Virus record (IMG/VR): IMGVR_UViG_3300029171_000002
Span: 9,343-73,342 of that record
DNA: 64,000 nucleotides
Strand: one strand, 5' to 3'
From: a virus
Taxonomy: Duplodnaviria; Caudoviricetes
Shown: piece after piece, positions 1 to 64,000 of the stretch
How positions within the stretch are numbered: position 1 is the stretch's first letter
Layout of the letters: each line of letters starts with the position of its first letter
Notes under the pieces: model-generated
Told to the model about the DNA's origin: nothing
Databases searched by the model: none
Seen by the model: the letters and a program-made list of their open reading frames with translations, nothing else
Program-made: the position numbers and the translations under genes

Positions 1-2
1 CG

Positions 3-266
3 AAGAGATATCATCAGAGTCCTAAGGGTAAAGAACAAAGACACCAGCAATACCTCAAACACAAACTTAGGGTTTACGCACGCAGTGCGATTGCTTATGC
101 CCTGAGAGATGGCATTATCACTAGGCCAGACGAGTGCGCGAAATGCGTATCTGAATGCAAACCAGAAGCTCATCACTATTTGGGATATTCTAAGGAGCAT
201 CATTTTTCTATTCAATGGCTTTGCAAGTCGTGTCATTCTGAAATTCATAAAAGTCAACGATCATGA
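3..266 (+). CDS. HNH endonuclease, C-terminal part (5'-truncated by window edge; not in ORF track)
   Basis: My translation: ...ARSAIAYALRDGIITRPDECAKCVSECKPEAHHYLGY...WLCKSCHSEIH*; CxxC...HH...WLCxxCH pattern of phage HNH nucleases. Confidence 0.75.
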   Translation, partial: KRYHQSPKGKEQRHQQYLKHKLRVYARSAIAYALRDGIITRPDECAKCVSECKPEAHHYLGYSKEHHFSIQWLCKSCHSEIHKSQRS

Positions 267-1324
267 ATATGACTTATGTCTAGGGTGTAACGCTCATAAG
301 CCCTGTCAGAACTCAATGGCTTCCATTCGATCTGCGATTGATCCAGAAATATCTTAAAAGCTGAATCCGATGTCAGGATGAAGCGAAAGAGTTGACCCTT
401 TAAGCATTCTGCTGGTAATCGAATCTCGGCCTTAGACCATCCAGTACCAGAAACTGGTGTCATGGAGAAAGTGGTAGTAAATCGCAAAGTCTCATCGATC
501 CAAATTTCCATTGTTATAGGACCAGATGAAATTCCTGCCCACCAAATACGCCTAATGAATTTCCATCGATTCCATCCAAAATCTAATTCGTATGAATCCA
601 TTCGAGTGACGTCAAGTGGGTCCTTGGTCAACTCGAATTGGTGTCCGTAATAGATAAAGACGTTCTTATTGCCACTGCCATCTACGTAAGGCGGAGGACC
701 ATCACCAGTGAACCTGTCAGGATCCGGCCCAACCGTAGGCCCTGAAGTACCCGGCGTCGGAGTACCCGGAGCTGCAAGAGGGTTGCCCTGCGTCTCAATG
801 AAAACAGTAAGTGCATAGACGATGACGCGGTTGACATCGCTTTCAATGATCTCGGTTAGGCCCGGGACAATGACGCGATCGACATTTGACTCAATAATTT
901 CAGTAAGTGAGCCTGCCTGAATCTGTTGAATGAAGTCAGATACGACTCCGGTGTCACATGCGGTGTTTCCTTGGGCGTTGGTATTGATATCCAGGATCGT
1001 TGAATATGGCCCAACGCCATCGCTATTTTCAAACCGCACCCTGATTCGGTATGGCTGAAACTGGTTGGCCAAATACATGAACTGAAACTGCGGTTGCGTC
1101 GACGCATAAAGCAACGCTGTAACGTTTCCGACAACAGCAAAGTTAGTGCACCCTAATCCATTACATACTTCCACCCTCATCAAGATCCCAGTGCTGGCGG
1201 CATCGGTGTTGCTGATGCGAGCCAGAACCGCAATCACTGGACGCTGTCCGTTGGCTACAATCGTTCCATCTGGACCGTAGTCAACTAACAGGCAGAGTTG
1301 TAATGGTGCTGAGGGAATAGCCAT
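254..1324 (-). CDS. putative virion structural protein (FN3-like N-terminal part)
   Basis: 356 aa ORF in structural operon; YRIRVRFENSDGVGPYS resembles an FN3 strand pattern. Confidence 0.5.
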   Translation of the reverse strand: MAIPSAPLQLCLLVDYGPDGTIVANGQRPVIAVLARISNTDAASTGILMRVEVCNGLGCTNFAVVGNVTALLYASTQPQFQFMYLANQFQPYRIRVRFENSDGVGPYSTILDINTNAQGNTACDTGVVSDFIQQIQAGSLTEIIESNVDRVIVPGLTEIIESDVNRVIVYALTVFIETQGNPLAAPGTPTPGTSGPTVGPDPDRFTGDGPPPYVDGSGNKNVFIYYGHQFELTKDPLDVTRMDSYELDFGWNRWKFIRRIWWAGISSGPITMEIWIDETLRFTTTFSMTPVSGTGWSKAEIRLPAECLKGQLFRFILTSDSAFKIFLDQSQIEWKPLSSDRAYERYTLDISHIHDR

Positions 1325-2337
1325 TATGGGATAACGGTTGTCGCTCCAACTTCAGGGTTTTGTGCCAATGTCCAGTTACCACCGGCCGGGTTTGTTGTTC
1401 TGCGATCCAGTAAGATCGTCGGTGCCACATTCAGATTTCGGATTGTCGAAGGATAATCCACTCCACTGATTCGGAACGATGGCTCCATGCGGCCCCCGCT
1501 GATCTTTATCGGGACCCAGCGTGCCGTGATTGATCGAATCTGAGTCGGTGCTACCAGGCCATGAGGAGCGATCAAGAAAAACTGTTTCTGCCCATTCGTG
1601 ATGCTACTCACGAAATCAGCGGTTGAGTAAGGCACCTCATCCACCAGAGTAAATCCGTCAGTGCCAGTGCTCCTCACCCAGTCGTTATGAAGTGCCACGG
1701 CAGAATCACCGATCACAACAGCCATCGGCATTTGCACGATGCCTTCAAGGTCGTTCTCGGGAGCCGGACCAGTGTCGTCGTTGATATAAAGCGAAGCCCA
1801 AAGCGAAGTGCCGGACGTCTCTGGTAGTACCCAGTTATCGATATAGCTTCTGCCAAATGCCGTGTCTCCTGTGAACAGAAACTCTTCGGTATTGTCGATC
1901 AGGAAGCGACAGACTCCTGCTCCAGTGCCTGAAACCGTGGCCGAAAGGTCATACTTGATCTGAAAGTGCCGCCAGCTATCCGCAGGCACGGCGTTAACGC
2001 TTTGGGCCTTGATGTTCCCGTTTGTGTCGAGAAAATTAATCTTCCCGGCCCCGTCATGCGTAAAGCTGCACACCACACTACTCGCCGCCCTGAATTGGAG
2101 GAACGTTCCTTTGGCTAGAGCTGTTCTCGGACTCCAATAAAACCCGCTACGCAGTTTCAGCTTCTGTCCAGGAAGCGATAATGTTCTACTTCCGCTTCCA
2201 AAGGGACCGTCAACCGCCAAACAATACGAGCCCACTTGGTCAGGAGTGCTGAACGTATTTCTGAAGTCTGTACTGCCTGGCACGGAAAAGATCAGCGTGT
2301 CCCGTGCCTTTAAAGGTTCTGTGATGATTCGCGCCAT
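1324..2337 (-). CDS. putative virion protein, beta-sandwich/lectin-like
   Basis: 337 aa beta-rich ORF, translationally coupled within tail operon. Confidence 0.45.
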   Translation of the reverse strand: MARIITEPLKARDTLIFSVPGSTDFRNTFSTPDQVGSYCLAVDGPFGSGSRTLSLPGQKLKLRSGFYWSPRTALAKGTFLQFRAASSVVCSFTHDGAGKINFLDTNGNIKAQSVNAVPADSWRHFQIKYDLSATVSGTGAGVCRFLIDNTEEFLFTGDTAFGRSYIDNWVLPETSGTSLWASLYINDDTGPAPENDLEGIVQMPMAVVIGDSAVALHNDWVRSTGTDGFTLVDEVPYSTADFVSSITNGQKQFFLIAPHGLVAPTQIRSITARWVPIKISGGRMEPSFRISGVDYPSTIRNLNVAPTILLDRRTTNPAGGNWTLAQNPEVGATTVIP

Positions 2338-2340
2338 AGG

Positions 2341-5172
2341 TCACCTATTGAAAACCAGCCGCTCGAGTTTACCTACCGTATTGGCTGGCAGAGAATGAGT
2401 CACAAGCCTGCGTCCTGCGGTATTAATCGTGAAGGTTTCAACCGTCACACCATCGATTTCCACTCCACACTGCACATCCTGCCCAAAGGTATTGATATCG
2501 ACCATGAGTTGCCTGAACCTCTTTTCTGCCGGCCATCCACGGTCTACCCAGTCTGTCTGGGTCTTCCCCACCTCTATTCCATTCAACAGGAAGTTGAAGT
2601 AATGCCCGTAAACTTTGACCTCGTACAAAGCCTCCGCGCTTTGCACCTGAACTTTTGCCAGCTTGCCTTCGGTGTCGATCGGTAGCGATAGAACCGTTCT
2701 CTGCCTGGTCGTGGTCTTGACTGCCGTGAACGTAGTCGTTGGAACCGTTGCTCCATCCAGATAAACCGATACGCTGCAGACCGTGCCTTGGGTATCCAGG
2801 TCCATCACGAGTTGCTTGAAATACTTTCGCTCTGGACTACCGTAATCATTCCAATCCCAACTGGTTTTGTTTAGTTCCCGCGGCTCAGTCCAGTAATTAA
2901 ACGTCACCTTGTAAAACTTGATGCTCTTCCCTTCGTTGTCTGTGGTGACTCTGAACCCCACGTTCTTTGAGAAGATGCCGATGCCATTGCTGATCGGCAT
3001 ATTAACCAACTGCCGACCTGTTCCAGCCACCGGATACGTTGTGGTGTAATCGCCGTTGTTGAAATCTAGCGTCATATCAAAGCTGGCGCCGCCTGGATCT
3101 ACATCAAAGACAAGCTCAACAAAGTTCTTGTCCTGTTCCGGAGTTCCAAAATCAAAATGCCCAGCCCTGAAGCTGAAGTTGATAACGCTTTCTGTCGTGC
3201 CCAGCTTGTCTACGTTCCCAACGTCTCTGCGATAGACATAGAGATCAGTGTGTGAGCTGAAAAGCTTGCCTTGGTACGGCACAGCCAGGTAGGTCGTTAC
3301 CTGCCGATCAGTCTGCGACCAGCGATTGGCAATCAGGTCAAAGATCAGCTCCCTGCGTGTGAGCGTATTCGCGCCCTTGTACGACCAATAGAGCTTGTTG
3401 TCGAAATATGTCATGCGCTCGTGGTCAAGTTGATTGAACTCGTTGTAGGCAGGCTCGAGATTCGCTTCCGGGCCACCGGCCACGCCCTGAAACAGAGAGT
3501 TCATGTTCTCGCTGATCTTTTCCGAACCAGTGCCGGACAAGCGGTAGATCCCGTCATAGCTGCGCCAGAAGATCGTGCCCTCGCCTCGTGTAAACGCATA
3601 CCGCGCAAACAGGCCATGAATCGACCCCAGAGGCAAAGGCTGAAAGCTGTCTGGCCCGGTGCCGACCATCATGTACATCGTGTTGTCTGTCGCAATGAAC
3701 ATGCGATCATCCAAGCTCAGCATGCGTCTAACGCGGTCACCGCTTTGCGTGATGATCACGAAGTTGTCCAGCCTGAACTCCTCGACCCTGAACCGTTCCG
3801 AGTACCAGAGCCGATCCACATTACTCAAATCGTTTACCCAAACCCGGTCCCCATGAATTGCAAACGTATCCGGATCCATGGGCATGGCAGAGACGGAAAC
3901 GAGGTCAAACAAGACAGCCGCCGAAAGTGCAGCAGAAACACTCAGCCTGACGTGATAGGCTTCCACGCCATCAATCGTGTTTTTCTCCCAATTGTCAGGA
4001 AAGCGAAAAGTGATAATCCCGTTTACATTGAACGTCCGACCACCATTGCTTGTGCCGTCTCTGAGATCAGCTGCCTGAATCCAGTTCGCGCCGTCCCAGT
4101 ACTCAATTGTCAAAGCCGAGACATTCGTGTTTACGTTCGCAGTGGGCAGGCCACTCACCGAGTCAATGCCGATCAGGATCTTGCGAAACTGAAGGTCGGC
4201 TCCAATCACCAGCCAGTCACCATTAGCAAACGTGCTCAGTGCTCCTATGTCCACATGCGTGGTAATGCTGTTATCGCCAGCGGCTGCGGTGTAATCGGTG
4301 TAGGCACTTCCAGCATTCACGGTCTTCCGAATCGTGGTCGGTCCCATCACTGGGTTTGAAAACTCGATCTGAGTGACGGCCACTTCTGAGCCAAGGGTCT
4401 CGTCAGCCACATCGTCTTCGACAGTCAATGGTGCACCGAAGGCGGTATTGTCAACGGTCTTCACGAACAGGAACGAGCCTTCAATGGTTCCACCGGTTCT
4501 GTAGATATCGATATCTGTAACTTGGCTGTCCGGACTCTGCGGGATCGTCAGGTTGACCTTGTTGCTTGCCGTCGTCAGCGCCGTCATCTCCGGGCTCAAC
4601 GGACTCACGCTGCCCGTGTTCCGATTCCTGTACTGAAATGCCCACTGATAATCACCACTGAGATTGCCGCCCCCATTCGTTGCAGCCGCAGGCTTTTTGA
4701 CCGCGCCGGCGATACCAAAACTGGTGATCGTCGCTCCGTCCAGCTTGACTCGCTTATTCACATCAAACGCGATGGCCTGGATCTTGATCGAGTCGGCGAT
4801 CTTGTAATTGTCCATCGTCATCGGATTGCCGCTGAAATGCAGATTGTCGGAAACCTGAAGTTGACTTGGAACGTTAGTCCCCGTCCTGTAATAAAGTTCC
4901 GTGCCCGCACCGAAGTACACATGTGTGGGAGCACCCGCAGGCTCTTGCAGCAGGAACCCCATGGAGTGAACTTCTGCGGCAAACTGAACCGGAGCGATGC
5001 TCTGTTCCGTGCCAATTTCAATCGAACCCTTGCGTGGCTGAATGTAGCCACTCCGGTAAGCTTCCATGTTGAGGTATTGACTGTAATGCGCCTCAGGAAG
5101 CTTGTCCGCAGGCCTACCGATGTAGAGGCCAAGGGTTTCGAAGTCTAAAGTTGTATTTTGCTCAGTTGCCAT
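2341..5172 (-). CDS. large tail/head-closure (stabilisation-protein-like, beta-propeller) virion protein
   Basis: About 943 aa from MATEQ; HGDRVWV...RLWYSERF...GSIHGLFA pattern typical of podoviral nozzle/gp10-like proteins; follows adaptor genes. Confidence 0.6.
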   Translation of the reverse strand: MATEQNTTLDFETLGLYIGRPADKLPEAHYSQYLNMEAYRSGYIQPRKGSIEIGTEQSIAPVQFAAEVHSMGFLLQEPAGAPTHVYFGAGTELYYRTGTNVPSQLQVSDNLHFSGNPMTMDNYKIADSIKIQAIAFDVNKRVKLDGATITSFGIAGAVKKPAAATNGGGNLSGDYQWAFQYRNRNTGSVSPLSPEMTALTTASNKVNLTIPQSPDSQVTDIDIYRTGGTIEGSFLFVKTVDNTAFGAPLTVEDDVADETLGSEVAVTQIEFSNPVMGPTTIRKTVNAGSAYTDYTAAAGDNSITTHVDIGALSTFANGDWLVIGADLQFRKILIGIDSVSGLPTANVNTNVSALTIEYWDGANWIQAADLRDGTSNGGRTFNVNGIITFRFPDNWEKNTIDGVEAYHVRLSVSAALSAAVLFDLVSVSAMPMDPDTFAIHGDRVWVNDLSNVDRLWYSERFRVEEFRLDNFVIITQSGDRVRRMLSLDDRMFIATDNTMYMMVGTGPDSFQPLPLGSIHGLFARYAFTRGEGTIFWRSYDGIYRLSGTGSEKISENMNSLFQGVAGGPEANLEPAYNEFNQLDHERMTYFDNKLYWSYKGANTLTRRELIFDLIANRWSQTDRQVTTYLAVPYQGKLFSSHTDLYVYRRDVGNVDKLGTTESVINFSFRAGHFDFGTPEQDKNFVELVFDVDPGGASFDMTLDFNNGDYTTTYPVAGTGRQLVNMPISNGIGIFSKNVGFRVTTDNEGKSIKFYKVTFNYWTEPRELNKTSWDWNDYGSPERKYFKQLVMDLDTQGTVCSVSVYLDGATVPTTTFTAVKTTTRQRTVLSLPIDTEGKLAKVQVQSAEALYEVKVYGHYFNFLLNGIEVGKTQTDWVDRGWPAEKRFRQLMVDINTFGQDVQCGVEIDGVTVETFTINTAGRRLVTHSLPANTVGKLERLVFNR

Positions 5173-7213
5173 TGCTTGCCATGAGTTTCTTGAATAACTC
5201 TGCTCCAAACATGAATCGGTTATGACAATACTCAGACCGCATGAGATCTTGGGCTTCTCCTTGGCGTGAGAGCATGCGCTCCAACACTCCGAACTTGATG
5301 TACATCGCGCAATAGTCCGGGACCATCAGTCGATCGGTGAGCAACGAGACATCGCTGGGCAGAGACGTAGAGACGACGTTTAGCAACGCCGTGGAAGTTG
5401 TCGGCTTGCGATCTAACTCAAATCGCTTCAACGGTAAGTGATCGAGATGATACTTCCGAGGTCGTCCACTCTTCGTCCTCCACTTTGGATCGTCTTTATC
5501 CAGGAAGTGCTGATCGGTCTCAAGCAACGGAACATTCCCGTAAGTAATACGATCAATCTGCATGCTCAGCGGATGCGACGGGTAAAGGCTCTGGCCAGAC
5601 AGCGTGCTCTGGCTGTCACTGCGCTTCAGCATTTGTGCTTGCCTGATGAATTCCTTTTGAGTGTAGTTGATGTAGGAAATTACCTCGTCCGCGCTCCACA
5701 GCGAACCGCAATCCAAGGTTGCTGGCTCCAGAACCATGGTGGCAATCTCGGCAATCAGGTCCGCCACCGTGATAGTCGAGAAGTCTCCGGTTAGCGGAGC
5801 AATCACAATCGCAGTTCCGGTGATGATGACAACGCCAGAGCCGTGGAAGTGCTTCAGCAATTGCAGTGTTGCCGTCCCAGAGGTAATGACCCCACCGGTG
5901 CCAACATAAAAGAACTGGCCAGGTGTGCTAGGGAAGAACACTGTCGTACCGGCACCATCCGTAACAACCCCGCCGGCACTCGGCGTATACAGCTTTCTCA
6001 GCGCGAACGTCGCGGCCCCTGTGGTAAGCACCGCGCCACCGGCAATGCTCAGCGTATTGATGCGCTTGAAGCTGGCCGACCCTGATGTCACAAGTCCACC
6101 ACTCGCGGTCATCACCTTTCGCAAAGCCAGAGTCGCTACTCCACCGGTCGTCAGAACTCCACCACTGGCCGTGAATAAGAATTGCCCAGTCGTCTGCCCA
6201 GTCAGTGCCAAGGTCGCAAGACCGGTAGTTGTCACGCCGCCACTGCCAATGAAATTACGGATAGTCTTTAAGCCAGCGGTCCCACCCGTGACGACGCCAC
6301 CACTAGCCAGGAATGACTTCAGCAATGCGAAGCCAGCCACCCCGGTCATTGTCAATGCCGCATTGCCGGTATTGGTGAGATTCTTTCTGAGCGCAAATGC
6401 AGCGGCTCCGGAAGTCGTCAAGACTCCAGTAGCCGTATGAGTGAACGTGACCGTGCCCGTCTGCGTGGATAGTGCTGCGGCACCACTGGTAACAACTCCA
6501 CCAGTAGCGGTATAGATCTTTCTCAGTCTCAGGCTGGCGATGCCAGTAATCGCCATAGCACCGCTGCCCACGGTCTGGAATGACCTGATTTTTGTCACCG
6601 TCGCGGCCCCGGTCATCGAGAAAATGCCATCCCGCAGAGTCGTCGAAACCTCTCCGGAAACCGCAGACTCACCGGCAACGTTTGTGGCGGTTACTGCAAA
6701 GTAATAGGGAATCCCCAGCTTTAGGCCAGTGAGAGTAATCGCCAAGATGTTTCCAACAGTGATCGGAGACGCGCCTTGAGCCGCCTCAGTTCCGTCGTAA
6801 ACTCCCGGACTTGTGCCGTAATAGATCTTGTACCCTGTGGCGTCGTTACTCACAGGAGCATCCCATTCCAAGTTAACGATGCCCGGGAATTGAGTGGTGT
6901 AGTTTTTTCGGAGGCTGAGACTTGCAGAGCCTGTCATCAGCAGGCTCTCACCAGTGCCAACAAACGTATAGGTCACCGTCCCAGTCTGCTGAGCCAGTGT
7001 CGCCTCTCCGGTCGTGGTCACACCGCCCGTCCCGACATAAGACTTCCGCAACTGCAGGCCAGCCACACCCGACATGCTTAACGCCGTGGCTCCTGCACTT
7101 GGCACGGTATATTCAAAGACAACGGATTGAGCGCTCTCTCCAATGGTTGGAGTGGCTAGAAGGTGGGTAGGCTGTCGCCGTTTTCGCGGCTCTGGTGATC
7201 TGTAGTTACTCAT
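5162..7213 (-). CDS. virion protein: Gly/Thr/Ala repeats + FN3 domain + C-terminal head-tail adaptor-like domain
   Basis: About 20-aa repeats (GGVVTxGxAxL..RK.Y); LEWDAP..ATGYKIYYGT..YYFAVTATNVAGES FN3; C-terminal EVISYINYTQKEF...YIKFGVLERMLSR adaptor-like. Confidence 0.65.
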   Translation of the reverse strand: MSNYRSPEPRKRRQPTHLLATPTIGESAQSVVFEYTVPSAGATALSMSGVAGLQLRKSYVGTGGVTTTGEATLAQQTGTVTYTFVGTGESLLMTGSASLSLRKNYTTQFPGIVNLEWDAPVSNDATGYKIYYGTSPGVYDGTEAAQGASPITVGNILAITLTGLKLGIPYYFAVTATNVAGESAVSGEVSTTLRDGIFSMTGAATVTKIRSFQTVGSGAMAITGIASLRLRKIYTATGGVVTSGAAALSTQTGTVTFTHTATGVLTTSGAAAFALRKNLTNTGNAALTMTGVAGFALLKSFLASGGVVTGGTAGLKTIRNFIGSGGVTTTGLATLALTGQTTGQFLFTASGGVLTTGGVATLALRKVMTASGGLVTSGSASFKRINTLSIAGGAVLTTGAATFALRKLYTPSAGGVVTDGAGTTVFFPSTPGQFFYVGTGGVITSGTATLQLLKHFHGSGVVIITGTAIVIAPLTGDFSTITVADLIAEIATMVLEPATLDCGSLWSADEVISYINYTQKEFIRQAQMLKRSDSQSTLSGQSLYPSHPLSMQIDRITYGNVPLLETDQHFLDKDDPKWRTKSGRPRKYHLDHLPLKRFELDRKPTTSTALLNVVSTSLPSDVSLLTDRLMVPDYCAMYIKFGVLERMLSRQGEAQDLMRSEYCHNRFMFGAELFKKLMASNGN

Positions 7214-7214
7214 C

Positions 7215-7688
7215 TTACCCTAGCCTTACGTTTAGAGGAGCGACAGCGGTTGCGCCAACGATGTACAGCGAAGAGACAGCAAAATTGTAGGTACTGTTAG
7301 CAAGAAACGCATCTGCTGGGAATGTGTACTGAAGCACATTCCCCACATTCACAGAATTCCCATAAGGAGAAACCCCTCGCAAATCCCAATACAAAATGTA
7401 TCCCACGGCATTTGTCGCCGCATCCCATGCAATCGTCAGTGGAGCGATGCTGCCACTGATGTAGAAGATCGAGCGAATACTGATCGCTGAACCCGTGATA
7501 GCCAGAGCCCCGTTACCGACAATGACGTTGCTGGTCAGTGTCGAGACAGCTGCCCCGGTCATCGTCAACACGCCGCCACTGGCAATGAACGGGAAGTCTT
7601 GGGTTGGGAACAGCTCGACCGCAAGGTTTCGGTTGATCCTGTTTCGGGCCTTTGGCCTGCTGGTTTCCGGAGTTCTGTAGTTGCTCAT
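7215..7688 (-). CDS. virion protein with FN3-like domain, paralog of the N-terminal half of 5162-7213
   Basis: Shared MSNYRxPE start and GG-LTMTGAA repeats; IAWDAATNAVGYILYW...YNFAVSS. Confidence 0.55.
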   Translation of the reverse strand: MSNYRTPETSRPKARNRINRNLAVELFPTQDFPFIASGGVLTMTGAAVSTLTSNVIVGNGALAITGSAISIRSIFYISGSIAPLTIAWDAATNAVGYILYWDLRGVSPYGNSVNVGNVLQYTFPADAFLANSTYNFAVSSLYIVGATAVAPLNVRLG

Positions 7689-7694
7689 TCATCC

Positions 7695-8165
7695 TTAGCC
7701 AATCAGTTCGAATGTCATCACGGCGCTGTAGAAAGTAGTGGCTCCTGGAGCCACATCGATCTTGACCACAATCATCCCGCCCGGAGGCAGAATTGGACGA
7801 GCCGACTCCACTGGCACATAGCTCCAGCCATTCAACTGGTTCTGGGATTCACGCCAGATCATCTTGGTTTCAGTGGCGAAAGTCTCACCGGTCAGAATGT
7901 TCTGTCGAGCCGTGCCACCGTGAGCCGCATCACCGTCCTGAATCTTGGAGATTGTTCCAGCCGCTCCCTTGGCACTCTGATCCGTAGCGGTCTGGAAGAT
8001 ATTCAGAGGTTGCTGCTCCGAAGTTTCCAACGTGTCTTGAGTGACCTTGATTTCGTGGATCACGCCGACCATTGTTGTCGGCACCTTGAAAAACATGATC
8101 TCGCACACTGCCGCCACCGAGAGTGCGTCCACAACCTGGTTGTACATTCTTCCGTACTTAGCCAT
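7695..8165 (-). CDS. putative virion structural protein
   Basis: 156 aa ORF in operon with SD (GGAG). Confidence 0.45.
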   Translation of the reverse strand: MAKYGRMYNQVVDALSVAAVCEIMFFKVPTTMVGVIHEIKVTQDTLETSEQQPLNIFQTATDQSAKGAAGTISKIQDGDAAHGGTARQNILTGETFATETKMIWRESQNQLNGWSYVPVESARPILPPGGMIVVKIDVAPGATTFYSAVMTFELIG

Positions 8166-8177
8166 GACTTCTCCTTT

Positions 8178-8858
8178 TCACTTTTTCTTCACGATAAGAA
8201 CTTTTTCAATCTTGAAAAACTCTGTTGGGAACGTTGGAGCTGCGGCCGCTGCCTTGACGGTCGTCGTTACCTGCGCCCACTGGAGCGTTGAGGTCGTCGT
8301 CCAGCTCATGACGGTACTGGAACCCGTAGCCGCCTCGTGCGAGCCACGAAGACGAATGTCAAAGTTTCCGTTAGACGAGAACGTGTCTTCCGTCTGGCCT
8401 GTCCCTGGGGTTGGCGACTGCCCGCCGACGTTATAGCCCCAGTCATCCAGAACTATGTCGCCGTTCGCGCTGTCAATCGCTGTCCCGCTGATTGCTGTCC
8501 CGTTCCCGGTCGTTGTGTAGGCGGTTCCGAGTGGGGTTGTGGTATCGCCGCCCGTGAACTGGGTACAACGACTTGCAGCAACCGTGCTAGAGTCGGTGGT
8601 GACCGTCAGTGTGTGAGCACCCGCAGTTGGGGAAACGAGCTTGAAGATGACGATATCAATCGACGCGCCGTTGGTTGCCCGTGCGTACTCAGTCCCGAAA
8701 GAGCCGTTGACGCTAGACGAGCAAGTGACGGCAATCCCCGAAGGCACCACCACAGCCACGCGGAAGAGTGTGCATCCGCTTGCCGCGGTGATTGAAATAG
8801 TGTGGCTCGTCCCTGAATCCTGACTGCCAATTGCTGTTGTCCCTTGTGTTAAGGCCAC
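8178..8858 (-). CDS. putative virion structural protein (Thr/Gly/Ser-rich beta protein)
   Basis: 226 aa ORF; composition typical of tail decoration proteins. Confidence 0.45.
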   Translation of the reverse strand: MALTQGTTAIGSQDSGTSHTISITAASGCTLFRVAVVVPSGIAVTCSSSVNGSFGTEYARATNGASIDIVIFKLVSPTAGAHTLTVTTDSSTVAASRCTQFTGGDTTTPLGTAYTTTGNGTAISGTAIDSANGDIVLDDWGYNVGGQSPTPGTGQTEDTFSSNGNFDIRLRGSHEAATGSSTVMSWTTTSTLQWAQVTTTVKAAAAAPTFPTEFFKIEKVLIVKKK

Positions 8859-8870
8859 TGGTTAATCCTT

Positions 8871-11800
8871 TTAAGTGATCCTCAGATTCCGTGGCGGAGT
8901 CGGCACCGTCACCGCTACCGTGGTAAAGCTGAAGGCCGCTGCAAATGCACTGGTTCCGCCTGCGTTCGTCGCATTCACGCGCCAGAAGTATTGGGTTCCA
9001 ATCGCGAGCCCTGAAATCGCCTGAGAAGTTCCAGTGATTCCGGCTTGGTCAACGACGGTCGAACCAAACCCAGAAGAAGTAGACACCTGCACCCTGTAAC
9101 TTGCCGCACCTGCAGATGCCTGCCATACCAGAGTCGGAGCGATCGAAACTCCCGTGGCTGCATTCGCTGGGCTTGAAAGAGTTGGCGGACTCGGAACGGC
9201 CGGCAGGTTATTCACCGTGACGGATATCGCCGTGCTCGTTGTCGTATTCCCTGCCGCATCCCTGGCAACAGCAGTCAAGCTGTGTGCCCCATTCGAGGCT
9301 GTTAGAGAGTTCCAGGTAATCGAATACGGACTGGAGGTATCCTCGGAGCCAAGGTTCGCTCCGTCCAGCTTGAACTGCACTCCAACAACACCCACGTTGT
9401 CGCTGGCATTTGCTGTCACAGTCACATTGCCACTAACAGTTGCTCCATTCGCAGGAGCACTAATCGATACCAGTGGTGGCGTGATATCGGGAGCGGTCAG
9501 AGCGGACACCGAGTAGTCCTGCATCGCGAAGTTCGCGCCATTGCCTCCAGGCCGCAGGAAGAAGTTAATTCCTGGTTGTCCCGATGGGTAGGTTGTATCG
9601 GTGACTTGAGCGATCTGAATATTGTTAACCCAAGCGGTTAACACATTTCCCTGCACTCTGGCTCTGAAGACATCTCCAGTAATGAACGCCCTGCCAATGC
9701 CTCCATTCGTCACAAGGTTTGTGAAGTCACCAAATGGGCCGTTCCAGCGCATCAGCTGAAACTCACCGAAGTAGGCAAACAAGAACTCATAGCCGCGAAT
9801 CGAGTTCGAGGTATCGGCGCCACGCATGAACAGGCACACCTCGTGCGTGACCGTAAAAGTTCCAGATGGATTGCGGAACAGCGTGCAAGTCGCCTCAACA
9901 TCGTTCGGGAACCCAGAGAGCAAGGCGTAGGAATCGTCGTATGTGTCTGTGATTCCATTCGTCCCGAAGGCATTACCGCCACTGGTTCTGACAGCAGTCC
10001 ACTGGTTAGGCGTGTGGCTCCAGACCCCGCCCTCACTGATGGGATTCTCAGTCAACGGAAATGTGGTGGTGTAACTCGTGAGCGTAAGGTTATTGACAGT
10101 AACGTTGATCGAAGCACTGGTCGTGCTGTTCCCAGCCGCATCCCTCGCAACTGCGGTGAGTACATGGGCTCCGTTACTGACGCTGTTTGTGTTCCAGCTC
10201 ACCGAGTAAGGACTACTCGTGTCCTCTACGGTGATGTCAGAGCCATCGACTTTGAACGTGACACCGACCACGCCCACATTGTCAGAAGCATTAGCGGTAA
10301 CGCTCACCGTTCCGCTGACGGTCGCGCCATTGGCTGGAGCAGTAATGCTGACGCTCGGAGAAGTGGTGTCTCCAGGAGCTACGGCTGCCCCGCCATATCG
10401 GTAATAGAACTGAGCAGACGAACCTGAAGAGCGCCCAAATCCCAGCATCACTCCGGCAGCCGCGTCGAAGCCGATCGTGTTGATATTGATTCCTGAAAGG
10501 TTCGGTGTCTCGGTCTCCCATGTCTGGGCATCAACATCGAAGATTCCCAAGAGCGCAACCTGTCCGGTGTAGCTGATTGCGTTGTAAGACGGCAAAAGAA
10601 TCTTGCGACTGATCGGATCGAATGCCATCCAAGTTTCAATGTCAGTATTATTCGTTGACGCAAGACCATTGCAGATACTGGAAGGCACGGCAATGCGAGT
10701 GAACGCGCTGGAGTTGATATCAAATCTCAGCAAGTATCCCGTGCTCTGTTGCGTAGTTCTGAGGTAGCAGTAGACTGCCCGACCCAACACGTCAATGACA
10801 GATTGATCGCCATGACAGTTTGGATTGTCCGCAGGAGCAGGAAAGTTTGGCGCGGTAACTTGGCTCCAGGTTCCAGCCGCGACATTCAGGATCTCCATCT
10901 TCAGAGAGCCCGTGTCCCTGAAGCGATAGACGCGATCACCAATAGGATCGTAAACCGCGAAAGTAGCTCCAAGGTCACCGCCATAGCCGTTTGTTGGGTT
11001 AGACCACGTCACCGCCGAGTAGGCAGGCGTGGCCCCGGACGGGTCGAACTGAACCGGGTTCATGGTCAAAGTGCGCCCTGGACAGTTGGGCTGGATGTTA
11101 GCCAGATCGTTGTAGAACCCAGGGATCGTGTAATACCTGTCCCTTGCAGAGTCGTAGGCAAACCCAACATTGTCAGGGGCAGAGGGCATGAGTTGCCCAG
11201 ACAATGAGCAGTACCCGTGCTTGTTCGTCCAAGAGTTATTCCCAGGAATGTTGAAGATGTCTCTTTGCCAGATATGAGCGTTGCCGTTGTCGCTGGCTAC
11301 GGAGTCTTGATAGTCGCCGCCTGTGTTCACAATCACGCTGCGCCGAGAGTCGTAGCACATGCGGGTATGCTTAGCTGCCCCGCCCGGTGCTGGTCCTTGC
11401 CCAGCCGAAGGCGACGGTTTGCTCACCCAAGTTCTGTTCGGATAAGGATTGGCAGTCAACCGATAGGCATAGACAAATCCAGAAACGGAGTTGACCACGA
11501 TAAAGACGTTCTTCGACGGCAGGTACTGCCATTTAGAGAACGGGAATCCACCTTCAAGCCGGGTCGTGTTCAGCGGGTCGGTTGGCGGAGTAACGGTGTT
11601 CGCACCAGAAGCTGTGTTTGTCGTCCAAACCAGCGTGGTCGAATTCAAGCTGTAGGTTGTTGTTCCTCCCCACCAGGCAACGATGCGCCGGGAAACCGGA
11701 TCCCACGCCATACCAGGACCACGCTTTGTGACAATCGCAGACGCTCCGGCGCCACTGGATGTCGGTTGCGTAAGAATCCCGGTATTGAGATTGCAAACGA

Positions 11801-12542
11801 TCATCACGCTGTTACCGCAGGCGACGATGATCCGAGTGTCTGGGTCAAAACAAACACTCATGTCCTCGCCAATCGTCATACCACCCATGTCTCCAGCGGA
11901 TTGCCCCTGGAAACTTCCAAACCCACTCCAAGTATTTGTGGCAATGTTCCAACGCTTGAACACGCCACGATCGCTGAAGCCGTACATGCTGTGCGTCACT
12001 GGGTCGTAAATATAGGTTGGACCAACCCCTAGTGAGGCGTCATCGGCCTGCCTTGCCCAGCCAGCAGTCACCGGGTTCCATATCCAAGAGGCCCGCGACC
12101 CATCCCCGCCTCCAGACCACAAAGAGCCGCCGCAGCGGAACACCTTGTCAATGCCGGGAATGTAGAGGAACCCGCAGTAGGTGTGAACAGAGACGGGATT
12201 GCCGTCCGAATATTGTTGGATAATATTTGGGCTAACTGGCGCGGGACTTGGAATAACCGCATTCGAAGAAGGTCCGAACGGACGCGACCAAGTCAGAGAT
12301 CCGAAGTTGTAAGCGTAGATCTCGTTCCCAGAATAGTCACCGTGGCCACCGCCGTGGACGTAAAGGCGATTCCGCAACGTATCCATAGCTCCGCCATTCC
12401 AAGCGATCATCACCGCTGGCGGGCCTACACCAGTTAAGGGCGGAGGCTGCGGGTTCGGCGGATACACGCCGCTTTGATCCAGGCGAGAGTTTGGTATCAG
12501 ATACCACTCGCCCGGAACTAAGGTGTCAATGCTGGTGGCCAT
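8871..12542 (-). CDS. large surface/receptor-binding protein: two propeller-like domains, 2x bacterial Ig-like, lectin-like, FN3
   Basis: Duplicated VSIxAPANGATVSG.V.VTANASDNVGVVGV.FK.DG...SNGAH.LTAVARDAAGN Ig domains; terminal FN3 (YRVQVST...YFWRVNATNAGGTS); kelch-like N-terminus. Confidence 0.75.
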   Translation of the reverse strand: MATSIDTLVPGEWYLIPNSRLDQSGVYPPNPQPPPLTGVGPPAVMIAWNGGAMDTLRNRLYVHGGGHGDYSGNEIYAYNFGSLTWSRPFGPSSNAVIPSPAPVSPNIIQQYSDGNPVSVHTYCGFLYIPGIDKVFRCGGSLWSGGGDGSRASWIWNPVTAGWARQADDASLGVGPTYIYDPVTHSMYGFSDRGVFKRWNIATNTWSGFGSFQGQSAGDMGGMTIGEDMSVCFDPDTRIIVACGNSVMIVCNLNTGILTQPTSSGAGASAIVTKRGPGMAWDPVSRRIVAWWGGTTTYSLNSTTLVWTTNTASGANTVTPPTDPLNTTRLEGGFPFSKWQYLPSKNVFIVVNSVSGFVYAYRLTANPYPNRTWVSKPSPSAGQGPAPGGAAKHTRMCYDSRRSVIVNTGGDYQDSVASDNGNAHIWQRDIFNIPGNNSWTNKHGYCSLSGQLMPSAPDNVGFAYDSARDRYYTIPGFYNDLANIQPNCPGRTLTMNPVQFDPSGATPAYSAVTWSNPTNGYGGDLGATFAVYDPIGDRVYRFRDTGSLKMEILNVAAGTWSQVTAPNFPAPADNPNCHGDQSVIDVLGRAVYCYLRTTQQSTGYLLRFDINSSAFTRIAVPSSICNGLASTNNTDIETWMAFDPISRKILLPSYNAISYTGQVALLGIFDVDAQTWETETPNLSGININTIGFDAAAGVMLGFGRSSGSSAQFYYRYGGAAVAPGDTTSPSVSITAPANGATVSGTVSVTANASDNVGVVGVTFKVDGSDITVEDTSSPYSVSWNTNSVSNGAHVLTAVARDAAGNSTTSASINVTVNNLTLTSYTTTFPLTENPISEGGVWSHTPNQWTAVRTSGGNAFGTNGITDTYDDSYALLSGFPNDVEATCTLFRNPSGTFTVTHEVCLFMRGADTSNSIRGYEFLFAYFGEFQLMRWNGPFGDFTNLVTNGGIGRAFITGDVFRARVQGNVLTAWVNNIQIAQVTDTTYPSGQPGINFFLRPGGNGANFAMQDYSVSALTAPDITPPLVSISAPANGATVSGNVTVTANASDNVGVVGVQFKLDGANLGSEDTSSPYSITWNSLTASNGAHSLTAVARDAAGNTTTSTAISVTVNNLPAVPSPPTLSSPANAATGVSIAPTLVWQASAGAASYRVQVSTSSGFGSTVVDQAGITGTSQAISGLAIGTQYFWRVNATNAGGTSAFAAAFSFTTVAVTVPTPPRNLRIT

Positions 12543-12567
12543 GTAGGGTCCAAGATCTGTTCAGAGA

Positions 12568-12864
12568 TTAAGCAGAGCGCCGCCTGCTGGCAGGGATGAT
12601 GTCTGCCGGGCAGTCTTTCAACTCATGGATCGGGATCACTACGGCCTTGGTGATGAACCGCATGTACTTCGGATGCTTCTCCATCACGTCTTCCCCGTTC
12701 TCATCCATCTCGTGGCAACTCACGAAGCCAAGCGGAATATCTTTGGCCTTGTCCACGGTGCCATCGGGCATCACAAAGCTCGAAGTCGCTTGTCCGCCAA
12801 TCCCCGCGATCACGCCAGGCTTGCCATTCGGCAACAACACAAAGCTTCCAGTCTTTAGTTTCAT
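12568..12864 (-). CDS. hypothetical protein (start MKLKTG)
   Basis: SD AGGAG upstream of ATG at 12864. Confidence 0.5.
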   Translation of the reverse strand: MKLKTGSFVLLPNGKPGVIAGIGGQATSSFVMPDGTVDKAKDIPLGFVSCHEMDENGEDVMEKHPKYMRFITKAVVIPIHELKDCPADIIPASRRRSA

Positions 12865-12875
12865 AACGCTCCTTT

Positions 12876-12919
12876 CAAAACAAAAAGGCCTGCCCTCTGC
12901 TGTGCACAGAGAGCAGGCC
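12876..12919 (-). terminator. intrinsic terminator
   Basis: GGCCTGCTCTCT...AGAGGGCAGGCC stem followed by TTTTTGTTTTG on minus strand. Confidence 0.65.
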
Positions 12920-12985
12920 CGGTTACTACAGTTTGTGCGCCCGTCAGCGCCAAACACTCGTTGTCATCTCACCTGAGGGTGAGTG

Positions 12986-13789
12986 CTATTGCTCGGTTAC
13001 TCCTATTTCTGTTGCAACTACGTTGTGTGAACCACAATCTCCACAAGTGAATCTTTGCCCTGGGCCGTGTCTGCCTTTTCGCAATTGCAGATTTTCTATT
13101 CTGTTATCCGATTTATTCCCGTTGATGTGATGCACAGTCTCCGACTTCAGTAGTGGTCTGCCAAGAGACTCTGCCATCACTAATCGATGCTCATAGACAT
13201 TTCCATTTCCATCTTGCATTTCTGTGAAGAACGGATGATTCATGGAGATAGGAAGTATCTTGTAACCACGGATAATGTACCCTGTGCCTGGTGCTGATCT
13301 TGGCTTCGGAGTATGCAAACCATGAGCTTGGAGGATTCTTGATATCAGATTCTCTCCACACTGCATTTTTGAAGATATTCCCCTAATCGGCATTCCCCCA
13401 CGATAGCAAACCAACACCTCTTCGATCTTGCTGTGCTCCAATATGAAATCATGCTTCTTCGGTTCGACTCCATGCCTTTTCAGCATCTTCCTGAAACCAG
13501 AATAAGAGATGGCGAAATGCCTAGCTGTTTCCTTAAGACTGTGTGGAAACAGATAGTAGTCAACCATCTTCTTTTCAGCCACAAAAGACAACTTCGGTAT
13601 CGGACCATGTTTCTGCAAAGTAGTTGGCTGAAGTCCATTACGATACAGCACTCGATAAACAGTGTGCCTTCGCCATGATTCATCAGCCTTAGCGATCTCA
13701 CTCGCTGGCATCCCACCACGAAACAACTCCACTATTTTTGCTTCAGCTTCCACTGATAGAGACCTCGGTTTTCCTCTCATACCCTTCAA
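12986..13789 (-). CDS. free-standing HNH homing endonuclease with N-terminal HTH repeats
   Basis: YEHRLVMAESLGRPL...ETVHHINGNKSDNRIENLQL motif; lower GC than flanks. Confidence 0.9.
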   Translation of the reverse strand: MKGMRGKPRSLSVEAEAKIVELFRGGMPASEIAKADESWRRHTVYRVLYRNGLQPTTLQKHGPIPKLSFVAEKKMVDYYLFPHSLKETARHFAISYSGFRKMLKRHGVEPKKHDFILEHSKIEEVLVCYRGGMPIRGISSKMQCGENLISRILQAHGLHTPKPRSAPGTGYIIRGYKILPISMNHPFFTEMQDGNGNVYEHRLVMAESLGRPLLKSETVHHINGNKSDNRIENLQLRKGRHGPGQRFTCGDCGSHNVVATEIGVTEQ

Positions 13790-13816
13790 TCCTCCTTTTG
13801 AATTTAGGTGATTAAA

Positions 13817-13845
13817 GGGTATGTCTTGACATTATTAGTGTCAAG
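13817..13845 (-). promoter_or_regulatory. putative sigma70 promoter of the HNH gene overlapped by a palindrome
   Basis: TTGACA-17 nt-TACCCT on minus strand; CTTGACA-N7-TGTCAAG inverted repeat at 13825-13845. Confidence 0.45.
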
Positions 13846-13916
13846 TTAAATCTTTTAGAATCATTGCAAACATTAGTGTACAATCTGCATATAAAGACTG
13901 TAAACTATTGATTCTA

Positions 13917-14480
13917 TTATGCAAACTGAATCTTGGCCGTGATTGAAATTCTATCACCGTTATTCGCGATGTTATACGGTGCAGTAGGGAATTTTTCACT
14001 CCACATCAAGATGCCGGCGGTGGCAGTAGCGAAGAGATAACCATAGACATCTCCGAGTGCGCCGGTAAAGTCAAAATCCTGCTGAGAATGGGTAGACTCT
14101 GTGGTCCCGGTCGTTGTTACGGTCGACCAGTTAGAGTTCGTGATTGCCTTTTCGGCATACCCGTTTCCGGTGGCCTCGGTGTAAGTTGTGCGGGTGTCGG
14201 ACTCACCAGGCGTCACGTTGTTGGTGTACAGCTTCAGCTTCACAGTGGACGTCATGGCAGTCTTGCCCAGGGCGGCATCACCGAGTACGGCCTCACCAAC
14301 GTCGGGGACGACGAGGGCCATCTTGACTACGGGAAGATAGCACTGGTACTTGGGATCAAAGACCATGTCATCGACCACGGGGCGGTGATTGGCCACATAG
14401 AAGATATCGTGTGGATTCCTGAGCTGCTTGACGATCCCTTCCCGGACGACGCGCATTAGCAAATTGTGATTGTGAATCAT
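13917..14480 (-). CDS. putative tail-associated structural protein
   Basis: LKLYTNNVTP.E.DT..YTEA.GNGY...WS...Q.F.FT motif seen in phage tail proteins. Confidence 0.55.
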   Translation of the reverse strand: MIHNHNLLMRVVREGIVKQLRNPHDIFYVANHRPVVDDMVFDPKYQCYLPVVKMALVVPDVGEAVLGDAALGKTAMTSTVKLKLYTNNVTPGESDTRTTYTEATGNGYAEKAITNSNWSTVTTTGTTESTHSQQDFDFTGALGDVYGYLFATATAGILMWSEKFPTAPYNIANNGDRISITAKIQFA

Positions 14481-14494
14481 GGGGTTCTCTCCTC

Positions 14495-15157
14495 TTAGTT
14501 CTTGAGACTGGTAGTATATCCAGGCCCTGTGTCTGCACCTGGCTCCTCGACCAACAGGATATGGTTCTCCGCTACCCGTCTCCTTAGCGCGGAGTCACTT
14601 ACGGAACGGAACGACTCATACTGCTTGAGCGACTGCTGAAACTCGGCACCACCTTCTTTGAATCTGGCCATGTGGAAAACATAATCTCCCAAGGCATCCA
14701 CGTACTCATCATCGAGATCGATCACAGTGTCCTCGCTGAGAATCATGGGCTGCTGCAACAGCGTGAGTTCGAGCGACTGATTCGTTGTGGGGTTGGGGGA
14801 GAGAAAGAACAGATTGATTCCCACAGGCCCCCACTGCTTTGGCCTGGCTCCGGTCTGTAACTGCCAGCGCGGTTGCTCACGATCCATGCCTTCGAGGACA
14901 CGCTTCCGCAGGAAGACATCGCCACGGCTGATTTCGAGCACGGCGATCGCACCCAAGGGGGTCACTTGAAATGCCACGCTCTGCGGCAGAGAACTGGTGA
15001 CACGTTCCTGAAACTTCAGGGCAATCAAGTTGAATTCACGAATGGCATCATTCAAATGAACGAGCAACTCCTCTCGTGTCCAGAACACTGGGTTCAGCGG
15101 ATCCTCGTCCAAGAGTTCCAGCGTTTGATCAATGACCTCTGAGGCAGTGATAGCCAT
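14495..15157 (-). CDS. head-tail adaptor-like protein
   Basis: FWTREELLVHLNDAIREF...YVDALGDYVFHMARFKEG adaptor-like pattern. Confidence 0.65.
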   Translation of the reverse strand: MAITASEVIDQTLELLDEDPLNPVFWTREELLVHLNDAIREFNLIALKFQERVTSSLPQSVAFQVTPLGAIAVLEISRGDVFLRKRVLEGMDREQPRWQLQTGARPKQWGPVGINLFFLSPNPTTNQSLELTLLQQPMILSEDTVIDLDDEYVDALGDYVFHMARFKEGGAEFQQSLKQYESFRSVSDSALRRRVAENHILLVEEPGADTGPGYTTSLKN

Positions 15158-15159
15158 AA

Positions 15160-15504
15160 TTAGAGAATCGAGACAGAGACCAAGGCACCTTCACCACTGG
15201 TCTGAGAAATAATGTAAAGTGCAGCCACGTCGTGACCACCAGGAACATTCACAATAGAATCCTGCCACGCCGGCAGAGACGTGCCATCAGTGGCCGGGAT
15301 TGGCAAAACATAGAGCACGCCTACCAAGGTGGCCACAACCATCGTGCTCAGACCGATATAGATCTTGCCGGTGTTCCCTGCGATCTGCTGAACCGTGATG
15401 GAGTAACACTGCAACAGATTTTGATCCGCTGCGGCCAGATTAGCCGTCAGCCTGGCAACGGCACCGCCCGTAGAAGTAACCTTCCCAAGTGATTTGTGAG
15501 CCAT
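15160..15504 (-). CDS. small virion protein
   Basis: 114 aa, ITVQQIAGNTGKIYIG motif seen in small virion proteins. Confidence 0.45.
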   Translation of the reverse strand: MAHKSLGKVTSTGGAVARLTANLAAADQNLLQCYSITVQQIAGNTGKIYIGLSTMVVATLVGVLYVLPIPATDGTSLPAWQDSIVNVPGGHDVAALYIISQTSGEGALVSVSIL

Positions 15505-15509
15505 GATTA

Positions 15510-17174
15510 CTATCCTCTTTTCATCGGCAACCGATTTCCGGTAAAGGCAAAGAATTTTGTGATCACCCCTGCTGACTCTGTTTGCGCTTCCAGCGCCCCT
15601 ATGTCTGGAGGCGAGCCAACGGAATTCCCGGCAAGATCCGTGGTCAAAGACACCGCAGTACCGGCGCCACGCGCTGGAGACGTAGCCAGCAGCCTGAAAT
15701 CTCCTGCGGCCGCAGAGGACAGCAATGGATCCGCATTCACTCCGGCAGCGTCATAACCCAACAGCTTCCACTGCGCCCATGTCAAATCAACGCTGTTTAC
15801 TCGAATCGCTGGATTCCCGTCAGCTCTCCAATGCAGGTTATTATCAATACTGACCGTGCCGGCTTGGAGAACAATGAACACAACGGTTCGGCGCGTGTCT
15901 GTGGCCACGATCAAATTGTTCTTAATCGTCAGCACGGTGCAGGACTCATTGATCTTGATCTCCTGCTGGCTCGTGAGCCCGTTTTTCCAAATCGTGTTAT
16001 TCAAGATCGTCAAAGACAGAGTGCCTGCGCCCTTGGTTTGCTCTGTGATCCCATTCTCCGCATTCAAAACGTTGTTGCTGTAAATCAAGTTATAGGAGAC
16101 AACATAAACCGTGTTCGTTGCACCGTTTTGACCCAACTGAATGCCACTGCCCCAGTTCCCGTAGATCCGGTTCCGGTAGCAATTCGCCGATCCAATCAGC
16201 TTGATGCCGCTGCCATTGGGGTGCCCATAAACCACGTTGTCTCGAATGTCGGCCACCACAGTAGAGGCTAGAACGTAGATCCCATGGCTTCCGCTGTTTG
16301 AGTTTGCCGTTCCCAGGATGTTTTCATAGATCGTGTTTCCTGAAATCGTGATGTTCCCGAGCTGCCCCTGAATTCCTGAGAATTGCTGGCTGCGAGCCGC
16401 CGAGTCCCAGCCATTGCGGGTAATCGAACATCCGTGAATCGTTCCGGCCGTAAAATCGTTGTTCACCCAGATCCCGAAACCACCGTTGTTCTTAACCGTG
16501 CAGTAACTGATAGTGAAACTAGTGGCCGTGGTGGCGTGGATATCTATTCCAATCCCCGCACAGTTTTCGACCGTGCAGTTCTGGAACACAATACCGATGA
16601 CGCTCGTCCAACCCAGTTTGATTCCACCGGCATTGCCATAAGGCAGATTCCCAGACCTGATCGTGATCCCGTCACAGGTAACGTAGCTCGTGTTGTTTGT
16701 GTTGACCGGATCAACTCTCTGTGCTGCCTCAACAGAGCCAGAAGGGTCACTGGTGCTGTACACCGACAAAAGATTTGCTGCCCAAAACCAATCTCCAGCC
16801 GCAGTGCATGCTGCTTTTGAGGCAGACATGGATTCTGGAGCAGTGCTGCCAATAACCACGGAATAGGTCTGAGTCGTTAGAGCAACGTCCCAGATATCAC
16901 TGCCAGCCGAAACAAATCCAACAAGCCTGTCAGCGCCTGTGATCACTGGAGCTGCGCCACTACCGTAAGTGCTGAAGGTAATGGGATGACCGCTGGTGCC
17001 AGAACTCGGGTAAGTCAGGGTCTCCCTCCACGTCTCGCCTTTCTTCAGCAACACGAAGTCGTCAGCCGCAAACGTCGCTGCATTCACCTTGGCAAGAGTC
17101 CGCCATGGCAGCTGCGTCGATAACCCGCTGTTCGCATCCGATCCTAATGTGGCGTCAACGTAGTAAGTGGCCAT
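15510..17174 (-). CDS. right-handed parallel beta-helix protein (pectate-lyase-like, possible depolymerase)
   Basis: YYVD...GSDANSG...PWRTL.KV start; many N/G-rich PbH1-like repeats; C-terminal PDIGALE. Confidence 0.8.
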   Translation of the reverse strand: MATYYVDATLGSDANSGLSTQLPWRTLAKVNAATFAADDFVLLKKGETWRETLTYPSSGTSGHPITFSTYGSGAAPVITGADRLVGFVSAGSDIWDVALTTQTYSVVIGSTAPESMSASKAACTAAGDWFWAANLLSVYSTSDPSGSVEAAQRVDPVNTNNTSYVTCDGITIRSGNLPYGNAGGIKLGWTSVIGIVFQNCTVENCAGIGIDIHATTATSFTISYCTVKNNGGFGIWVNNDFTAGTIHGCSITRNGWDSAARSQQFSGIQGQLGNITISGNTIYENILGTANSNSGSHGIYVLASTVVADIRDNVVYGHPNGSGIKLIGSANCYRNRIYGNWGSGIQLGQNGATNTVYVVSYNLIYSNNVLNAENGITEQTKGAGTLSLTILNNTIWKNGLTSQQEIKINESCTVLTIKNNLIVATDTRRTVVFIVLQAGTVSIDNNLHWRADGNPAIRVNSVDLTWAQWKLLGYDAAGVNADPLLSSAAAGDFRLLATSPARGAGTAVSLTTDLAGNSVGSPPDIGALEAQTESAGVITKFFAFTGNRLPMKRG

Positions 17175-17359
17175 TAGTCCTTAGAGCGTTGTAGTGGAAA
17201 CAGATCGCGAGGTGTGTCGTTGTTCGTCTGCACGCCCATATCGGGAACAATCAGCTTTGAGCCATTGGGATCAAAGTCGGCAGGCTTGGCTGTCGTCGGT
17301 CCCCAGTCTTCAATGTGAACGGTGCGTGGTGGATTCTGTCCTTGCGCTCGGTCTTTCAT
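17174..17359 (-). CDS. hypothetical protein
   Basis: 61 aa ORF with SD AGGAG, coupled to downstream gene. Confidence 0.45.
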   Translation of the reverse strand: MKDRAQGQNPPRTVHIEDWGPTTAKPADFDPNGSKLIVPDMGVQTNNDTPRDLFPLQRSKD

Positions 17360-17368
17360 GTGTTCTCC

Positions 17369-18523
17369 TTATTCCCCGTCGTACCAATCGTGATCGCGGT
17401 AGTACTGATCGCCTAAGCGCCAGTTCCGGTAGTCATAAAAAGCGGTCATCACTGAAGTATTGTCGTCGTCGACCATCATTCTTTGCAGTGCAAACTCAGA
17501 CTCCTGGAGATACAACTTCGACGCATTCGGATCGTAATAGATTCCGCCATCGACTTTACGGTGCCCAGGCCATCTCGCGGCTTCCCCGCGCACTCGCATG
17601 AGCACTACATCTGACCTGATCCCGTTCGGCAGAAAGTCATTGTCGTCCGTCAGCGGCTGCCATTGCTTCACGTAGAAATAGACGAATTCTGCTTTTGACG
17701 TTGGCCGCGGATACAGTTCCCACAGCGGTGCCCCTGAAGGATCGGTCTCGTGAAACACGCACATGTAGGTGCTCTGGGTCGTTGTGCGTCGTGGATCCCG
17801 GATATCCAGATAGTCTTTCGACAGATCGGTTCTCAACTGCCAATGACTTTGCAGGTTCACCACAGTCAGAAGCTGCTTGCAGTCGTGACCAAAGCTCACA
17901 AACGCCTGGCTGAGCGAATAACTCTGAGTCGTGGCACTCACACCAGCCCAAGGGAAATCTACCAACAGGGTCGTCGCACTCGTTACGCCTGTGACCGTGT
18001 ACAGAGGATTATCGGCCGCAATCTTCATCTGCCGGCCAGCCAGAGAGGAAACTGTAATTGCCGCTCCGCTTGAGTGCAGGTTCTCGAATCTAGCAGTGAT
18101 TGAAGTCTCATCGGCATTCACCGCCATGATGAACACGGCTTCTTCAGCACTCTGCGCGGCGTCGATGACGATCCATTGCCCGGCCTTTAGGCCCGTGAGT
18201 GCCGCCACTACCACCGACTGAATCCGGCCACGGTCCAGAATGTCCTCAGTGATCGTTGTGCTGGCGACGTCTGATACCGGCCATGCCGTGGCTGTGCCAG
18301 TAATCTCGGTGTCCCCGTTTGTGACCGTCAAGGTCCCGGTGTTGTACTCAGCCGAAATATCCAGCATGCCGCGCTTCACGAGACCGCTCCAAGGCCGGCG
18401 AGCAATCAGTTCCCGCAAGTGATCGTTGATCTTGCGCTTGATGATCGCTTCGTCGTAGTGCGGGTAGTCGAGTAAGACTGATCGCACCATCTCGCCGAAG
18501 TTTTCGTTTTGCGGACTAGGCAT
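17369..18523 (-). CDS. head-tail adaptor-like protein with inserted beta domain
   Basis: IKRKINDHLRELI...WELYPRP....F.YFY...L.DD.D.LP; position after capsid genes. Confidence 0.6.
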   Translation of the reverse strand: MPSPQNENFGEMVRSVLLDYPHYDEAIIKRKINDHLRELIARRPWSGLVKRGMLDISAEYNTGTLTVTNGDTEITGTATAWPVSDVASTTITEDILDRGRIQSVVVAALTGLKAGQWIVIDAAQSAEEAVFIMAVNADETSITARFENLHSSGAAITVSSLAGRQMKIAADNPLYTVTGVTSATTLLVDFPWAGVSATTQSYSLSQAFVSFGHDCKQLLTVVNLQSHWQLRTDLSKDYLDIRDPRRTTTQSTYMCVFHETDPSGAPLWELYPRPTSKAEFVYFYVKQWQPLTDDNDFLPNGIRSDVVLMRVRGEAARWPGHRKVDGGIYYDPNASKLYLQESEFALQRMMVDDDNTSVMTAFYDYRNWRLGDQYYRDHDWYDGE

Positions 18524-19190
18524 TCATTCTCGCTTTAGGCTGCATCAATTCCAGAAGACGCATGGCCATCTTCGCTCGTACCTGCTTGTGACCATCTTCG
18601 TGCCGGCGCCCTTGACCTTCTTCATCCAAGTGCAAGAACTCGTTTTGCTCAACTCTGGGAACCACGTAGTTCCAATTCCCAGCAATTCGGTTTGCCATGC
18701 ACAACAAGAGGTCATCTGTTCTGTACCAACTGTGATCGAGTTGCGTTCTGAGTCTGTGTGCTTGCAGTAAGTGTTCTCGGGTACAGAAGAAGAGTCTGGA
18801 AACGATATCGACCTCGCACAGAAACTGCATTTCCTCTTCAGCGTCTTGCTCAAGTAACTGACCTTTCATTCCCAAAACGGCATTCGGTAAGGCGTCATGG
18901 TAGTAATCAAACATCTTCAGCGTGTCGTGTTGAACCACCAAGTCATCGTCCTGAAAGAAGAAAGTGTTTGAGTCACTGAGCAGTGCCACCGCAAATCTCG
19001 CCACCGGCCCAAAGTTCTGGTTCGAGTTGATAATGGCAACGTTCGTGTCCGAGTCTACCGGCAACGGCTCTGTGCCATTACAGAAGACGATCACGCGCTC
19101 TGGCTTAACGCTACCGCTGAGCAGCGCTCGCACTATAAGCGGCAAGTTCCGTTTCCGGCTCGTCGCATGCGATAGGACGACTGCAGTCAT
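18516..19190 (-). CDS. glycosyltransferase (GT-A fold)
   Basis: From MTAVVLSH; VIVFCN...NFGPVARF...FFQDDD DxD motif. Confidence 0.7.
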   Translation of the reverse strand: MTAVVLSHATSRKRNLPLIVRALLSGSVKPERVIVFCNGTEPLPVDSDTNVAIINSNQNFGPVARFAVALLSDSNTFFFQDDDLVVQHDTLKMFDYYHDALPNAVLGMKGQLLEQDAEEEMQFLCEVDIVSRLFFCTREHLLQAHRLRTQLDHSWYRTDDLLLCMANRIAGNWNYVVPRVEQNEFLHLDEEGQGRRHEDGHKQVRAKMAMRLLELMQPKARMNA

Positions 19191-19851
19191 TCCAGTTGAG
19201 CTCATCCAATCTCTCCAATCCTTCTTGCTCATCCCAGGGCAGGCGTGACGAGTAGGCCCCGTGAACCATGTGACGCAGCAAGGCATCACCACTGCACCAG
19301 ACTTCAAAGCCTTTGCGCCTGGCGTCCGTGCAAAACTTCACATCCATGGTGTTATCGTCTTTCTCGTAGTAAAACCATGGTGCTGCCATTTCTCTGAGTA
19401 CTTCTGTCTTGATCAGCATCGCTCCCGTGCCAATGGCGAAGCCTTGCTTCAGGCCATGCCGTGGAGGCTCCGGGTCGGCGATCAAGTTTCCAGCGCCGTC
19501 ATCGACAAAGAAGCAGGGCTTTGACTTCGCGTTGAAGCACAGGCCACCAACAATGTCCTTGTCTGCTGCCAGCAGGATATCGAGCAGGTCCGGCTTGTAA
19601 CAGATATCGTCATCAATCATTAGCAGGCGATCGGCTCCTGCCTTGATAGCGGTATGGCACAACAGGTTTCTGGCAACACGGATAGGGACCCGCGGCCCAA
19701 TCACCATGTCTTTGACTTTGTACCTGCCCTTCTCCATCTCCGCGCCAATCCGTTGCCACAGCATTCGCATACAATAGGCAGGCAAGGGATCGATCCCAGA
19801 GTACATCGGAGTGCAGGCTAGAATTTTCAGCATAGATGTTCCAAGAAACAA
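19111..19851 (-). CDS. glycosyltransferase family 2-like
   Basis: ARNLLC...LLMIDDDI...IVGG...IGTGAMLIK.EV...DVKFC..AR.KGF. Confidence 0.75.
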   Translation of the reverse strand: MFLGTSMLKILACTPMYSGIDPLPAYCMRMLWQRIGAEMEKGRYKVKDMVIGPRVPIRVARNLLCHTAIKAGADRLLMIDDDICYKPDLLDILLAADKDIVGGLCFNAKSKPCFFVDDGAGNLIADPEPPRHGLKQGFAIGTGAMLIKTEVLREMAAPWFYYEKDDNTMDVKFCTDARRKGFEVWCSGDALLRHMVHGAYSSRLPWDEQEGLERLDELNWNDCSRPIACDEPETELAAYSASAAQR

Positions 19852-19881
19852 ACCCCTGGCGTTTTCACCAGGGGAATGCTT

Positions 19882-20130
19882 TTAAGTTCCCCAAGCAGTA
19901 ATCTTCCCAACGAGAGTCCCTGAAGCAACCTTGATTGTGATCGTCCCACCGGAAACCGTACCCCCTACAGCAACAGCCGTAGCGGGAACGAATGTCCAGA
20001 AGACAATCGTGTTCAAAGTCGAATCCCAAGTATCTGTGTCATCCACGCTGGTAAGATCTGCAGTCCTCATTCGAAGATTTCCAGCACTACTGTCAATCGT
20101 AGATCCGGAAGTCTCAGCAGCAGCAGCCAT
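19882..20130 (-). CDS. small capsid-associated protein
   Basis: 82 aa beta-rich ORF downstream of capsid genes. Confidence 0.45.
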   Translation of the reverse strand: MAAAAETSGSTIDSSAGNLRMRTADLTSVDDTDTWDSTLNTIVFWTFVPATAVAVGGTVSGGTITIKVASGTLVGKITAWGT

Positions 20131-20182
20131 AACGGCTCCTTTCGATCAAGGCCCGGAGTGCGCATCCCCAGGCCTATCTCAA

Positions 20183-20713
20183 TTACCAGTCCAGATTGTG
20201 GAGTAACACGTTGGCTGTTGCCGCCGTGGTTGAGGCCGTAAGCATGACCCCGTAGGCTTGCAGGTACACCGTGGCCAAGGTAGCCGGAGTCGTAGCGGTG
20301 GTGGTCGTACCGAATGTCAAATCCACGGTATTTCCAACAACGCGAGATCCAATTGCCTTAGCAGCGGTAACCTTGGTGAGACTGACTCCACCCACCTGAA
20401 TCCAGACATAGTATCCATCTGTCGGGATCAGCTTGATGACGCCAGCGACCGCTTGAATCGAACCCGTGTCGCTCTGGTCCGCGCAAACAGTCCAAACCGG
20501 TGGATTGGTCGTGGGAGTCAGTGTGATCCAATACACCACTCCGTTCGCAATCCCGGTCACCCCACCTTCGGTAAATTTCACGTACCGATAGAGGTTCCCC
20601 TTGTAGCGATACAATGATCCCAAAGGGGCCAATGCCGTTGCATCGTTCACAGTTTCCGGATTCCCTGTAGAAATATTGGGAGTCACAGACTGTCCATAAA
20701 TCTCTCCTGCCAT
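20183..20713 (-). CDS. putative capsid decoration protein
   Basis: Immediately downstream of MCP; YRYVKF...GYYVWIQVGG motif. Confidence 0.6.
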   Translation of the reverse strand: MAGEIYGQSVTPNISTGNPETVNDATALAPLGSLYRYKGNLYRYVKFTEGGVTGIANGVVYWITLTPTTNPPVWTVCADQSDTGSIQAVAGVIKLIPTDGYYVWIQVGGVSLTKVTAAKAIGSRVVGNTVDLTFGTTTTATTPATLATVYLQAYGVMLTASTTAATANVLLHNLDW

Positions 20714-20732
20714 GGTAGTCTCCTTTACTCCC

Positions 20733-21645
20733 TTACAGAGTGGGAACGCTGGTGATACGGAAGTTAAGGCGAGGGTTACTCACAACCAAGTTCCCCGCAA
20801 AGAAATACTGACCCGCAACATCGTCGGTATTCTGGGCTTCCTTAAATCCAGAGAAGCCGAACTGGTATCGCTCCAGCGTGCTCACGTACAGAGCAAAGTT
20901 CTCGCGCCGAGTATTCAGACCGTACATCTCGCCTGAAGGTGCGTACTGGTCGACAACGACTGAAGCACTATTAAATTTGAAGCTGGAGAATCCTGCCTTA
21001 GCTACGTCAGAGCTCTCTTCGTGGAACCGCTGCATTGGCTGCAGTTTGCTCCAGAATTGATCCCAAACGTTCTGCCGTCCAGCAATCAAATCCACATGCT
21101 CGTTTCCGAACCATGCGCTTCCATACGCCTTCTGCACACCGGTCAAACTGAAACCGGTAGAGAATGAAGCCACGTAACCGTTAATGCCGCTTGAAACGGT
21201 TCCGTTTGCTACGCCCAAATCGCTTCTGGTGATCCCACCATAGCTTGCGTAGTTTGATCCATGATCGACAGCGGCCTGCAAGCCGTCGAGTTGAAGCGTT
21301 CCAGAGTTGGTGCCCTGTCCGTCAAGATACATGTCGGTTGCGAGCAATTTGCCCATCTTGCCGGCAGCGTTGTTCAGCTTGGCAGAGACATGGGAGAAAG
21401 CTGCTTCCGGGCCACGGTTCAAGACAGAGTCGGGTCCATAGACTGTCACGTTTACGTAGTAGAACTTGATCGCAAACTGCAACGCCGAATCAGTTGTGAC
21501 TCGGGTTGTGTCGAAAGTTCCACCAGGGGCATACGCGCCGCCATTTAATTCTGCCCATTGTATGGGGACCAGGATACGATTACCGCCCTCGAAGCGAGCG
21601 ACGTTATTCGTCCGAGCCCTGACAAAAACAGCAGAACTTTTGTAG
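20733..21645 (-). CDS. major capsid protein, exon 2
   Basis: Open frame YKSSAVFVRAR...FEGG..I.VPI...KFYYVNVTVYG...YLDGQG...LDGL...YGGI.RS; joins exon 1 in frame to give 327 aa. Confidence 0.85.
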
Positions 21646-22359
21646 CTAGAATCCTACGGCTTGAGGCGCACCGTAGCTTGGGCCATCACTCATCAGGACT
21701 GATTCTGATCGTTCGGGGTTGGTCTCTGCACGTGCGGCTTCAAGTTCGAGCAGGCGTTGTCGCCAACGCTCTTGCTTGTTGAGGATACGGGGAGGGGTAG
21801 CAATACCTGTGGCTCTGCGCTCACGCCAATGCTTTGAAGTCGTGTTGAACAACCTCAAGAGTTCTGCTTCCTCGTGACGAAACGTCATGTACCGTTTCGC
21901 AGTCGTAGCATTTGAACTCGCTTCAGCGCCTTGACTCAGCCACGATAGTTTGTGGCCTTTCAAGATAGTGCCGCCAAATTCCTTTTTGATAAAAGGCAAG
22001 GCGGAAACATCGATGCCGATCAAAAGCCCCAGAGCTGGTTCGCAAAAGCCATCAGGGAATGATTCGACACAGAACACACCACAAGCTTCCAGGACACCGG
22101 CGAGATAAGCATCTTTGGCCCGAGACTTCCGAACCATCGACCGCTCTCGGGCTTCGAGCTTCAACTCTTGGACTTTTATACCATTGAGGTGATAGATGAC
22201 AAGATTTTGCTCTCGCTCAAGAGTCCCGCCAAAAAGACCCTGGATTCGCTTCAAAGGTTTTGCTTGATTAAACTTTACGGTAAGAGTGTCTCCGGCAAAA
22301 CTGGGGGATGCAGCATCCAGAAAGCCAGTGACATAACCGAGTATCGTTTCCCTATCCAT
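21646..22359 (-). CDS. intron-encoded LAGLIDADG-like homing endonuclease
   Basis: Two degenerate motifs: LGYVTGFLDAAS and AYLAGVLEACGVF. Confidence 0.8.
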   Translation of the reverse strand: MDRETILGYVTGFLDAASPSFAGDTLTVKFNQAKPLKRIQGLFGGTLEREQNLVIYHLNGIKVQELKLEARERSMVRKSRAKDAYLAGVLEACGVFCVESFPDGFCEPALGLLIGIDVSALPFIKKEFGGTILKGHKLSWLSQGAEASSNATTAKRYMTFRHEEAELLRLFNTTSKHWRERRATGIATPPRILNKQERWRQRLLELEAARAETNPERSESVLMSDGPSYGAPQAVGF

Positions 22360-22452
22360 ATCTGCCGCTTCGTCAGGGTAGCCGTCTTAGACATGTGTCC
22401 AAGTGCCGGGCGTTCCCTGGATTACCGAACGTTTATACACCGCCTACAGTTA
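21646..22452 (-). mobile_element. group I intron (807 nt) in major capsid gene
   Basis: 5' exon ACACCGU pairs with GCGGUGU (P1, U.G); P3 CGUUCGG/CCGAACG; P4 CAGGG/CCCUG; GCAGAGACCA; P8 AUCAG/CUGAU; P9 CUACGG/CCGUAG; terminal G; splicing gives VDT-V-YKSS. Confidence 0.88.
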
Positions 22453-22523
22453 ACGGTGTCTACCAACACTGGAACGATGAAATCGCGGGTTTTTCCGTTG
22501 ATATCCGTCCAGGTTAGAGCCAT
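22453..22523 (-). CDS. major capsid protein, exon 1 (MALTWTDINGKTRDFIVPVLVDT)
   Basis: SD AGGAG then ATG at 22523; 71 nt + 913 nt of exon 2 = 328 codons. Confidence 0.85.
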
Positions 22524-22688
22524 TGGTAAAGTCTCCTAAGAAAATGTCCAGCAAGTTCCGATGTTGGCGGTTTCGCCTTCCTCGTGCTGGCCATCTCCTT
22601 CCCTGCGTGAGCAGGGGTCCGGAGGCTGGCAAGGTTGAAGGGTCCGGTCGATAACTCGGGCCAGTGCGGGGTTACATTACAGCGTCAA

Positions 22689-23531
22689 CTACTTACCCTC
22701 GCGGGTTGCAGTTGCGGCTGCGGCGACAGCTTCATCAAGGCTGGCAAATTGATGCTGGCTGTTACCTGGATCCTGATTAAATCTGCGGTTCATGGCGCCA
22801 CTGTCTAAGCTGACACCGGGCGATGGCGGAACCGAAGCAATCGTCTTGTACTTCTCTTCGGCCTTCCGATCAGCCTCTTCCTGAATACGTTTGATTTCTG
22901 TGTCTCTGATCTGCTGCCCAAATTTGGCGTTGTAAGCGTCTTCAAGTTTGGAAATCCCTTTCTCTGCGGCATATCCCCAGAGCTCTTGAATTTCAGTCTT
23001 TGTCAAAGCTTTGCCAAAATCTTTTGCCGATCGCTCCCGGATATCCAGAGTGTCGAGCAGGTTCTCATGGGTGAAGTTGATGTAACTCTGACCACGCTCG
23101 TTGATCAGCTTCTCTACTTGGTCGACGCTTACGGAACCCTTAATCGCGGTCTGCACCGTGCCCAGCATTTCCTTGACGCCTTTGATCTCATTCATCACGG
23201 CCTGGTTCTCGCCGACCGTCAGATCGCCGCCCGCAGCCCTCGACTGAAGGTCAGCAAGCTGTGACTCCAGCTGGGTCTTGACCGTGGTTAGTTGCTCGTT
23301 TTGCTCGGTCAGAGTTCGCACAGAGGAGAGCTTGGCAACGTTGTCGTCATACCACTTCTTCTGCGCAACCTCAGTTTCCTTAACCTTGTTCATGTTGCGG
23401 CTGTAGTCTTCCTGAGCCATGAACCCCTTAAGGATGTCTGGGTTGGATTCAAAAGCTTCCCGTGCAACCTTTCTGTAATTCTCGTCCGGCATTTTTGCCA
23501 GAGCGTCTTCAACTGATTTAGGCAGAGCCAT
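22689..23531 (-). CDS. putative capsid scaffolding protein
   Basis: Charged coiled-coil protein directly upstream of MCP. Confidence 0.65.
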   Translation of the reverse strand: MALPKSVEDALAKMPDENYRKVAREAFESNPDILKGFMAQEDYSRNMNKVKETEVAQKKWYDDNVAKLSSVRTLTEQNEQLTTVKTQLESQLADLQSRAAGGDLTVGENQAVMNEIKGVKEMLGTVQTAIKGSVSVDQVEKLINERGQSYINFTHENLLDTLDIRERSAKDFGKALTKTEIQELWGYAAEKGISKLEDAYNAKFGQQIRDTEIKRIQEEADRKAEEKYKTIASVPPSPGVSLDSGAMNRRFNQDPGNSQHQFASLDEAVAAAATATREGK

Positions 23532-23538
23532 CTAATCC

Positions 23539-24126
23539 TCACGCTGCTGGCAGTCGTGCCAGCATTTCATCGGTTGGTGGCGGATTCATACCGTTGTTCC
23601 GCTCACCTTCCAGTATTTTGGGAACTTCCTGTCTGAGCTTGGAGAGAAACCCGGTGATCACCGATCCCAGACTGGGATCGGCACTGGCAATCTGCGGCAA
23701 CAACATCTCGAGTTGCACCGCAATGCCCATGACGCCTTGGGGGACGCCTTGCATCTCCGGGGCCGGACCCTCAGGAGGTTGAGGAGCCGGCTGTCCGGGG
23801 AGCAGCGGGGCCTGCATCTGTGGTGGACCAACCGATGGAGGGGCAGTTGGTGGACCTGATGGACCCAGCTTAACAACTAGAGATTGACCTAATTTATCGA
23901 TGTCAGGGCTGAGTTCTGGAGCCATATCGGCCAGATTCTCAAGCAGTGGCATCACTTGACGGATCTTGCGGCCGGCATCCAAGCTAGCCATCACGCCGTC
24001 CTGACTTACTTTGTTTTGAAAGAAACTGGCAAGACCAGCGCCGGGTTGTGGCGTGGCTGCAGGAGGTGGCTGCATCTGCGATTGAATCTCGGGTGGTAAC
24101 GGTGGACCGCCAATGATCTCAGCCAT
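23539..24126 (-). CDS. Pro/Gln-rich head-region protein with internal duplication
   Basis: 195 aa; two similar helical halves. Confidence 0.5.
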   Translation of the reverse strand: MAEIIGGPPLPPEIQSQMQPPPAATPQPGAGLASFFQNKVSQDGVMASLDAGRKIRQVMPLLENLADMAPELSPDIDKLGQSLVVKLGPSGPPTAPPSVGPPQMQAPLLPGQPAPQPPEGPAPEMQGVPQGVMGIAVQLEMLLPQIASADPSLGSVITGFLSKLRQEVPKILEGERNNGMNPPPTDEMLARLPAA

Positions 24127-24150
24127 GATTTCCTTTTCGGAGTCCTAACA

Positions 24151-24196
24151 AGCAAAAAGGCCATCACGCGCCGTTAACGGTGACAGCCTTTTTGCT
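24151..24196. terminator. hairpin with A/U tracts on both sides (bidirectional terminator-like)
   Basis: AGCAAAAAGGC...GCCTTTTTGCT inverted repeat downstream of tRNA. Confidence 0.55.
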
Positions 24197-24243
24197 AAGC
24201 GTTAGGTGGTCTTTAAGCCCGCGTGCCCACGGGTGACCAAATT

Positions 24244-24318
24244 TGGTTGCGGGTCCTGGATTCGAACCAGGGATCTCTAGGTTATGAGCCTAGCGGAGTT
24301 CCTCTTTCCTAACCCGCC
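24244..24318 (-). tRNA. tRNA-Met(CAT), initiator-like, encoded CCA
   Basis: Cloverleaf: acceptor GCGGGT/ACCCGC, anticodon CTAGG-CTCATAA-CCTAG, T arm CTGG-TTCGAAT-CCAG, ends ACCA. Confidence 0.88.
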
Positions 24319-24398
24319 ATATTCATTTAGGGGATGCCATGCTCACACCTGACCGTCTCAAGGGAAAGTGTGAAAGTGGAGCCTGCAACCCCTAACCG

Positions 24399-24566
24399 TT
24401 ATTTCGTCTCGCCGCTCTTTCCAAAGTCAGACTTGGTATTGACAGAGCTGGGCGTCTTCGACAATTCGGCGTGCGTCGCCGGACTCTGATAGAAGTCACC
24501 AGGCGCGTTGGTGGGCTGCTTGGTTCCTTCGTCATGCCCTGGGTACGAGGTATTTTGATTGTCCAT
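24399..24566 (-). CDS. small hypothetical protein (55 aa, MDNQNTSY...)
   Basis: Manual translation; SD GAGG upstream. Confidence 0.45.
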   Translation of the reverse strand: MDNQNTSYPGHDEGTKQPTNAPGDFYQSPATHAELSKTPSSVNTKSDFGKSGETK

Positions 24567-24689
24567 GATCGGTTCCTCTTTAGCCAGAACAGCGACTGGC
24601 CATCGCTTTATTGTGAAGCAGTTAATAGTTTGCAGTTCAAGAAATACAGGAGAGCCAACGCTTTGTCAAGAGTCTGTTTAAGATTTTAT

Positions 24690-25403
24690 TCAGTCGCCGC
24701 CACGAATACAACGCTTGCCCATTGGAATTGGCTCGGGTACTGGCTCTGCTGGCTGCTCTGTGACAGTCCAACTTTCAAGTGCTGGCATCACGTAATAAGG
24801 TTGCCAGCCAGGAAAAACCGCTGACGTGACAGCCGCAGTGCGCATTGACTCTGGTGTGTCCCTGTGGCCACCGCCAAGCATTGGAGTAGATTCTATCCCA
24901 GTTAACCGAAACGACTGGCGTGGATTACCAACTTGAAGGTTGGAGGCGAACAGGATCTGTCCTTCTGGCATATTCGGATCAGTGACAACCGGCATGCCTG
25001 CCAATGCTCCACTCAATGCGTCCATCTCATCTGAGGATGGAACAACCAATGTAGGCCGGTCAGCTGCTATCCAACGTGCGCCAAAATCTTCAGGCCTCAA
25101 CGCAACCGCGTCGCGATAGAGCGCATGTATCTGTTCTGCTGTTATCGCTGGCTGTTCTGGTCTCGCAGTAGCCACGGTCGCGGGAGGACCCTCAGATGTA
25201 ACCGTATGAGTCACGGTCACCAAGTCACCACTGGCAAGATCGACTCCTGCCGGAAACTCTTGACGGTCAATCAGAGTCCCCAGAGACCATTCGCCTTCGA
25301 CTGGTGGTTGATAAGAGAATATTGGCTCTCTGCCGAGATCTCCGAACGAGTAAGTGCGTCTGGCTCGACTCCTCTCTCTTGGTTCACGATTGCGCCTGCT
25401 CAT
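24690..25403 (-). CDS. hypothetical protein ending in KRCIRGGD
   Basis: 237 aa ORF, coupled to upstream gene. Confidence 0.6.
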   Translation of the reverse strand: MSRRNREPRERSRARRTYSFGDLGREPIFSYQPPVEGEWSLGTLIDRQEFPAGVDLASGDLVTVTHTVTSEGPPATVATARPEQPAITAEQIHALYRDAVALRPEDFGARWIAADRPTLVVPSSDEMDALSGALAGMPVVTDPNMPEGQILFASNLQVGNPRQSFRLTGIESTPMLGGGHRDTPESMRTAAVTSAVFPGWQPYYVMPALESWTVTEQPAEPVPEPIPMGKRCIRGGD

Positions 25404-25822
25404 CTCACGGTCACCTTGACATGCTGAGACCCAATAGTTTCCTTCAACACGGTCCCACCGTGCTCATCGGCCACTTCATAAATAGCCGTCACGAAGTAGT
25501 GATAGGTTCTGACAGCCTTAAAACTTGTAGAGCCGTGAATTGTTTGTGTTGTTGAATCCACAAAGCAATCAGCCAGTATCATCTTCGGGATAAAAGGGTC
25601 ATAGAACCCTTCCTGCGTCTGAGACCTGCGAACCCTAAAGTATCGGAACTGGTCACTGTATGGAGTCTCCCAGCACAGCTTAACATCTTCCCCCACCGCC
25701 TTTGCCAACTCAGAGGCTCCGTCAGCACCCACACACATACGGGCATCAGCACTTGTCTGTGCCATGACAAAGCCTCCAAAGAATACCAACAACAGCAGGA
25801 GAAAATAGAGGATCCAAGACAT
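25400..25822 (-). CDS. signal-peptide/TM-anchored FN3-like protein
   Basis: Hydrophobic N-terminus; LCWE...YFRVRRS...YHYFVTAIY. Confidence 0.55.
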   Translation of the reverse strand: MSWILYFLLLLLVFFGGFVMAQTSADARMCVGADGASELAKAVGEDVKLCWETPYSDQFRYFRVRRSQTQEGFYDPFIPKMILADCFVDSTTQTIHGSTSFKAVRTYHYFVTAIYEVADEHGGTVLKETIGSQHVKVTVR

Positions 25823-26277
25823 TACGCTTCAGGCTCTTGGATCTCGCTAACTTCCACTTTAACGATCGTGGCCTTGCTCAAATCGGGACCAGTGAAATCC
25901 AGCAGAGCAACGATGGGTTCTACGCCGGATCCAAGATCCGCATCGGCTTGGAACACGATTTGACCGATCCCTTCATCCAGACAGGTGAGCTTCCCTTCCC
26001 GTGTAACCTGATCGAAGGCGACTCCGCCTGCGATTTCATTCGAATTCGTGATCGTGATATCGCCGTCAATCTTTGCATCCCGGCCTTTGACATCCTCGAT
26101 CTTCAGTTTGAAAGTGACAAACTGTCCCAACTTTGTGAAAGCTGCCATGACTTTTTCTCCTTTTACTGTGATGTTGTTGATGGTGACGACGACGAACAGA
26201 CGAGCTTGAGGCTTCTTCTTGTGAATGATTTTGACGATGAAGTCGGATTGCGGTTCCAGATCAAGACAAAGAGTCAC
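25822..26277 (-). CDS. Ig-like domain protein
   Basis: Alternating beta-strand pattern GQFVTFKLKIED...GQIVFQADAD. Confidence 0.45.
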   Translation of the reverse strand: MTLCLDLEPQSDFIVKIIHKKKPQARLFVVVTINNITVKGEKVMAAFTKLGQFVTFKLKIEDVKGRDAKIDGDITITNSNEIAGGVAFDQVTREGKLTCLDEGIGQIVFQADADLGSGVEPIVALLDFTGPDLSKATIVKVEVSEIQEPEA

Positions 26278-26343
26278 GATGAACCTCCTGAATGGAACCT
26301 AGCAGTAACTGGCACAAAGTTCAACCACTGTGTTGTTAAATCT

Positions 26344-26748
26344 TCAGCCACGGATGCAACGCTTGTTCATTGGGATGAATTCTGGGGTGAACTTAGGCGA
26401 CGCATATCCATAGGTAATCGCTGGTGTCCCTAGATTGTAGGTGACTGAATGGCCATATTCTAAGGACCACTGGCTTGAAGCCACTTCTACTGCAAGATTG
26501 CGGTTATGATTGAATCCCATTACAGTCACAAAGAAACCACCAATATTTTCATCATAAATTTCCGGACACTCAAAAGTTACATCTATCTGAGTTCTTGCTG
26601 GTTCTCCACCGCGATAGGCTGTCGGACATTCATAGACATAGGCCATTCTTGGGGTACGTGTGCCGTCTGGATGCAAAAGATTTTGGTGTACCGTGACCCT
26701 GTAAAAGTCCGCGCCCTGCAGAGGTTCCCAACTCGCTCGGACCCTCAC
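26344..26748 (-). CDS. FN3-like protein ending in KRCIRG
   Basis: ASWEPLQGADFYRVTV...FFVTVMGFN. Confidence 0.55.
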   Translation of the reverse strand: MRVRASWEPLQGADFYRVTVHQNLLHPDGTRTPRMAYVYECPTAYRGGEPARTQIDVTFECPEIYDENIGGFFVTVMGFNHNRNLAVEVASSQWSLEYGHSVTYNLGTPAITYGYASPKFTPEFIPMNKRCIRG

Positions 26749-27419
26749 GCATCACCGCCTCGAATCGCACGGCGTCCACTTGGGATAGACTTCTTGGCCG
26801 CAGCTTCGGCCGCTGGTTGGTTCGCTTGGCTATAGAGTCCTCGACCTACCCATGGTTGAGAGATAGTAAACCACTCTCCGGGAGCAAGGTTTCTGATTTG
26901 CCTAATTTCTTCCTCCCGTTGTGCTCGATGCTCCTCTGGAGTTACGCTGAAACCTACAGGCTGAGCAATCGACTCCGTGGTTGTGACTTCAACGGTTAGG
27001 GGTGTCGGAGCAATTATCCTCAGTGATTCCTCTTCAGTCGCAGGCCTCCAAGTTTGCGTTTGGTGATTCCAGAACCATAATCTTTCACCGCGAGCGGCCT
27101 GAGATTCAACGGGGCTGTTTAGATTGAATCGATAGCGTTCGTTACCAGCGTAATCGGAATGGCCATAAGGGGAGTTCGATCCGGGCAATCCAGCCATCGG
27201 CATCTCTTGTGGTGGCTGATCCCTGAAGGCCTGAATTTGGTACTTGCTTATGAGATAGGCTGAAGAGCAATTCATGGAAAAGATTATCCCGCTGGTGACA
27301 ATCTTGAGCCATAACGGGAGATTCATGCTGATCGCTTTATTGATTCCAATCGCAGCAAAAACGCCACACGCCATCAGGAGAGCTACTGTAATAATCAGGT
27401 TCTTGGTCGCTGCGGTCAT
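26745..27419 (-). CDS. two-TM membrane protein ending in RRAIRGGDA
   Basis: From MTAATK (ATGA overlap with upstream gene); two hydrophobic segments. Confidence 0.6.
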   Translation of the reverse strand: MTAATKNLIITVALLMACGVFAAIGINKAISMNLPLWLKIVTSGIIFSMNCSSAYLISKYQIQAFRDQPPQEMPMAGLPGSNSPYGHSDYAGNERYRFNLNSPVESQAARGERLWFWNHQTQTWRPATEEESLRIIAPTPLTVEVTTTESIAQPVGFSVTPEEHRAQREEEIRQIRNLAPGEWFTISQPWVGRGLYSQANQPAAEAAAKKSIPSGRRAIRGGDA

Positions 27420-28075
27420 GGCATCTTCTCGTTCGGCGCAAACTTTCCAGTTTTCTTGCGGTAGGCGACCATTTGTCGCATCTTGGTTTGATTGTGCCTT
27501 CCCCACCAGTATTGTCCGGGAACGCCGTGGTGCGCAAGTCTAATTGGCAGGTACACCCGATTCCATTGCGACCAACGGGCTTGAAACTCACCGTCCACGC
27601 CCCCGGCATGACTCCATTGCTCCGACAACAAGGGCTTGCTGGCAACCGCAGGATCTTGACTGTGAAACAGATGAAAATATCCCGGCATCTCGGAATGCTG
27701 GGGCCTGACAACCTTGCCGTCGAGGGTTCTGAACGCACCATAGAGACATCCCGAGACAGGCCCGATTGTCATTACCGTCTCTCGCCAGTTCGGTGGCGGC
27801 TCAACGTCAGCATCAAAGAACAGGCACCATTCGGTCTCGTGCCACTGCTCGACACCTTCATTCATGGCCGCACCTTTGTTGAAACTGGCACCGTTGTGAT
27901 AGAAGCTGGAGGTTACAAGGAAGGGGATGCGGTGTTTGCGGCAGAGTTGGCGGGTAGCTTTGTCTTCGAGGTCAGTAACGACTATGAGTTCGTCAAGGGT
28001 GTCTTTCCAGATGGAAAGGGAATGGCTGAGTTCTGAGGCGAAGTTGACGCAGGTGGTGAGACCACTGATTTTCAT
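27416..28075 (-). CDS. glycosyltransferase (GT-A fold)
   Basis: TTCVNF...IVVT...FNKGAAMNEG...LFFDADV. Confidence 0.75.
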   Translation of the reverse strand: MKISGLTTCVNFASELSHSLSIWKDTLDELIVVTDLEDKATRQLCRKHRIPFLVTSSFYHNGASFNKGAAMNEGVEQWHETEWCLFFDADVEPPPNWRETVMTIGPVSGCLYGAFRTLDGKVVRPQHSEMPGYFHLFHSQDPAVASKPLLSEQWSHAGGVDGEFQARWSQWNRVYLPIRLAHHGVPGQYWWGRHNQTKMRQMVAYRKKTGKFAPNEKMP

Positions 28076-28083
28076 ACATCTGT

Positions 28084-28836
28084 TTAGAATTTTCTCTCAC
28101 GTTCCATGCGCTTCAAACATTCTCTGGGAGTTTCATTCGGACGCAATGTGTATCCACATCCAAGAGTTCCCCCTTTCCACGAGCCAGTACGCTCACCGAC
28201 TTCATCATTGAATGTCACTTCAATTGCATAAGTGGTAATCCCCCAAGGCAATCGTCTCAAACGACGAAGTTTTCTTGTGCGGCGTTCAACAAAGATACTC
28301 GCTGTTCGCTCTTGAAACTGACCAGAATTTAGCAGATAGCGATACGGGTATACTTCAATATGGCGACCATCAGGCTCTTTCAGGATTGGCGTACTACCGT
28401 CCCTGGCTCTCGCGAGGGCCATATCATTCTCCCACGTCCCAACATACTTGGACCAGGATCCATCGGCCCTTCGTACCTCATGGTTCGTCTGCATCCAATC
28501 ATGCCAAGGTAGAGTCCAAAGCTTTGTGCGCTTTCCCCAATGCAGATGCCAGCAACCTTCTCGGAGAGAAGCTCCCCATGATTCCATCATGTCTTCTGGA
28601 TCGTGGCGATACTTATTCAAGAATGGTAGATCGATGAAACACTGGATCCAAAGCAGATTAATCTGGAAAGAGAAGCCCTCTTCAAATAAGCAGATCTCAA
28701 GTGCGCAGCCACGAACACCAAGAGACAAAGACCCCCACTTCATTCTAAATGACCCGCGATCACTTTTATCTCTCCCGCCAAGCAAGCGCACCATCAAGGG
28801 AAGTCTGTCTGGAATTACCACGTCAGAGCCAATCAT
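28084..28836 (-). CDS. conserved phage hypothetical protein
   Basis: 250 aa; FNDEVGERTGSWKGGTLGCGY motif. Confidence 0.55.
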   Translation of the reverse strand: MIGSDVVIPDRLPLMVRLLGGRDKSDRGSFRMKWGSLSLGVRGCALEICLFEEGFSFQINLLWIQCFIDLPFLNKYRHDPEDMMESWGASLREGCWHLHWGKRTKLWTLPWHDWMQTNHEVRRADGSWSKYVGTWENDMALARARDGSTPILKEPDGRHIEVYPYRYLLNSGQFQERTASIFVERRTRKLRRLRRLPWGITTYAIEVTFNDEVGERTGSWKGGTLGCGYTLRPNETPRECLKRMERERKF

Positions 28837-28848
28837 TGAATTCTCCCC

Positions 28849-29760
28849 TCATACATTGATTTCCTTAGACCATCGGCGCATGTAATCCGTCGCTCTCTCA
28901 GTGCGGGTTTGATGCAAAGACTCAATCAGCGTAGCTTTCCGGTAAGGCTTGATCTGCACTAATTGCTCGTGCGTCTTGCTGTACGTGTCCGTATCGTCCA
29001 AGTCCATGCTGCCCTTCAGATTCAACGGCACTCCACAACTCGGACACCAACGTTCGATCTGGTTCTCAAATCTCTCTATGCCAGACTTCCACCACTGCGG
29101 GTATACCGGGATGCCATTGTCTTCATCATAGAGGATATCAAAAGCAGCCGCAACCTCGCAGAAGTATCCCTTAGCAACGCCGTTACGCTCGATGATCCCT
29201 CCGCTCCAGTCGTTGTTGATCGGACAATTCTTGATGATCGCCCACATGGTTTCACGGTCGGGGATGTACTCGGAGCCAACGAAGTCTTCGATGGCAGTGA
29301 GAATCGGTGAGTGCCAGCTCTGGGTCGTGCCAGATTCTTTGATCGCCTTGCCTGGCACCCAGCGTTCAAAGTCGGCAAAGGCTGCGGCATTGCCATGAGC
29401 GTTTAGGTTGAAAGTTCCATGAGGGTAAAACGTATCACGCACAACGCTACCATGCTTCAGCAGGTTGTTTGACCACAAGCCGCGGTGACGTTGATCTGGT
29501 ATGACTTCGCAGAGGATGGCACAGAGTTCTGGGAACTGTTTGTGAGTGGTTGGGTTACCACCGAATACACCCACAATTCCAGGCCAGTCTCTCAGCGACT
29601 CGCAGGCTTCACGAAAGCTCGACAGCGAGATGTTGTACTTGTTCCCGCTGTGTGCCACGCTCTGAGTGCAATTGCTGCACCGGAGATCGCAGCGCGAGGT
29701 CACGATGATCTGGATGTTCTGGTTTCCGCCATTGCGGAGTTTGTCGATGGGAGCCAGCAT
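28849..29760 (-). CDS. radical SAM protein
   Basis: CDLRCSNC (CxxxCxxC), FGGNPT, additional C-terminal Cys residues. Confidence 0.85.
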   Translation of the reverse strand: MLAPIDKLRNGGNQNIQIIVTSRCDLRCSNCTQSVAHSGNKYNISLSSFREACESLRDWPGIVGVFGGNPTTHKQFPELCAILCEVIPDQRHRGLWSNNLLKHGSVVRDTFYPHGTFNLNAHGNAAAFADFERWVPGKAIKESGTTQSWHSPILTAIEDFVGSEYIPDRETMWAIIKNCPINNDWSGGIIERNGVAKGYFCEVAAAFDILYDEDNGIPVYPQWWKSGIERFENQIERWCPSCGVPLNLKGSMDLDDTDTYSKTHEQLVQIKPYRKATLIESLHQTRTERATDYMRRWSKEINV

Positions 29761-30044
29761 TAGAAGGCCTGAGTTGCGGAACAGTTAAGGCAAAAAGTTT
29801 CATCCTTCGTTATTCCGAAGGCGATGCCCCCACAATTACAAGTCCACATCAAGCCTCGTGTTGGACTGCAATGGTAAATGTAGTGGCCCTTCATTGAATG
29901 GCACTCACCGCACTCGAACCAGAAGGTTCCCACAGGAGCCACGGCTACCCACTCATGACCGCAAGTCATACAGCGAGCCTTCCCCGCATTGTGAGGAGTA
30001 TCGTTGTTCTCTGGGAAGGCGAGTACCTTTGCGGGTTCATTCAT
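29760..30044 (-). CDS. small Zn-finger protein
   Basis: Multiple CxxC pairs. Confidence 0.55.
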   Translation of the reverse strand: MNEPAKVLAFPENNDTPHNAGKARCMTCGHEWVAVAPVGTFWFECGECHSMKGHYIYHCSPTRGLMWTCNCGGIAFGITKDETFCLNCSATQAF

Positions 30045-32065
30045 TATGGTTCAGGTGTTATCAAATTCTGAGGATTCACGCTTCCCTTACCGCCAGGGAA
30101 TGGCTTGCCAGTCCCACCAGGGTTGCCTGCCTGCTGATCGATGGGTGACGGCGGTGTGTTTGGCTGAGGCGGTGTCATGGCAGCCGCGACATTGATATCG
30201 CCCGTAGCAAATAGAGAAGCTAAGGCCGGCACGGCTTGGATCAGAGTCGTGATCACAGCTTCCCTGAGCGATTGTTCTTTCTCGATCTGAAGCTGCTTCT
30301 CTACCTTCTCGATCATCGCTCCCATATCCAGACCATCGTACAAGGTCTTGCGGCTCATGTCGCCTTGACGTCGCAATGCCATGTACAGCATTGCCCGTTG
30401 ATCACGGCTGCTATTCAGCAAAGTGTCTGGGCTGATCTGGAATTTGAACTGTTGGATGAACTCTTGCGGCTTCATCCCTGAAGGAATCATTGTGTCGGGA
30501 TTGTAATCAAAGTCCTGTTCAACCGTGCCATCTTCCACGCCAAACATCATGATCCGGCGCTCAATCGAGTAAAACTGAATGAAGTTCGACACCATCTGCT
30601 CGCCAAGCTCTGAGACAGCGTGCTCCATGTAGCGGCCCCGGAGTCGCATGATCGTCTGCTGCGGTTCTTTCAGCTCAGCTAACGTGTCTCCGGCCGGGGT
30701 AATCTTCTTACGCCCAAGATCGGCTACACCCAACAGTCCAGAGTCGTCCTGAATCTGTTGCTGGGCGTATTCTGCCAACTGTGGGACATAAGAAGGGAGG
30801 CTTGGCGGTTGAGACCACGTAGGCACTTGGTTCGACATTCCACCATAACCCAGCTTCAGGCCCGGCTGGCCCATGTCCGCATTCTTCATAAAGTTTGAGC
30901 TGAACTGCTCGCTCTGGTAAAGCAACGTCGGGTTGATCGCCTTCTTCACCATATCCAGGATCCCGGCCATCACTTCGTTCACAACCTTCTGGAGCGGGAC
31001 TTTAGACCGAAGCTCACTTACCCCGTGGTACTGCCATGGCACTTGCTTCACTCTCAGATCGATGAATGGATATCGGCCGTGCCAGAGATAGTTTGGCCCA
31101 TCGTCCAAGACGGCAAAGTTCTCACCACCGGTCACGATCAGGCGCCCACGCGGATACAAAGGTTGGCCTGGATGCACCCAATAGCTCCAATTCGTCTTTT
31201 CCTTTCCAACGAATACCGGCTGGTCTGAGACATTAACAGAATCGTCCTGCACCCAGAACTGAGTGAAGCGAGCAATCGGAATAGCACTTTGCCGATTCTC
31301 AACCTGATTGGTCCCGCCCATGAACCTTCGCATTGCTGGACCAGCGGCATGAAAGGCTCCCGTAGTCATGTAATTTGGCGTGCCCACCGGAACAGCGTAA
31401 CTGCTCATCTTCAGGTTCGGCACAACCTTGTAGTACTTTTCTTTGAAGTTGCGCTTGAACCACCCCATCGGTTTGTAACAGGTATAGGTCAGGCCTTCCC
31501 AATCCTGCAGGCGATGCGTGGCAGGCCCGATCGGCAGCACAGAGTTAATGCCTTCGGCTGCGCACTGGAAATCACCTTTCCCCCCAAACAGGCGAGGGTT
31601 CCAGAAGTAGCGAATAAACCCTGTAGACAGATAGGCATGGGTCAAGGCCATGGCGAAATCAAGATCCACGTCTTGATTCACCCACCAGGCTTTTGACATC
31701 TTCGTCAGCTTCTCGGCTTGCTGTTTTAGTGTCTGGTTCTGGGTGCCAACCGTGTAGGCCAAGCGGATATCAGTAAGGACAGCAATCGTCTGCTCCATGC
31801 TGCGCAATAGCAGGTTGTTTACCGGAGCCGACTTGTACTTCGGTCTCCCGGTATCCCACTGCTTGCCCATCAGTTGATCAATGTATTTCGGGATCTGGTT
31901 TGCTTCAGGGCTGGACTTCTGCCAGAGGTCTTGCTCCTCTGCAACTGCATAACACCAATCGGTAATTCTCTTTTCGATTGCGGCCGCATCCAGGTTGGGG
32001 GTATGGGCCAGCAGGTCATAGGGGTGAGAGGAAGTACTCGTTACTGCTCTGATCTGTGCATTCAT
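30044..32065 (-). CDS. portal protein
   Basis: 673 aa; KPQYK/PVNNLLL, GRLIV.GG..VL.DGPN...YPF, helical C-terminus; position between TerL and head genes. Confidence 0.85.
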   Translation of the reverse strand: MNAQIRAVTSTSSHPYDLLAHTPNLDAAAIEKRITDWCYAVAEEQDLWQKSSPEANQIPKYIDQLMGKQWDTGRPKYKSAPVNNLLLRSMEQTIAVLTDIRLAYTVGTQNQTLKQQAEKLTKMSKAWWVNQDVDLDFAMALTHAYLSTGFIRYFWNPRLFGGKGDFQCAAEGINSVLPIGPATHRLQDWEGLTYTCYKPMGWFKRNFKEKYYKVVPNLKMSSYAVPVGTPNYMTTGAFHAAGPAMRRFMGGTNQVENRQSAIPIARFTQFWVQDDSVNVSDQPVFVGKEKTNWSYWVHPGQPLYPRGRLIVTGGENFAVLDDGPNYLWHGRYPFIDLRVKQVPWQYHGVSELRSKVPLQKVVNEVMAGILDMVKKAINPTLLYQSEQFSSNFMKNADMGQPGLKLGYGGMSNQVPTWSQPPSLPSYVPQLAEYAQQQIQDDSGLLGVADLGRKKITPAGDTLAELKEPQQTIMRLRGRYMEHAVSELGEQMVSNFIQFYSIERRIMMFGVEDGTVEQDFDYNPDTMIPSGMKPQEFIQQFKFQISPDTLLNSSRDQRAMLYMALRRQGDMSRKTLYDGLDMGAMIEKVEKQLQIEKEQSLREAVITTLIQAVPALASLFATGDINVAAAMTPPQPNTPPSPIDQQAGNPGGTGKPFPGGKGSVNPQNLITPEP

Positions 32066-32397
32066 CGGATCTCGCCTCTTTGGAATCGGCTTCGCTTATA
32101 AGTCGTTAGTACTATCGGCTTTCGCTTCTTCTTCGGTCGTCGCCGATGCACTTTGCCGTGGCAAGGTTTGCACAGAACCTGCAGGTCTTCGAGTGCTTCG
32201 TTAAACAGTCTGACGTAAGTCAGGTGATGACATTCAAGCCGCGTTCGTCTCGGGCATTTCTGACATTTCCCTCCAACCGATTCAATCTTGACACGCCGCT
32301 TCGCATGCCATTGCGGTGACTTCAGATAGGCTTGGTACGCGCTGCGTTTAGCGGCTATAAATGACGCCCTGCTTCTCCCGCGGGACCATCTTGCCAT
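32062..32397 (-). CDS. packaging-associated HNH endonuclease
   Basis: YLKSPQW..KR...CQKC...LECHHLTY...EDLQVLCKPCH. Confidence 0.85.
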   Translation of the reverse strand: MARWSRGRSRASFIAAKRSAYQAYLKSPQWHAKRRVKIESVGGKCQKCPRRTRLECHHLTYVRLFNEALEDLQVLCKPCHGKVHRRRPKKKRKPIVLTTYKRSRFQRGEIR

Positions 32398-32683
32398 CTC
32401 TCATTACCCTGTCAGGTTCTGGGGTGTGAACGAGGCCAAACTCATTGCACAGATGGCTCAGCTGCTTCTGCGAGTGGATCCTGATGTTTTTACCACCGGG
32501 CAGAATGTTGTTGGTTTCGAAGGGCTCGAATTGCTTGACGGATTGGCGCATCGAGTTCCAGTAGATTTCCATGATCTGGCCACAGTGAATCGGAGCCGCC
32601 GGTTCGGGGCCATCGCTGGAGCTGTAAAATACCTCATGTTCCACGTGGTTGCACTTCTCGCAAATGAAGTCGAGATTAGGCAT
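32348..32683 (-). CDS. FmdB-like zinc-ribbon protein
   Basis: MP..DF.CEKC.H...HCG..M. Confidence 0.65.
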   Translation of the reverse strand: MPNLDFICEKCNHVEHEVFYSSSDGPEPAAPIHCGQIMEIYWNSMRQSVKQFEPFETNNILPGGKNIRIHSQKQLSHLCNEFGLVHTPEPDRVMRDGKMVPREKQGVIYSR

Positions 32684-33128
32684 AGTTTCTCTGTGGAGGT
32701 GTTGGCCAAGACACCCACTGAACTGACTTGAATGGAACCTTTGTAATCACGCTGTGGCCGCCGTGCTCATCCTGAAAGTCAGGGACAAAAGCAATTGAAT
32801 CGAAGGATTTCTCCTGTTCGACTTTGCGCATCATTTCCTTGGCTCGCAATTCTGTCATCTTGCGCTTGGTTTCCAGCTTCCACTTCGCATCGCCTGAGTC
32901 TGCCAAGGCGTTCATGTAAAAGAATTGCTGTTGTTCTCCAGAAGCGGTCTGAAACTTTCCCATCCAGAGGATCTGACCAGCCAGAGCTGTCGAGTCCATT
33001 GGCTGCTTCCAGCCCGTGAAATACAGGTCAATTGGACATTTGTACTCTGTTTCGCCAGCCAAGAACTTAGGAACGAGTAATGCCGGAACTGCCATTGCCA
33101 AGCTTCGGTTGAATTGTCGTCTGTTCAC
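32676..33128 (-). CDS. hypothetical protein with twin-arginine-like N-terminus
   Basis: MNRRQFNRSLAMAVPALLVP. Confidence 0.5.
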   Translation of the reverse strand: MNRRQFNRSLAMAVPALLVPKFLAGETEYKCPIDLYFTGWKQPMDSTALAGQILWMGKFQTASGEQQQFFYMNALADSGDAKWKLETKRKMTELRAKEMMRKVEQEKSFDSIAFVPDFQDEHGGHSVITKVPFKSVQWVSWPTPPQRNYA

Positions 33129-33388
33129 GCTGACCTCACAAACCAGTCAGCTTCTTCTGGAGATTTCCAGCAGATGTTGATTGTGCCGTTTTGGTACTCG
33201 TCCCATAATCGTTGCCAAATAGCTCTGGCCTCGTCCAAGAGCTCCTGCGTGGGAGCAAATATTTTCATCCATTGAGCTTGACTGTTTTCTAGAAAAGCGA
33301 CAACGCATTTCTCCATGGACTCATAATCGCAACGGCAACAATCCATGCCGTCTCGGCTTCCCGGACCAAGCCACAACCGATCGCTCAT
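33125..33388 (-). CDS. hypothetical protein
   Basis: Coupled ORF in operon. Confidence 0.45.
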   Translation of the reverse strand: MSDRLWLGPGSRDGMDCCRCDYESMEKCVVAFLENSQAQWMKIFAPTQELLDEARAIWQRLWDEYQNGTINICWKSPEEADWFVRSA

Positions 33389-33990
33389 ACTGTCCTCGGT
33401 GCCACAAACATGCTCATGACGTACTGCTCCAAAACCCCTTGCAGATACTCCTGCACGCTCTTCTGCTCGTGCTCAGCTTCGGCCTGAACGCCACCGACAA
33501 AGAATTCAGGGATGGTAAAGATCACCTGATCTTCTCTGAGCAATGACGGGGTTCTGCCCACGGATCCACCAGCGGCTTGCCGTCTCAGCCCATCGGCTAC
33601 ACTCGCATGCTGTTGCGCCAACTGCGTCAGGTCGATGATCTCACGTCGCATCGTCAGCAATGCCGACTTGATTTCGGCAGGACCAGAGACTTTGCCGATC
33701 AACTCTTCAATGGCTACGCGGTTGTCAACGTCGATGATGATGCGGTCATTGGCTGCGGGTGGGGGCGTTGTGGGTTGGTTTGGAGTACCACTGGAGCGGT
33801 ACAGGTCTGGCCAGCGCTGTCTTGCCGCCGTCACGGCTCCCTGAAGCAGTTCAGAATCGTTCCAGGAATGGTTCTGATTGCAATAGTACATGAAATTGCC
33901 AGAACGGTTTCGGATGAAATTCCGCTGGCCAGCAGCAGCACAACTCGGGCACTGCGTGGTTGAAATGGTCTCGCCCTGAATTCCTTCCAT
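33385..33990 (-). CDS. hypothetical protein, N-terminal Zn ribbon
   Basis: CPSC...YYCNQNH. Confidence 0.5.
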   Translation of the reverse strand: MEGIQGETISTTQCPSCAAAGQRNFIRNRSGNFMYYCNQNHSWNDSELLQGAVTAARQRWPDLYRSSGTPNQPTTPPPAANDRIIIDVDNRVAIEELIGKVSGPAEIKSALLTMRREIIDLTQLAQQHASVADGLRRQAAGGSVGRTPSLLREDQVIFTIPEFFVGGVQAEAEHEQKSVQEYLQGVLEQYVMSMFVAPRTV

Positions 33991-33992
33991 AG

Positions 33993-34562
33993 TTACACCA
34001 CCCTTTTCACAGGCTTTGTGGTCTCCACGAGGTGGATGATCGGCATCTTGAATGCCTTGCCTTTGTTCGGGCAGGCTTCTTTCAAAAGCTCCGATTGGTT
34101 GTGGGTATGGGTAAATATTCGGGTAAACGAACCCGTGATGGCGTCACCGTCCAACTTCAGTCCGCACACGGTACAGCGCACCGTTGCCAGCACTTCCACG
34201 GCAAGGCCATCGGGAGAGATCGGGGAATCCTTCACAATCGCGTCCAACCGGTCCAATCGGTTCGAGGCGTTGGCGTAGAGATTCACCATGTTACTGATCT
34301 CTTTTTCGAGGCTATTGAGTCGGTCTTCCACTGGCACGACCCGTATTTCTGGCACCGCTGTCTGTTCTGATAAATCGGTTACTTCAGGAGCAATCTGAAC
34401 CTCTTCGACCATCGCCATGCGTGGGGCTTCGGCCACGGCTGCCGCAGCTTTAGAGGTATTCGTAGTCTGGGACATTTGCTGTTTCCTCTGTGTCATAGAT
34501 CGGTGAGTAATCGGTGTTGTAGAAGTCTGAGCCGTCACTGGCCTGCTTTTTCGCAATGGCAA
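33993..34562 (-). CDS. hypothetical protein (coiled coil + Zn finger); true start probably downstream
   Basis: CTVC...H...C; annotated 5' end overlaps TerL. Confidence 0.5.
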   Translation of the reverse strand: MPLRKSRPVTAQTSTTPITHRSMTQRKQQMSQTTNTSKAAAAVAEAPRMAMVEEVQIAPEVTDLSEQTAVPEIRVVPVEDRLNSLEKEISNMVNLYANASNRLDRLDAIVKDSPISPDGLAVEVLATVRCTVCGLKLDGDAITGSFTRIFTHTHNQSELLKEACPNKGKAFKMPIIHLVETTKPVKRVV

Positions 34563-36441
34563 CAGTCGGTTCGGTCATTTCACTGATGAGCTTTGGGTCA
34601 ATGTCCAACATGCAGGCCAACGCAATCATTGCACCAAACAAGCAGTCATCACTTTCACCCTCCGGGGCTTCGAAATGGCCAGGCTTTTCAATACTATCTA
34701 CGAAAGTGAAAAATTCGTCAATGAGACGTTTGCTTTTAACCTGCAATTGGTTCAAGTTCATCAACGACTTGGTGCGGTCCATGAGAAACTGCCGAGTCTT
34801 TTCGTTCGTCTCCCATCCATAATCGTTGGTGACCATGCTGGCCTTTTCGTGTCTGCGCCTACGGTAGATCTTCGGGTATTTGATCACATGCAGAAGATCC
34901 GAAATCACCGTCGTCAGCTTATTACGCTCTGGGCAGACCTCGCAGTTTAGGTAGAGCTCTCCAAGATTCGCAATCACCCTCGCAAACTGCGTTGGCTCCG
35001 TGAGTCCGCGATACTCAGCCACCTGGATATAATCCTCGTCTGGCTTTAACGGCACCCGCCAGATCGATGCTGCCGACCAGTTACCGCCCTGAATGCCTTG
35101 GCCTGGGTCAGCGCCAATGTAGTAAAGGTTCCCATTCTTTGGAAACTCCCAGATCCAGAGCGGGGATTCATCCATGTCAACCATCCGCTTCAGGCCGGCT
35201 TGGGTATCAATTTCTCCGGGAGTCACTATCTTTTTCTTGGTCCGGCCTATATCTCCAAACCAGATCGGCTTTCGTACCGTGGCTTTTTCCAGGGCGTAGA
35301 GCCGCTTCTTCGGAAAGAACGTCTTGCCAGGGGCTCGGAAAGCAGCTTCTGGATAGGAAGGATACTCCTGCTCGAACAGATCGGTATCTTTCCCGGCATC
35401 CTCCATGATCATCTGGGTTTGCCGTCTGAAGTTCAGTTGCTCGTGCGTTAGATCGAAGTCGTATTCGTCTTTGACCTTGCCTTTCAGTTCAATCTCTTCT
35501 TCGGTTAAGCGGAAATTCGCCTTCGCTTCTTCGTTCTTGAACGGCCTCGAGTAGCGTTTCTCCTTCCACCAGGCGGCAAACACGGGCCGAAACATGTCGT
35601 ACCTTCCGGTCTTGATGCTCTTCCAGAAGTCGGCAAAGAATGTGTTCTTGCCCTCAGCGGTGCCTTCAATCACGAACATGGACAATGGGTGATCGATGTT
35701 CGTCAATGTTGCCGGCATGATATCCAGGGTCAACACGTTTGGCTTGATGTAGCGGCTGATCTCAGAAGCGTGAACACAATGAAACGTCATGCCGCGGCCA
35801 ACACCTGAAAGCTTGTTGGCGGCATCGCAAATCAGAGTGCTTTTCAGGCCCGGATTCGTCTTTCTGAGCTCAGCGTCTTTTCGGTCAAACTTGATGTGGG
35901 TGTCTTTGACGTCATACTGCATTTCCGGCTGCATCCAGTACGGCAAGCTGTCGTAAGCCAGCTTCGACATATTGAACAGCCAGGCCGATCTTGGTTTCTC
36001 ATCGGCAAGGGTCAGCGAGGTAATGAACCGGTTGAAAACGGTGTTGTGGAAGAGGATGCCCTGAACTATGGTCGACCAACCGATCTGCCGACATTTCAGC
36101 AGTATCCACCACAGCGGAAGTTTGTTGGTTCTGCAGAAGACAAAGTCTTCCCATAGCCATTCCTGTGGTTCGTTGAATTGTAGGGTAGTTAGATTGGGGG
36201 CTGCGTCAAAACTCTCTGTCTTGGCGGCAGCGTTAATGACGTGGTAGTTCTCAAGGTAATAACGAACACTCTTGTGATCGTTACCTTGACAGCGACGGAT
36301 CTCTTCTTCGATGACTGCGTAATCGGCGGGAGAAAGTGCGGCAAAGACTTTGGCGGGATCGTTATTCGCTTCCTCCAAGCGACGATCCATCGCCTCCACC
36401 AGTTCCGCAACATGGGGGGACTTCCTGGAGATCTGATCCAT
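34450..36441 (-). CDS. terL: terminase large subunit
   Basis: Walker A-like LLKCRQIGWST, Walker B HASE, IEGTAEG, nuclease YYIGADPGQG...DDCLFG. Confidence 0.93.
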   Translation of the reverse strand: MDQISRKSPHVAELVEAMDRRLEEANNDPAKVFAALSPADYAVIEEEIRRCQGNDHKSVRYYLENYHVINAAAKTESFDAAPNLTTLQFNEPQEWLWEDFVFCRTNKLPLWWILLKCRQIGWSTIVQGILFHNTVFNRFITSLTLADEKPRSAWLFNMSKLAYDSLPYWMQPEMQYDVKDTHIKFDRKDAELRKTNPGLKSTLICDAANKLSGVGRGMTFHCVHASEISRYIKPNVLTLDIMPATLTNIDHPLSMFVIEGTAEGKNTFFADFWKSIKTGRYDMFRPVFAAWWKEKRYSRPFKNEEAKANFRLTEEEIELKGKVKDEYDFDLTHEQLNFRRQTQMIMEDAGKDTDLFEQEYPSYPEAAFRAPGKTFFPKKRLYALEKATVRKPIWFGDIGRTKKKIVTPGEIDTQAGLKRMVDMDESPLWIWEFPKNGNLYYIGADPGQGIQGGNWSAASIWRVPLKPDEDYIQVAEYRGLTEPTQFARVIANLGELYLNCEVCPERNKLTTVISDLLHVIKYPKIYRRRRHEKASMVTNDYGWETNEKTRQFLMDRTKSLMNLNQLQVKSKRLIDEFFTFVDSIEKPGHFEAPEGESDDCLFGAMIALACMLDIDPKLISEMTEPTVAIAKKQASDGSDFYNTDYSPIYDTEETANVPDYEYL

Positions 36442-36739
36442 TGCGTCTGACTAGCCGATTGAACTCACGGAGACACCGTTTCCGTCTCTCTAAGTTAGAC
36501 CTTATAGCACAACGGTCTGAACTTGTCAGGTTCAAGTGATACATCATGGCTTCCATTTGCTCGGGATTGTACGTGATAATTTCACGCCAAGATTCTATAT
36601 CTTCTGCGGTTTTACAACACCGGAAGATGTGGGCGGCTTCGACCTTGGGGTTCCAGTCATGGTTGAATACTCCGCCCACAAAGCTTCCAACAGTGAACTT
36701 GCGCTTGTGAGGATTGGAGAATTTCAAGGAGGTCTCCAA
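36362..36739 (-). CDS. hypothetical protein
   Basis: 125 aa ORF with SD; overlaps TerL start. Confidence 0.4.
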   Translation of the reverse strand: METSLKFSNPHKRKFTVGSFVGGVFNHDWNPKVEAAHIFRCCKTAEDIESWREIITYNPEQMEAMMYHLNLTSSDRCAIRSNLERRKRCLREFNRLVRRNGSDLQEVPPCCGTGGGDGSSLGGSE

Positions 36740-36741
36740 GA

Positions 36742-37071
36742 TTACTCCGCAGCGATCAAACTACTGGCCTGCTCTTTCAACCCATCCAACAACGAGGTTC
36801 CACGACTTTCAATCGCTTCAAATGCAGCTTCGGCCTTCTGCTCTGGCGTAGGTGGTGGCACGTAGCCTGGGTCTGGGCCAACGATAACGAAGAGACACGG
36901 GCAAGGGATTGGCTCAGAGACGCCGTTGTGAATATTGTTTCCAACGAAGCCACGGCCGTAGCACTTGCCACAGTTCAGCTTGGGCTCCATGTAAAAGACC
37001 TTCTCGCCCTGCGTCATCTTCTGATTGTTCTTGAGCCTGCGAAATCCGGTTTCGATTATAAATTCCATCAC
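36742..37071 (-). CDS. hypothetical protein with CxxC..CxC
   Basis: CGKCYGRG...PCPC. Confidence 0.5.
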   Translation of the reverse strand: MMEFIIETGFRRLKNNQKMTQGEKVFYMEPKLNCGKCYGRGFVGNNIHNGVSEPIPCPCLFVIVGPDPGYVPPPTPEQKAEAAFEAIESRGTSLLDGLKEQASSLIAAE

Positions 37072-37298
37072 ATCTTCCTTTCCGGTGTTTTTGCGTCCAT
37101 CAAATTCATTGCCGCTGCCTGAACGCGCTCAGACTCTTCAAGCTCAAACACGATCTTTCGCTCCAAACGTAGCAGTTGAATCCGCATCAATCCGATCTGA
37201 TCCAACATGCTCAGGCCTTCGCCACTGCTCTGGATCACACCGATCTGGTCCGGCGTGTCTGCACCATCATTCACATCAATTCGAAGCCAGCCTTTCAT
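37068..37298 (-). CDS. hypothetical protein
   Basis: Coupled ORF. Confidence 0.45.
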   Translation of the reverse strand: MKGWLRIDVNDGADTPDQIGVIQSSGEGLSMLDQIGLMRIQLLRLERKIVFELEESERVQAAAMNLMDAKTPERKM

Positions 37299-37307
37299 TC
37301 TTGCCTC

Positions 37308-37742
37308 TCAGAAACTTGGTTCTTGCGGTTCAAGATCAGCAACTAACCATTGGTTCTCACCATCCCTGAATTTCTTGAAACACTCCAAGGCTCGCCTTCC
37401 CTCACGAACAGATCCATGATACATCTGACAGATTTCTGCTGGAGTGAATTTCAAGCTAAGTGGAATTGGAAATCCATTGAACCATAGCCAGCCTGGACGC
37501 ATATCTGTTCTTTCAATAAGCAGCAGCGCACCTTTTGCGGCATCATCAATAGTCCCACCACCCTTATTAAAATCAAAGTGCCAGACTCCACAAGGGTCTT
37601 GTGTCACCTTAAAACGAACCCAACAACCGCAGTCAAGCTTAAAAGTCACTTCATTTTCAGATCTCCATTCAAAGATCAGGCCTTCACCTTTAACGAGAGA
37701 GGCTGCGCCAAACCCACATCCCCTTATGGCTCTGCGGCTCAT
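37308..37742 (-). CDS. hypothetical protein starting MSRRAIRG
   Basis: ATGA overlap with upstream gene. Confidence 0.6.
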   Translation of the reverse strand: MSRRAIRGCGFGAASLVKGEGLIFEWRSENEVTFKLDCGCWVRFKVTQDPCGVWHFDFNKGGGTIDDAAKGALLLIERTDMRPGWLWFNGFPIPLSLKFTPAEICQMYHGSVREGRRALECFKKFRDGENQWLVADLEPQEPSF

Positions 37743-38272
37743 TCCTCATCCCTCGTGTACTGAAGACTCCGAATCCGCTCTTCTTTCATCTGCTTGAAGA
37801 TCTCTTCCACATCACCATTCGTCACCGTAGCCGCAATCTCGGCCTGCTCACGCAAACCCGCATCCTCTTCGTCATAGCCGTGGATCTCGCCAGAACCGCC
37901 AGGGCGAGTGAAGTTGGGAACCGGGAAGGGTTGCCCAGAAGAGAAGGGTGGCGGTTGCTGTCTCGGCATGTTCGACATGTAGACATACGCTGTCGAGAAC
38001 AATGACCTGATCCCGTGCAGCACCGCTGCCATCGCAAAGGCTCCGTACATCTGCTCTTTTGACATCGCTGGCAGCCACGAGAAATCAAGCGTGGTGATCA
38101 CTGCTCGCAACTCAAAGCGATAGTAAAACAGCAGGAGAAAGATCAGCAGGTATCGGAGCTTGCGAGAGCTGCTGAGTTCCAGCACGGGGGCTTTCAACCG
38201 CTTCAGACGCTGCCACGACTCCCATGTCGCCGTCCAGGCAATGCGCACCGCGATGTGGAACCATTGTTTCAT
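37739..38272 (-). CDS. membrane protein
   Basis: Two hydrophobic segments, acidic C-terminus. Confidence 0.55.
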   Translation of the reverse strand: MKQWFHIAVRIAWTATWESWQRLKRLKAPVLELSSSRKLRYLLIFLLLFYYRFELRAVITTLDFSWLPAMSKEQMYGAFAMAAVLHGIRSLFSTAYVYMSNMPRQQPPPFSSGQPFPVPNFTRPGGSGEIHGYDEEDAGLREQAEIAATVTNGDVEEIFKQMKEERIRSLQYTRDEE

Positions 38273-38422
38273 TTTATTTCATCCTGAAGAGATTGGAATC
38301 CAGAGATAACACCCAAGCAAAGACAGAAAACAACATATCCGATCTTCACTCCCAGAAAAGCCATAGCGGTCGAACAAGCCAACAAAAACACGCTAAAAAT
38401 TCTCCATCCCATCTCAATCCCT

Positions 38423-38677
38423 TTATCTGTACTGCGCAGGCATTTCCGATCTTAAATGCCCACATCGAGAACACTGCCACGGATTCACCCATGCGACTCG
38501 ACCAAAATACATCACATCGCGAAACACCCAATGATGGCCAAGAATAAAGCAAGTCATGCCCGGAGAGAGCTTGAACATGCCCAAGCGGACCTTGTCCAAA
38601 AAGCTGAACGATGGTTCGGCAATCGCTTCCGTGCCACGACTTTCTTCAGGTTGAGGACCACCACGAATACATCGCAT
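38423..38677 (-). CDS. small Zn-binding protein starting MRCIRGG
   Basis: C..LGHHW...CSRCG. Confidence 0.5.
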   Translation of the reverse strand: MRCIRGGPQPEESRGTEAIAEPSFSFLDKVRLGMFKLSPGMTCFILGHHWVFRDVMYFGRVAWVNPWQCSRCGHLRSEMPAQYR

Positions 38678-38833
38678 CGCTTCATTTGTCAGAGCTGCGG
38701 GCCGGGCTTACCTTAAAGGTGTTACCGACTATCCAGGTTCCGTCATGGACGTTGCCTTTACGCACGGCGTAGGCTGCAATTCCAATCCAATGAAAAGCAG
38801 GATTGCGACCAGCTTTGTTGACGCCGCAGCTTT

Positions 38834-39034
38834 CTATTCTTTCCGATCATTTGCCTGAATCTTACCCTGCAATGTCGAGTGCAAGGCTCCACAGTTTGGG
38901 CAAGCGAGAACTGTTACCGAACCAAGGTGCATTGTCCCCATCCGGGCTACCAACGCACCGCCATCACGGGCGTAGACATCGAGTCTGCCAAATGCGTCCC
39001 TGTCGGCTTCCAGCATGCAAACGTAGCATTTCAT
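38834..39034 (-). CDS. small Zn-ribbon protein
   Basis: CYVC...CPNCG. Confidence 0.55.
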   Translation of the reverse strand: MKCYVCMLEADRDAFGRLDVYARDGGALVARMGTMHLGSVTVLACPNCGALHSTLQGKIQANDRKE

Positions 39035-39036
39035 GG

Positions 39037-39273
39037 TTACTCAACCGTACCAGTTTCGTTAGCTAGCGTATGTCCAAACTCGTCGGAAGCCACGATGTTG
39101 CATATTGACCCTCCAGGAAGGGCTATCTCGACGGGAGGTTTTTCGGCTAGCATGATCAGAACACCGTTACAGAATATTCGGTATGTATCAGCATCCGGCA
39201 CTAGATCCCAATCCAACCTGTACAACTTAAGCTTTGGGATATTGTCCGGGTTTCGTATCGCTCGGCGAGGCAT
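39037..39273 (-). CDS. small FN3-like protein starting MPRRAIR
   Basis: LDWDLVPDADTYRIFCNG...IVASDEFG. Confidence 0.55.
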   Translation of the reverse strand: MPRRAIRNPDNIPKLKLYRLDWDLVPDADTYRIFCNGVLIMLAEKPPVEIALPGGSICNIVASDEFGHTLANETGTVE

Positions 39274-39396
39274 AGTTTCAACCCGCAGGTCGGATCAGCC
39301 GACCGTTCGCTACCCAGGAGACCAGCGCGGGACCGTCCTCGCCCGCAAGCGTCGGATTGGCTTCCATTGTCCGTGTTCGCGCACACGCCGCTGCGG

Positions 39397-40110
39397 CTAC
39401 TCAACCACTTCACCTTCCTGAAACGTCTCTGACTGCTGCTTCCGGATCTTCTGCAACGACTTCTCAAAGTCAAACCCGCCAGCACCTTGATTGTTGTTCT
39501 GGTTCAATTGAACGTTGACGACATTCGCAGGCGCATCGGCTTGGCCCTTCTCCGGGCTCATCTGCGTGGTCTTACGGAAGTGCTCAAGTCCGGCACTCAA
39601 AGCTGTGTTGTCTCGGATTGTGTCGATCTCAATACCCCCATCAGGGAGAGTTCGAACAACGTCTTGCTTACCTTCAAGAAGCTCTTCCTGTGCGCGGAGG
39701 TAGCTCTTGCTCTGCTCTCTACGGGCCTTCTGTCGCAACTTCTCGTTCTCAATCGCCCCGTTATGTTTCAGCCGCATCAACTCGGCGTTGCGCCTGACAG
39801 CATCTTGCTGCTCACCGCGCTGAATCGACGCCCTGACCTGGGCTTCTTCGATCTCATCAGCTACAGCGATCTGCTCCAGAGACTCTCCGGCCATGTAACG
39901 GTTGTAACGCTCAAGATCAGAGACAAGATTTTTCAGCTTCGCGATCGCCATGCCACGGCCACGCTTCACCGCAGTCGTTTTTTCAGGCGCGTCAGATGTC
40001 CCTTTAGTGTTGCGATCTCTCTTAGTTTGGCTCTGTACTGCGCGGATAGATCGTGTTCGACCTGCGTCATCAGTCCGCTCAGCAACGATTCCGGCTTCTT
40101 GTCTGGACAA
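39397..40110 (-). CDS. putative terminase small subunit / HTH protein
   Basis: RYNRYMAGESLEQIA HTH-like; Asn/Gln-rich linker; upstream of TerL. Confidence 0.4.
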   Translation of the reverse strand: MSRQEAGIVAERTDDAGRTRSIRAVQSQTKRDRNTKGTSDAPEKTTAVKRGRGMAIAKLKNLVSDLERYNRYMAGESLEQIAVADEIEEAQVRASIQRGEQQDAVRRNAELMRLKHNGAIENEKLRQKARREQSKSYLRAQEELLEGKQDVVRTLPDGGIEIDTIRDNTALSAGLEHFRKTTQMSPEKGQADAPANVVNVQLNQNNNQGAGGFDFEKSLQKIRKQQSETFQEGEVVE

Positions 40111-40400
40111 AAGTATCTCCAGTTTCTGCTGCCAAAGCAGCGTTCCAGTAAGCGTTCTGGCATTTGCTCCGAGTCAACATCCCAGAGCTGAACCCGTGGA
40201 CCTGATTTGCGTGCTTGCTGAACCGCATAAATCTCTTTGGAAAAAAATCGATAACTCCCGCGTTTATTCAGTCGATGGTAGGGCAAAATCCCAAGATTGG
40301 CTAGCCGAATTACATGACGTGGCGTCACGTTGAGAATGATTCCGACCGCTCGGGAATCAAGGACTTCTTGGGTTGAGTCGAGTCTACTACTCTTCGCCAT
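39966..40400 (-). CDS. MerR/excisionase-like HTH DNA-binding protein
   Basis: VGIILNVTPRHVIRLA..GILPYHR....YRF...EI. Confidence 0.65.
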   Translation of the reverse strand: MAKSSRLDSTQEVLDSRAVGIILNVTPRHVIRLANLGILPYHRLNKRGSYRFFSKEIYAVQQARKSGPRVQLWDVDSEQMPERLLERCFGSRNWRYFCPDKKPESLLSGLMTQVEHDLSAQYRAKLREIATLKGHLTRLKKRLR

Positions 40401-40406
40401 GCAAAC

Positions 40407-40754
40407 CTACTCGGCAAGGGCTCTGACCACACCTCTGAAGATATAGTCTTTGGCCTGCTGAGCCAAGGGCAGATCCTCGAACGGAACCATGCAAGGGTGC
40501 TGCTTGAATTCAGGCAATTTCTCTGGACCATACACCCAACCATCTGCATCTTTCTGAGCGAACCACGATTCGTGGCTGGCCTTCGGTCCGGCATCTGGGT
40601 TAGTGATGTGCAGATTCACACCAACAATCGCACTCTTCTTGGCCCATTCCGGTGCCTGCTCCCACGGTAACTGAGTATTGTCGCCTTGCGACTGACAGTA
40701 GGCTCGGTTTACTTCGTGACAAACACGAGCAATTTCTTCAACGCTGAGTTTCAT
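40407..40754 (-). CDS. RyR-domain phage protein
   Basis: IARVCHE.NRAYC...HESW...GWVYG.......HPCMVPFEDLP..QQAKDY. Confidence 0.85.
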   Translation of the reverse strand: MKLSVEEIARVCHEVNRAYCQSQGDNTQLPWEQAPEWAKKSAIVGVNLHITNPDAGPKASHESWFAQKDADGWVYGPEKLPEFKQHPCMVPFEDLPLAQQAKDYIFRGVVRALAE

Positions 40755-41107
40755 GATGCCTCCACACTTAAAGCCTCAACAACCTTCTGAGCCTTCTGAT
40801 CAATATTCTCCCAACGCAGGGAGACATGCAGGACTGGGATGCCAACCGCGTTACGCTTCCGGGCACAGAACAAAAAGCTTCCATTCTCCGGCTGCATCAG
40901 ATACTTCAGAACGCGATCCAGCTTTGTGATCTTGATCCGACACTTCTCAGCCCACTCGCTGCGCCTACGCTCAATCCACTGCACTCCCGACTTCTCGACC
41001 GTGCCGTTTTTCCAATCCTGTACGGCCTGGCGCATGAAGATTCCAGCTTCGATCGTGCCGGTCAAATCGGTCCAAAACTCAAAATCATCGCGTTCCGTCC
41101 AGTCCAT
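40751..41107 (-). CDS. hypothetical protein (start MDWTER, probably leaderless)
   Basis: First gene of leftward unit; ATG 7 nt from predicted -10. Confidence 0.55.
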   Translation of the reverse strand: MDWTERDDFEFWTDLTGTIEAGIFMRQAVQDWKNGTVEKSGVQWIERRRSEWAEKCRIKITKLDRVLKYLMQPENGSFLFCARKRNAVGIPVLHVSLRWENIDQKAQKVVEALSVEAS

Positions 41108-41113
41108 AAATGA

Positions 41114-41142
41114 ACAATACAACCAATTTCAGATTCGCGCAA
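41114..41142 (-). promoter_or_regulatory. sigma70-type leftward promoter
   Basis: TTGCGC-17 nt-TATTGT in AT-rich divergent intergenic region. Confidence 0.5.
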
Positions 41143-41182
41143 GACTATTTTGCGTAATTCTTAAATCTATTTCATTTTTCAC

Positions 41183-41211
41183 TTGCATCTGATTTCCTGT
41201 TTATCTAAAAT
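41183..41211 (+). promoter_or_regulatory. sigma70-type rightward promoter
   Basis: TTGCAT-17 nt-TAAAAT. Confidence 0.65.
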
Positions 41212-41232
41212 CGTAGTTGGGTAATTAATCAC

Positions 41233-41562
41233 ATGGCACGAAGAGCAATCAGGGGTGGGGAGAAACCGCTACCGCAGTGGGCAGCAGATAGTCTGAATAC
41301 TGTTAGCGTCGAGCTCCGGGGAGATCCGCTTGGAGGTTACTTCCTGAGTCGTCCAACACATCTGATTAGGCCAAATGGAGATGTTGCTATCACTTTCGTG
41401 GTCTCGGGACTGGTTCCCGGAGATAGGGTTGTAGGCTATGTGTTGTCGTTCTATAGCGAAACGCTTGGTCGTCAGAAAAACGAAGGCTATCTTGTGCCAC
41501 CGCTGGAAGCGGACGAGGAGTACAAGGAGTACGAAATTACGGTTGATCTGAGGGTGCGATGA
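41233..41562 (+). CDS. hypothetical protein starting MARRAIRGG
   Basis: First gene of rightward unit. Confidence 0.65.
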   Translation: MARRAIRGGEKPLPQWAADSLNTVSVELRGDPLGGYFLSRPTHLIRPNGDVAITFVVSGLVPGDRVVGYVLSFYSETLGRQKNEGYLVPPLEADEEYKEYEITVDLRVR

Positions 41563-41903
41563 CTCGGCGTGCGATCCGTGGCGGCACAGAAAATTACCTT
41601 AAACTCGTGGTCCTGCCGAGCCTGAAGTCTGGGTTGATCCTTTTGGATTCTTCTTTTACCGGAAAGCAATTCAAGGAATGGCGCAAAGGTGGGCGTGAGG
41701 TCAATATGACGGAGAACGAGCTTCGCATCACCGACTATTTTGACATCCGTGGCGCCTACCCCGTTCCGAACGTTCTGGGAGCCTGGTATCAGTATCAGCA
41801 GGCAACGATTGTGGGCTTGGGGAATCACTACAATTTCAGCACGGTTGAACCTGCCAAGCAGGATCCGCTCTTGCTCTGCACGAGGTATGTGATTAAGGGA
41901 TAG
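41559..41903 (+). CDS. hypothetical protein starting MTRRAIRGG
   Basis: ATGA overlap; SD GAGG. Confidence 0.65.
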   Translation: MTRRAIRGGTENYLKLVVLPSLKSGLILLDSSFTGKQFKEWRKGGREVNMTENELRITDYFDIRGAYPVPNVLGAWYQYQQATIVGLGNHYNFSTVEPAKQDPLLLCTRYVIKG

Positions 41904-41935
41904 TTGAATTAAAGAGGCACTGGAGAGGCCTTTTC

Positions 41936-42220
41936 ATGAAGATCATCGCAACTCAAGGCAGTGATCACTTTCTGTGCGTAGTCTCGAAGGATGAGATTGC
42001 AAACCTAATTGGTTACTACTCAAAGTACGACAGAGACTTTCCGGCGGTCAAAGAAGGCAGCGTAATAGACATCAATGGGATGTACCGACTAGCTGCCAAC
42101 ATGGCAAGTATCCACGACAAACTTAAAGGTGCCAATGAGGCATTACGAACTTGCGCTAACTTGGTCGACCACATTGCGATTGACAAACTAATCATTAATA
42201 CAGAGGAGGTGAAATCTTGA
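41936..42220 (+). CDS. hypothetical protein
   Basis: SD GGAG; in operon. Confidence 0.55.
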   Translation: MKIIATQGSDHFLCVVSKDEIANLIGYYSKYDRDFPAVKEGSVIDINGMYRLAANMASIHDKLKGANEALRTCANLVDHIAIDKLIINTEEVKS

Positions 42221-43491
42221 AAATCGTAAGCCTTAAAACGGAGAACTTTAAGAAGTTGATTGCCGTCAACATCGAACCCAAAGATAGTCTTGTCCCGATT
42301 AAGGGCAAGAACGCTGCCGGAAAGAGTTCAGTGCTAGAGTCCATTGAAATCGCCATTGGCGGCATGGCCCATGCTCCAGAGCAACCAATCCGCAAAGGCC
42401 AGAAGAAGGCCGAGATTGTCGTCGATCTTGGAGAGCTGATCGTGCGTCGCAGCATCACGCCGAGCGGGGGCACGTTGGTTGTAACGACCAAGGACGGCGT
42501 ACCACAGAAGACACCACAGGCTATCCTGGACAAGCTCTACGGCACTCTCAGTTTCGATCCCCTGGCATTTTCACGACAGACGGCTCAGGAGCAAGGCAAG
42601 GTTTTGCGGGATCTTCTGAAGCTTGATTTCTCGACGCTAGATGCTGAACGAGCCAAAGCCTACACCGACCGTACTCTGTTTGGTCGCCTAGTCGCTCAGA
42701 TCGAAGCCAGAATGAAAGTGTTCCCTCCAATTCCGGAGAGCGTCCCGGATGAAGAGGTTTCGGCTACAGACATCATCAATGAAAAACGTGATGCCGATGC
42801 GACCAACAAAGATAACAAGAATCAGCGCGAGGAAGCGGCGGCTGCGCAGGTAGTGGCCGACAATTACTTGGCCGAGACCGAGAGGATTCAGGGCAAGATC
42901 ACTCAACTGCAAACAGAATTGTCTTTGCTCCAAGACGACTACCTGAAGGCCTGCGAGGTTGCCATGGCTCTATCAGAAGCGGCCGACAAACTCGTCGACA
43001 TCCCCGTCACTGATTTCTACGACAGAATCGCCGGCATCGAGAAAACCAACGCCGCGGTTCGTGCCAAGAAAGAAGTCAAGAAGACAGAAGCCGAGCTTGC
43101 GGAGGCCAGACGACGTCACTCTGAGCTCGACAAAGCTATCGCCAAAATCGACGACGAAAAGCAGTCAAAGATTGCCAGTGCGCCTTTCCCAATTCCCGGC
43201 ATGTCATTCAACGATGCCGGCGTGGTCATGTACCAGGGCGTGCCGTTCTCGCAAGCCAGCTCTGCCGAACAGCTCCGCGTCTCTTTGGCCATGGGCATTG
43301 CCCTGAATCCGAAGCTACGGGTTCTGCTGATTCGAGATGGTTCGCTCTTGGACGACGACAACCTGAAGCTGATTGCGGAGATGGCGACGGAGAAGGACAT
43401 GCAGGTGTGGATCGAGACGATCAATTCGGACAGCCCCAGTGCTGTGCTGATCGAGGATGGTGCGGTAAAAGAAGACTCAGTAAACGCTTAG
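42217..43491 (+). CDS. SMC/RecN-like AAA ATPase (phage recombination-associated)
   Basis: Walker A GKNAAGKSS, long coiled coil, SQASSAEQL signature, LIRDGSLLD Walker B-like. Confidence 0.85.
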   Translation: MKIVSLKTENFKKLIAVNIEPKDSLVPIKGKNAAGKSSVLESIEIAIGGMAHAPEQPIRKGQKKAEIVVDLGELIVRRSITPSGGTLVVTTKDGVPQKTPQAILDKLYGTLSFDPLAFSRQTAQEQGKVLRDLLKLDFSTLDAERAKAYTDRTLFGRLVAQIEARMKVFPPIPESVPDEEVSATDIINEKRDADATNKDNKNQREEAAAAQVVADNYLAETERIQGKITQLQTELSLLQDDYLKACEVAMALSEAADKLVDIPVTDFYDRIAGIEKTNAAVRAKKEVKKTEAELAEARRRHSELDKAIAKIDDEKQSKIASAPFPIPGMSFNDAGVVMYQGVPFSQASSAEQLRVSLAMGIALNPKLRVLLIRDGSLLDDDNLKLIAEMATEKDMQVWIETINSDSPSAVLIEDGAVKEDSVNA

Positions 43492-43499
43492 AGGCACCT

Positions 43500-43880
43500 A
43501 TGAAAATCACTAAACACATTGGCGATGTCACAAAACAGGAGTCGCGGATAGTTGAAACTGAAACACAAGAAGAGAGGGATGCTTGCTTAACTGCAGCCTC
43601 AAAGGAATGCGGTGCGTGGAACGGTCGAAAAATATGTGGGAAATCACCAGCGAAAGAGATCCACTCTTTAGATCCGATCTTGCTATTTTCCGCTTACAGA
43701 ACTGCCATGATTGAAACAGCGGATGGATTCTTGTACGCGAGTTGGCTTTGCTCTGATCATTATCCTAAGAATGAAGGCGACACTGAATCCATCATAAAAG
43801 ACATGGATCCAGAACTATGGAAATCACAACAAGTTCAGTACTTGGAGTTTTTCAGACTCAACTCTAGTAACACTCATTAA
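43500..43880 (+). CDS. hypothetical protein
   Basis: From MKITKH, SD GAGG. Confidence 0.45.
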   Translation: MKITKHIGDVTKQESRIVETETQEERDACLTAASKECGAWNGRKICGKSPAKEIHSLDPILLFSAYRTAMIETADGFLYASWLCSDHYPKNEGDTESIIKDMDPELWKSQQVQYLEFFRLNSSNTH

Positions 43881-43903
43881 CAACCACAATAAGAAGGAGG
43901 AGC

Positions 43904-44284
43904 ATGCCAAAAACAAAGAAGCTCACAGAAGATCAATTGATGGTTCCACAAAAGTCTGAACTTGACGTGGTCGAAGAGGCTGGAATCGCCTTTAATCCTG
44001 AAACTCAATTCATTGATCTATCAAAAGAAGAAAAGAGGCGGACGACGAGCTTATTGATGGCAATTCAAGCCTACCGAGAATTGATCATCAAAGACGCTGA
44101 TTATTTGCGCGAAGCATCCAATTTGGCTGAACGCAATAAAGGACCGGCCATTCAGCCAGCAACCATTGATGCGATGCTTGATGCGGCTTTGAAGTTTGAC
44201 CTGTTTATTTCTGGGAAACTTGAGGAATCAGCGAAGGAAGAGTTGGAAGAAATCGCGAAGGGTGGAGAGAGTGCAGAAGGTTAA
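43904..44284 (+). CDS. hypothetical protein
   Basis: Strong SD AGGAGG. Confidence 0.55.
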   Translation: MPKTKKLTEDQLMVPQKSELDVVEEAGIAFNPETQFIDLSKEEKRRTTSLLMAIQAYRELIIKDADYLREASNLAERNKGPAIQPATIDAMLDAALKFDLFISGKLEESAKEELEEIAKGGESAEG

Positions 44285-44289
44285 TACTG

Positions 44290-44721
44290 ATGCGAGCAAT
44301 CAGAGGCGTCAACCTCGACGGGAAAATAGTTTGGATGTTGGACTATTGCAAACGCAATGGTGCGCAACTTTCCCTTCAGGGTGAATGTGGATTCTGGAGA
44401 CCCTGTGTTGGCATTCTTGTCAACGGTCTCTACCCAGACTATGAGTGGTGGGACAAGGATTACAGTAATCAACTCGACAAGAATGGTGAGGTCTGGAAGC
44501 CGAGAAGTGCTTATCACAAACACCCATGCGTGGCAGTTCTCGGACACGATGAGGACTCTATAAATCAGCTTTGGTTGTGGCTGCAATGGTTTGAAGACAA
44601 TGGATTCAAGATCGAAGTTGGTGGAATTGACATCGAGCCAAAGCATGCTCTTTTCCACGGCTTGATGGGGACTGACAAGTTTGCGCGGATGGTTAGAGGT
44701 AGCAGTGAACTTTCACAATAA
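44290..44721 (+). CDS. hypothetical protein starting MRAIRG
   Basis: LEGECGFWRPCVG...YHKH.CVAVLG motif. Confidence 0.6.
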   Translation: MRAIRGVNLDGKIVWMLDYCKRNGAQLSLQGECGFWRPCVGILVNGLYPDYEWWDKDYSNQLDKNGEVWKPRSAYHKHPCVAVLGHDEDSINQLWLWLQWFEDNGFKIEVGGIDIEPKHALFHGLMGTDKFARMVRGSSELSQ

Positions 44722-44732
44722 AAGGAGGAGCG

Positions 44733-44981
44733 ATGGCTCAAACAGGCGAAATGGCAGTACTGGACAGGACCGGGGACACGAAAACCACATGGGACAGAAA
44801 CAATGCGGACGAAGTCAGCTTCGCACGTAAGCAATTCGATGACTTCAAAAAGAAAGGATTTGCCGCCTTCAGTGTGACCAAGAAGGGGGATAAGGACGAA
44901 CAGATTTCTGATTTTGATCCTGCGGCAGAGCGCATCATTTTTGTCCCACAAATCAAAGGGGGTGCGCTTGGCTACGATTGA
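44733..44981 (+). CDS. small conserved phage protein with near-terminal GG (PQIKGG-ALGYD)
   Basis: Strong SD AGGAGG; LD.TGD....WD...FDP.AE.I...P...GG. Confidence 0.7.
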   Translation: MAQTGEMAVLDRTGDTKTTWDRNNADEVSFARKQFDDFKKKGFAAFSVTKKGDKDEQISDFDPAAERIIFVPQIKGGALGYD

Positions 44982-45666
44982 GATCACTGGATCAGCAGGG
45001 GCAGGAGTTTGGAGGTATTGGTGTGAGACCTCCACCGCCACGGCCTATTATGCTGGCACGTCGAATTATGTTGGCCCATGGGAGTATTGGTGTTCTGGAG
45101 GTACATCCACAACCCCTACAAGCACAATCACCGACACGATCTACAAGGCGTGGGTCATTAAGTCTTCTGAGGATGAGGGTTCTGCTTATGCCAGCCAGAT
45201 TCGCCCAAAGCAGTCCCACATTGAATCCGAGGCCGACAGAACGGCACGTCTTCAGCGAGAACAGGCCAACAGGCAGGCAGCAGAGCTGCAGCGTCTCAAC
45301 GAACTCGCTCGGCGTGAAGCCGCTGTCAAAGAACGCGAAGCGGCTGTGGCAAAGGCTGAAAGACTTCTTCTTGAAACACTGAAAGAAGAGCAGCGCAAGC
45401 AGTACCAGAAAGATCGTCATTTTGACGTGATCACCAAGGATGGCAAGCGCAGGTATCGCATCCACCACGGCAGTTCAGGGAATGTGAAGCTCTTGAACGA
45501 GAAAGGTCACAGCGTCAAGAGCTACTGCATTCACGCCGTGGATCAAGGCATTCCGAACGAAGACAATATGTTGTTGCAGAAGCTTCTGATTGAGCATGAC
45601 GAAGAGAGGTTCTTGAAGACGGCCAATATCTCGAATGTCCACCAGCCCGAACAAAGAACCGCGTAA
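44968..45666 (+). CDS. hypothetical protein (Trp/Thr-rich N-terminus, coiled coil, globular C-terminus)
   Basis: TTG start after AGGGGG; AERLL...YRI...GNV...YCIH...DNML.QKL. Confidence 0.6.
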   Translation: MATIEITGSAGAGVWRYWCETSTATAYYAGTSNYVGPWEYWCSGGTSTTPTSTITDTIYKAWVIKSSEDEGSAYASQIRPKQSHIESEADRTARLQREQANRQAAELQRLNELARREAAVKEREAAVAKAERLLLETLKEEQRKQYQKDRHFDVITKDGKRRYRIHHGSSGNVKLLNEKGHSVKSYCIHAVDQGIPNEDNMLLQKLLIEHDEERFLKTANISNVHQPEQRTA

Positions 45667-45904
45667 GTCTAGTTTCATTCAAAGCCACATCTACGAAGAG
45701 GGGATGGCGAGGGTTATCGGGTTCGATGCCTTCGCCTTTGCCCAAGATCCTCAGATTTGCTGGCACTGCGGTGGCGATAAGAAGTGTGCTTGTGCAGGTT
45801 GTGGGAATTCTCAAATGAAAGATGGTCAATGGGTAACAGGCTCAGGTAAGTGTGAGTGCTGCAAAGGCTCGGGGTTGCTGGTCTGGGCAGATGAGGTGAT
45901 TTAA
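45635..45904 (+). CDS. small Cys-rich protein
   Basis: CWHC...CAC.GC...CECC.GSG. Confidence 0.5.
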   Translation: MSTSPNKEPRKSSFIQSHIYEEGMARVIGFDAFAFAQDPQICWHCGGDKKCACAGCGNSQMKDGQWVTGSGKCECCKGSGLLVWADEVI

Positions 45905-46518
45905 TGGAATACCATAAGATTGAGACGCTCTATGAGCGCGACGAAGTGAGCTTCAAAGTTAAACCAGGGATTCTAAAGAATCGCACTTACAGTCTAATCA
46001 AGTCTTGGTTGTGGACTGAAAAGATTGACGGCACCAACATCAGAATCATCTGGGAACCGCCAGCACCACTGCGTTTTGGTGGCAAGACCGACAACGCTCA
46101 GATTCATACTGATCTGATCCGACATCTTTACGAGACAGTGTCGGCAGAGAAACTGAAAGAGCATTTCCCAGAAACCACAGCCGTTATCTATGGTGAGGGC
46201 TACGGGGCCGGCATCCAAAAAGGCGGCGATTACAGCCCAACTAAAAAGTTCATCGTTTTTGATGTTCTCGTGGATGGCAAATGGTGGATGAACTGGGAGA
46301 ACACTTGTGACATTGCCAACAAGATTGGGTTAGAGGTAGTTCCATTCATTGGCGAGATGACGCTCCATCAAGCAAGCGATATGGTTCGCAAGGGATTTCA
46401 GTCTCATCTCAATGATGGGAAGTTGGAGGCCGAAGGTCTCGTTGGTCGAACTGCGGAACCCCTGTTCGACAAGAAGGGTCATCGTCTGATTACTAAACTG
46501 AAGACTAAGGATTTCTAG
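45904..46518 (+). CDS. ATP-dependent RNA ligase (Rnl2-like nucleotidyltransferase fold)
   Basis: Motif I TEKIDGTN, IYGEGYG, FIVFDV, EGLVGR, C-terminal KLK. Confidence 0.85.
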   Translation: MEYHKIETLYERDEVSFKVKPGILKNRTYSLIKSWLWTEKIDGTNIRIIWEPPAPLRFGGKTDNAQIHTDLIRHLYETVSAEKLKEHFPETTAVIYGEGYGAGIQKGGDYSPTKKFIVFDVLVDGKWWMNWENTCDIANKIGLEVVPFIGEMTLHQASDMVRKGFQSHLNDGKLEAEGLVGRTAEPLFDKKGHRLITKLKTKDF

Positions 46519-46519
46519 T

Positions 46520-46594
46520 GCCGAGATAACTCAGAGGTAGAGTGCTGGCCTGAAAAACCAGTGGTCGCCAGTTCAATTCTGGCTCTCGGCACCA
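46520..46594 (+). tRNA. tRNA-Phe(GAA), encoded CCA
   Basis: GCCGAGA/TCTCGGC acceptor, loop CTGAAAA, T arm GCCAG-TTCAATT-CTGGC, ends ACCA. Confidence 0.9.
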
Positions 46595-46612
46595 CAATTA
46601 AGGAGGATTACA

Positions 46613-46960
46613 ATGACGAAGTTCAATCCAGAAAACAAAGAATCCATGACTTATAGAGAATGCCTTGGGCCAGCAATGGAGATCACTGACCCTGAAGACG
46701 CAAGGCAGTACTTGCAGGACTACGTTGCCTTCACTCAGAAACACTTGGACCAAAATCCTCGCACCGATGGTTTGACGGCAGAAGATATCGCCAAAGCAAA
46801 TCTTGGGTACTATGCCGGTTACTACAGCAACGAAACCCGAGAGAGAGTGGAGAGGTTGTTCTCCTGCTCACACCCTGTGTTCGGAAAGATCACAGAGCAT
46901 GTGCCAACGCCAGAAGAGGCTTTCCATTCTGGCATTAATCTCATGAAGCATACGAGGTGA
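46613..46960 (+). CDS. conserved phage hypothetical protein
   Basis: NLGYYAGYYSNETRERVERLF.C.HPVFG. Confidence 0.65.
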   Translation: MTKFNPENKESMTYRECLGPAMEITDPEDARQYLQDYVAFTQKHLDQNPRTDGLTAEDIAKANLGYYAGYYSNETRERVERLFSCSHPVFGKITEHVPTPEEAFHSGINLMKHTR

Positions 46961-46963
46961 CTC

Positions 46964-47140
46964 ATGTTGGAAATCGGATTCTGGGAGTTCGCGGACAAGC
47001 ACGCTGACGGCTTAGGGATTCTCGCATTTGTACTAATAGGAGCTATTGCATTCTACCTCTTTATTTTGGTCCAAATAGCGGAACAGTGGAGTTTGAGACA
47101 TCGAGGTACTCCAGTGAATAAAAGTGAGGACAAAGAATGA
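46964..47140 (+). CDS. small single-TM protein
   Basis: Manual translation MLEIGFWEF...LGILAFVLIGAIAFYLFILV. Confidence 0.45.
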   Translation: MLEIGFWEFADKHADGLGILAFVLIGAIAFYLFILVQIAEQWSLRHRGTPVNKSEDKE

Positions 47141-47409
47141 AAACTAGCGATGGTGGTCCCGCATTCCCACACGGAAGCATTGTCTATGTTGACTCTCACG
47201 ATCCTGGGATCAGGGAAGAAGTATATGCGGCCGCAAAAGGCATGTCCCTGCGAGATTGGTTCGCAGGGAAAGCCATTAGCTTATTTCCAGTTAGTGCAAA
47301 CGAATTACTAATGATCCAACAAGGGAACGTGCCGAGACATAATGTGGTCGCACGGTTTTGCTACGACCTCGCCGACGCTATGATCGAAGAAAGAGAGAAG
47401 AGAAAATGA
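47137..47409 (+). CDS. conserved phage protein (GGPAFP...GMSLRDWFAG family)
   Basis: DGGPAFP, GMSLRDWFA, CYDLADAMI. Confidence 0.75.
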   Translation: MKTSDGGPAFPHGSIVYVDSHDPGIREEVYAAAKGMSLRDWFAGKAISLFPVSANELLMIQQGNVPRHNVVARFCYDLADAMIEEREKRK

Positions 47410-48287
47410 GACCAGAACCCGGCATCTACAAAAACGTTCCGTTTGATGAGTACATGCTCTGGGAGGGATGCTCTAACTCAATGCTGAACGACATGCGTCA
47501 ATCTCCCGCCCATTGCTATTATCGCAAGAGGAATCCAGAAGAACCAACACCGGCCATGATACTCGGCTCAGCAGTTGATGCTTTGGTTTTTGAACCAGAC
47601 AGTTTTAAAGCACGTTTTGCGGTTACTGAACAATGTACGGCCAAAACACAAAAAGGCAGTAGATGCTCTAATCAGGGCAGTTTGGTCGCCTTCAATTTTG
47701 ACAAGGAATGCGATGAATGGTTTTGTGGAACCCACTCCCAAGCAAATTCAGCAACGGCTCCATCACAAAGAATATTATCCGCATCAGACAATGATAATGC
47801 CGTGGCTATGTCTGAAGCGGTCCGCGCTCACCAATCAGCCTCACAACTATTGACAGCTTGTGAAGCTTTTCAGGCCTCAATGCTGTGGCGGGACTCTCAT
47901 GGTCTTTACTGCAAGGGTCGTCCTGACGGGATATCAAAAAAACATCAAGTTATTATTGACCTAAAGACTACCATTGATGCAGGCCCCACGAGTTTCACAA
48001 AGACCATTTTCAATCTTCATTACTATGCCCAAGCTGCAATGTATTTGTCTGGAGCAAGATCCTGTGGAGTAGATATTCAGGATTTTGCATTCATTGCTGT
48101 CGAAAAAACTCCCCCGTTTGGAGTCGCCGTCTATCGCTTAGAGGAATCAGCTATTGAATTTGGCAGAAGAGAAATTGATAGGCTTTTAGCCACCTACAGA
48201 GATTGTATTGATCACGACTCTTGGCCAGGATATCCAAGTGAAATAGTAGATATTTCTTTGCCAGAATGGGTGATTCGATCGCTATGA
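47406..48287 (+). CDS. RecE/exonuclease VIII-like PD-(D/E)XK nuclease
   Basis: SPAH...TPAMILGSAV, CKGRPD...IIDLKTT, YYAQAAMY, FIAVEKTPPF. Confidence 0.88.
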   Translation: MRPEPGIYKNVPFDEYMLWEGCSNSMLNDMRQSPAHCYYRKRNPEEPTPAMILGSAVDALVFEPDSFKARFAVTEQCTAKTQKGSRCSNQGSLVAFNFDKECDEWFCGTHSQANSATAPSQRILSASDNDNAVAMSEAVRAHQSASQLLTACEAFQASMLWRDSHGLYCKGRPDGISKKHQVIIDLKTTIDAGPTSFTKTIFNLHYYAQAAMYLSGARSCGVDIQDFAFIAVEKTPPFGVAVYRLEESAIEFGRREIDRLLATYRDCIDHDSWPGYPSEIVDISLPEWVIRSL

Positions 48288-48799
48288 CAAGGCCACACAA
48301 GAAATACAAACGGAGGGCAATCCTTACTCTTGAAGCCAGGCTTTGGAGAAATGTAGAAAAGTCTGATGATGGATGCTGGTTATGGACCAAGGCGGTTCGT
48401 CGTGATGGCTATGGTGCCATAGAGGAATACGGAACAAAATTCAATCACGCTGTCCACAGATTGTCTTGGATGTTGGCCAATGGACCAATTCCAGAAGGTC
48501 TTTATGTTTGCCATCACTGCGACACAAAACGTTGTGTTAGGCCAGACCACCTTTTTCTCGGGACAGCCAAAGATAATACCCAGGATTGTATCAAGAAGGG
48601 GCGCTTTCAGAACGTATCACCATACAGGAAAACAAAACTCACAGAAGATATAGTGAGATCGATTCTAGAAATGTCCAATGGAGGGGCACGCCAGATAGAG
48701 ATCTGCAAAAGTCTTAACCTGAGAGACGATCAAGTGTGTCGAATTGTTAATCGAAAAAGATGGAAACATGTAAAGGAGAATGTCAATGAATGCAGGTAA
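48284..48799 (+). CDS. HNH homing endonuclease
   Basis: CWLWT...GYG...HRLSW...GPIPEGL.VCHHCD...CVRPDHLFLGT..DN..D. Confidence 0.92.
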   Translation: MTRPHKKYKRRAILTLEARLWRNVEKSDDGCWLWTKAVRRDGYGAIEEYGTKFNHAVHRLSWMLANGPIPEGLYVCHHCDTKRCVRPDHLFLGTAKDNTQDCIKKGRFQNVSPYRKTKLTEDIVRSILEMSNGGARQIEICKSLNLRDDQVCRIVNRKRWKHVKENVNECR

Positions 48800-49892
48800 G
48801 ACAGAGTTCCTTGAGGGACCGATTGAAACCGTATCGGCTCTTGAGGTCATCAATAAGTCAGAGATTGACATCCAGATCTCGACTGCGAAGAAGTATCCAC
48901 GGCTCATCAAAAAGTTCAAGGATGAAGCCTTGGCAATGGCCACACTTGACGAAGAAACCGCGTCCTCATGCTTCTACGTCCTAAAGCGCAAGAACGCTGA
49001 CGGCACCCCAAACAACATCGAAGGGCCTTCCATTCGCTTGGCTGAGATCATTGGTAGCGCATGGGGGAACCTGCGGTACGGTGCCAGAGTCATTTCCATC
49101 GACGACAAGTTTGTCACGGCTCAAGGCGTTTGCCACGACCTGGAAAAGAACAATAGCGCCAATGTCGAGGTCCGGCGCCGCATCACCACCAAAAGTGGAA
49201 GTCGCTACGGTGACGACATGATCGGAGTCACGGCCAATGCAGCGTGTTCCATTGCCCTGCGCAACGCAATCTTCAAGATCGTGCCTTTCACTTACGCTAA
49301 GGATATCTACGAGCAAGCGAAAAAGACGGCGATCGGAGACGCCAAAACGTTGTCATCGAAGCGTGAGAGCATGATTCAGTATTTCGGCAAGATGGGTGTC
49401 AGTAAAGACAAGATCTTCGCCAGCCTTGACATCAAGAGCGTGGACGAAATCGGGCTGGATCAGCTGGCTACACTAAAGGGATTCGCCACGGCCATCAAAG
49501 ACGGGGATTCAACGATTGAGCAGGTGTTCGAGAAGCAAGCACAGGAAACCAGTAGTGGAGCTTCCAAGCTGAACGAGAAGATGCAGGAGACTGCGACCCA
49601 ACAGAAAGAAGCAGCGGCACCGACAGAAACAGCGGCCCAAGGCACTCTAATTCCAGAGACACAACTAGGTGAAGACGTACCGACCGACGACGCTGTTCTA
49701 GACCTTCGCTTAGCCATCAAAGAACTACTTACGAAGAACTTTACTCCCAATGTCGTAGGTTCAAAACTGACTACCCTCAGCAAGCGACCAAAGTCAGGTG
49801 GCGGGCACGAGTACTTGACGACCAAGACCCTTGAAGAATGCTCTGACGTGGAATGGCTCCAACTCACTTACGCTAATCTCTCTTCCAAATAA
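48786..49892 (+). CDS. putative ssDNA-annealing recombinase
   Basis: IDIQISTAKKYPR...IEGPSIRLAEI...WGNL; follows exonuclease. Confidence 0.65.
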   Translation: MNAGKTEFLEGPIETVSALEVINKSEIDIQISTAKKYPRLIKKFKDEALAMATLDEETASSCFYVLKRKNADGTPNNIEGPSIRLAEIIGSAWGNLRYGARVISIDDKFVTAQGVCHDLEKNNSANVEVRRRITTKSGSRYGDDMIGVTANAACSIALRNAIFKIVPFTYAKDIYEQAKKTAIGDAKTLSSKRESMIQYFGKMGVSKDKIFASLDIKSVDEIGLDQLATLKGFATAIKDGDSTIEQVFEKQAQETSSGASKLNEKMQETATQQKEAAAPTETAAQGTLIPETQLGEDVPTDDAVLDLRLAIKELLTKNFTPNVVGSKLTTLSKRPKSGGGHEYLTTKTLEECSDVEWLQLTYANLSSK

Positions 49893-50300
49893 ACTACGAT
49901 CACGACAAGGAGAAAATCAATGGCTACGGGGACTCCCAAAGGTTTCAACTCCAATGCAGTTGGGTCAGATGTCGAGTGTTGTTACTACTTCAATGATGCG
50001 GATTTACGTGAGGCTGCGGGGGAAAAGAAAGAGCCAGCAGGTAAACCGCATGGAGCCACGGGTTCAAGTTGTGGTGGTATGGTTCGCAGTGTGAATTTTG
50101 CAGTCGAGGTTTTGCAGCGCAAACGCTTGGAAGCACTCCAGGCGTAACAGGTTCTCATCCCGGTGCAATCACGGCCGGGATGAGGGTATTTCAAAAATGA
50201 TCCCAGCCATCATCGTCCTCTGTCTGTTCGTCGTCGCTGCGTTTGCAGCTTTGGTTTACGTTGGCTGGCAGATTGTAAAGGATTTTAAGGAGAATTTTAG

Positions 50301-50663
50301 ATGAGTTCAATCACGCTTCAACTTGACCCAGTGGCTATCCGGGAGGCCACATCGCAGGCGATCATGGGATTGCTGACACCGGAGATGAAGACAAAGATCA
50401 TCACCGATGCCTTGTCAAATCTCCTGAAGCCCTCTACTGACTCATGGAGAAATAACAAAACACCCTTGGAGGAAGCTTTCAACAACGCCGTTATTCAGGT
50501 TACTCAGAAAATGGCCAAGGAAATGGTCGAGGGTGATGCTGATCTTGTGGCCAAGATCAAGGATTTGATCAACCAAACTGCTCACAAAGTACTCAACACG
50601 GATGTCGAGAAGTTGGCAGGAAAAATGTCAGATTCGTTTATTTCTTCAATGCGGAGAGATTAA
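50301..50663 (+). CDS. hypothetical protein
   Basis: 120 aa helical ORF. Confidence 0.5.
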   Translation: MSSITLQLDPVAIREATSQAIMGLLTPEMKTKIITDALSNLLKPSTDSWRNNKTPLEEAFNNAVIQVTQKMAKEMVEGDADLVAKIKDLINQTAHKVLNTDVEKLAGKMSDSFISSMRRD

Positions 50664-50668
50664 TCCAA

Positions 50669-51127
50669 GTGATCACCACCTTCTTCGTCGATGGCAAGTC
50701 TGCACCCAAGGGGAGTACATTTTCTTTCAAAAACAAGAAAGGGAAGATCATCACGATGCAGGAGGGATCCAAAAAACTCTACGCATGGCAGGACGCAATT
50801 GGGTATGTCGCCAAGCAGAATGGAGTTCAGGTCTCGGATGGGGCTATCCATCTGAAGCTCAACTTTTTCATGCTGCCGCCGAATAAGTCCAAGTACTGGT
50901 TTCCACCACGGCCGGATTTGGACAAGCTTTGTAGGAGTTGTCTCGATGCGCTTTCGGGTGTGGCATACGCCGACGATTTTCAAGTAGTTTCAATTCAAGC
51001 AACTAAGCAGTACTCGACTCATCGGTCTGGAGTAGCAATCACTATTCAAACCATCACGGAGGAAGAGTTATGGCAAGAACGAGAAAAGCCGCCAAGCCAG
51101 GCGGGCCTGAACCTAAGTATGTCCTGA
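50669..51127 (+). CDS. rusA: RusA-like Holliday junction resolvase
   Basis: G..APKGS, RPDLDKL.RS.LDAL.G....DD.QVV...A.K.Y. Confidence 0.9.
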   Translation: MITTFFVDGKSAPKGSTFSFKNKKGKIITMQEGSKKLYAWQDAIGYVAKQNGVQVSDGAIHLKLNFFMLPPNKSKYWFPPRPDLDKLCRSCLDALSGVAYADDFQVVSIQATKQYSTHRSGVAITIQTITEEELWQEREKPPSQAGLNLSMS

Positions 51128-51612
51128 TCAACGCAATATCCCCCAAGGGCCAGGAAGTTCTCAATCTGATGCTTGCCCTCATAAATGAGAATCACGAAGA
51201 ACTTGTCAATGCCAACATCATTCCGGCATGGATGATGGGCAACAAGGAAGACAAAGACGGACATTTGATCTTGGGCAAGATGAAGAAAGCCAGTGAGCTC
51301 GAACGCGAAGCTCACGGAGCTGATGGATTCCTGCTCTTGAATCATGAGGCATGGGAAGTGTTTGACATCAACCAGCGCAGGGCTTTGGTCGATCACGAGC
51401 TTGAACACTTGGCGTTAAGTTTTGACGCGGAAACCGCAGAACCGAAGCGTGACGGGCACGACAAACTAGTGTATCGTTTGCGGAAACACGATGTTGAAGA
51501 GTTCCAGTGCATCATCAGACGACACGGTTGCTGGAAGGACGATCTCCGGAAGTTCGCTGAGGATGCGCTGAAGGCGGATAAACAAAAGAATCTCGCTCTC
51601 ACCGCAGGGTGA
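51070..51612 (+). CDS. putative phage metallopeptidase
   Basis: ALVDHELEH zinc-binding motif, HDVEEF...RHG.W. Confidence 0.8.
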   Translation: MARTRKAAKPGGPEPKYVLINAISPKGQEVLNLMLALINENHEELVNANIIPAWMMGNKEDKDGHLILGKMKKASELEREAHGADGFLLLNHEAWEVFDINQRRALVDHELEHLALSFDAETAEPKRDGHDKLVYRLRKHDVEEFQCIIRRHGCWKDDLRKFAEDALKADKQKNLALTAG

Positions 51613-51687
51613 GCTCCGGCAGGTTCGTCGGTCACAGGGAACGCACCCTCTCTCTGCACGGGCCTGCTGGATGCCAGAAAGGACATC

Positions 51688-52464
51688 GTGGAATTCACGC
51701 TTGAAGAAGCAGAAGCAGCAACCATCCTTCGTGGCGTCGTCGGATCTACCGTTCACGGGCTTCAGGTCAGTGATGGCGTCGATGATACTGATGAGATGGC
51801 AGTAACTGTCGAACCATTCAACCGCGTTGTCGGGTTCCAAGAGTTTGAACAACATATTTTTAGGACAGCCGCTGTCAGAGAAGGAAAGCAGGATGCCCGA
51901 TCAAAGTCAGGAGATCTGGACTTGGTGATCTACTCTCTCAGAAAGTATCTCCGGCTGGCACTGAAGGGGAATCCGACTATTCTTAATCTGCTGTTCATCA
52001 AGCATCCATTCGTAACTAAGATGACACCGCCTGGTGAGCAATTACAGAAGCTCCATCCCTACATCATCAGTCGAAAGGCCGGTGGTGCGTTTCTTGGCTA
52101 TCTCACGGCGCAGAGACAGCGGATTAATGGTGAGGGTGGGCAGAAAGGCGTGCGGCGTCTAGATCTCGAAGAGAGATACGGCTTTGATGTGAAATATGCC
52201 ATGCACATGCTCAGGCTTGGATTTGAAGGCGTGGAGTTAATGAGTACTGGGAACCTCACTCTCCCAATGCGTGAACCCGAGAGGTCGTACCTTTTGGATG
52301 TGCGCACAGGCAAAGTGTCGCTACAGGATTGCCTCACTCGTGCCGGCGAATTGGAACGCGAGTTGAAAGATCTATGGGATAGCTCGCCATTACCAAAAGA
52401 GCCAAATCAAGGAATGGTCGAAAGTTGGATGATGAACGCCTACCGTGAAATGTGGGGATTTTGA
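51688..52464 (+). CDS. RlaP-like predicted nucleotidyltransferase (pol-beta fold)
   Basis: GSTVHGL...DDTDE, GNP.IL.LLF, YLGY...Q, GFDVKYAMH.LRL. Confidence 0.85.
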   Translation: MEFTLEEAEAATILRGVVGSTVHGLQVSDGVDDTDEMAVTVEPFNRVVGFQEFEQHIFRTAAVREGKQDARSKSGDLDLVIYSLRKYLRLALKGNPTILNLLFIKHPFVTKMTPPGEQLQKLHPYIISRKAGGAFLGYLTAQRQRINGEGGQKGVRRLDLEERYGFDVKYAMHMLRLGFEGVELMSTGNLTLPMREPERSYLLDVRTGKVSLQDCLTRAGELERELKDLWDSSPLPKEPNQGMVESWMMNAYREMWGF

Positions 52465-53183
52465 TGAGAACAAAACTGAACTGCCTCAGCTATTGGTATC
52501 CGAAGATCGAACCGGTTGTGCCAACTCCCAAGACGGTCATCCTGCGAACCGATCTTGAGTTGTTGCGAATCTACGACTTTGAAGAGAAGAAAGACGAAGC
52601 GACGATGGAGAAGTGGCGTCTCTTTCTTGAAGAAATGAAGTCTGCAGCCAAACCATTTGGAACACCTTTCTTTCTCAGAACCGGTCAAGGCTCTGGCAAG
52701 CATGGATGGAAAGACAACTGCTTCGTCCAAGACGTTGAGAAGATTGGAGACCACATTTTGAGTCTTGTCGAGTGGTCTGAATGCGTGGACATATTTGGAC
52801 TTCCATCTGACGTTTGGGTGATTCGTGAATTCCTTCAGCTTCAGGCGCCGTTTTCATTACCAGGCTACGGCGACATGCCGATCGCAAAGGAGTTTCGATG
52901 CTTCGTTGACGAGGACAAGATCCGCTGCATTCATCCGTACTGGCCAGAGAATGCTATTGAGCATGGACGCCCGCCGGGACACTGGAAAGTACATTACGAA
53001 GACCTACTTGTCTTGAATGATTGGGATGAAAATAAGGTAAGAGATTTGGCCAGCAAGTGCGGCAAGGCTCTTGGTGGCTCGTGGAGCGTCGATATCTGCG
53101 TTACGCTGGCTGGAGAGTGGGTTGTCACGGATTGTGCTGTTGCCGAGAATTCATGGCATTGGCCGGAGTGTAAGAATAAATGA
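52464..53183 (+). CDS. ATP-grasp-like protein (R2K/Cdc123-like)
   Basis: FFLRTG..SGKH, IREFL, EFRCFV..I..HPYW, SVD.C...W.VTD. Confidence 0.6.
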   Translation: MRTKLNCLSYWYPKIEPVVPTPKTVILRTDLELLRIYDFEEKKDEATMEKWRLFLEEMKSAAKPFGTPFFLRTGQGSGKHGWKDNCFVQDVEKIGDHILSLVEWSECVDIFGLPSDVWVIREFLQLQAPFSLPGYGDMPIAKEFRCFVDEDKIRCIHPYWPENAIEHGRPPGHWKVHYEDLLVLNDWDENKVRDLASKCGKALGGSWSVDICVTLAGEWVVTDCAVAENSWHWPECKNK

Positions 53184-53389
53184 GCTTCACCTACGACGAC
53201 GCCATTGCCATCATCCGAGAGATGAAGAACGACCCGCCATCGGAAGAGACTTACCATGGCAGTGAACGATGGATTTTCAGCTGCTGCAGTGGCGATTGGA
53301 AGACGGGTCACAAGATCACTTGCGCTTGGACCAGGGCAAAGCGGATACTGGAAGCATACGACGAAGAAAATAAACCTGCGTCTTTATGA
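53180..53389 (+). CDS. hypothetical protein
   Basis: Coupled ORF. Confidence 0.45.
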   Translation: MSFTYDDAIAIIREMKNDPPSEETYHGSERWIFSCCSGDWKTGHKITCAWTRAKRILEAYDEENKPASL

Positions 53390-53495
53390 TCCCACCACCG
53401 ATCCTACCTCCGGCTAGCCACCGGGAAATCCTGCCAGAAGGTATCCACGCTGTTAACGGGCCGGAGCGATTCGGCCCAGCCCGCCTGGAGGGAGT

Positions 53496-53831
53496 GTGAG
53501 ACGCGCTATCAGGGGAGGAGAGTTAAAACTTGGGCCAGGGCTGAGAAAGTTCTGGATGCGGTACAATGGCGAAATACTCGCCGAGGCTATTGCGAAAGAT
53601 GAACTTACTTTCGGGGATATAGTCGTTCTTGATGGAGATGGCTATGTGAGAAGAATAAGAGACGAAGATCCTCCATCCTCCGTTGCTGGACAAGTATACA
53701 AGACTAAAGACAGACTAGTGACAGTATGTGTCAGAGGCAACGCTACCGTGGCAACCGCAGCTCCAGATACTTCAGCACAACCTCTTGACCCTCAACCTTC
53801 CGAACCAGAGCGTCAAACTCCTCACGAGTAA
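53496..53831 (+). CDS. hypothetical protein starting MRRAIRGG
   Basis: SD GGAGG before GTG; last gene of rightward unit. Confidence 0.55.
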   Translation: MRRAIRGGELKLGPGLRKFWMRYNGEILAEAIAKDELTFGDIVVLDGDGYVRRIRDEDPPSSVAGQVYKTKDRLVTVCVRGNATVATAAPDTSAQPLDPQPSEPERQTPHE

Positions 53832-54072
53832 CCGCGGGCTTTGACTGCGTGGCCGTGCTTTGATCAATCTTGATTCCAAATGGATCTTTTGGTGCCGGCG
53901 CAGCGTTAGGATCACCGGTTGGGATAAGATTCGATCCTGGGCCTGGCTGGCCCGGATTGGTTGGACCCGTGGAAAGGATTGGATCTGGGACTGGGGGACC
54001 TGATGGCATGATAGACCTCGCTTTATTCCTTGTCTTTTTTCTCATCTGAACTCGCTGGCCCGAACCAGCCAA
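53743..54072 (-). CDS. Pro-rich hypothetical protein
   Basis: Last gene of leftward unit; overlaps the + gene tail-to-tail. Confidence 0.4.
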   Translation of the reverse strand: MAGSGQRVQMRKKTRNKARSIMPSGPPVPDPILSTGPTNPGQPGPGSNLIPTGDPNAAPAPKDPFGIKIDQSTATQSKPAVTREEFDALVRKVEGQEVVLKYLELRLPR

Positions 54073-54391
54073 CGACCCTGCGAATAATCAATGGCGCAAT
54101 CAGTTCAGCAATCGCACCTAAAAAGAAACAGCTGGCAACGTGGAGTGGGAGATCCAAGACTTCCATGAAAGGCATTGGCAATTTGTCGACATAAATGGCT
54201 CCCAGAACCCATTCTGCACCCAAGGTCATAACCGACGTTGTTGCGACTTGAACGTCACCGACCATGTATTCTGCGATGATTCTCCAGAGTGAGACAGTAT
54301 GATCGGCAGTTTTCCTTAAAAGGTAATTGCCGAGCTTGATAAAATAAGGGAGTGCGACGCCTACAAAATACCAGAGCCAGTACCTGTTCAC
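54023..54391 (-). CDS. multi-TM membrane protein (holin-like)
   Basis: Three hydrophobic segments, charged C-terminus. Confidence 0.5.
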   Translation of the reverse strand: MNRYWLWYFVGVALPYFIKLGNYLLRKTADHTVSLWRIIAEYMVGDVQVATTSVMTLGAEWVLGAIYVDKLPMPFMEVLDLPLHVASCFFLGAIAELIAPLIIRRVVGWFGPASSDEKKDKE

Positions 54392-54460
54392 GTCACATCC
54401 GATCCGAATCGCTTATTGTCGAAGGTGACGGCCTGGACAATAGCTCTCGTGCTTTCTAAT

Positions 54461-54898
54461 TTATCCGCAACCCCAGAGGCCAATCGAAACTATTTTTTTG
54501 ATTGTGCATCCGATGCCATGATGCCCAACGTCCCTCAAATCCTCGTATGCTTTCTGGAAATTCTCTGCTTTTTGGTTTGAAACTGCAAGCTCCTGTTTAG
54601 ATAAATCCAGCTTATCCTGCATCAATTTGAGTTCACGGGCATTTAGGTCAGCCTCACGCTTGTCCTGCTCCTCATCTCTTTTGATGATTTCGGCCTGCTG
54701 CTTCACCTTCTCCCGCAAGAACACGAGCTCGGTCAGGCGCAACAGAAGTTCCCTTTTCTCTCGCTCAGTCAACGGAGCCTCAATGACAGCGGCAGGCGGC
54801 TTAGGAGTGATGATCACGGTCTTACCTTCGTCAATGGGGGACTGTTGGGCAAGGCAGACAGGAGCGAACAGGATTAGAGCCAAGGCAATGATTTTCAC
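54461..54898 (-). CDS. signal-peptide + coiled-coil protein (spanin-like)
   Basis: GTG start MKIIALALILFAPVCLA; long coiled coil. Confidence 0.45.
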   Translation of the reverse strand: MKIIALALILFAPVCLAQQSPIDEGKTVIITPKPPAAVIEAPLTEREKRELLLRLTELVFLREKVKQQAEIIKRDEEQDKREADLNARELKLMQDKLDLSKQELAVSNQKAENFQKAYEDLRDVGHHGIGCTIKKIVSIGLWGCG

Positions 54899-55344
54899 TT
54901 TGCGACCTCCGCTTTCACTTCCGTTTCCGCAATCGCTCGACGCAACCATAAGTCTAGTTCAGACACAGGTATCTTGGCGACCTCACTTTGCTTCATGGAA
55001 AGCTTTTGATCGATAGCACCCAAGCCCTGCTTCAGATCATTGATCCCAGTTCGGAACGGAGCCGACTTCAAGCGATCGGCCGCCAGGTCGGACTCGCGCT
55101 TTACAAACTCGGCTTCTTTGATATCTAGTTCCTTTTGTTTGGCATCGAGTTCTTTCTCGCGCTCACTGGTACGTTTTTCAATCTGCTGAATCTGTTCCTT
55201 GGCTCGAGCACGGGCGTCTCTGGCATTCAACCACATCTTGAAGCTCCAGAGCACGGCAATCAACACCACGCCGGCCAAGACAGCTTTCAGGCGCCGCGGA
55301 TCCTTCATCACCCATGGAATTGCCAGACCGATCACTGGTAACAT
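54895..55344 (-). CDS. TM-anchored coiled-coil protein (i-spanin-like)
   Basis: N-terminal TM then coiled coil. Confidence 0.5.
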   Translation of the reverse strand: MLPVIGLAIPWVMKDPRRLKAVLAGVVLIAVLWSFKMWLNARDARARAKEQIQQIEKRTSEREKELDAKQKELDIKEAEFVKRESDLAADRLKSAPFRTGINDLKQGLGAIDQKLSMKQSEVAKIPVSELDLWLRRAIAETEVKAEVAK

Positions 55345-55452
55345 TTCAGACTCCTTTTGGTAAGGGAACGAAATAGTCTAGTAAAGTAAAGACTATCTCC
55401 AAAAACAACCAAAACCCAACGACTCCGATAGCTATCGCAACCTCTTTCTTCA

Positions 55453-55671
55453 CTAACTCTCTCCCTCGACCTTCGCGTACAACGCACTACCACGAATCAG
55501 ATCCACCATCTTCGCACAATGGCTCTTACGTTGGTAGCCTTCAGCAGAGTCGGCAATGATCTTGCCGTTGCCGCTTTTCAACTGCCAGCGCCACTCTCCG
55601 GGAACGTCGCTGTAGATCTTGAACTTCAGGTGGCTAGTCGCCTTCTTCGTTGACGTCTGCTTTGAAGCCAT
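55453..55671 (-). CDS. DUF1508/YegP-like protein
   Basis: FKIYSD..GEWRWQLKSGNGKIIADS.EGY..KS.C. Confidence 0.85.
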   Translation of the reverse strand: MASKQTSTKKATSHLKFKIYSDVPGEWRWQLKSGNGKIIADSAEGYQRKSHCAKMVDLIRGSALYAKVEGES

Positions 55672-55951
55672 TTTTCTTCCTCTCTTTGTAATCCTCTGGG
55701 GTAATAGATAGTACTTTACTAACTAAAGGTTCATAAATCCCTGCAGATTTAAGTTGGGAAAGTATTTGATCCATGTTCTTAAGCGTTCCCGCGTTCTCAG
55801 ACACAACTACCAAATCACAATCATCTGTGACATCGTTGTACTCGTAAGTGAGCGTGGTTACCCCTTCAACATTCCCAAGGATGGCAGCTGTCGCTTTGTC
55901 CAACAGTTCATCATCCTTCAATTGATCGGCCACGCTTCGGTATCGTCTCAT
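55634..55951 (-). CDS. hypothetical protein
   Basis: 105 aa ORF. Confidence 0.45.
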   Translation of the reverse strand: MRRYRSVADQLKDDELLDKATAAILGNVEGVTTLTYEYNDVTDDCDLVVVSENAGTLKNMDQILSQLKSAGIYEPLVSKVLSITPEDYKERKKNGFKADVNEEGD

Positions 55952-56319
55952 TTTTCCCCCAGCAGCTCCTGAGAGAGTTCGTCGAATGCGTCACCGTAGC
56001 TGACAGAGCTTGGATCGTGGGGCACTCCTGCCGAGTCTGCCAGAGCAAATTGGCCTGCCCTCTTCCGAACCTCGGCCACGAAAGCGCGGATGCCGAACTC
56101 AACAAAGTCCTCTGGGCTAGCGTCTCCGACTATCCAGCACAGGCCAATATTGGGATCTTTAGATTTCTCAATTATGAATTGCCGCATCGCCTTTGTCACT
56201 TTCCTTGCTCCTTCCACTCGAACTGGGCTGTGGTCTGATTGTACTGGGCGCATCCGTGCTTGATGGCCTCTCTCTGGCTTATAGCCGACACACATCCGCC
56301 TGCAAATAGTAGTCCACAA
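55948..56319 (-). CDS. hypothetical protein
   Basis: Coupled ORF; start uncertain. Confidence 0.4.
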   Translation of the reverse strand: MWTTICRRMCVGYKPERGHQARMRPVQSDHSPVRVEGARKVTKAMRQFIIEKSKDPNIGLCWIVGDASPEDFVEFGIRAFVAEVRKRAGQFALADSAGVPHDPSSVSYGDAFDELSQELLGEK

Positions 56320-56666
56320 AGCAGCCCAATCAACATCCCGGCAATATAGTCACTCATTTTTGGCAGCCTCCCTTCCTCTATGCTTCTCCACATGCAGCGG
56401 GGCGGGCTCACGCAGCTTCGCAAGCGCAGCCATCCTCGCGGTGAGCTTGTCCTGTGGATACTTGGCAAGCTCTGCCTCTAGTTGGCAGATGGGACAGTCC
56501 CCTTCAAGAAATGGCCAATCTGGGACTTTCCTAGTATCCCAATCCCCGGCATCCGACAAATCAACCGTGACAATCCCTTGGTCCTTCCCACAGCCAGCAC
56601 AGTGGACTCCGTTGCCGACAATAACCGTCGCCCCGTGCCGATTCCACCCGTTGAGCCAGTCACCTG

Positions 56667-57041
56667 TCATGTGCGCTCCTTTCCAACCCACTCGCCGAGA
56701 GACTCCGGCCTGTTCTTCGCGAGCCAGAGCCAAAGCTGGGCGCGGGCTTCGGTTTCGGATTTATAGAAGGCCGGAATGTAGCTAAACCATACATAAAAAG
56801 AAGTGGCGTAGTACTGCTCATAGTCCACCCTCCCTGAAGTCATAGTGCAAATCTCCCCCAACTCGCTGGCGGTCGGGGCGTCGAGGAGGTCTATTGGTAG
56901 GTAGGCGCTTTGGTATCTGGGTATGACTTTCCAATCATTACCGGAGCGCACCCAAACCAGCACACTCTTACCCTGCACCAGTCCCGCATCTCGCAGGGCG
57001 GCGCAGAGTTCCTGCGTGGGGACGATTGATTCGAGGGTCAT
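56667..57041 (-). CDS. hypothetical protein (V...ELC..L...G family)
   Basis: APTASELGE...TEARAQLWLWL. Confidence 0.55.
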   Translation of the reverse strand: MTLESIVPTQELCAALRDAGLVQGKSVLVWVRSGNDWKVIPRYQSAYLPIDLLDAPTASELGEICTMTSGRVDYEQYYATSFYVWFSYIPAFYKSETEARAQLWLWLAKNRPESLGEWVGKERT

Positions 57042-57217
57042 TTTGGCGGTTCCTTATCCACAAAGTCCGCAACTTTGTCTTTAGCCTTCTGAAGCAAAAC
57101 GACTGCATCAGTTAGGAGTGGGTCGGCAGGCATCTCCTCAACAGCCAAAACAGCATTGCGAATAGCTAGTTCCGCTGGTGTCAGTCTAAACAGGTCAATC
57201 CGACGTGGAATTGCCAT
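57038..57217 (-). CDS. small conserved phage protein (MAIPRRIDL...)
   Basis: Manual translation; TPAELAI..A..AVE.M.AD..LTDAV.LL..AK.KVADFVD. Confidence 0.6.
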   Translation of the reverse strand: MAIPRRIDLFRLTPAELAIRNAVLAVEEMPADPLLTDAVVLLQKAKDKVADFVDKEPPK

Positions 57218-57264
57218 TTCATTCTCCTTTCAATTTGGCGCAGCTCTCTCGGGTGGGGACGATC

Positions 57265-57481
57265 TTCTCAAGGCTCACGGGAATTCCTTCCACAGATTAG
57301 GATCAGGTATTCTCCACTCCAAATGATTAATCTTGATTGCTCCGCAACGATTGCAATACGAGACAGCTACGCCTGTGTAGGTGCCTTCCAGTACGTCAAA
57401 TGCGCACATGTGTCCAGGATGCTTGCAATCACGTTGCAGCTTGGATAGTAACCAGTCCTTCAAGTTCTCAAGGCTCACGGG
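57265..57481. repeat. 17-bp direct repeat at consecutive gene junctions, 200 bp apart
   Basis: TTCTCAAGGCTCACGGG at 57265-57281 and 57465-57481. Confidence 0.8.
57275..57478 (-). CDS. small Cys/His protein
   Basis: CKHP...YCNRCG. Confidence 0.5.
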   Translation of the reverse strand: MSLENLKDWLLSKLQRDCKHPGHMCAFDVLEGTYTGVAVSYCNRCGAIKINHLEWRIPDPNLWKEFP

Positions 57482-57860
57482 CGGGCTCCTTTGCGAGTAA
57501 TGGGCTCAAACCAAAACGGCTCCGTTCGTTCTCGCTTAAGCCAAACTGCTCAATGAGAGCTTTCGTGGGAGCCACATCTCCGCTATTGCCAGCTTGGCAG
57601 TCCCAACCTGTATAGTCACATCCGCCACGAGCAACGAACCAACGTCCATCCTTTAGCTGGCCATAAACAACCCATTCGGCGCCGTCGTTCTCGCCCTCAA
57701 CCATTCCAGAGATACTCTCTACGTCCTCTCGGGTGAACGTGCCCAAATTAAATCCTTCGGGATTGCATGGATGGTTCGGCGGGATAATCGCGGTGCAGTT
57801 ACCGCCATCACCCTCACCGAAAACTTCTGCCCAATCGTAGTCATCAAGCTCTTTCAACAT
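57468..57860 (-). CDS. conserved phage hypothetical protein
   Basis: YDWAEVF...LKDGRWF...GGCDYTGWDCQ. Confidence 0.65.
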   Translation of the reverse strand: MLKELDDYDWAEVFGEGDGGNCTAIIPPNHPCNPEGFNLGTFTREDVESISGMVEGENDGAEWVVYGQLKDGRWFVARGGCDYTGWDCQAGNSGDVAPTKALIEQFGLSENERSRFGLSPLLAKEPAREP

Positions 57861-57889
57861 GTTCCCTTCCCCCTCTTCGCTCGCTTGGA

Positions 57890-58348
57890 TCAGTCCAGAA
57901 CCACTACTTGAGCTTTCAACAAGTCCACCGTATTTTGAAACGCCTTCATCAGCACGTCAGGCGAGAGGTTAAGCGGATACACACTCCCAGCCCTGCCCAT
58001 TCCAGCCATAACGCAATCGGAGATCATGTCCAAAACGTCGATGAGGTTTACATCCTGCGGGACCCCATCCTCTTGTAGAAGGTGATGGCGATTGATCTTC
58101 CTGTGACGGTCCCACCATTCGGTTTTTTCGAATTTGGTCAGAAAGTCCCTATGGAATCCATCGATATCTGTGATCTTGTCTGTGTCGTGATTTCGGGCGG
58201 CTTGGGCCAGCAGGTGGTCGAAAAATGCCAAGCCCTCTCGAACGTCTTGGATGTGCTGGACGCTGCTCTCAAGCAACTGCTGACGGCTAACCTTCGTGAC
58301 ATCACAGGTTCTGGTATCTGCTGTGCTGCTCTTTCGTATGGCAATCAT
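57890..58348 (-). CDS. conserved phage protein (HD-like His-rich)
   Basis: HDTDK...HRKINRHH...NLIDVLDMISDCV. Confidence 0.65.
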   Translation of the reverse strand: MIAIRKSSTADTRTCDVTKVSRQQLLESSVQHIQDVREGLAFFDHLLAQAARNHDTDKITDIDGFHRDFLTKFEKTEWWDRHRKINRHHLLQEDGVPQDVNLIDVLDMISDCVMAGMGRAGSVYPLNLSPDVLMKAFQNTVDLLKAQVVVLD

Positions 58349-58690
58349 TGTTTTCCTTTCATCCTCCGCGAAGCTCGCTTGGATCGGGCGGCGAGCCAGT
58401 CACGCAAGTCGTCATACAAGATACTTGGGCGCACAGTTCCAACTCCAGACTTTATGAAGTTCAATCCCCACTTGCTGATTAGGAATCCCCGTATTGACCT
58501 CCGTTCCTTCCGCCGTCCCCGCCTCTCCCCTTCCGCAAGGCCAAGATGCCATCCGTCTGAATGACCGTGTTGATAACTTTCTTCTTTGGTCTCTCTATCC
58601 TTCAGCTTTGCCCACTCACGCTGGAACTCTGGAGTACCGTAGAGCTTCTGGAGTGGGGATGGCTCAGTTGTTGATGTGATGACCTCTAGC

Positions 58691-59494
58691 TTAGTTTTCA
58701 CGATTCTCCTTGAGCCTCGCGAGGTTCCCCACAAGAATGCCCCTTCGCAGTTCATCAAGTGGCATACGCTTAAAGTCGAGAGGTTGCCCGTGAAGGCTGA
58801 TGTTATTGCACTGAAGTTCTCCATCATCGCCATAGACGCCATCGCAACCGTGGCCAATCCACAGAGCTTTACGCAACTCGTAGTCTGAATCTTGCAGCTC
58901 CCCCTTCAGCCTCTCGACTTCCTGCTGGAGTTCTGGGCATTCAACAACCAATACACGGTCTGAATGGCCCACATCGACAACTACGCAATTTAATCGATCA
59001 GTTGTTGAAAGTGCCAATGTCACAGTCCAAGGTTTCCGTGCAAGGGTTAACTCCTGCCGGAGCTGGTCGCGCTGGGCCAATACCTCGTCAAAATCACAAC
59101 GGCAATCGTCGTGATGCTTCCCGCATTGCTGACAAGTGCAACAATTACCATGTGTAGGAACCAGCCTTTTCAGTCGCTCAATCTCAGCCTGCGCTGCGGA
59201 GAGCTGCTGCTCCAAGGCTGCTGCCAACTTCTGCCACGAAGTTTGGGTGTCGGAGAGCTGCTGCTGCAGCCTCTCAATCTTCTGCCAGGAGGGGATATCA
59301 TCATCCGCAGATCCAGGCAAGCCAGGAGATTTGTGCAGTGTCTCCCGCTGCACGCCCGCGAGGTCGATGGCGTAGGCTACCCTGAGCGCATCCGCCCAAC
59401 ACACTTCGCTGCCACAGGCAATTTCGGTGCTTCCCGCATGGTAATGAGCTGTCTCACTCATCACGGCTTCAATCGCTTCTTTGCTCGGGTTCAT
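58691..59494 (-). CDS. coiled-coil hypothetical protein
   Basis: 267 aa with CCTC..C..C.C cluster. Confidence 0.5.
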   Translation of the reverse strand: MNPSKEAIEAVMSETAHYHAGSTEIACGSEVCWADALRVAYAIDLAGVQRETLHKSPGLPGSADDDIPSWQKIERLQQQLSDTQTSWQKLAAALEQQLSAAQAEIERLKRLVPTHGNCCTCQQCGKHHDDCRCDFDEVLAQRDQLRQELTLARKPWTVTLALSTTDRLNCVVVDVGHSDRVLVVECPELQQEVERLKGELQDSDYELRKALWIGHGCDGVYGDDGELQCNNISLHGQPLDFKRMPLDELRRGILVGNLARLKENREN

Positions 59495-59676
59495 TTGGGC
59501 TCCTTGACAACATAAGTCACAGGCACAGTCCCATTGCCTATCTGTTCAACCAGCGCGTCTACATCAGCACCCTCGATGATTTGCTCCAACATATTGAGCG
59601 CATCGGCCTTCTCTTGAAGACTCTCATGTTTCATTTCCAACACTGCAACCCGTAAGCGATGTGCGTAGTCAATCAT
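59491..59676 (-). CDS. hypothetical protein
   Basis: SD GGAGG. Confidence 0.5.
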   Translation of the reverse strand: MIDYAHRLRVAVLEMKHESLQEKADALNMLEQIIEGADVDALVEQIGNGTVPVTYVVKEPK

Positions 59677-59689
59677 TCTCCCTCCGTTG

Positions 59690-59909
59690 CTGGGGCCATC
59701 AGGCCAGTCAGCCGAGTTGAACGGCTAGACTTTACAGTGCAGTCCCTATTTGCCTCATTAGGACTGGAACCTGACCGGCTTGATTGCCACTACCCGGACT
59801 TGATGCGATTTTCCACGCCGCTGATGGCCCCAGTTAGCTGCCCTATCTCAGAGGCTGGATTCCTTGTACGACGACCAGCTCGCACTCTAAGGCACTAAGG
59901 CAGCTAACT
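59690..59909 (-). ncRNA. candidate structured RNA containing a tRNA-like domain
   Basis: Perfect 13-bp and 11-bp inverted repeats; 7-bp acceptor-like stem plus perfect T arm. Confidence 0.5.
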
Positions 59910-59917
59910 CGTTCCAA

Positions 59918-60097
59918 TCAGTCTTTGTCTCTCTCGATGACGGCAATGATGAATTTGGATGGGTCCTCGTCCATGTCAATAAACGCCTGCCTGCACTTCT
60001 GACACAAGCTCAGGTCTTCACAGGTTCCGATATCATCGGTGAGCTGATCACACATGCCGCATTTGATTGGACCAAGTTCGTACTGACAGTCGCTCAT
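59918..60097 (-). CDS. small Zn-finger protein
   Basis: From MSDCQ; CGMC...C...CQKC. Confidence 0.5.
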   Translation of the reverse strand: MSDCQYELGPIKCGMCDQLTDDIGTCEDLSLCQKCRQAFIDMDEDPSKFIIAVIERDKD

Positions 60098-60330
60098 TTC
60101 TCCTCCATCCCGAAGCGGCGCTTGAGCCTGCTGACAGCCATCGCTGTATACTTGTTGTAGGATTCCCCTTGCTTGCGCTTCGCCAGTATGGCTACCTTCT
60201 CCTTGTCGATCTCGGCGAACAGGGCGCGGACGATTGCCACCACCACTTCCCGATATACAGTAGGCCCCATCGCAAAGTTCGGCCATTGGTCTTTCCTAGC
60301 GTCAATCCACTTCTCAAGCTCAGCGTTCAT
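60094..60330 (-). CDS. hypothetical protein (start MNAELE)
   Basis: SD GGAGG before ATG at 60330. Confidence 0.5.
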   Translation of the reverse strand: MNAELEKWIDARKDQWPNFAMGPTVYREVVVAIVRALFAEIDKEKVAILAKRKQGESYNKYTAMAVSRLKRRFGMEEK

Positions 60331-60368
60331 CCCATCCTCCAATCCTTGTGCAGTGAGTTGTGACAATA

Positions 60369-60499
60369 AAACCAGCGGGCCGGGCTTGATTCCGGCTAGT
60401 TGCCATCTGCGTTTTTTAGCAGGCGGCGGATATGGGGCAACCCTCACCGTCGCGGGGAATCGAACCCCCTCATGTGTCCATCCACATCGCCGCTGGTTT
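60369..60499 (-). ncRNA. candidate structured RNA with T-loop hairpin
   Basis: 10-bp closing stem AAACCAGCGG/CCGCTGGTTT, GGGG-TTCGATT-CCCC, several hairpins. Confidence 0.4.
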
Positions 60500-60652
60500 G
60501 TGACAACACTTGTGTCGGTCACTCAGTTAAAACCATCGAAATCAGGCATAAACTCGGCCTGCCAATCCAACCTACTTCCTAGCAGAATCAGCAAACATAC
60601 ACTTTTCCTTGCCAGTCTAAACAAAGACTACGAATCAGAAGGCCCTTGTACT

Positions 60653-61012
60653 CTAAAACGGCAGTTCCGTCACAGCCCGTGTCAGTGCTCTCAGCGTGGC
60701 GCCCACACGAGCACTGGCACTCACACATATTTTGTAATAAGAGATCGAACCTTTACAGTTGACGCACCACAGAATCTTATTACCTGCGGTTTGACAAAAC
60801 TCGCCACCGACAAGTATCCCGTCTTCGCTGAGAGCTAAAGCCATTTCGCATGGATGCTCCTGCCAATACGCTTTCAAAGAATCTTTGGCATGTACTCTTG
60901 TCGCTCTCGCATAAATGTAATTCTCAGCCAAGTGGCAAATCTTCTCCTGGTAGGTCTGGAACTTCTTCGGCTTGCGCTTTCGCTCGGGACCGCCACGGAT
61001 CTTCCTAACCAT
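60653..61012 (-). CDS. hypothetical protein starting MVRKIRGG
   Basis: GAGG SD before ATG at 61012; C-terminal Cys cluster. Confidence 0.5.
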   Translation of the reverse strand: MVRKIRGGPERKRKPKKFQTYQEKICHLAENYIYARATRVHAKDSLKAYWQEHPCEMALALSEDGILVGGEFCQTAGNKILWCVNCKGSISYYKICVSASARVGATLRALTRAVTELPF

Positions 61013-61177
61013 TTCCAATCCTCTGGCCACGATACTCGACAGGTGAATCCTGAAAACTCTGCTCAACCCTTAGCAGTAGCTCCTGCGTGACGTGACGGCG
61101 ATTCTGCTTTGCCGCAGATTGAAGCTTGCGAAGCAACTCTATCGGAATAGTGATTAGCTTCTTGTGTGCCTTTGGCT

Positions 61178-61573
61178 TCATGATTCCTCAATCTCCTGCT
61201 CTCGGAGCACCCTTTCATCGCGCAACAGCCCGGCAATGTCGGGACCAACCCAACCCTGTGGTTTCAGAATCTTCCCGTCTTCACGGCTCCCACCATCGAC
61301 TTTCTCCATGTTCGACCTATGAACCTCGTCGTAGTAGACGCCGAGATCGCTTACGCCGAAGCAAACAGCAGCACCGATGAGCGTGTAAATCGAATCGCAG
61401 ATGCCATCGATCGTCTTGACAAGATCGTTGGCGTCGATTGCCTCAAAGAGTTCGTCAATTTCTTCACGGATGAGCTTCTTTCTTAGTGTCGCTCGCATGA
61501 TCGACGGCCGAAACGCTGACTCGACGCCAAACTTCAGGGCAAACTCACGAACTTGTTGCTCCATCTTGTCCAT
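61178..61573 (-). CDS. MazG-like nucleotide pyrophosphohydrolase
   Basis: LIREEIDEL...DGICDSIY...EVHRSNM.K...REDGKILKP. Confidence 0.88.
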   Translation of the reverse strand: MDKMEQQVREFALKFGVESAFRPSIMRATLRKKLIREEIDELFEAIDANDLVKTIDGICDSIYTLIGAAVCFGVSDLGVYYDEVHRSNMEKVDGGSREDGKILKPQGWVGPDIAGLLRDERVLREQEIEES

Positions 61574-61574
61574 G

Positions 61575-62105
61575 TCACTCTGCCAGTGAGATCATATCCA
61601 AGTAAATTGTCTCTAGCCCACCATTATCCTTGCACGGCATGATAAATCCATCACCGCCTGTGAACCGGATCGGCACAGCATAGATACCACGGTTTTTGTC
61701 TTTCAATGGTAAGTCTTGGAGATTAGAGCCGATTGCTTGCGGAGCAATTTGAGGTTGTGGCAGATCCGCAATCAAGTGAATAAACTCCATGGTAAATATT
61801 GGACCAGCTATGCAAATCCGAGGGTGTTGATATCCCTTCCATTCTGGCTTCACATCCAACCACTGATACTCAGGAACCAGCTCAATCTTGTCCCAATTCA
61901 GGGCTCGCTCTACGGGATAATTAGTGTCAATGAATCCAGGGATTCTGCGTACTCTCAGAACAACAAATCCGTTGCTGGTGTAGGTATACGCGCCAACATT
62001 GAACGGTTCAGAGAAGTCCCAGTTTGTGATTCGAGGCAGAGTGGAGTCGCAGAATTTCTGCAACAAATACGCGATACTTTCTCCGCCTCTAATCGCTCGT
62101 CTCAT
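61575..62105 (-). CDS. hypothetical protein starting MRRAIRGG (possible clamp-like fold)
   Basis: YTYTSNGFVVLRV...F.GGDG.IMP motif. Confidence 0.55.
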   Translation of the reverse strand: MRRAIRGGESIAYLLQKFCDSTLPRITNWDFSEPFNVGAYTYTSNGFVVLRVRRIPGFIDTNYPVERALNWDKIELVPEYQWLDVKPEWKGYQHPRICIAGPIFTMEFIHLIADLPQPQIAPQAIGSNLQDLPLKDKNRGIYAVPIRFTGGDGFIMPCKDNGGLETIYLDMISLAE

Positions 62106-62181
62106 TAATCACCTATACATGCAGTGTACACCCGGAATATGCCGAAGGCAATAACATTCTTGCGCTTCTCGGTTGCAGCGG

Positions 62182-62421
62182 TCATTTCATCCCCTGACTT
62201 CGCCGCTGAATTTCCCGTTGGATGTACCATGCAGCTTTCTGGAGATCCTCGAGTGCGTTACCTTTCTCGTCAGCCCTCCAGATGTACTTCAGGGCATTGC
62301 CGAGATTGAAACCCATATGCTCAGTTATCTGGATGCACTCAACTCCACTCGGATGGGACGTGTAGTGCTTGGGATGGTTAATGGCGTCGTTCTTGCGCTT
62401 CTCTGCGGTCGCGGGGGTCAT
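62182..62421 (-). CDS. DUF3310 protein (T7 gp1.7-like nucleotide kinase family)
   Basis: INHPKHYT...ECI...FNLGNALKYIWRA..KG...EDL.KA.WY. Confidence 0.9.
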   Translation of the reverse strand: MTPATAEKRKNDAINHPKHYTSHPSGVECIQITEHMGFNLGNALKYIWRADEKGNALEDLQKAAWYIQREIQRRSQGMK

Positions 62422-63167
62422 TTGGTCTCCAAAACTGCAAGCCCTTGCCGGAACAATGTTCTCAGTTCTTCCACCTGCGGGGGAACCAACTTTGCTTTAA
62501 TTGCTCGCTCAATATTCCACGTCGATTCCCAATTAATCCCTAACTCCTTGAGCACATCTGCGGCTCTCTGAAGCTGTGCGAGCTGCTGTTCAGATTGTTT
62601 TACCGCCCTCTCGGCAGCTTGAACTTTGTCGATAGTTTCTTCTTTGAGTCTTTTACTCACCATCCACCCAAGTTTCTGGAACGATTTCTCATCTTCTAAG
62701 AGAGCCTTCCATCTGGCAGCCCTTTCCGCGCGGGATTCATCTACGTGGCCGCCTCGCTGCACACGAGTTCGGCACATCAGTACATAGAGAAGCAAATCCA
62801 CTGGCGGCTCAATCTGGCGATAAGAGGCCCTTCTCTTGGTGAGCAATCTAGAACCAGTCGATGCTGGCACCATCAAACCCACTGTTTCCGGCAACTCTTC
62901 AGGCTGAACAACTCCATGAGCTGCGACTATCCAAAGCTCATTGCATAAGCGCAAATAGGCTTGAATCTTTTGGTCCTGCAACCAATCGGAACGCGACACT
63001 TTTATTTCGTAGCCAGTGAGCTTTGGGTGTGCCCATGATTTTTTCATCGCCCATGCGTCCAAGCGAAAATGATTCCCGAACTGAGTTGGGCCATCTTTAC
63101 ACTCAGGGACAAACAAGTCATCGGAATGCTTCTCTGCGAGAAGGTCTAGAAGTTGTCCGGCTTTCAC
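62418..63167 (-). CDS. MmcB-like PD-(D/E)XK nuclease-fold protein
   Basis: RLDAWA...GYEIKVSRSDWL.D...ELP...GL. Confidence 0.8.
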   Translation of the reverse strand: MKAGQLLDLLAEKHSDDLFVPECKDGPTQFGNHFRLDAWAMKKSWAHPKLTGYEIKVSRSDWLQDQKIQAYLRLCNELWIVAAHGVVQPEELPETVGLMVPASTGSRLLTKRRASYRQIEPPVDLLLYVLMCRTRVQRGGHVDESRAERAARWKALLEDEKSFQKLGWMVSKRLKEETIDKVQAAERAVKQSEQQLAQLQRAADVLKELGINWESTWNIERAIKAKLVPPQVEELRTLFRQGLAVLETK

Positions 63168-63436
63168 CCCTCACCCCCTCCTTTCGGATCTCGCTGCAAG
63201 TCATCGTCTTTCTCTTGTTGAAGCCTTGTTAGCTCTTGACAGCGATAGCAGGTCTCCTCGGCGTGGCCGCATTCCTCGCACTCAATGGGATCTTCTAAAT
63301 CATCAATCCTAGAGCTATGGATTGGGCCAGTACCGAATTGCCAACCTACGATGCCGGTTCCGTTGCAGCTAGGACATGGGACGCATTCGCATCGATCTTT
63401 CAGTAGCCGTTTAATCTCGGTATCAATATCCATCAT
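63164..63436 (-). CDS. DnaJ-type Zn-finger small protein
   Basis: CPSCNGTG...CEEC.H. Confidence 0.5.
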   Translation of the reverse strand: MMDIDTEIKRLLKDRCECVPCPSCNGTGIVGWQFGTGPIHSSRIDDLEDPIECEECGHAEETCYRCQELTRLQQEKDDDLQRDPKGGGEG

Positions 63437-63965
63437 CCCTCCCTTCCACGACTGCCGCCGGATCTCTCTGCTTGCGGTCCACCGTCACCACAGTGTCGTT
63501 ATGACAGGCTCCGTGGCAGATTAGCAAGATCTCCTCAATTTCAAATCCTCGCTTGGCCCCTATGCCGGTGCTGTCCCAACAGAAGGAAATTGCCTTGCCA
63601 CCGGGCTCGATAATTCGAGCTATCTGATCCTTGCACCGGGCCCAGTATTCAGCGCGGCCAGCGGTTCCCTTCTGCTTTGGCGTATAGAGCCGCAGGCATT
63701 GCTCGACTGAGTAAGGCGGGTCGAACAGAACGCCACTCACGGAATTGTCAGGCTGCGCTTTCAAGAATTCCAGTGCGTCCATTTGTGACTTGGCGTTTCG
63801 GTCTTCGAGGTCGTTGGTAAACTCGGCAGGAGAATTCATGCCTGCGAATGGGTCTGCCCATCCCGCGCCTACGCCATGCCGCCTGAAGAGTGCCTGCACA
63901 CAACTCATCTTGAAGGTCCACTTTGTTGGCATCTCCCACACTCGGGCCACTTGGAGGACGTTCAT
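63423..63965 (-). CDS. adenine-specific DNA methyltransferase-like protein
   Basis: DPFAG (motif I) and LFDPPY (motif IV). Confidence 0.8.
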   Translation of the reverse strand: MNVLQVARVWEMPTKWTFKMSCVQALFRRHGVGAGWADPFAGMNSPAEFTNDLEDRNAKSQMDALEFLKAQPDNSVSGVLFDPPYSVEQCLRLYTPKQKGTAGRAEYWARCKDQIARIIEPGGKAISFCWDSTGIGAKRGFEIEEILLICHGACHNDTVVTVDRKQRDPAAVVEGRDDGY

Positions 63966-63983
63966 GCTCCTACCACCCCCGCC

Positions 63984-64000
63984 GATCGTGACTGGGAAAC
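63984..64000 (-). other. probable random-amplification primer tag (artefact)
   Basis: Terminal GATCGTGACTGGGAAAC is the reverse complement of GTTTCCCAGTCACGATC. Confidence 0.6.

Follow-up and report, generated by a model that had tools for sequence, protein, structure and literature searches.

A terminal peptide tag shared by at least 20 unrelated proteins of an uncultured phage, and a Cdc48/VAT-like AAA ATPase module as candidate partner

Classic AAA and AAA+ machines recognize short exposed peptides at the ends of proteins, as exemplified by the VBM and VIM of p97 cofactors, HbYX tails and ClpX degrons. The cofactor motifs of p97/Cdc48 are read by the N-domain of this classic AAA ATPase, and one of them, the VBM, is arginine-rich with an aliphatic residue and may reside at either terminus. 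Here we describe a seven-residue peptide (Arg-Arg-Ala-Ile-Arg-Gly/Ser) carried at the extreme start or end by at least 20 mutually unrelated small proteins of an uncultured phage (Duplodnaviria; Caudoviricetes; record IMGVR_UViG_3300029171_000002; genome size at least 100 kb), of which we found no published description in the literature.

Like the VBM, VIM and SHP box of the p97/Cdc48 system, the tag is a short linear motif carried by many unrelated proteins, and a Cdc48/VAT-like ATPase is encoded alongside the carriers; it differs in its sequence, in that the phage ATPase has a single recognizable AAA domain, and in that the reader is a candidate. A second parallel is provided by the HbYX tails with which proteasomal ATPases and alternative caps dock into the 20S alpha ring: a tail motif is common to an AAA ATPase and unrelated proteins, the latter using the same docking site as the ATPase, and the homologous ATPase of Aeromonas phage HJ05 bears our motif C-terminally. 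However, HbYX requires a free C-terminus and a penultimate Tyr, whereas the tag has 11 N-terminal copies and no known proteasome-like partner. Bacterial AAA+ degrons (ssrA, MuA R-R-K-K-A-I and the lambda O N-terminus for ClpX) likewise occupy the extreme terminus on an exposed segment, and that of MuA is also basic with Ala-Ile. ClpX signals known to us are specific to one terminus; in contrast, one sequence serves both ends here and the candidate reader is phage-encoded. Finally, the T4 capsid-targeting sequence is a short terminal peptide on unrelated accessory proteins of one phage, but it is exclusively N-terminal, ends in a gp21 prohead protease site and is removed, whereas 9 of the present copies are C-terminal and a search of this phage's head-module ORFs revealed no prohead protease.

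The window analyzed comprised 64,000 nt (positions 9,343 to 73,342 of the 73,342-nt record), and overlapping public Logan contigs lengthened the genome to a 91-kb extension and then to a 100,878-nt assembly (100.9 kb). A six-frame scan of the record with the pattern [RK][ACK]IR[GN] returned 12 matches, all at ORF ends and none internal: nine begin 0-2 residues past an ATG or GTG, and three finish 0-2 residues ahead of a stop. These are the 12 copies listed in the initial annotation, each present at its position:

24693..24716, minus strand: C-terminal tag K-R-C-I-R-G-G-D of the 237-aa ORF 24690-25403
26347..26364, minus strand: C-terminal tag K-R-C-I-R-G of the 134-aa ORF 26344-26748
26748..26774, minus strand: C-terminal tag R-R-A-I-R-G-G-D-A of the 253-aa ORF 26745-27506
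37716..37742, minus strand: N-terminal tag M-S-R-R-A-I-R-G-C of the 144-aa ORF 37308-37742; independent gene call starts here
38657..38677, minus strand: N-terminal tag M-R-C-I-R-G-G of the 84-aa ORF 38423-38677; independent gene call agrees
39250..39273, minus strand: N-terminal tag M-P-R-R-A-I-R-N of the 78-aa ORF 39037-39273; independent gene call agrees
41233..41259, plus strand: N-terminal tag M-A-R-R-A-I-R-G-G of the 109-aa ORF 41233-41562, the opening gene of the plus-strand block; independent gene call agrees
41559..41585, plus strand: N-terminal tag M-T-R-R-A-I-R-G-G of the 114-aa ORF 41559-41903; independent gene call agrees
44290..44310, plus strand: N-terminal tag M-R-A-I-R-G-V of the 143-aa ORF 44290-44721
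53496..53519, plus strand: N-terminal tag R-R-A-I-R-G-G (GTG start) of the 111-aa ORF 53496-53831; independent gene call agrees
60989..61012, minus strand: N-terminal tag M-V-R-K-I-R-G-G of the 119-aa ORF 60653-61012; independent gene call agrees
62082..62105, minus strand: N-terminal tag M-R-R-A-I-R-G-G of the 176-aa ORF 61575-62105, for which 5.8 billion protein clusters contained no homolog; independent gene call agrees

Terminal copies clearly exceeded the expectation from shuffled controls. The 91-kb extension held 15 matches as opposed to 1.0 in 100 dinucleotide shuffles (maximum 3), and on the 100,878-nt assembly, with the pattern widened to [KR][ACQK]IR[GSN], we counted 23 versus 3.5 (maximum 8), 20 of the 23 lying at extreme ORF ends. 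The resulting 20 carriers (11 N-terminal, 9 C-terminal) share the consensus [KR]-R-[A/C]-I-R-[G/S], always in the same N-to-C orientation. A position-weight scan covering 28,724 protein positions gave a clean, bimodal score distribution: the tags scored 19.5-25.3 bits, and no other site exceeded 9.6. The tag is often borne by a short proline-rich linker (proline makes up 14.3% of the 12 tag-adjacent residues, compared with 4.8% proteome-wide). The tag thus exists and is confined to termini, which confirms the original observation and enlarges it, as all 12 carriers first counted are real and the assembly holds 20. The carriers are mostly orphan proteins, unrelated to each other and present in all strand blocks; Pfam did not confirm the FN3-like and Zn-finger labels given to some of them.

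The tag is selected as a peptide. Two tags use the same codon for a shared residue in 28.6% of cases, nucleotide identity of the core is 63%, and Arg alternates between CGN and AGR; this scrambling, together with the restriction to termini, bears out the proposal of a portable linear signal on which selection acts at the peptide level. Every copy lies in the frame of a long ORF, and in all 11 N-terminal copies the initiator codon sits 0-1 codons 5′ of the first basic residue. Independent gene calls on the public Logan contigs begin at the tag Met or Val in 10 of these 11, the eleventh (44290) being outside the loci compared. Two of the start sites initially assigned need correction: translation at 53496 begins with GTG, and the ATG at 61012, while present, sits within a longer TTG ORF. 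An element acting as DNA or RNA (a boundary repeat, ribosome-binding region or homing site) or an artefact of start calling is accordingly close to refuted: although the Arg-Gly-Gly codons of the copy at 26748-26774 yield a GAGG 10-13 nt upstream of the GTG start of the next gene, the codons are scrambled to the level expected of random synonymous choice, and reading frame, initiator position and gene calls all concur.

Comparison with homologs shows how carriers acquired the tag. In L016:17243-17614, a member of the PF27050 family, the tag and a 13-residue linker precede the conserved domain, whereas in eight homologs and an untagged paralog this domain begins at most three residues from the Met (alignment A1). 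Similarly, Aeromonas phage phiA047 encodes an untagged homolog of ORF 44290-44721 (48% identity) that starts three residues before the shared domain. Homologs lacking the tag thus exist for two carriers, which shows modular gain. Relatives at 41-52% terminase identity lack the tag.

Beyond the window we found the main new result, an AAA ATPase accompanied by six further C-terminal copies. The ATPase gene (L182:1569-4145), ~18 kb past the right end of the window, encodes an 858-aa classic AAA ATPase (Pfam AAA match, E 6e-17) whose closest solved structures are VAT, Cdc48 and p97 (E 5e-26). An intein interrupts its Walker A motif, which is restored upon intein removal, and the protein carries an F-V-G pore-loop motif; its sequence predicts an enzyme of the unfoldase type. 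Tagged genes cluster around the gene for this ATPase, six C-terminal copies flanking it within some 6.5 kb:

L182:761-1045: C-terminally tagged gene near the ATPase gene
L182:1045-1413: C-terminally tagged gene near the ATPase gene
L182:4421-4627: C-terminally tagged gene near the ATPase gene
L182:5800-6168: C-terminally tagged gene near the ATPase gene
L182:6210-6560: C-terminally tagged gene near the ATPase gene
L182:6560-7264: C-terminally tagged gene near the ATPase gene

In each of the six, exactly one residue follows Ile-Arg-Ser/Gly before the stop. Motif-like tails also occur with homologous ATPases of GenBank phages. In the distant phage HJ05, what appears to be the same motif forms the ATPase's own tail (N-R-R-A-I-R-T-Q-G). 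The ATPase of Rhizobium phage RHph_I4 ends in G-K-R-A-G-M-S-L-D-S, and the product of the adjoining gene in T-R-R-A-V-K-L.

That the tag is a functional peptide read by a common partner is, in our judgment, very probable. Among the four functions initially proposed, the best fit is docking to a common hub, the hub candidate being the Cdc48/VAT-like AAA module just beyond the window; cleavage at Gly-Gly, capsid loading and mimicry of a ubiquitin tail are weaker rivals. Delivery to the virion, with the tag docking accessory proteins to the procapsid or capsid as internal co-injected cargo or surface decoration, in the manner of the T4 sequence or an encapsulin cargo-loading peptide, is unlikely, yet has several observations in its favor. 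The three C-terminal copies in the window fall within a ~5.3-kb accessory island that separates the portal gene (30044-32065) from the scaffold/capsid genes, an interval that in relatives spans only 0.3-0.8 kb and encodes small, very basic proteins. Residues 148-170 of ORF 24690-25403 are similar to the C-terminus of major capsid proteins (70% identity over 23 residues to that of a relative), three N-terminal carriers directly precede the terminase gene, the carriers as a group are orphan accessory proteins, and the genome encodes a 3,666-aa polyvalent protein, a kind thought to be packaged. However, most carriers belong to non-structural strand blocks and six are grouped around the ATPase gene; one (ORF 26745-27506, with two hydrophobic segments predicted to resemble transmembrane helices) is apparently a membrane protein; the head-module ORFs yielded no prohead protease; and no link of the motif to capsid, scaffold or portal proteins emerged, the 9.6-bit site being the best non-tag score in the proteome. 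A tag addressed to a host machine (for example a protease, chaperone, polymerase or ribosome) as docking motif or degron, leaving the phage ATPase uninvolved, is decidedly unlikely: it would suit the extreme-terminus position typical of bacterial degrons, the well-known viral mimicry of host short linear motifs and the privacy of the tag to this lineage, as adaptation to one host predicts, but explains neither the clustering around the phage ATPase gene nor the motif on the tails of ATPase homologs in phages of other hosts.

Ile-x-Gly-Gly matches the consensus of double-glycine leaders and that of several cysteine proteases, and the initial annotation wrote Gly-Gly into the motif and offered cleavage behind it as one possible function. 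Gly-Gly does not belong to the core. A cut after Ile-Arg-Gly-Gly, akin to those by adenain, papain-like LxGG proteases or deubiquitinases, could be made by a host enzyme or by the phage's PF18894 metallopeptidase (51070-51612), which has an H-E-x-x-H motif. We regard this as quite improbable, given that 7 of the 20 copies lack Gly-Gly after Ile-Arg, Pro follows Gly-Gly in 2 of the 11 N-terminal copies, cleavage would shorten C-terminal copies by just 0-2 residues, the 13-residue linker kept behind the tag of the PF27050 member would be needless for a mere pro-peptide, and the scanned proteins contained no cysteine protease, C39 or JAB domain. Least compelling among peptide-based functions is a decoy that engages or jams host defence enzymes (the Bil system, type II CBASS Cap2/Cap3), which we deem highly improbable. 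NEDD8 ends in A-L-R-G-G and ubiquitin in L-R-G-G, tails that A-I-R-G-G resembles, and an Acb3 anti-CBASS homolog (28084-28836; Pfam E 2.5e-43) adjoins the C-terminal carriers. According to published work, however, Acb3 acts on CD-NTases, which it binds directly, and not on conjugation. The decoy reading has the likeness to the ubiquitin tail as its sole support. Gly-Gly lies within two residues of a free C-terminus in only 2 of the 20 copies, the six on the ATPase side terminate in Ser-x or Gly-x, a free carboxylate is missing from N-terminal copies, neither these nor the Ser-x-ending ones can be E1 substrates as they stand, and a beta-grasp body, an E1 and a JAB protein were all undetected.

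For our preferred reading, a partner within the AAA module with the tag as a docking or recognition signal copied onto many accessory proteins, we put the chances at slightly below even. Several points argue against it. The ATPase of this phage ends in K-S-S-R-V-N rather than in the tag, its activity requires intein splicing, and 14 of the 20 carriers are encoded far from its gene, with the three in-window C-terminal copies in the head-gene region fitting a virion role equally. HJ05 and RHph_I4 show no comparable tag expansion, and their tails are only loosely alike, so that few sequences underlie the family resemblance; in addition, an obvious aromatic pore loop is missing from the HJ05 ATPase. 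Moreover, if the ATPase tail docks to a third protein, the ATPase would be a fellow client, not the reader.

Under the AAA-module reading, the tag would be this lineage's version of a basic tail that accompanies a conserved Cdc48/VAT-like AAA ATPase gene module, copied onto 20 or more proteins that are otherwise unrelated and mostly orphans. We infer, rather than observe, physical binding, which protein is the reader and the fate of a tagged protein: one common reader would bind the exposed tag. The likeliest reader is the ATPase ring, which would use its N-terminal domain or pore entrance; the alternative is a different protein of the module. Tagged proteins may thereby reach the machine as clients for unfolding, remodelling or passing on or, alternatively, may act as adaptors that bring other targets to it.

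The window covers bases 9343-73342 of an IMG/VR virus record. A six-frame scan of the whole 73,342-nt record with the pattern [RK][ACK]IR[GN] returned 12 matches, nine N-terminal, three C-terminal and none internal, and these are exactly the 12 tag copies listed in the initial annotation. The N-terminal copies lie 0-2 residues past an ATG or GTG opening a long ORF, and the C-terminal ones end 0-2 residues short of the stop codon. Public Logan contigs of two sister runs match the record at 100% identity in the overlap and continue it rightward. Joined to the record, they yielded 100,878 nt, with ~11 kb of the right-hand contig SRR4039780_856, which contains most of a polyvalent protein, lying outside the census. 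This extension (loci L016 and L182) added the following copies, the C-terminal ones with Ser permitted after Ile-Arg:

L016:15093-15437, N-terminal copy
L016:17243-17614, N-terminal copy
L182:761-1045, C-terminal copy
L182:1045-1413, C-terminal copy
L182:4421-4627, C-terminal copy
L182:5800-6168, C-terminal copy
L182:6210-6560, C-terminal copy
L182:6560-7264, C-terminal copy

Across the joined 100,878 nt, the core [KR][ACQK]IR[GSN] was matched 23 times in six frames, as compared to 3.5 times (maximum 8) in 60 dinucleotide shuffles, and 20 of the 23 matches sit at extreme ORF ends (11 N-terminal, nine C-terminal); the terminal enrichment proposed earlier thus held up against shuffled controls. 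Because only ~1% of six-frame positions are such terminal slots, a chance origin of this placement is excluded. Scored with a weight matrix, the tags reached 19.5-25.3 bits and the best non-tag site among 28,724 protein positions 9.6 bits. A single heptapeptide marks ~1/8 of the phage's genes. Two near-matches are probably due to chance, namely I-R-Q-I-R-N at window position 26903 (minus strand), inside a 253-aa tagged ORF and 52 residues from its end, and R-R-S-I-R-G at 58503 (minus strand), midway along a 118-aa ORF.

The tag is a peptide and not a nucleic-acid element. For tag pairs with a common residue, the codons coincided in only 127 of 444 comparisons (28.6%), and the tag cores share 63% nucleotide identity with Arg switching between CGN and AGR, in agreement with the scrambled codons originally noted. 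For ten of the 11 N-terminal copies, independent Logan gene calls placed the start at the tag's own Met or Val. Common promoters of the tagged genes were rejected, as neither promoter-like nor terminator-like sites were in excess over shuffles. Stop-codon recoding, which would render the C-terminal copies internal, was likewise discarded: no tRNAs besides those for Met and Phe are present, and under the standard code the long core genes stay open over their full length.

Beyond the tag, all-versus-all BLASTP (E-values up to 1e-3) detected no similarity among carriers of the 91-kb gene set. Two carriers have homologs elsewhere, and the tag is absent from both sets. Alignment of the PF27050-family carrier L016:17243-17614 with its homologs revealed the tag, a 13-residue linker and then the domain, which starts at most three residues from the initiator Met in eight homologs, as well as in a paralog that lies 1.5 kb from the carrier and has no tag. 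ORF 44290-44721 is 48% identical to an Aeromonas phage phiA047 protein whose start lies three residues before the common domain. For both carriers, modular gain (i.e., orthologs devoid of the tag), which the initial annotation had put forward for checking, was therefore borne out. The 12 tag-flanking residues contain 14.3% proline versus 4.8% in the proteome, and C-terminal copies follow a slightly longer common form, typically with Pro-(Ile/Val)-Pro-Met-Gly ahead of the basic pair. No usable annotation of the carriers came from Pfam, PHROGs or the ESM Atlas; a search of 5.8 billion protein clusters yielded no homolog of the 176-aa carrier, tblastn of six carriers against GenBank phages retrieved a homolog for just one of them, and phmmer of a tag-bearing 26-mer against PDB sequences returned nothing significant. 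AF2 gave an uninformative model of a 237-aa C-terminal carrier (pLDDT 32) and, for the PF27050 member (10-sequence alignment), rendered tag and linker as low-confidence coil and the C-terminal part as a modest helical hairpin.

The six C-terminal copies of the extension flank, all within ~6.5 kb, the gene of an 858-aa protein (L182:1569-4145) located ~18 kb past the right end of the window. This protein contains a classic AAA domain (Pfam AAA, E = 6e-17), and among solved structures its best matches are VAT, Cdc48 and p97 (E = 5e-26). By our reading of the sequence, a 352-residue intein (L182:2385-3440) sits inside Walker A: the host residues G-I-S-G precede Cys-Leu-His-Gly-Asp-Thr, a Thr-x-x-His block follows, and a His-Asn end precedes Thr-Gly-Lys-Ser. 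Removal of residues 273-624 restored the Walker A sequence G-I-S-G-T-G-K-S, and the intein explains why the ATPase is ~300 residues longer than its homologs. The intein's PDB matches were all weak, and almost all were DnaE inteins. An F-V-G pore-loop motif lies downstream of Walker A, and the protein is predicted to be an ATPase of the unfoldase type.

Homologs of the ATPase were found by tblastn in 75 GenBank phages, and the conserved AAA unfoldase module occurs in phages of Aeromonas, Rhizobium, Rhodobacter, Pseudomonas and mycobacteria. We inspected ATPase neighbourhoods and tails in four of these phages (HJ05, RHph_I4, RcTiptonus and SM1). In all four, the ATPase heads a conserved cluster upstream of replication genes (annotated in RHph_I4 as the ATPase, a ~210-aa protein, DUF1257 and DUF2997), and its conserved block is followed by a low-complexity linker and a basic tail at the C-terminus. 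The tail of the Aeromonas phage HJ05 ATPase reads N-R-R-A-I-R-T-Q-G; finding R-R-A-I-R at the end of precisely this protein, in an unrelated phage, is very unlikely to be due to chance (~1e-5 per protein, as a rough estimate). In Rhizobium phage RHph_I4, the ATPase ends in G-K-R-A-G-M-S-L-D-S and the next protein in T-R-R-A-V-K-L. The ATPase tails of Rhodobacter phage RcTiptonus and Pseudomonas phage SM1 are only loosely basic. Separately, several replication and recombination proteins of HJ05 and RHph_I4 have arginine-rich starts, e.g. V-R-T-R-S-R-V (SSB-like), V-R-T-R-N-R-V (a 131-aa protein) and R-A-R-S-R (RecA-like) in RHph_I4, and several P-x-R-R-R starts occur in HJ05; these starts may represent a second tag system in the two phages.

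The tag itself is private to the lineage. Degenerate DNA patterns for M-x-R-R-A-I-R-G-G and M-R-R-A-I-R-G-G retrieved 12 and 36 IMG/VR loci, respectively, none of them genuine: all were rejected as off-frame within other genes (e.g., a lambda-type terminase) or as junk ORFs. Across 185,579 species genomes (one per prokaryote species), a degenerate DNA pattern gave no genuine tag match either, returning only intergenic repeat elements (Bradyrhizobium, Xanthobacteraceae, Hydrogenophilus), an internal site of Pseudomonas response regulators and scattered high-GC noise. In the search for related phages, the terminase used by itself retrieved nothing from IMG/VR, and the SMC-like ATPase found one contig, which was unrelated. 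The nearest terminase homologs share 41-52% identity, and the four readable contigs among them (L053, L054, L176 and L177) have the same head-gene order as this phage; neither the tag nor another recurring terminal motif was found in these four. A tag-like scaffold C-terminus was dismissed since the resemblance is not kept in the relatives. In the relatives, two or three small, very basic proteins directly follow the portal (L054:7462-7810, L176:11178-11542, L177:15733-16339), ending in Gly/Arg/Ser-rich tails such as G-R-G-G-G-R-S-R and occupying the place where this phage has an accessory island with three C-terminal tags. Their motif K-R-A-[ILQ]-x-R occurs at chance level, and they were rejected as a source of the tag.

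The phage appears podovirus-like: its portal and adaptor genes are of the SU10/P22 type, and it encodes a beta-helix tail protein as well as large internal virion proteins. Recombination and RNA-repair genes form a plus-strand block, in which candidate RNA-repair genes occupy two places. The features of this block and of the head region are:

41233-53831, plus strand, SMC/RecF-like ATPase, RNA ligase, RecE-like exonuclease, PF18894 metallopeptidase, RlaP and R2K ATP-grasp enzyme
within the 41233-53831 block, plus strand, RusA-like gene (author's sequence reading only)
45904-46594, plus strand, RNA ligase, with tRNA-Phe just downstream
51070-53183, plus strand, adjacent PF18894 metallopeptidase, RlaP nucleotidyltransferase and R2K-clade ATP-grasp enzyme
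24244-24318, second tRNA (Met, CAT)
28084-28836, minus strand, Acb3 homolog (CBASS inhibitor; Pfam E = 2.5e-43), in the accessory island
28849-29760, minus strand, radical-SAM-like protein with weak matches to peptide-maturase families, adjoining the Acb3 homolog

The three in-window C-terminal carriers lie in the ~5.3-kb accessory island, which is located between the portal and scaffold genes and missing from relatives. Residues 148-170 of one of them (24690-25403, minus strand) share 61-70% identity with the C-terminal end of the L176 and L177 major capsid proteins, are nearer to these than to the phage's own capsid protein, and may be a captured capsid-gene fragment. The major capsid gene itself is split (20733-22523, minus strand), with residues 1-24 at 22523-22452 and residues 22-320 at 21653-20745. 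The insert of roughly 800 nt holds a 237-aa ORF (21646-22359) and is intron-like and not an intein, as the first-exon frame stops at 22450; Rfam at the gathering threshold found no group I intron in it. In L177, a LAGLIDADG ORF (19070-19630) lies directly upstream of an N-terminally shortened capsid ORF. On the extension, L182:8999-10752 (minus strand, continuing past the locus) covers the last 584 residues of a polyvalent protein with an LPD38 domain, called at 3,666 aa and adjoined by an M15 peptidase and a KTSC-domain gene. The genome is therefore well over 100 kb, larger than implied by the 82% completeness estimate of the 73-kb record.

Located on flexible ends, the tag acts like a short linear motif that is read in one orientation at either end. 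It therefore calls for a binding site that tolerates chain continuation on both sides, which argues against pockets requiring a free amino or carboxyl group. The tag was also compared with several known systems. T4-type capsid-targeting sequences are N-terminal only and end in a prohead-protease site, whereas nine tag copies are C-terminal and no prohead protease was detected when the head-module ORFs were scanned with Pfam and PHROG. Nor does the tag qualify as a double-glycine leader, i.e. 15-30 residues with a Gly-Gly end cut by a C39 peptidase/ABC transporter: it spans 7-9 residues, seven of the 20 copies lack Gly-Gly, and no C39 domain was found in the scanned proteins. The same seven copies, Pro after Gly-Gly, the triviality of C-terminal trimming and the retained linker disfavour the cleavage after Gly-Gly suggested in the initial annotation. 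Ubiquitin-like tails follow a beta-grasp body, end in a Gly-Gly that is free or can be processed, and have E1 and JAB partners; here, 11 copies are N-terminal, six C-terminal ones end in Ser-x or Gly-x, and Pfam scans found neither E1 nor JAB. In Tat signal peptides, Arg-Arg precedes a 12-20-residue hydrophobic stretch and a signal-peptidase site, whereas the stretches following the tags are polar or rich in proline, without a hydrophobic region. The main rival is a virion-addressing role, kept in play by the three C-terminal copies in the head island and by the capsid-like segment in carrier 24690-25403.

Tags cluster round the ATPase gene, and homologous ATPases bear the motif on their tails; both findings point to the AAA module as a candidate site for reading the tag, with the ATPase as reader or as a fellow carrier docked to a third component; the sequences are compatible with both. 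As in AAA-unfoldase docking tails, unrelated proteins have a terminal peptide in common (20 terminal copies with proline-rich linkers), and an unfoldase-type AAA ATPase is linked to tagged genes (six within ~6.5 kb). A bolder, rather doubtful version is that the seven-residue tag, readable at either protein end, is a private address code for the phage's own Cdc48-like unfoldase, linking to this ATP-driven machine at least 20 fast-evolving accessory proteins, as clients or target-selecting adaptors. The resulting network would be the phage's equivalent of the p97 cofactors and would serve host takeover or counter-defence, and the same module, with tags differing between lineages, would be widespread in phages and undescribed. 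A literature search found no paper describing such a tag-ATPase system.

To our knowledge, very few phage short linear motifs are known besides the T4 capsid-targeting sequence and clamp-binding tails. The heptapeptide reported here works at both protein ends and is traceable to the tail of a conserved, uncharacterised phage AAA unfoldase module, and peptides and recombinant proteins would allow a direct test of the claim without phage culture. If the ATPase or a partner reads the tag, biotechnology would gain a small, portable tag whose reader is defined, ~20 orphan proteins a common functional context, and a widespread phage ATPase a testable function.
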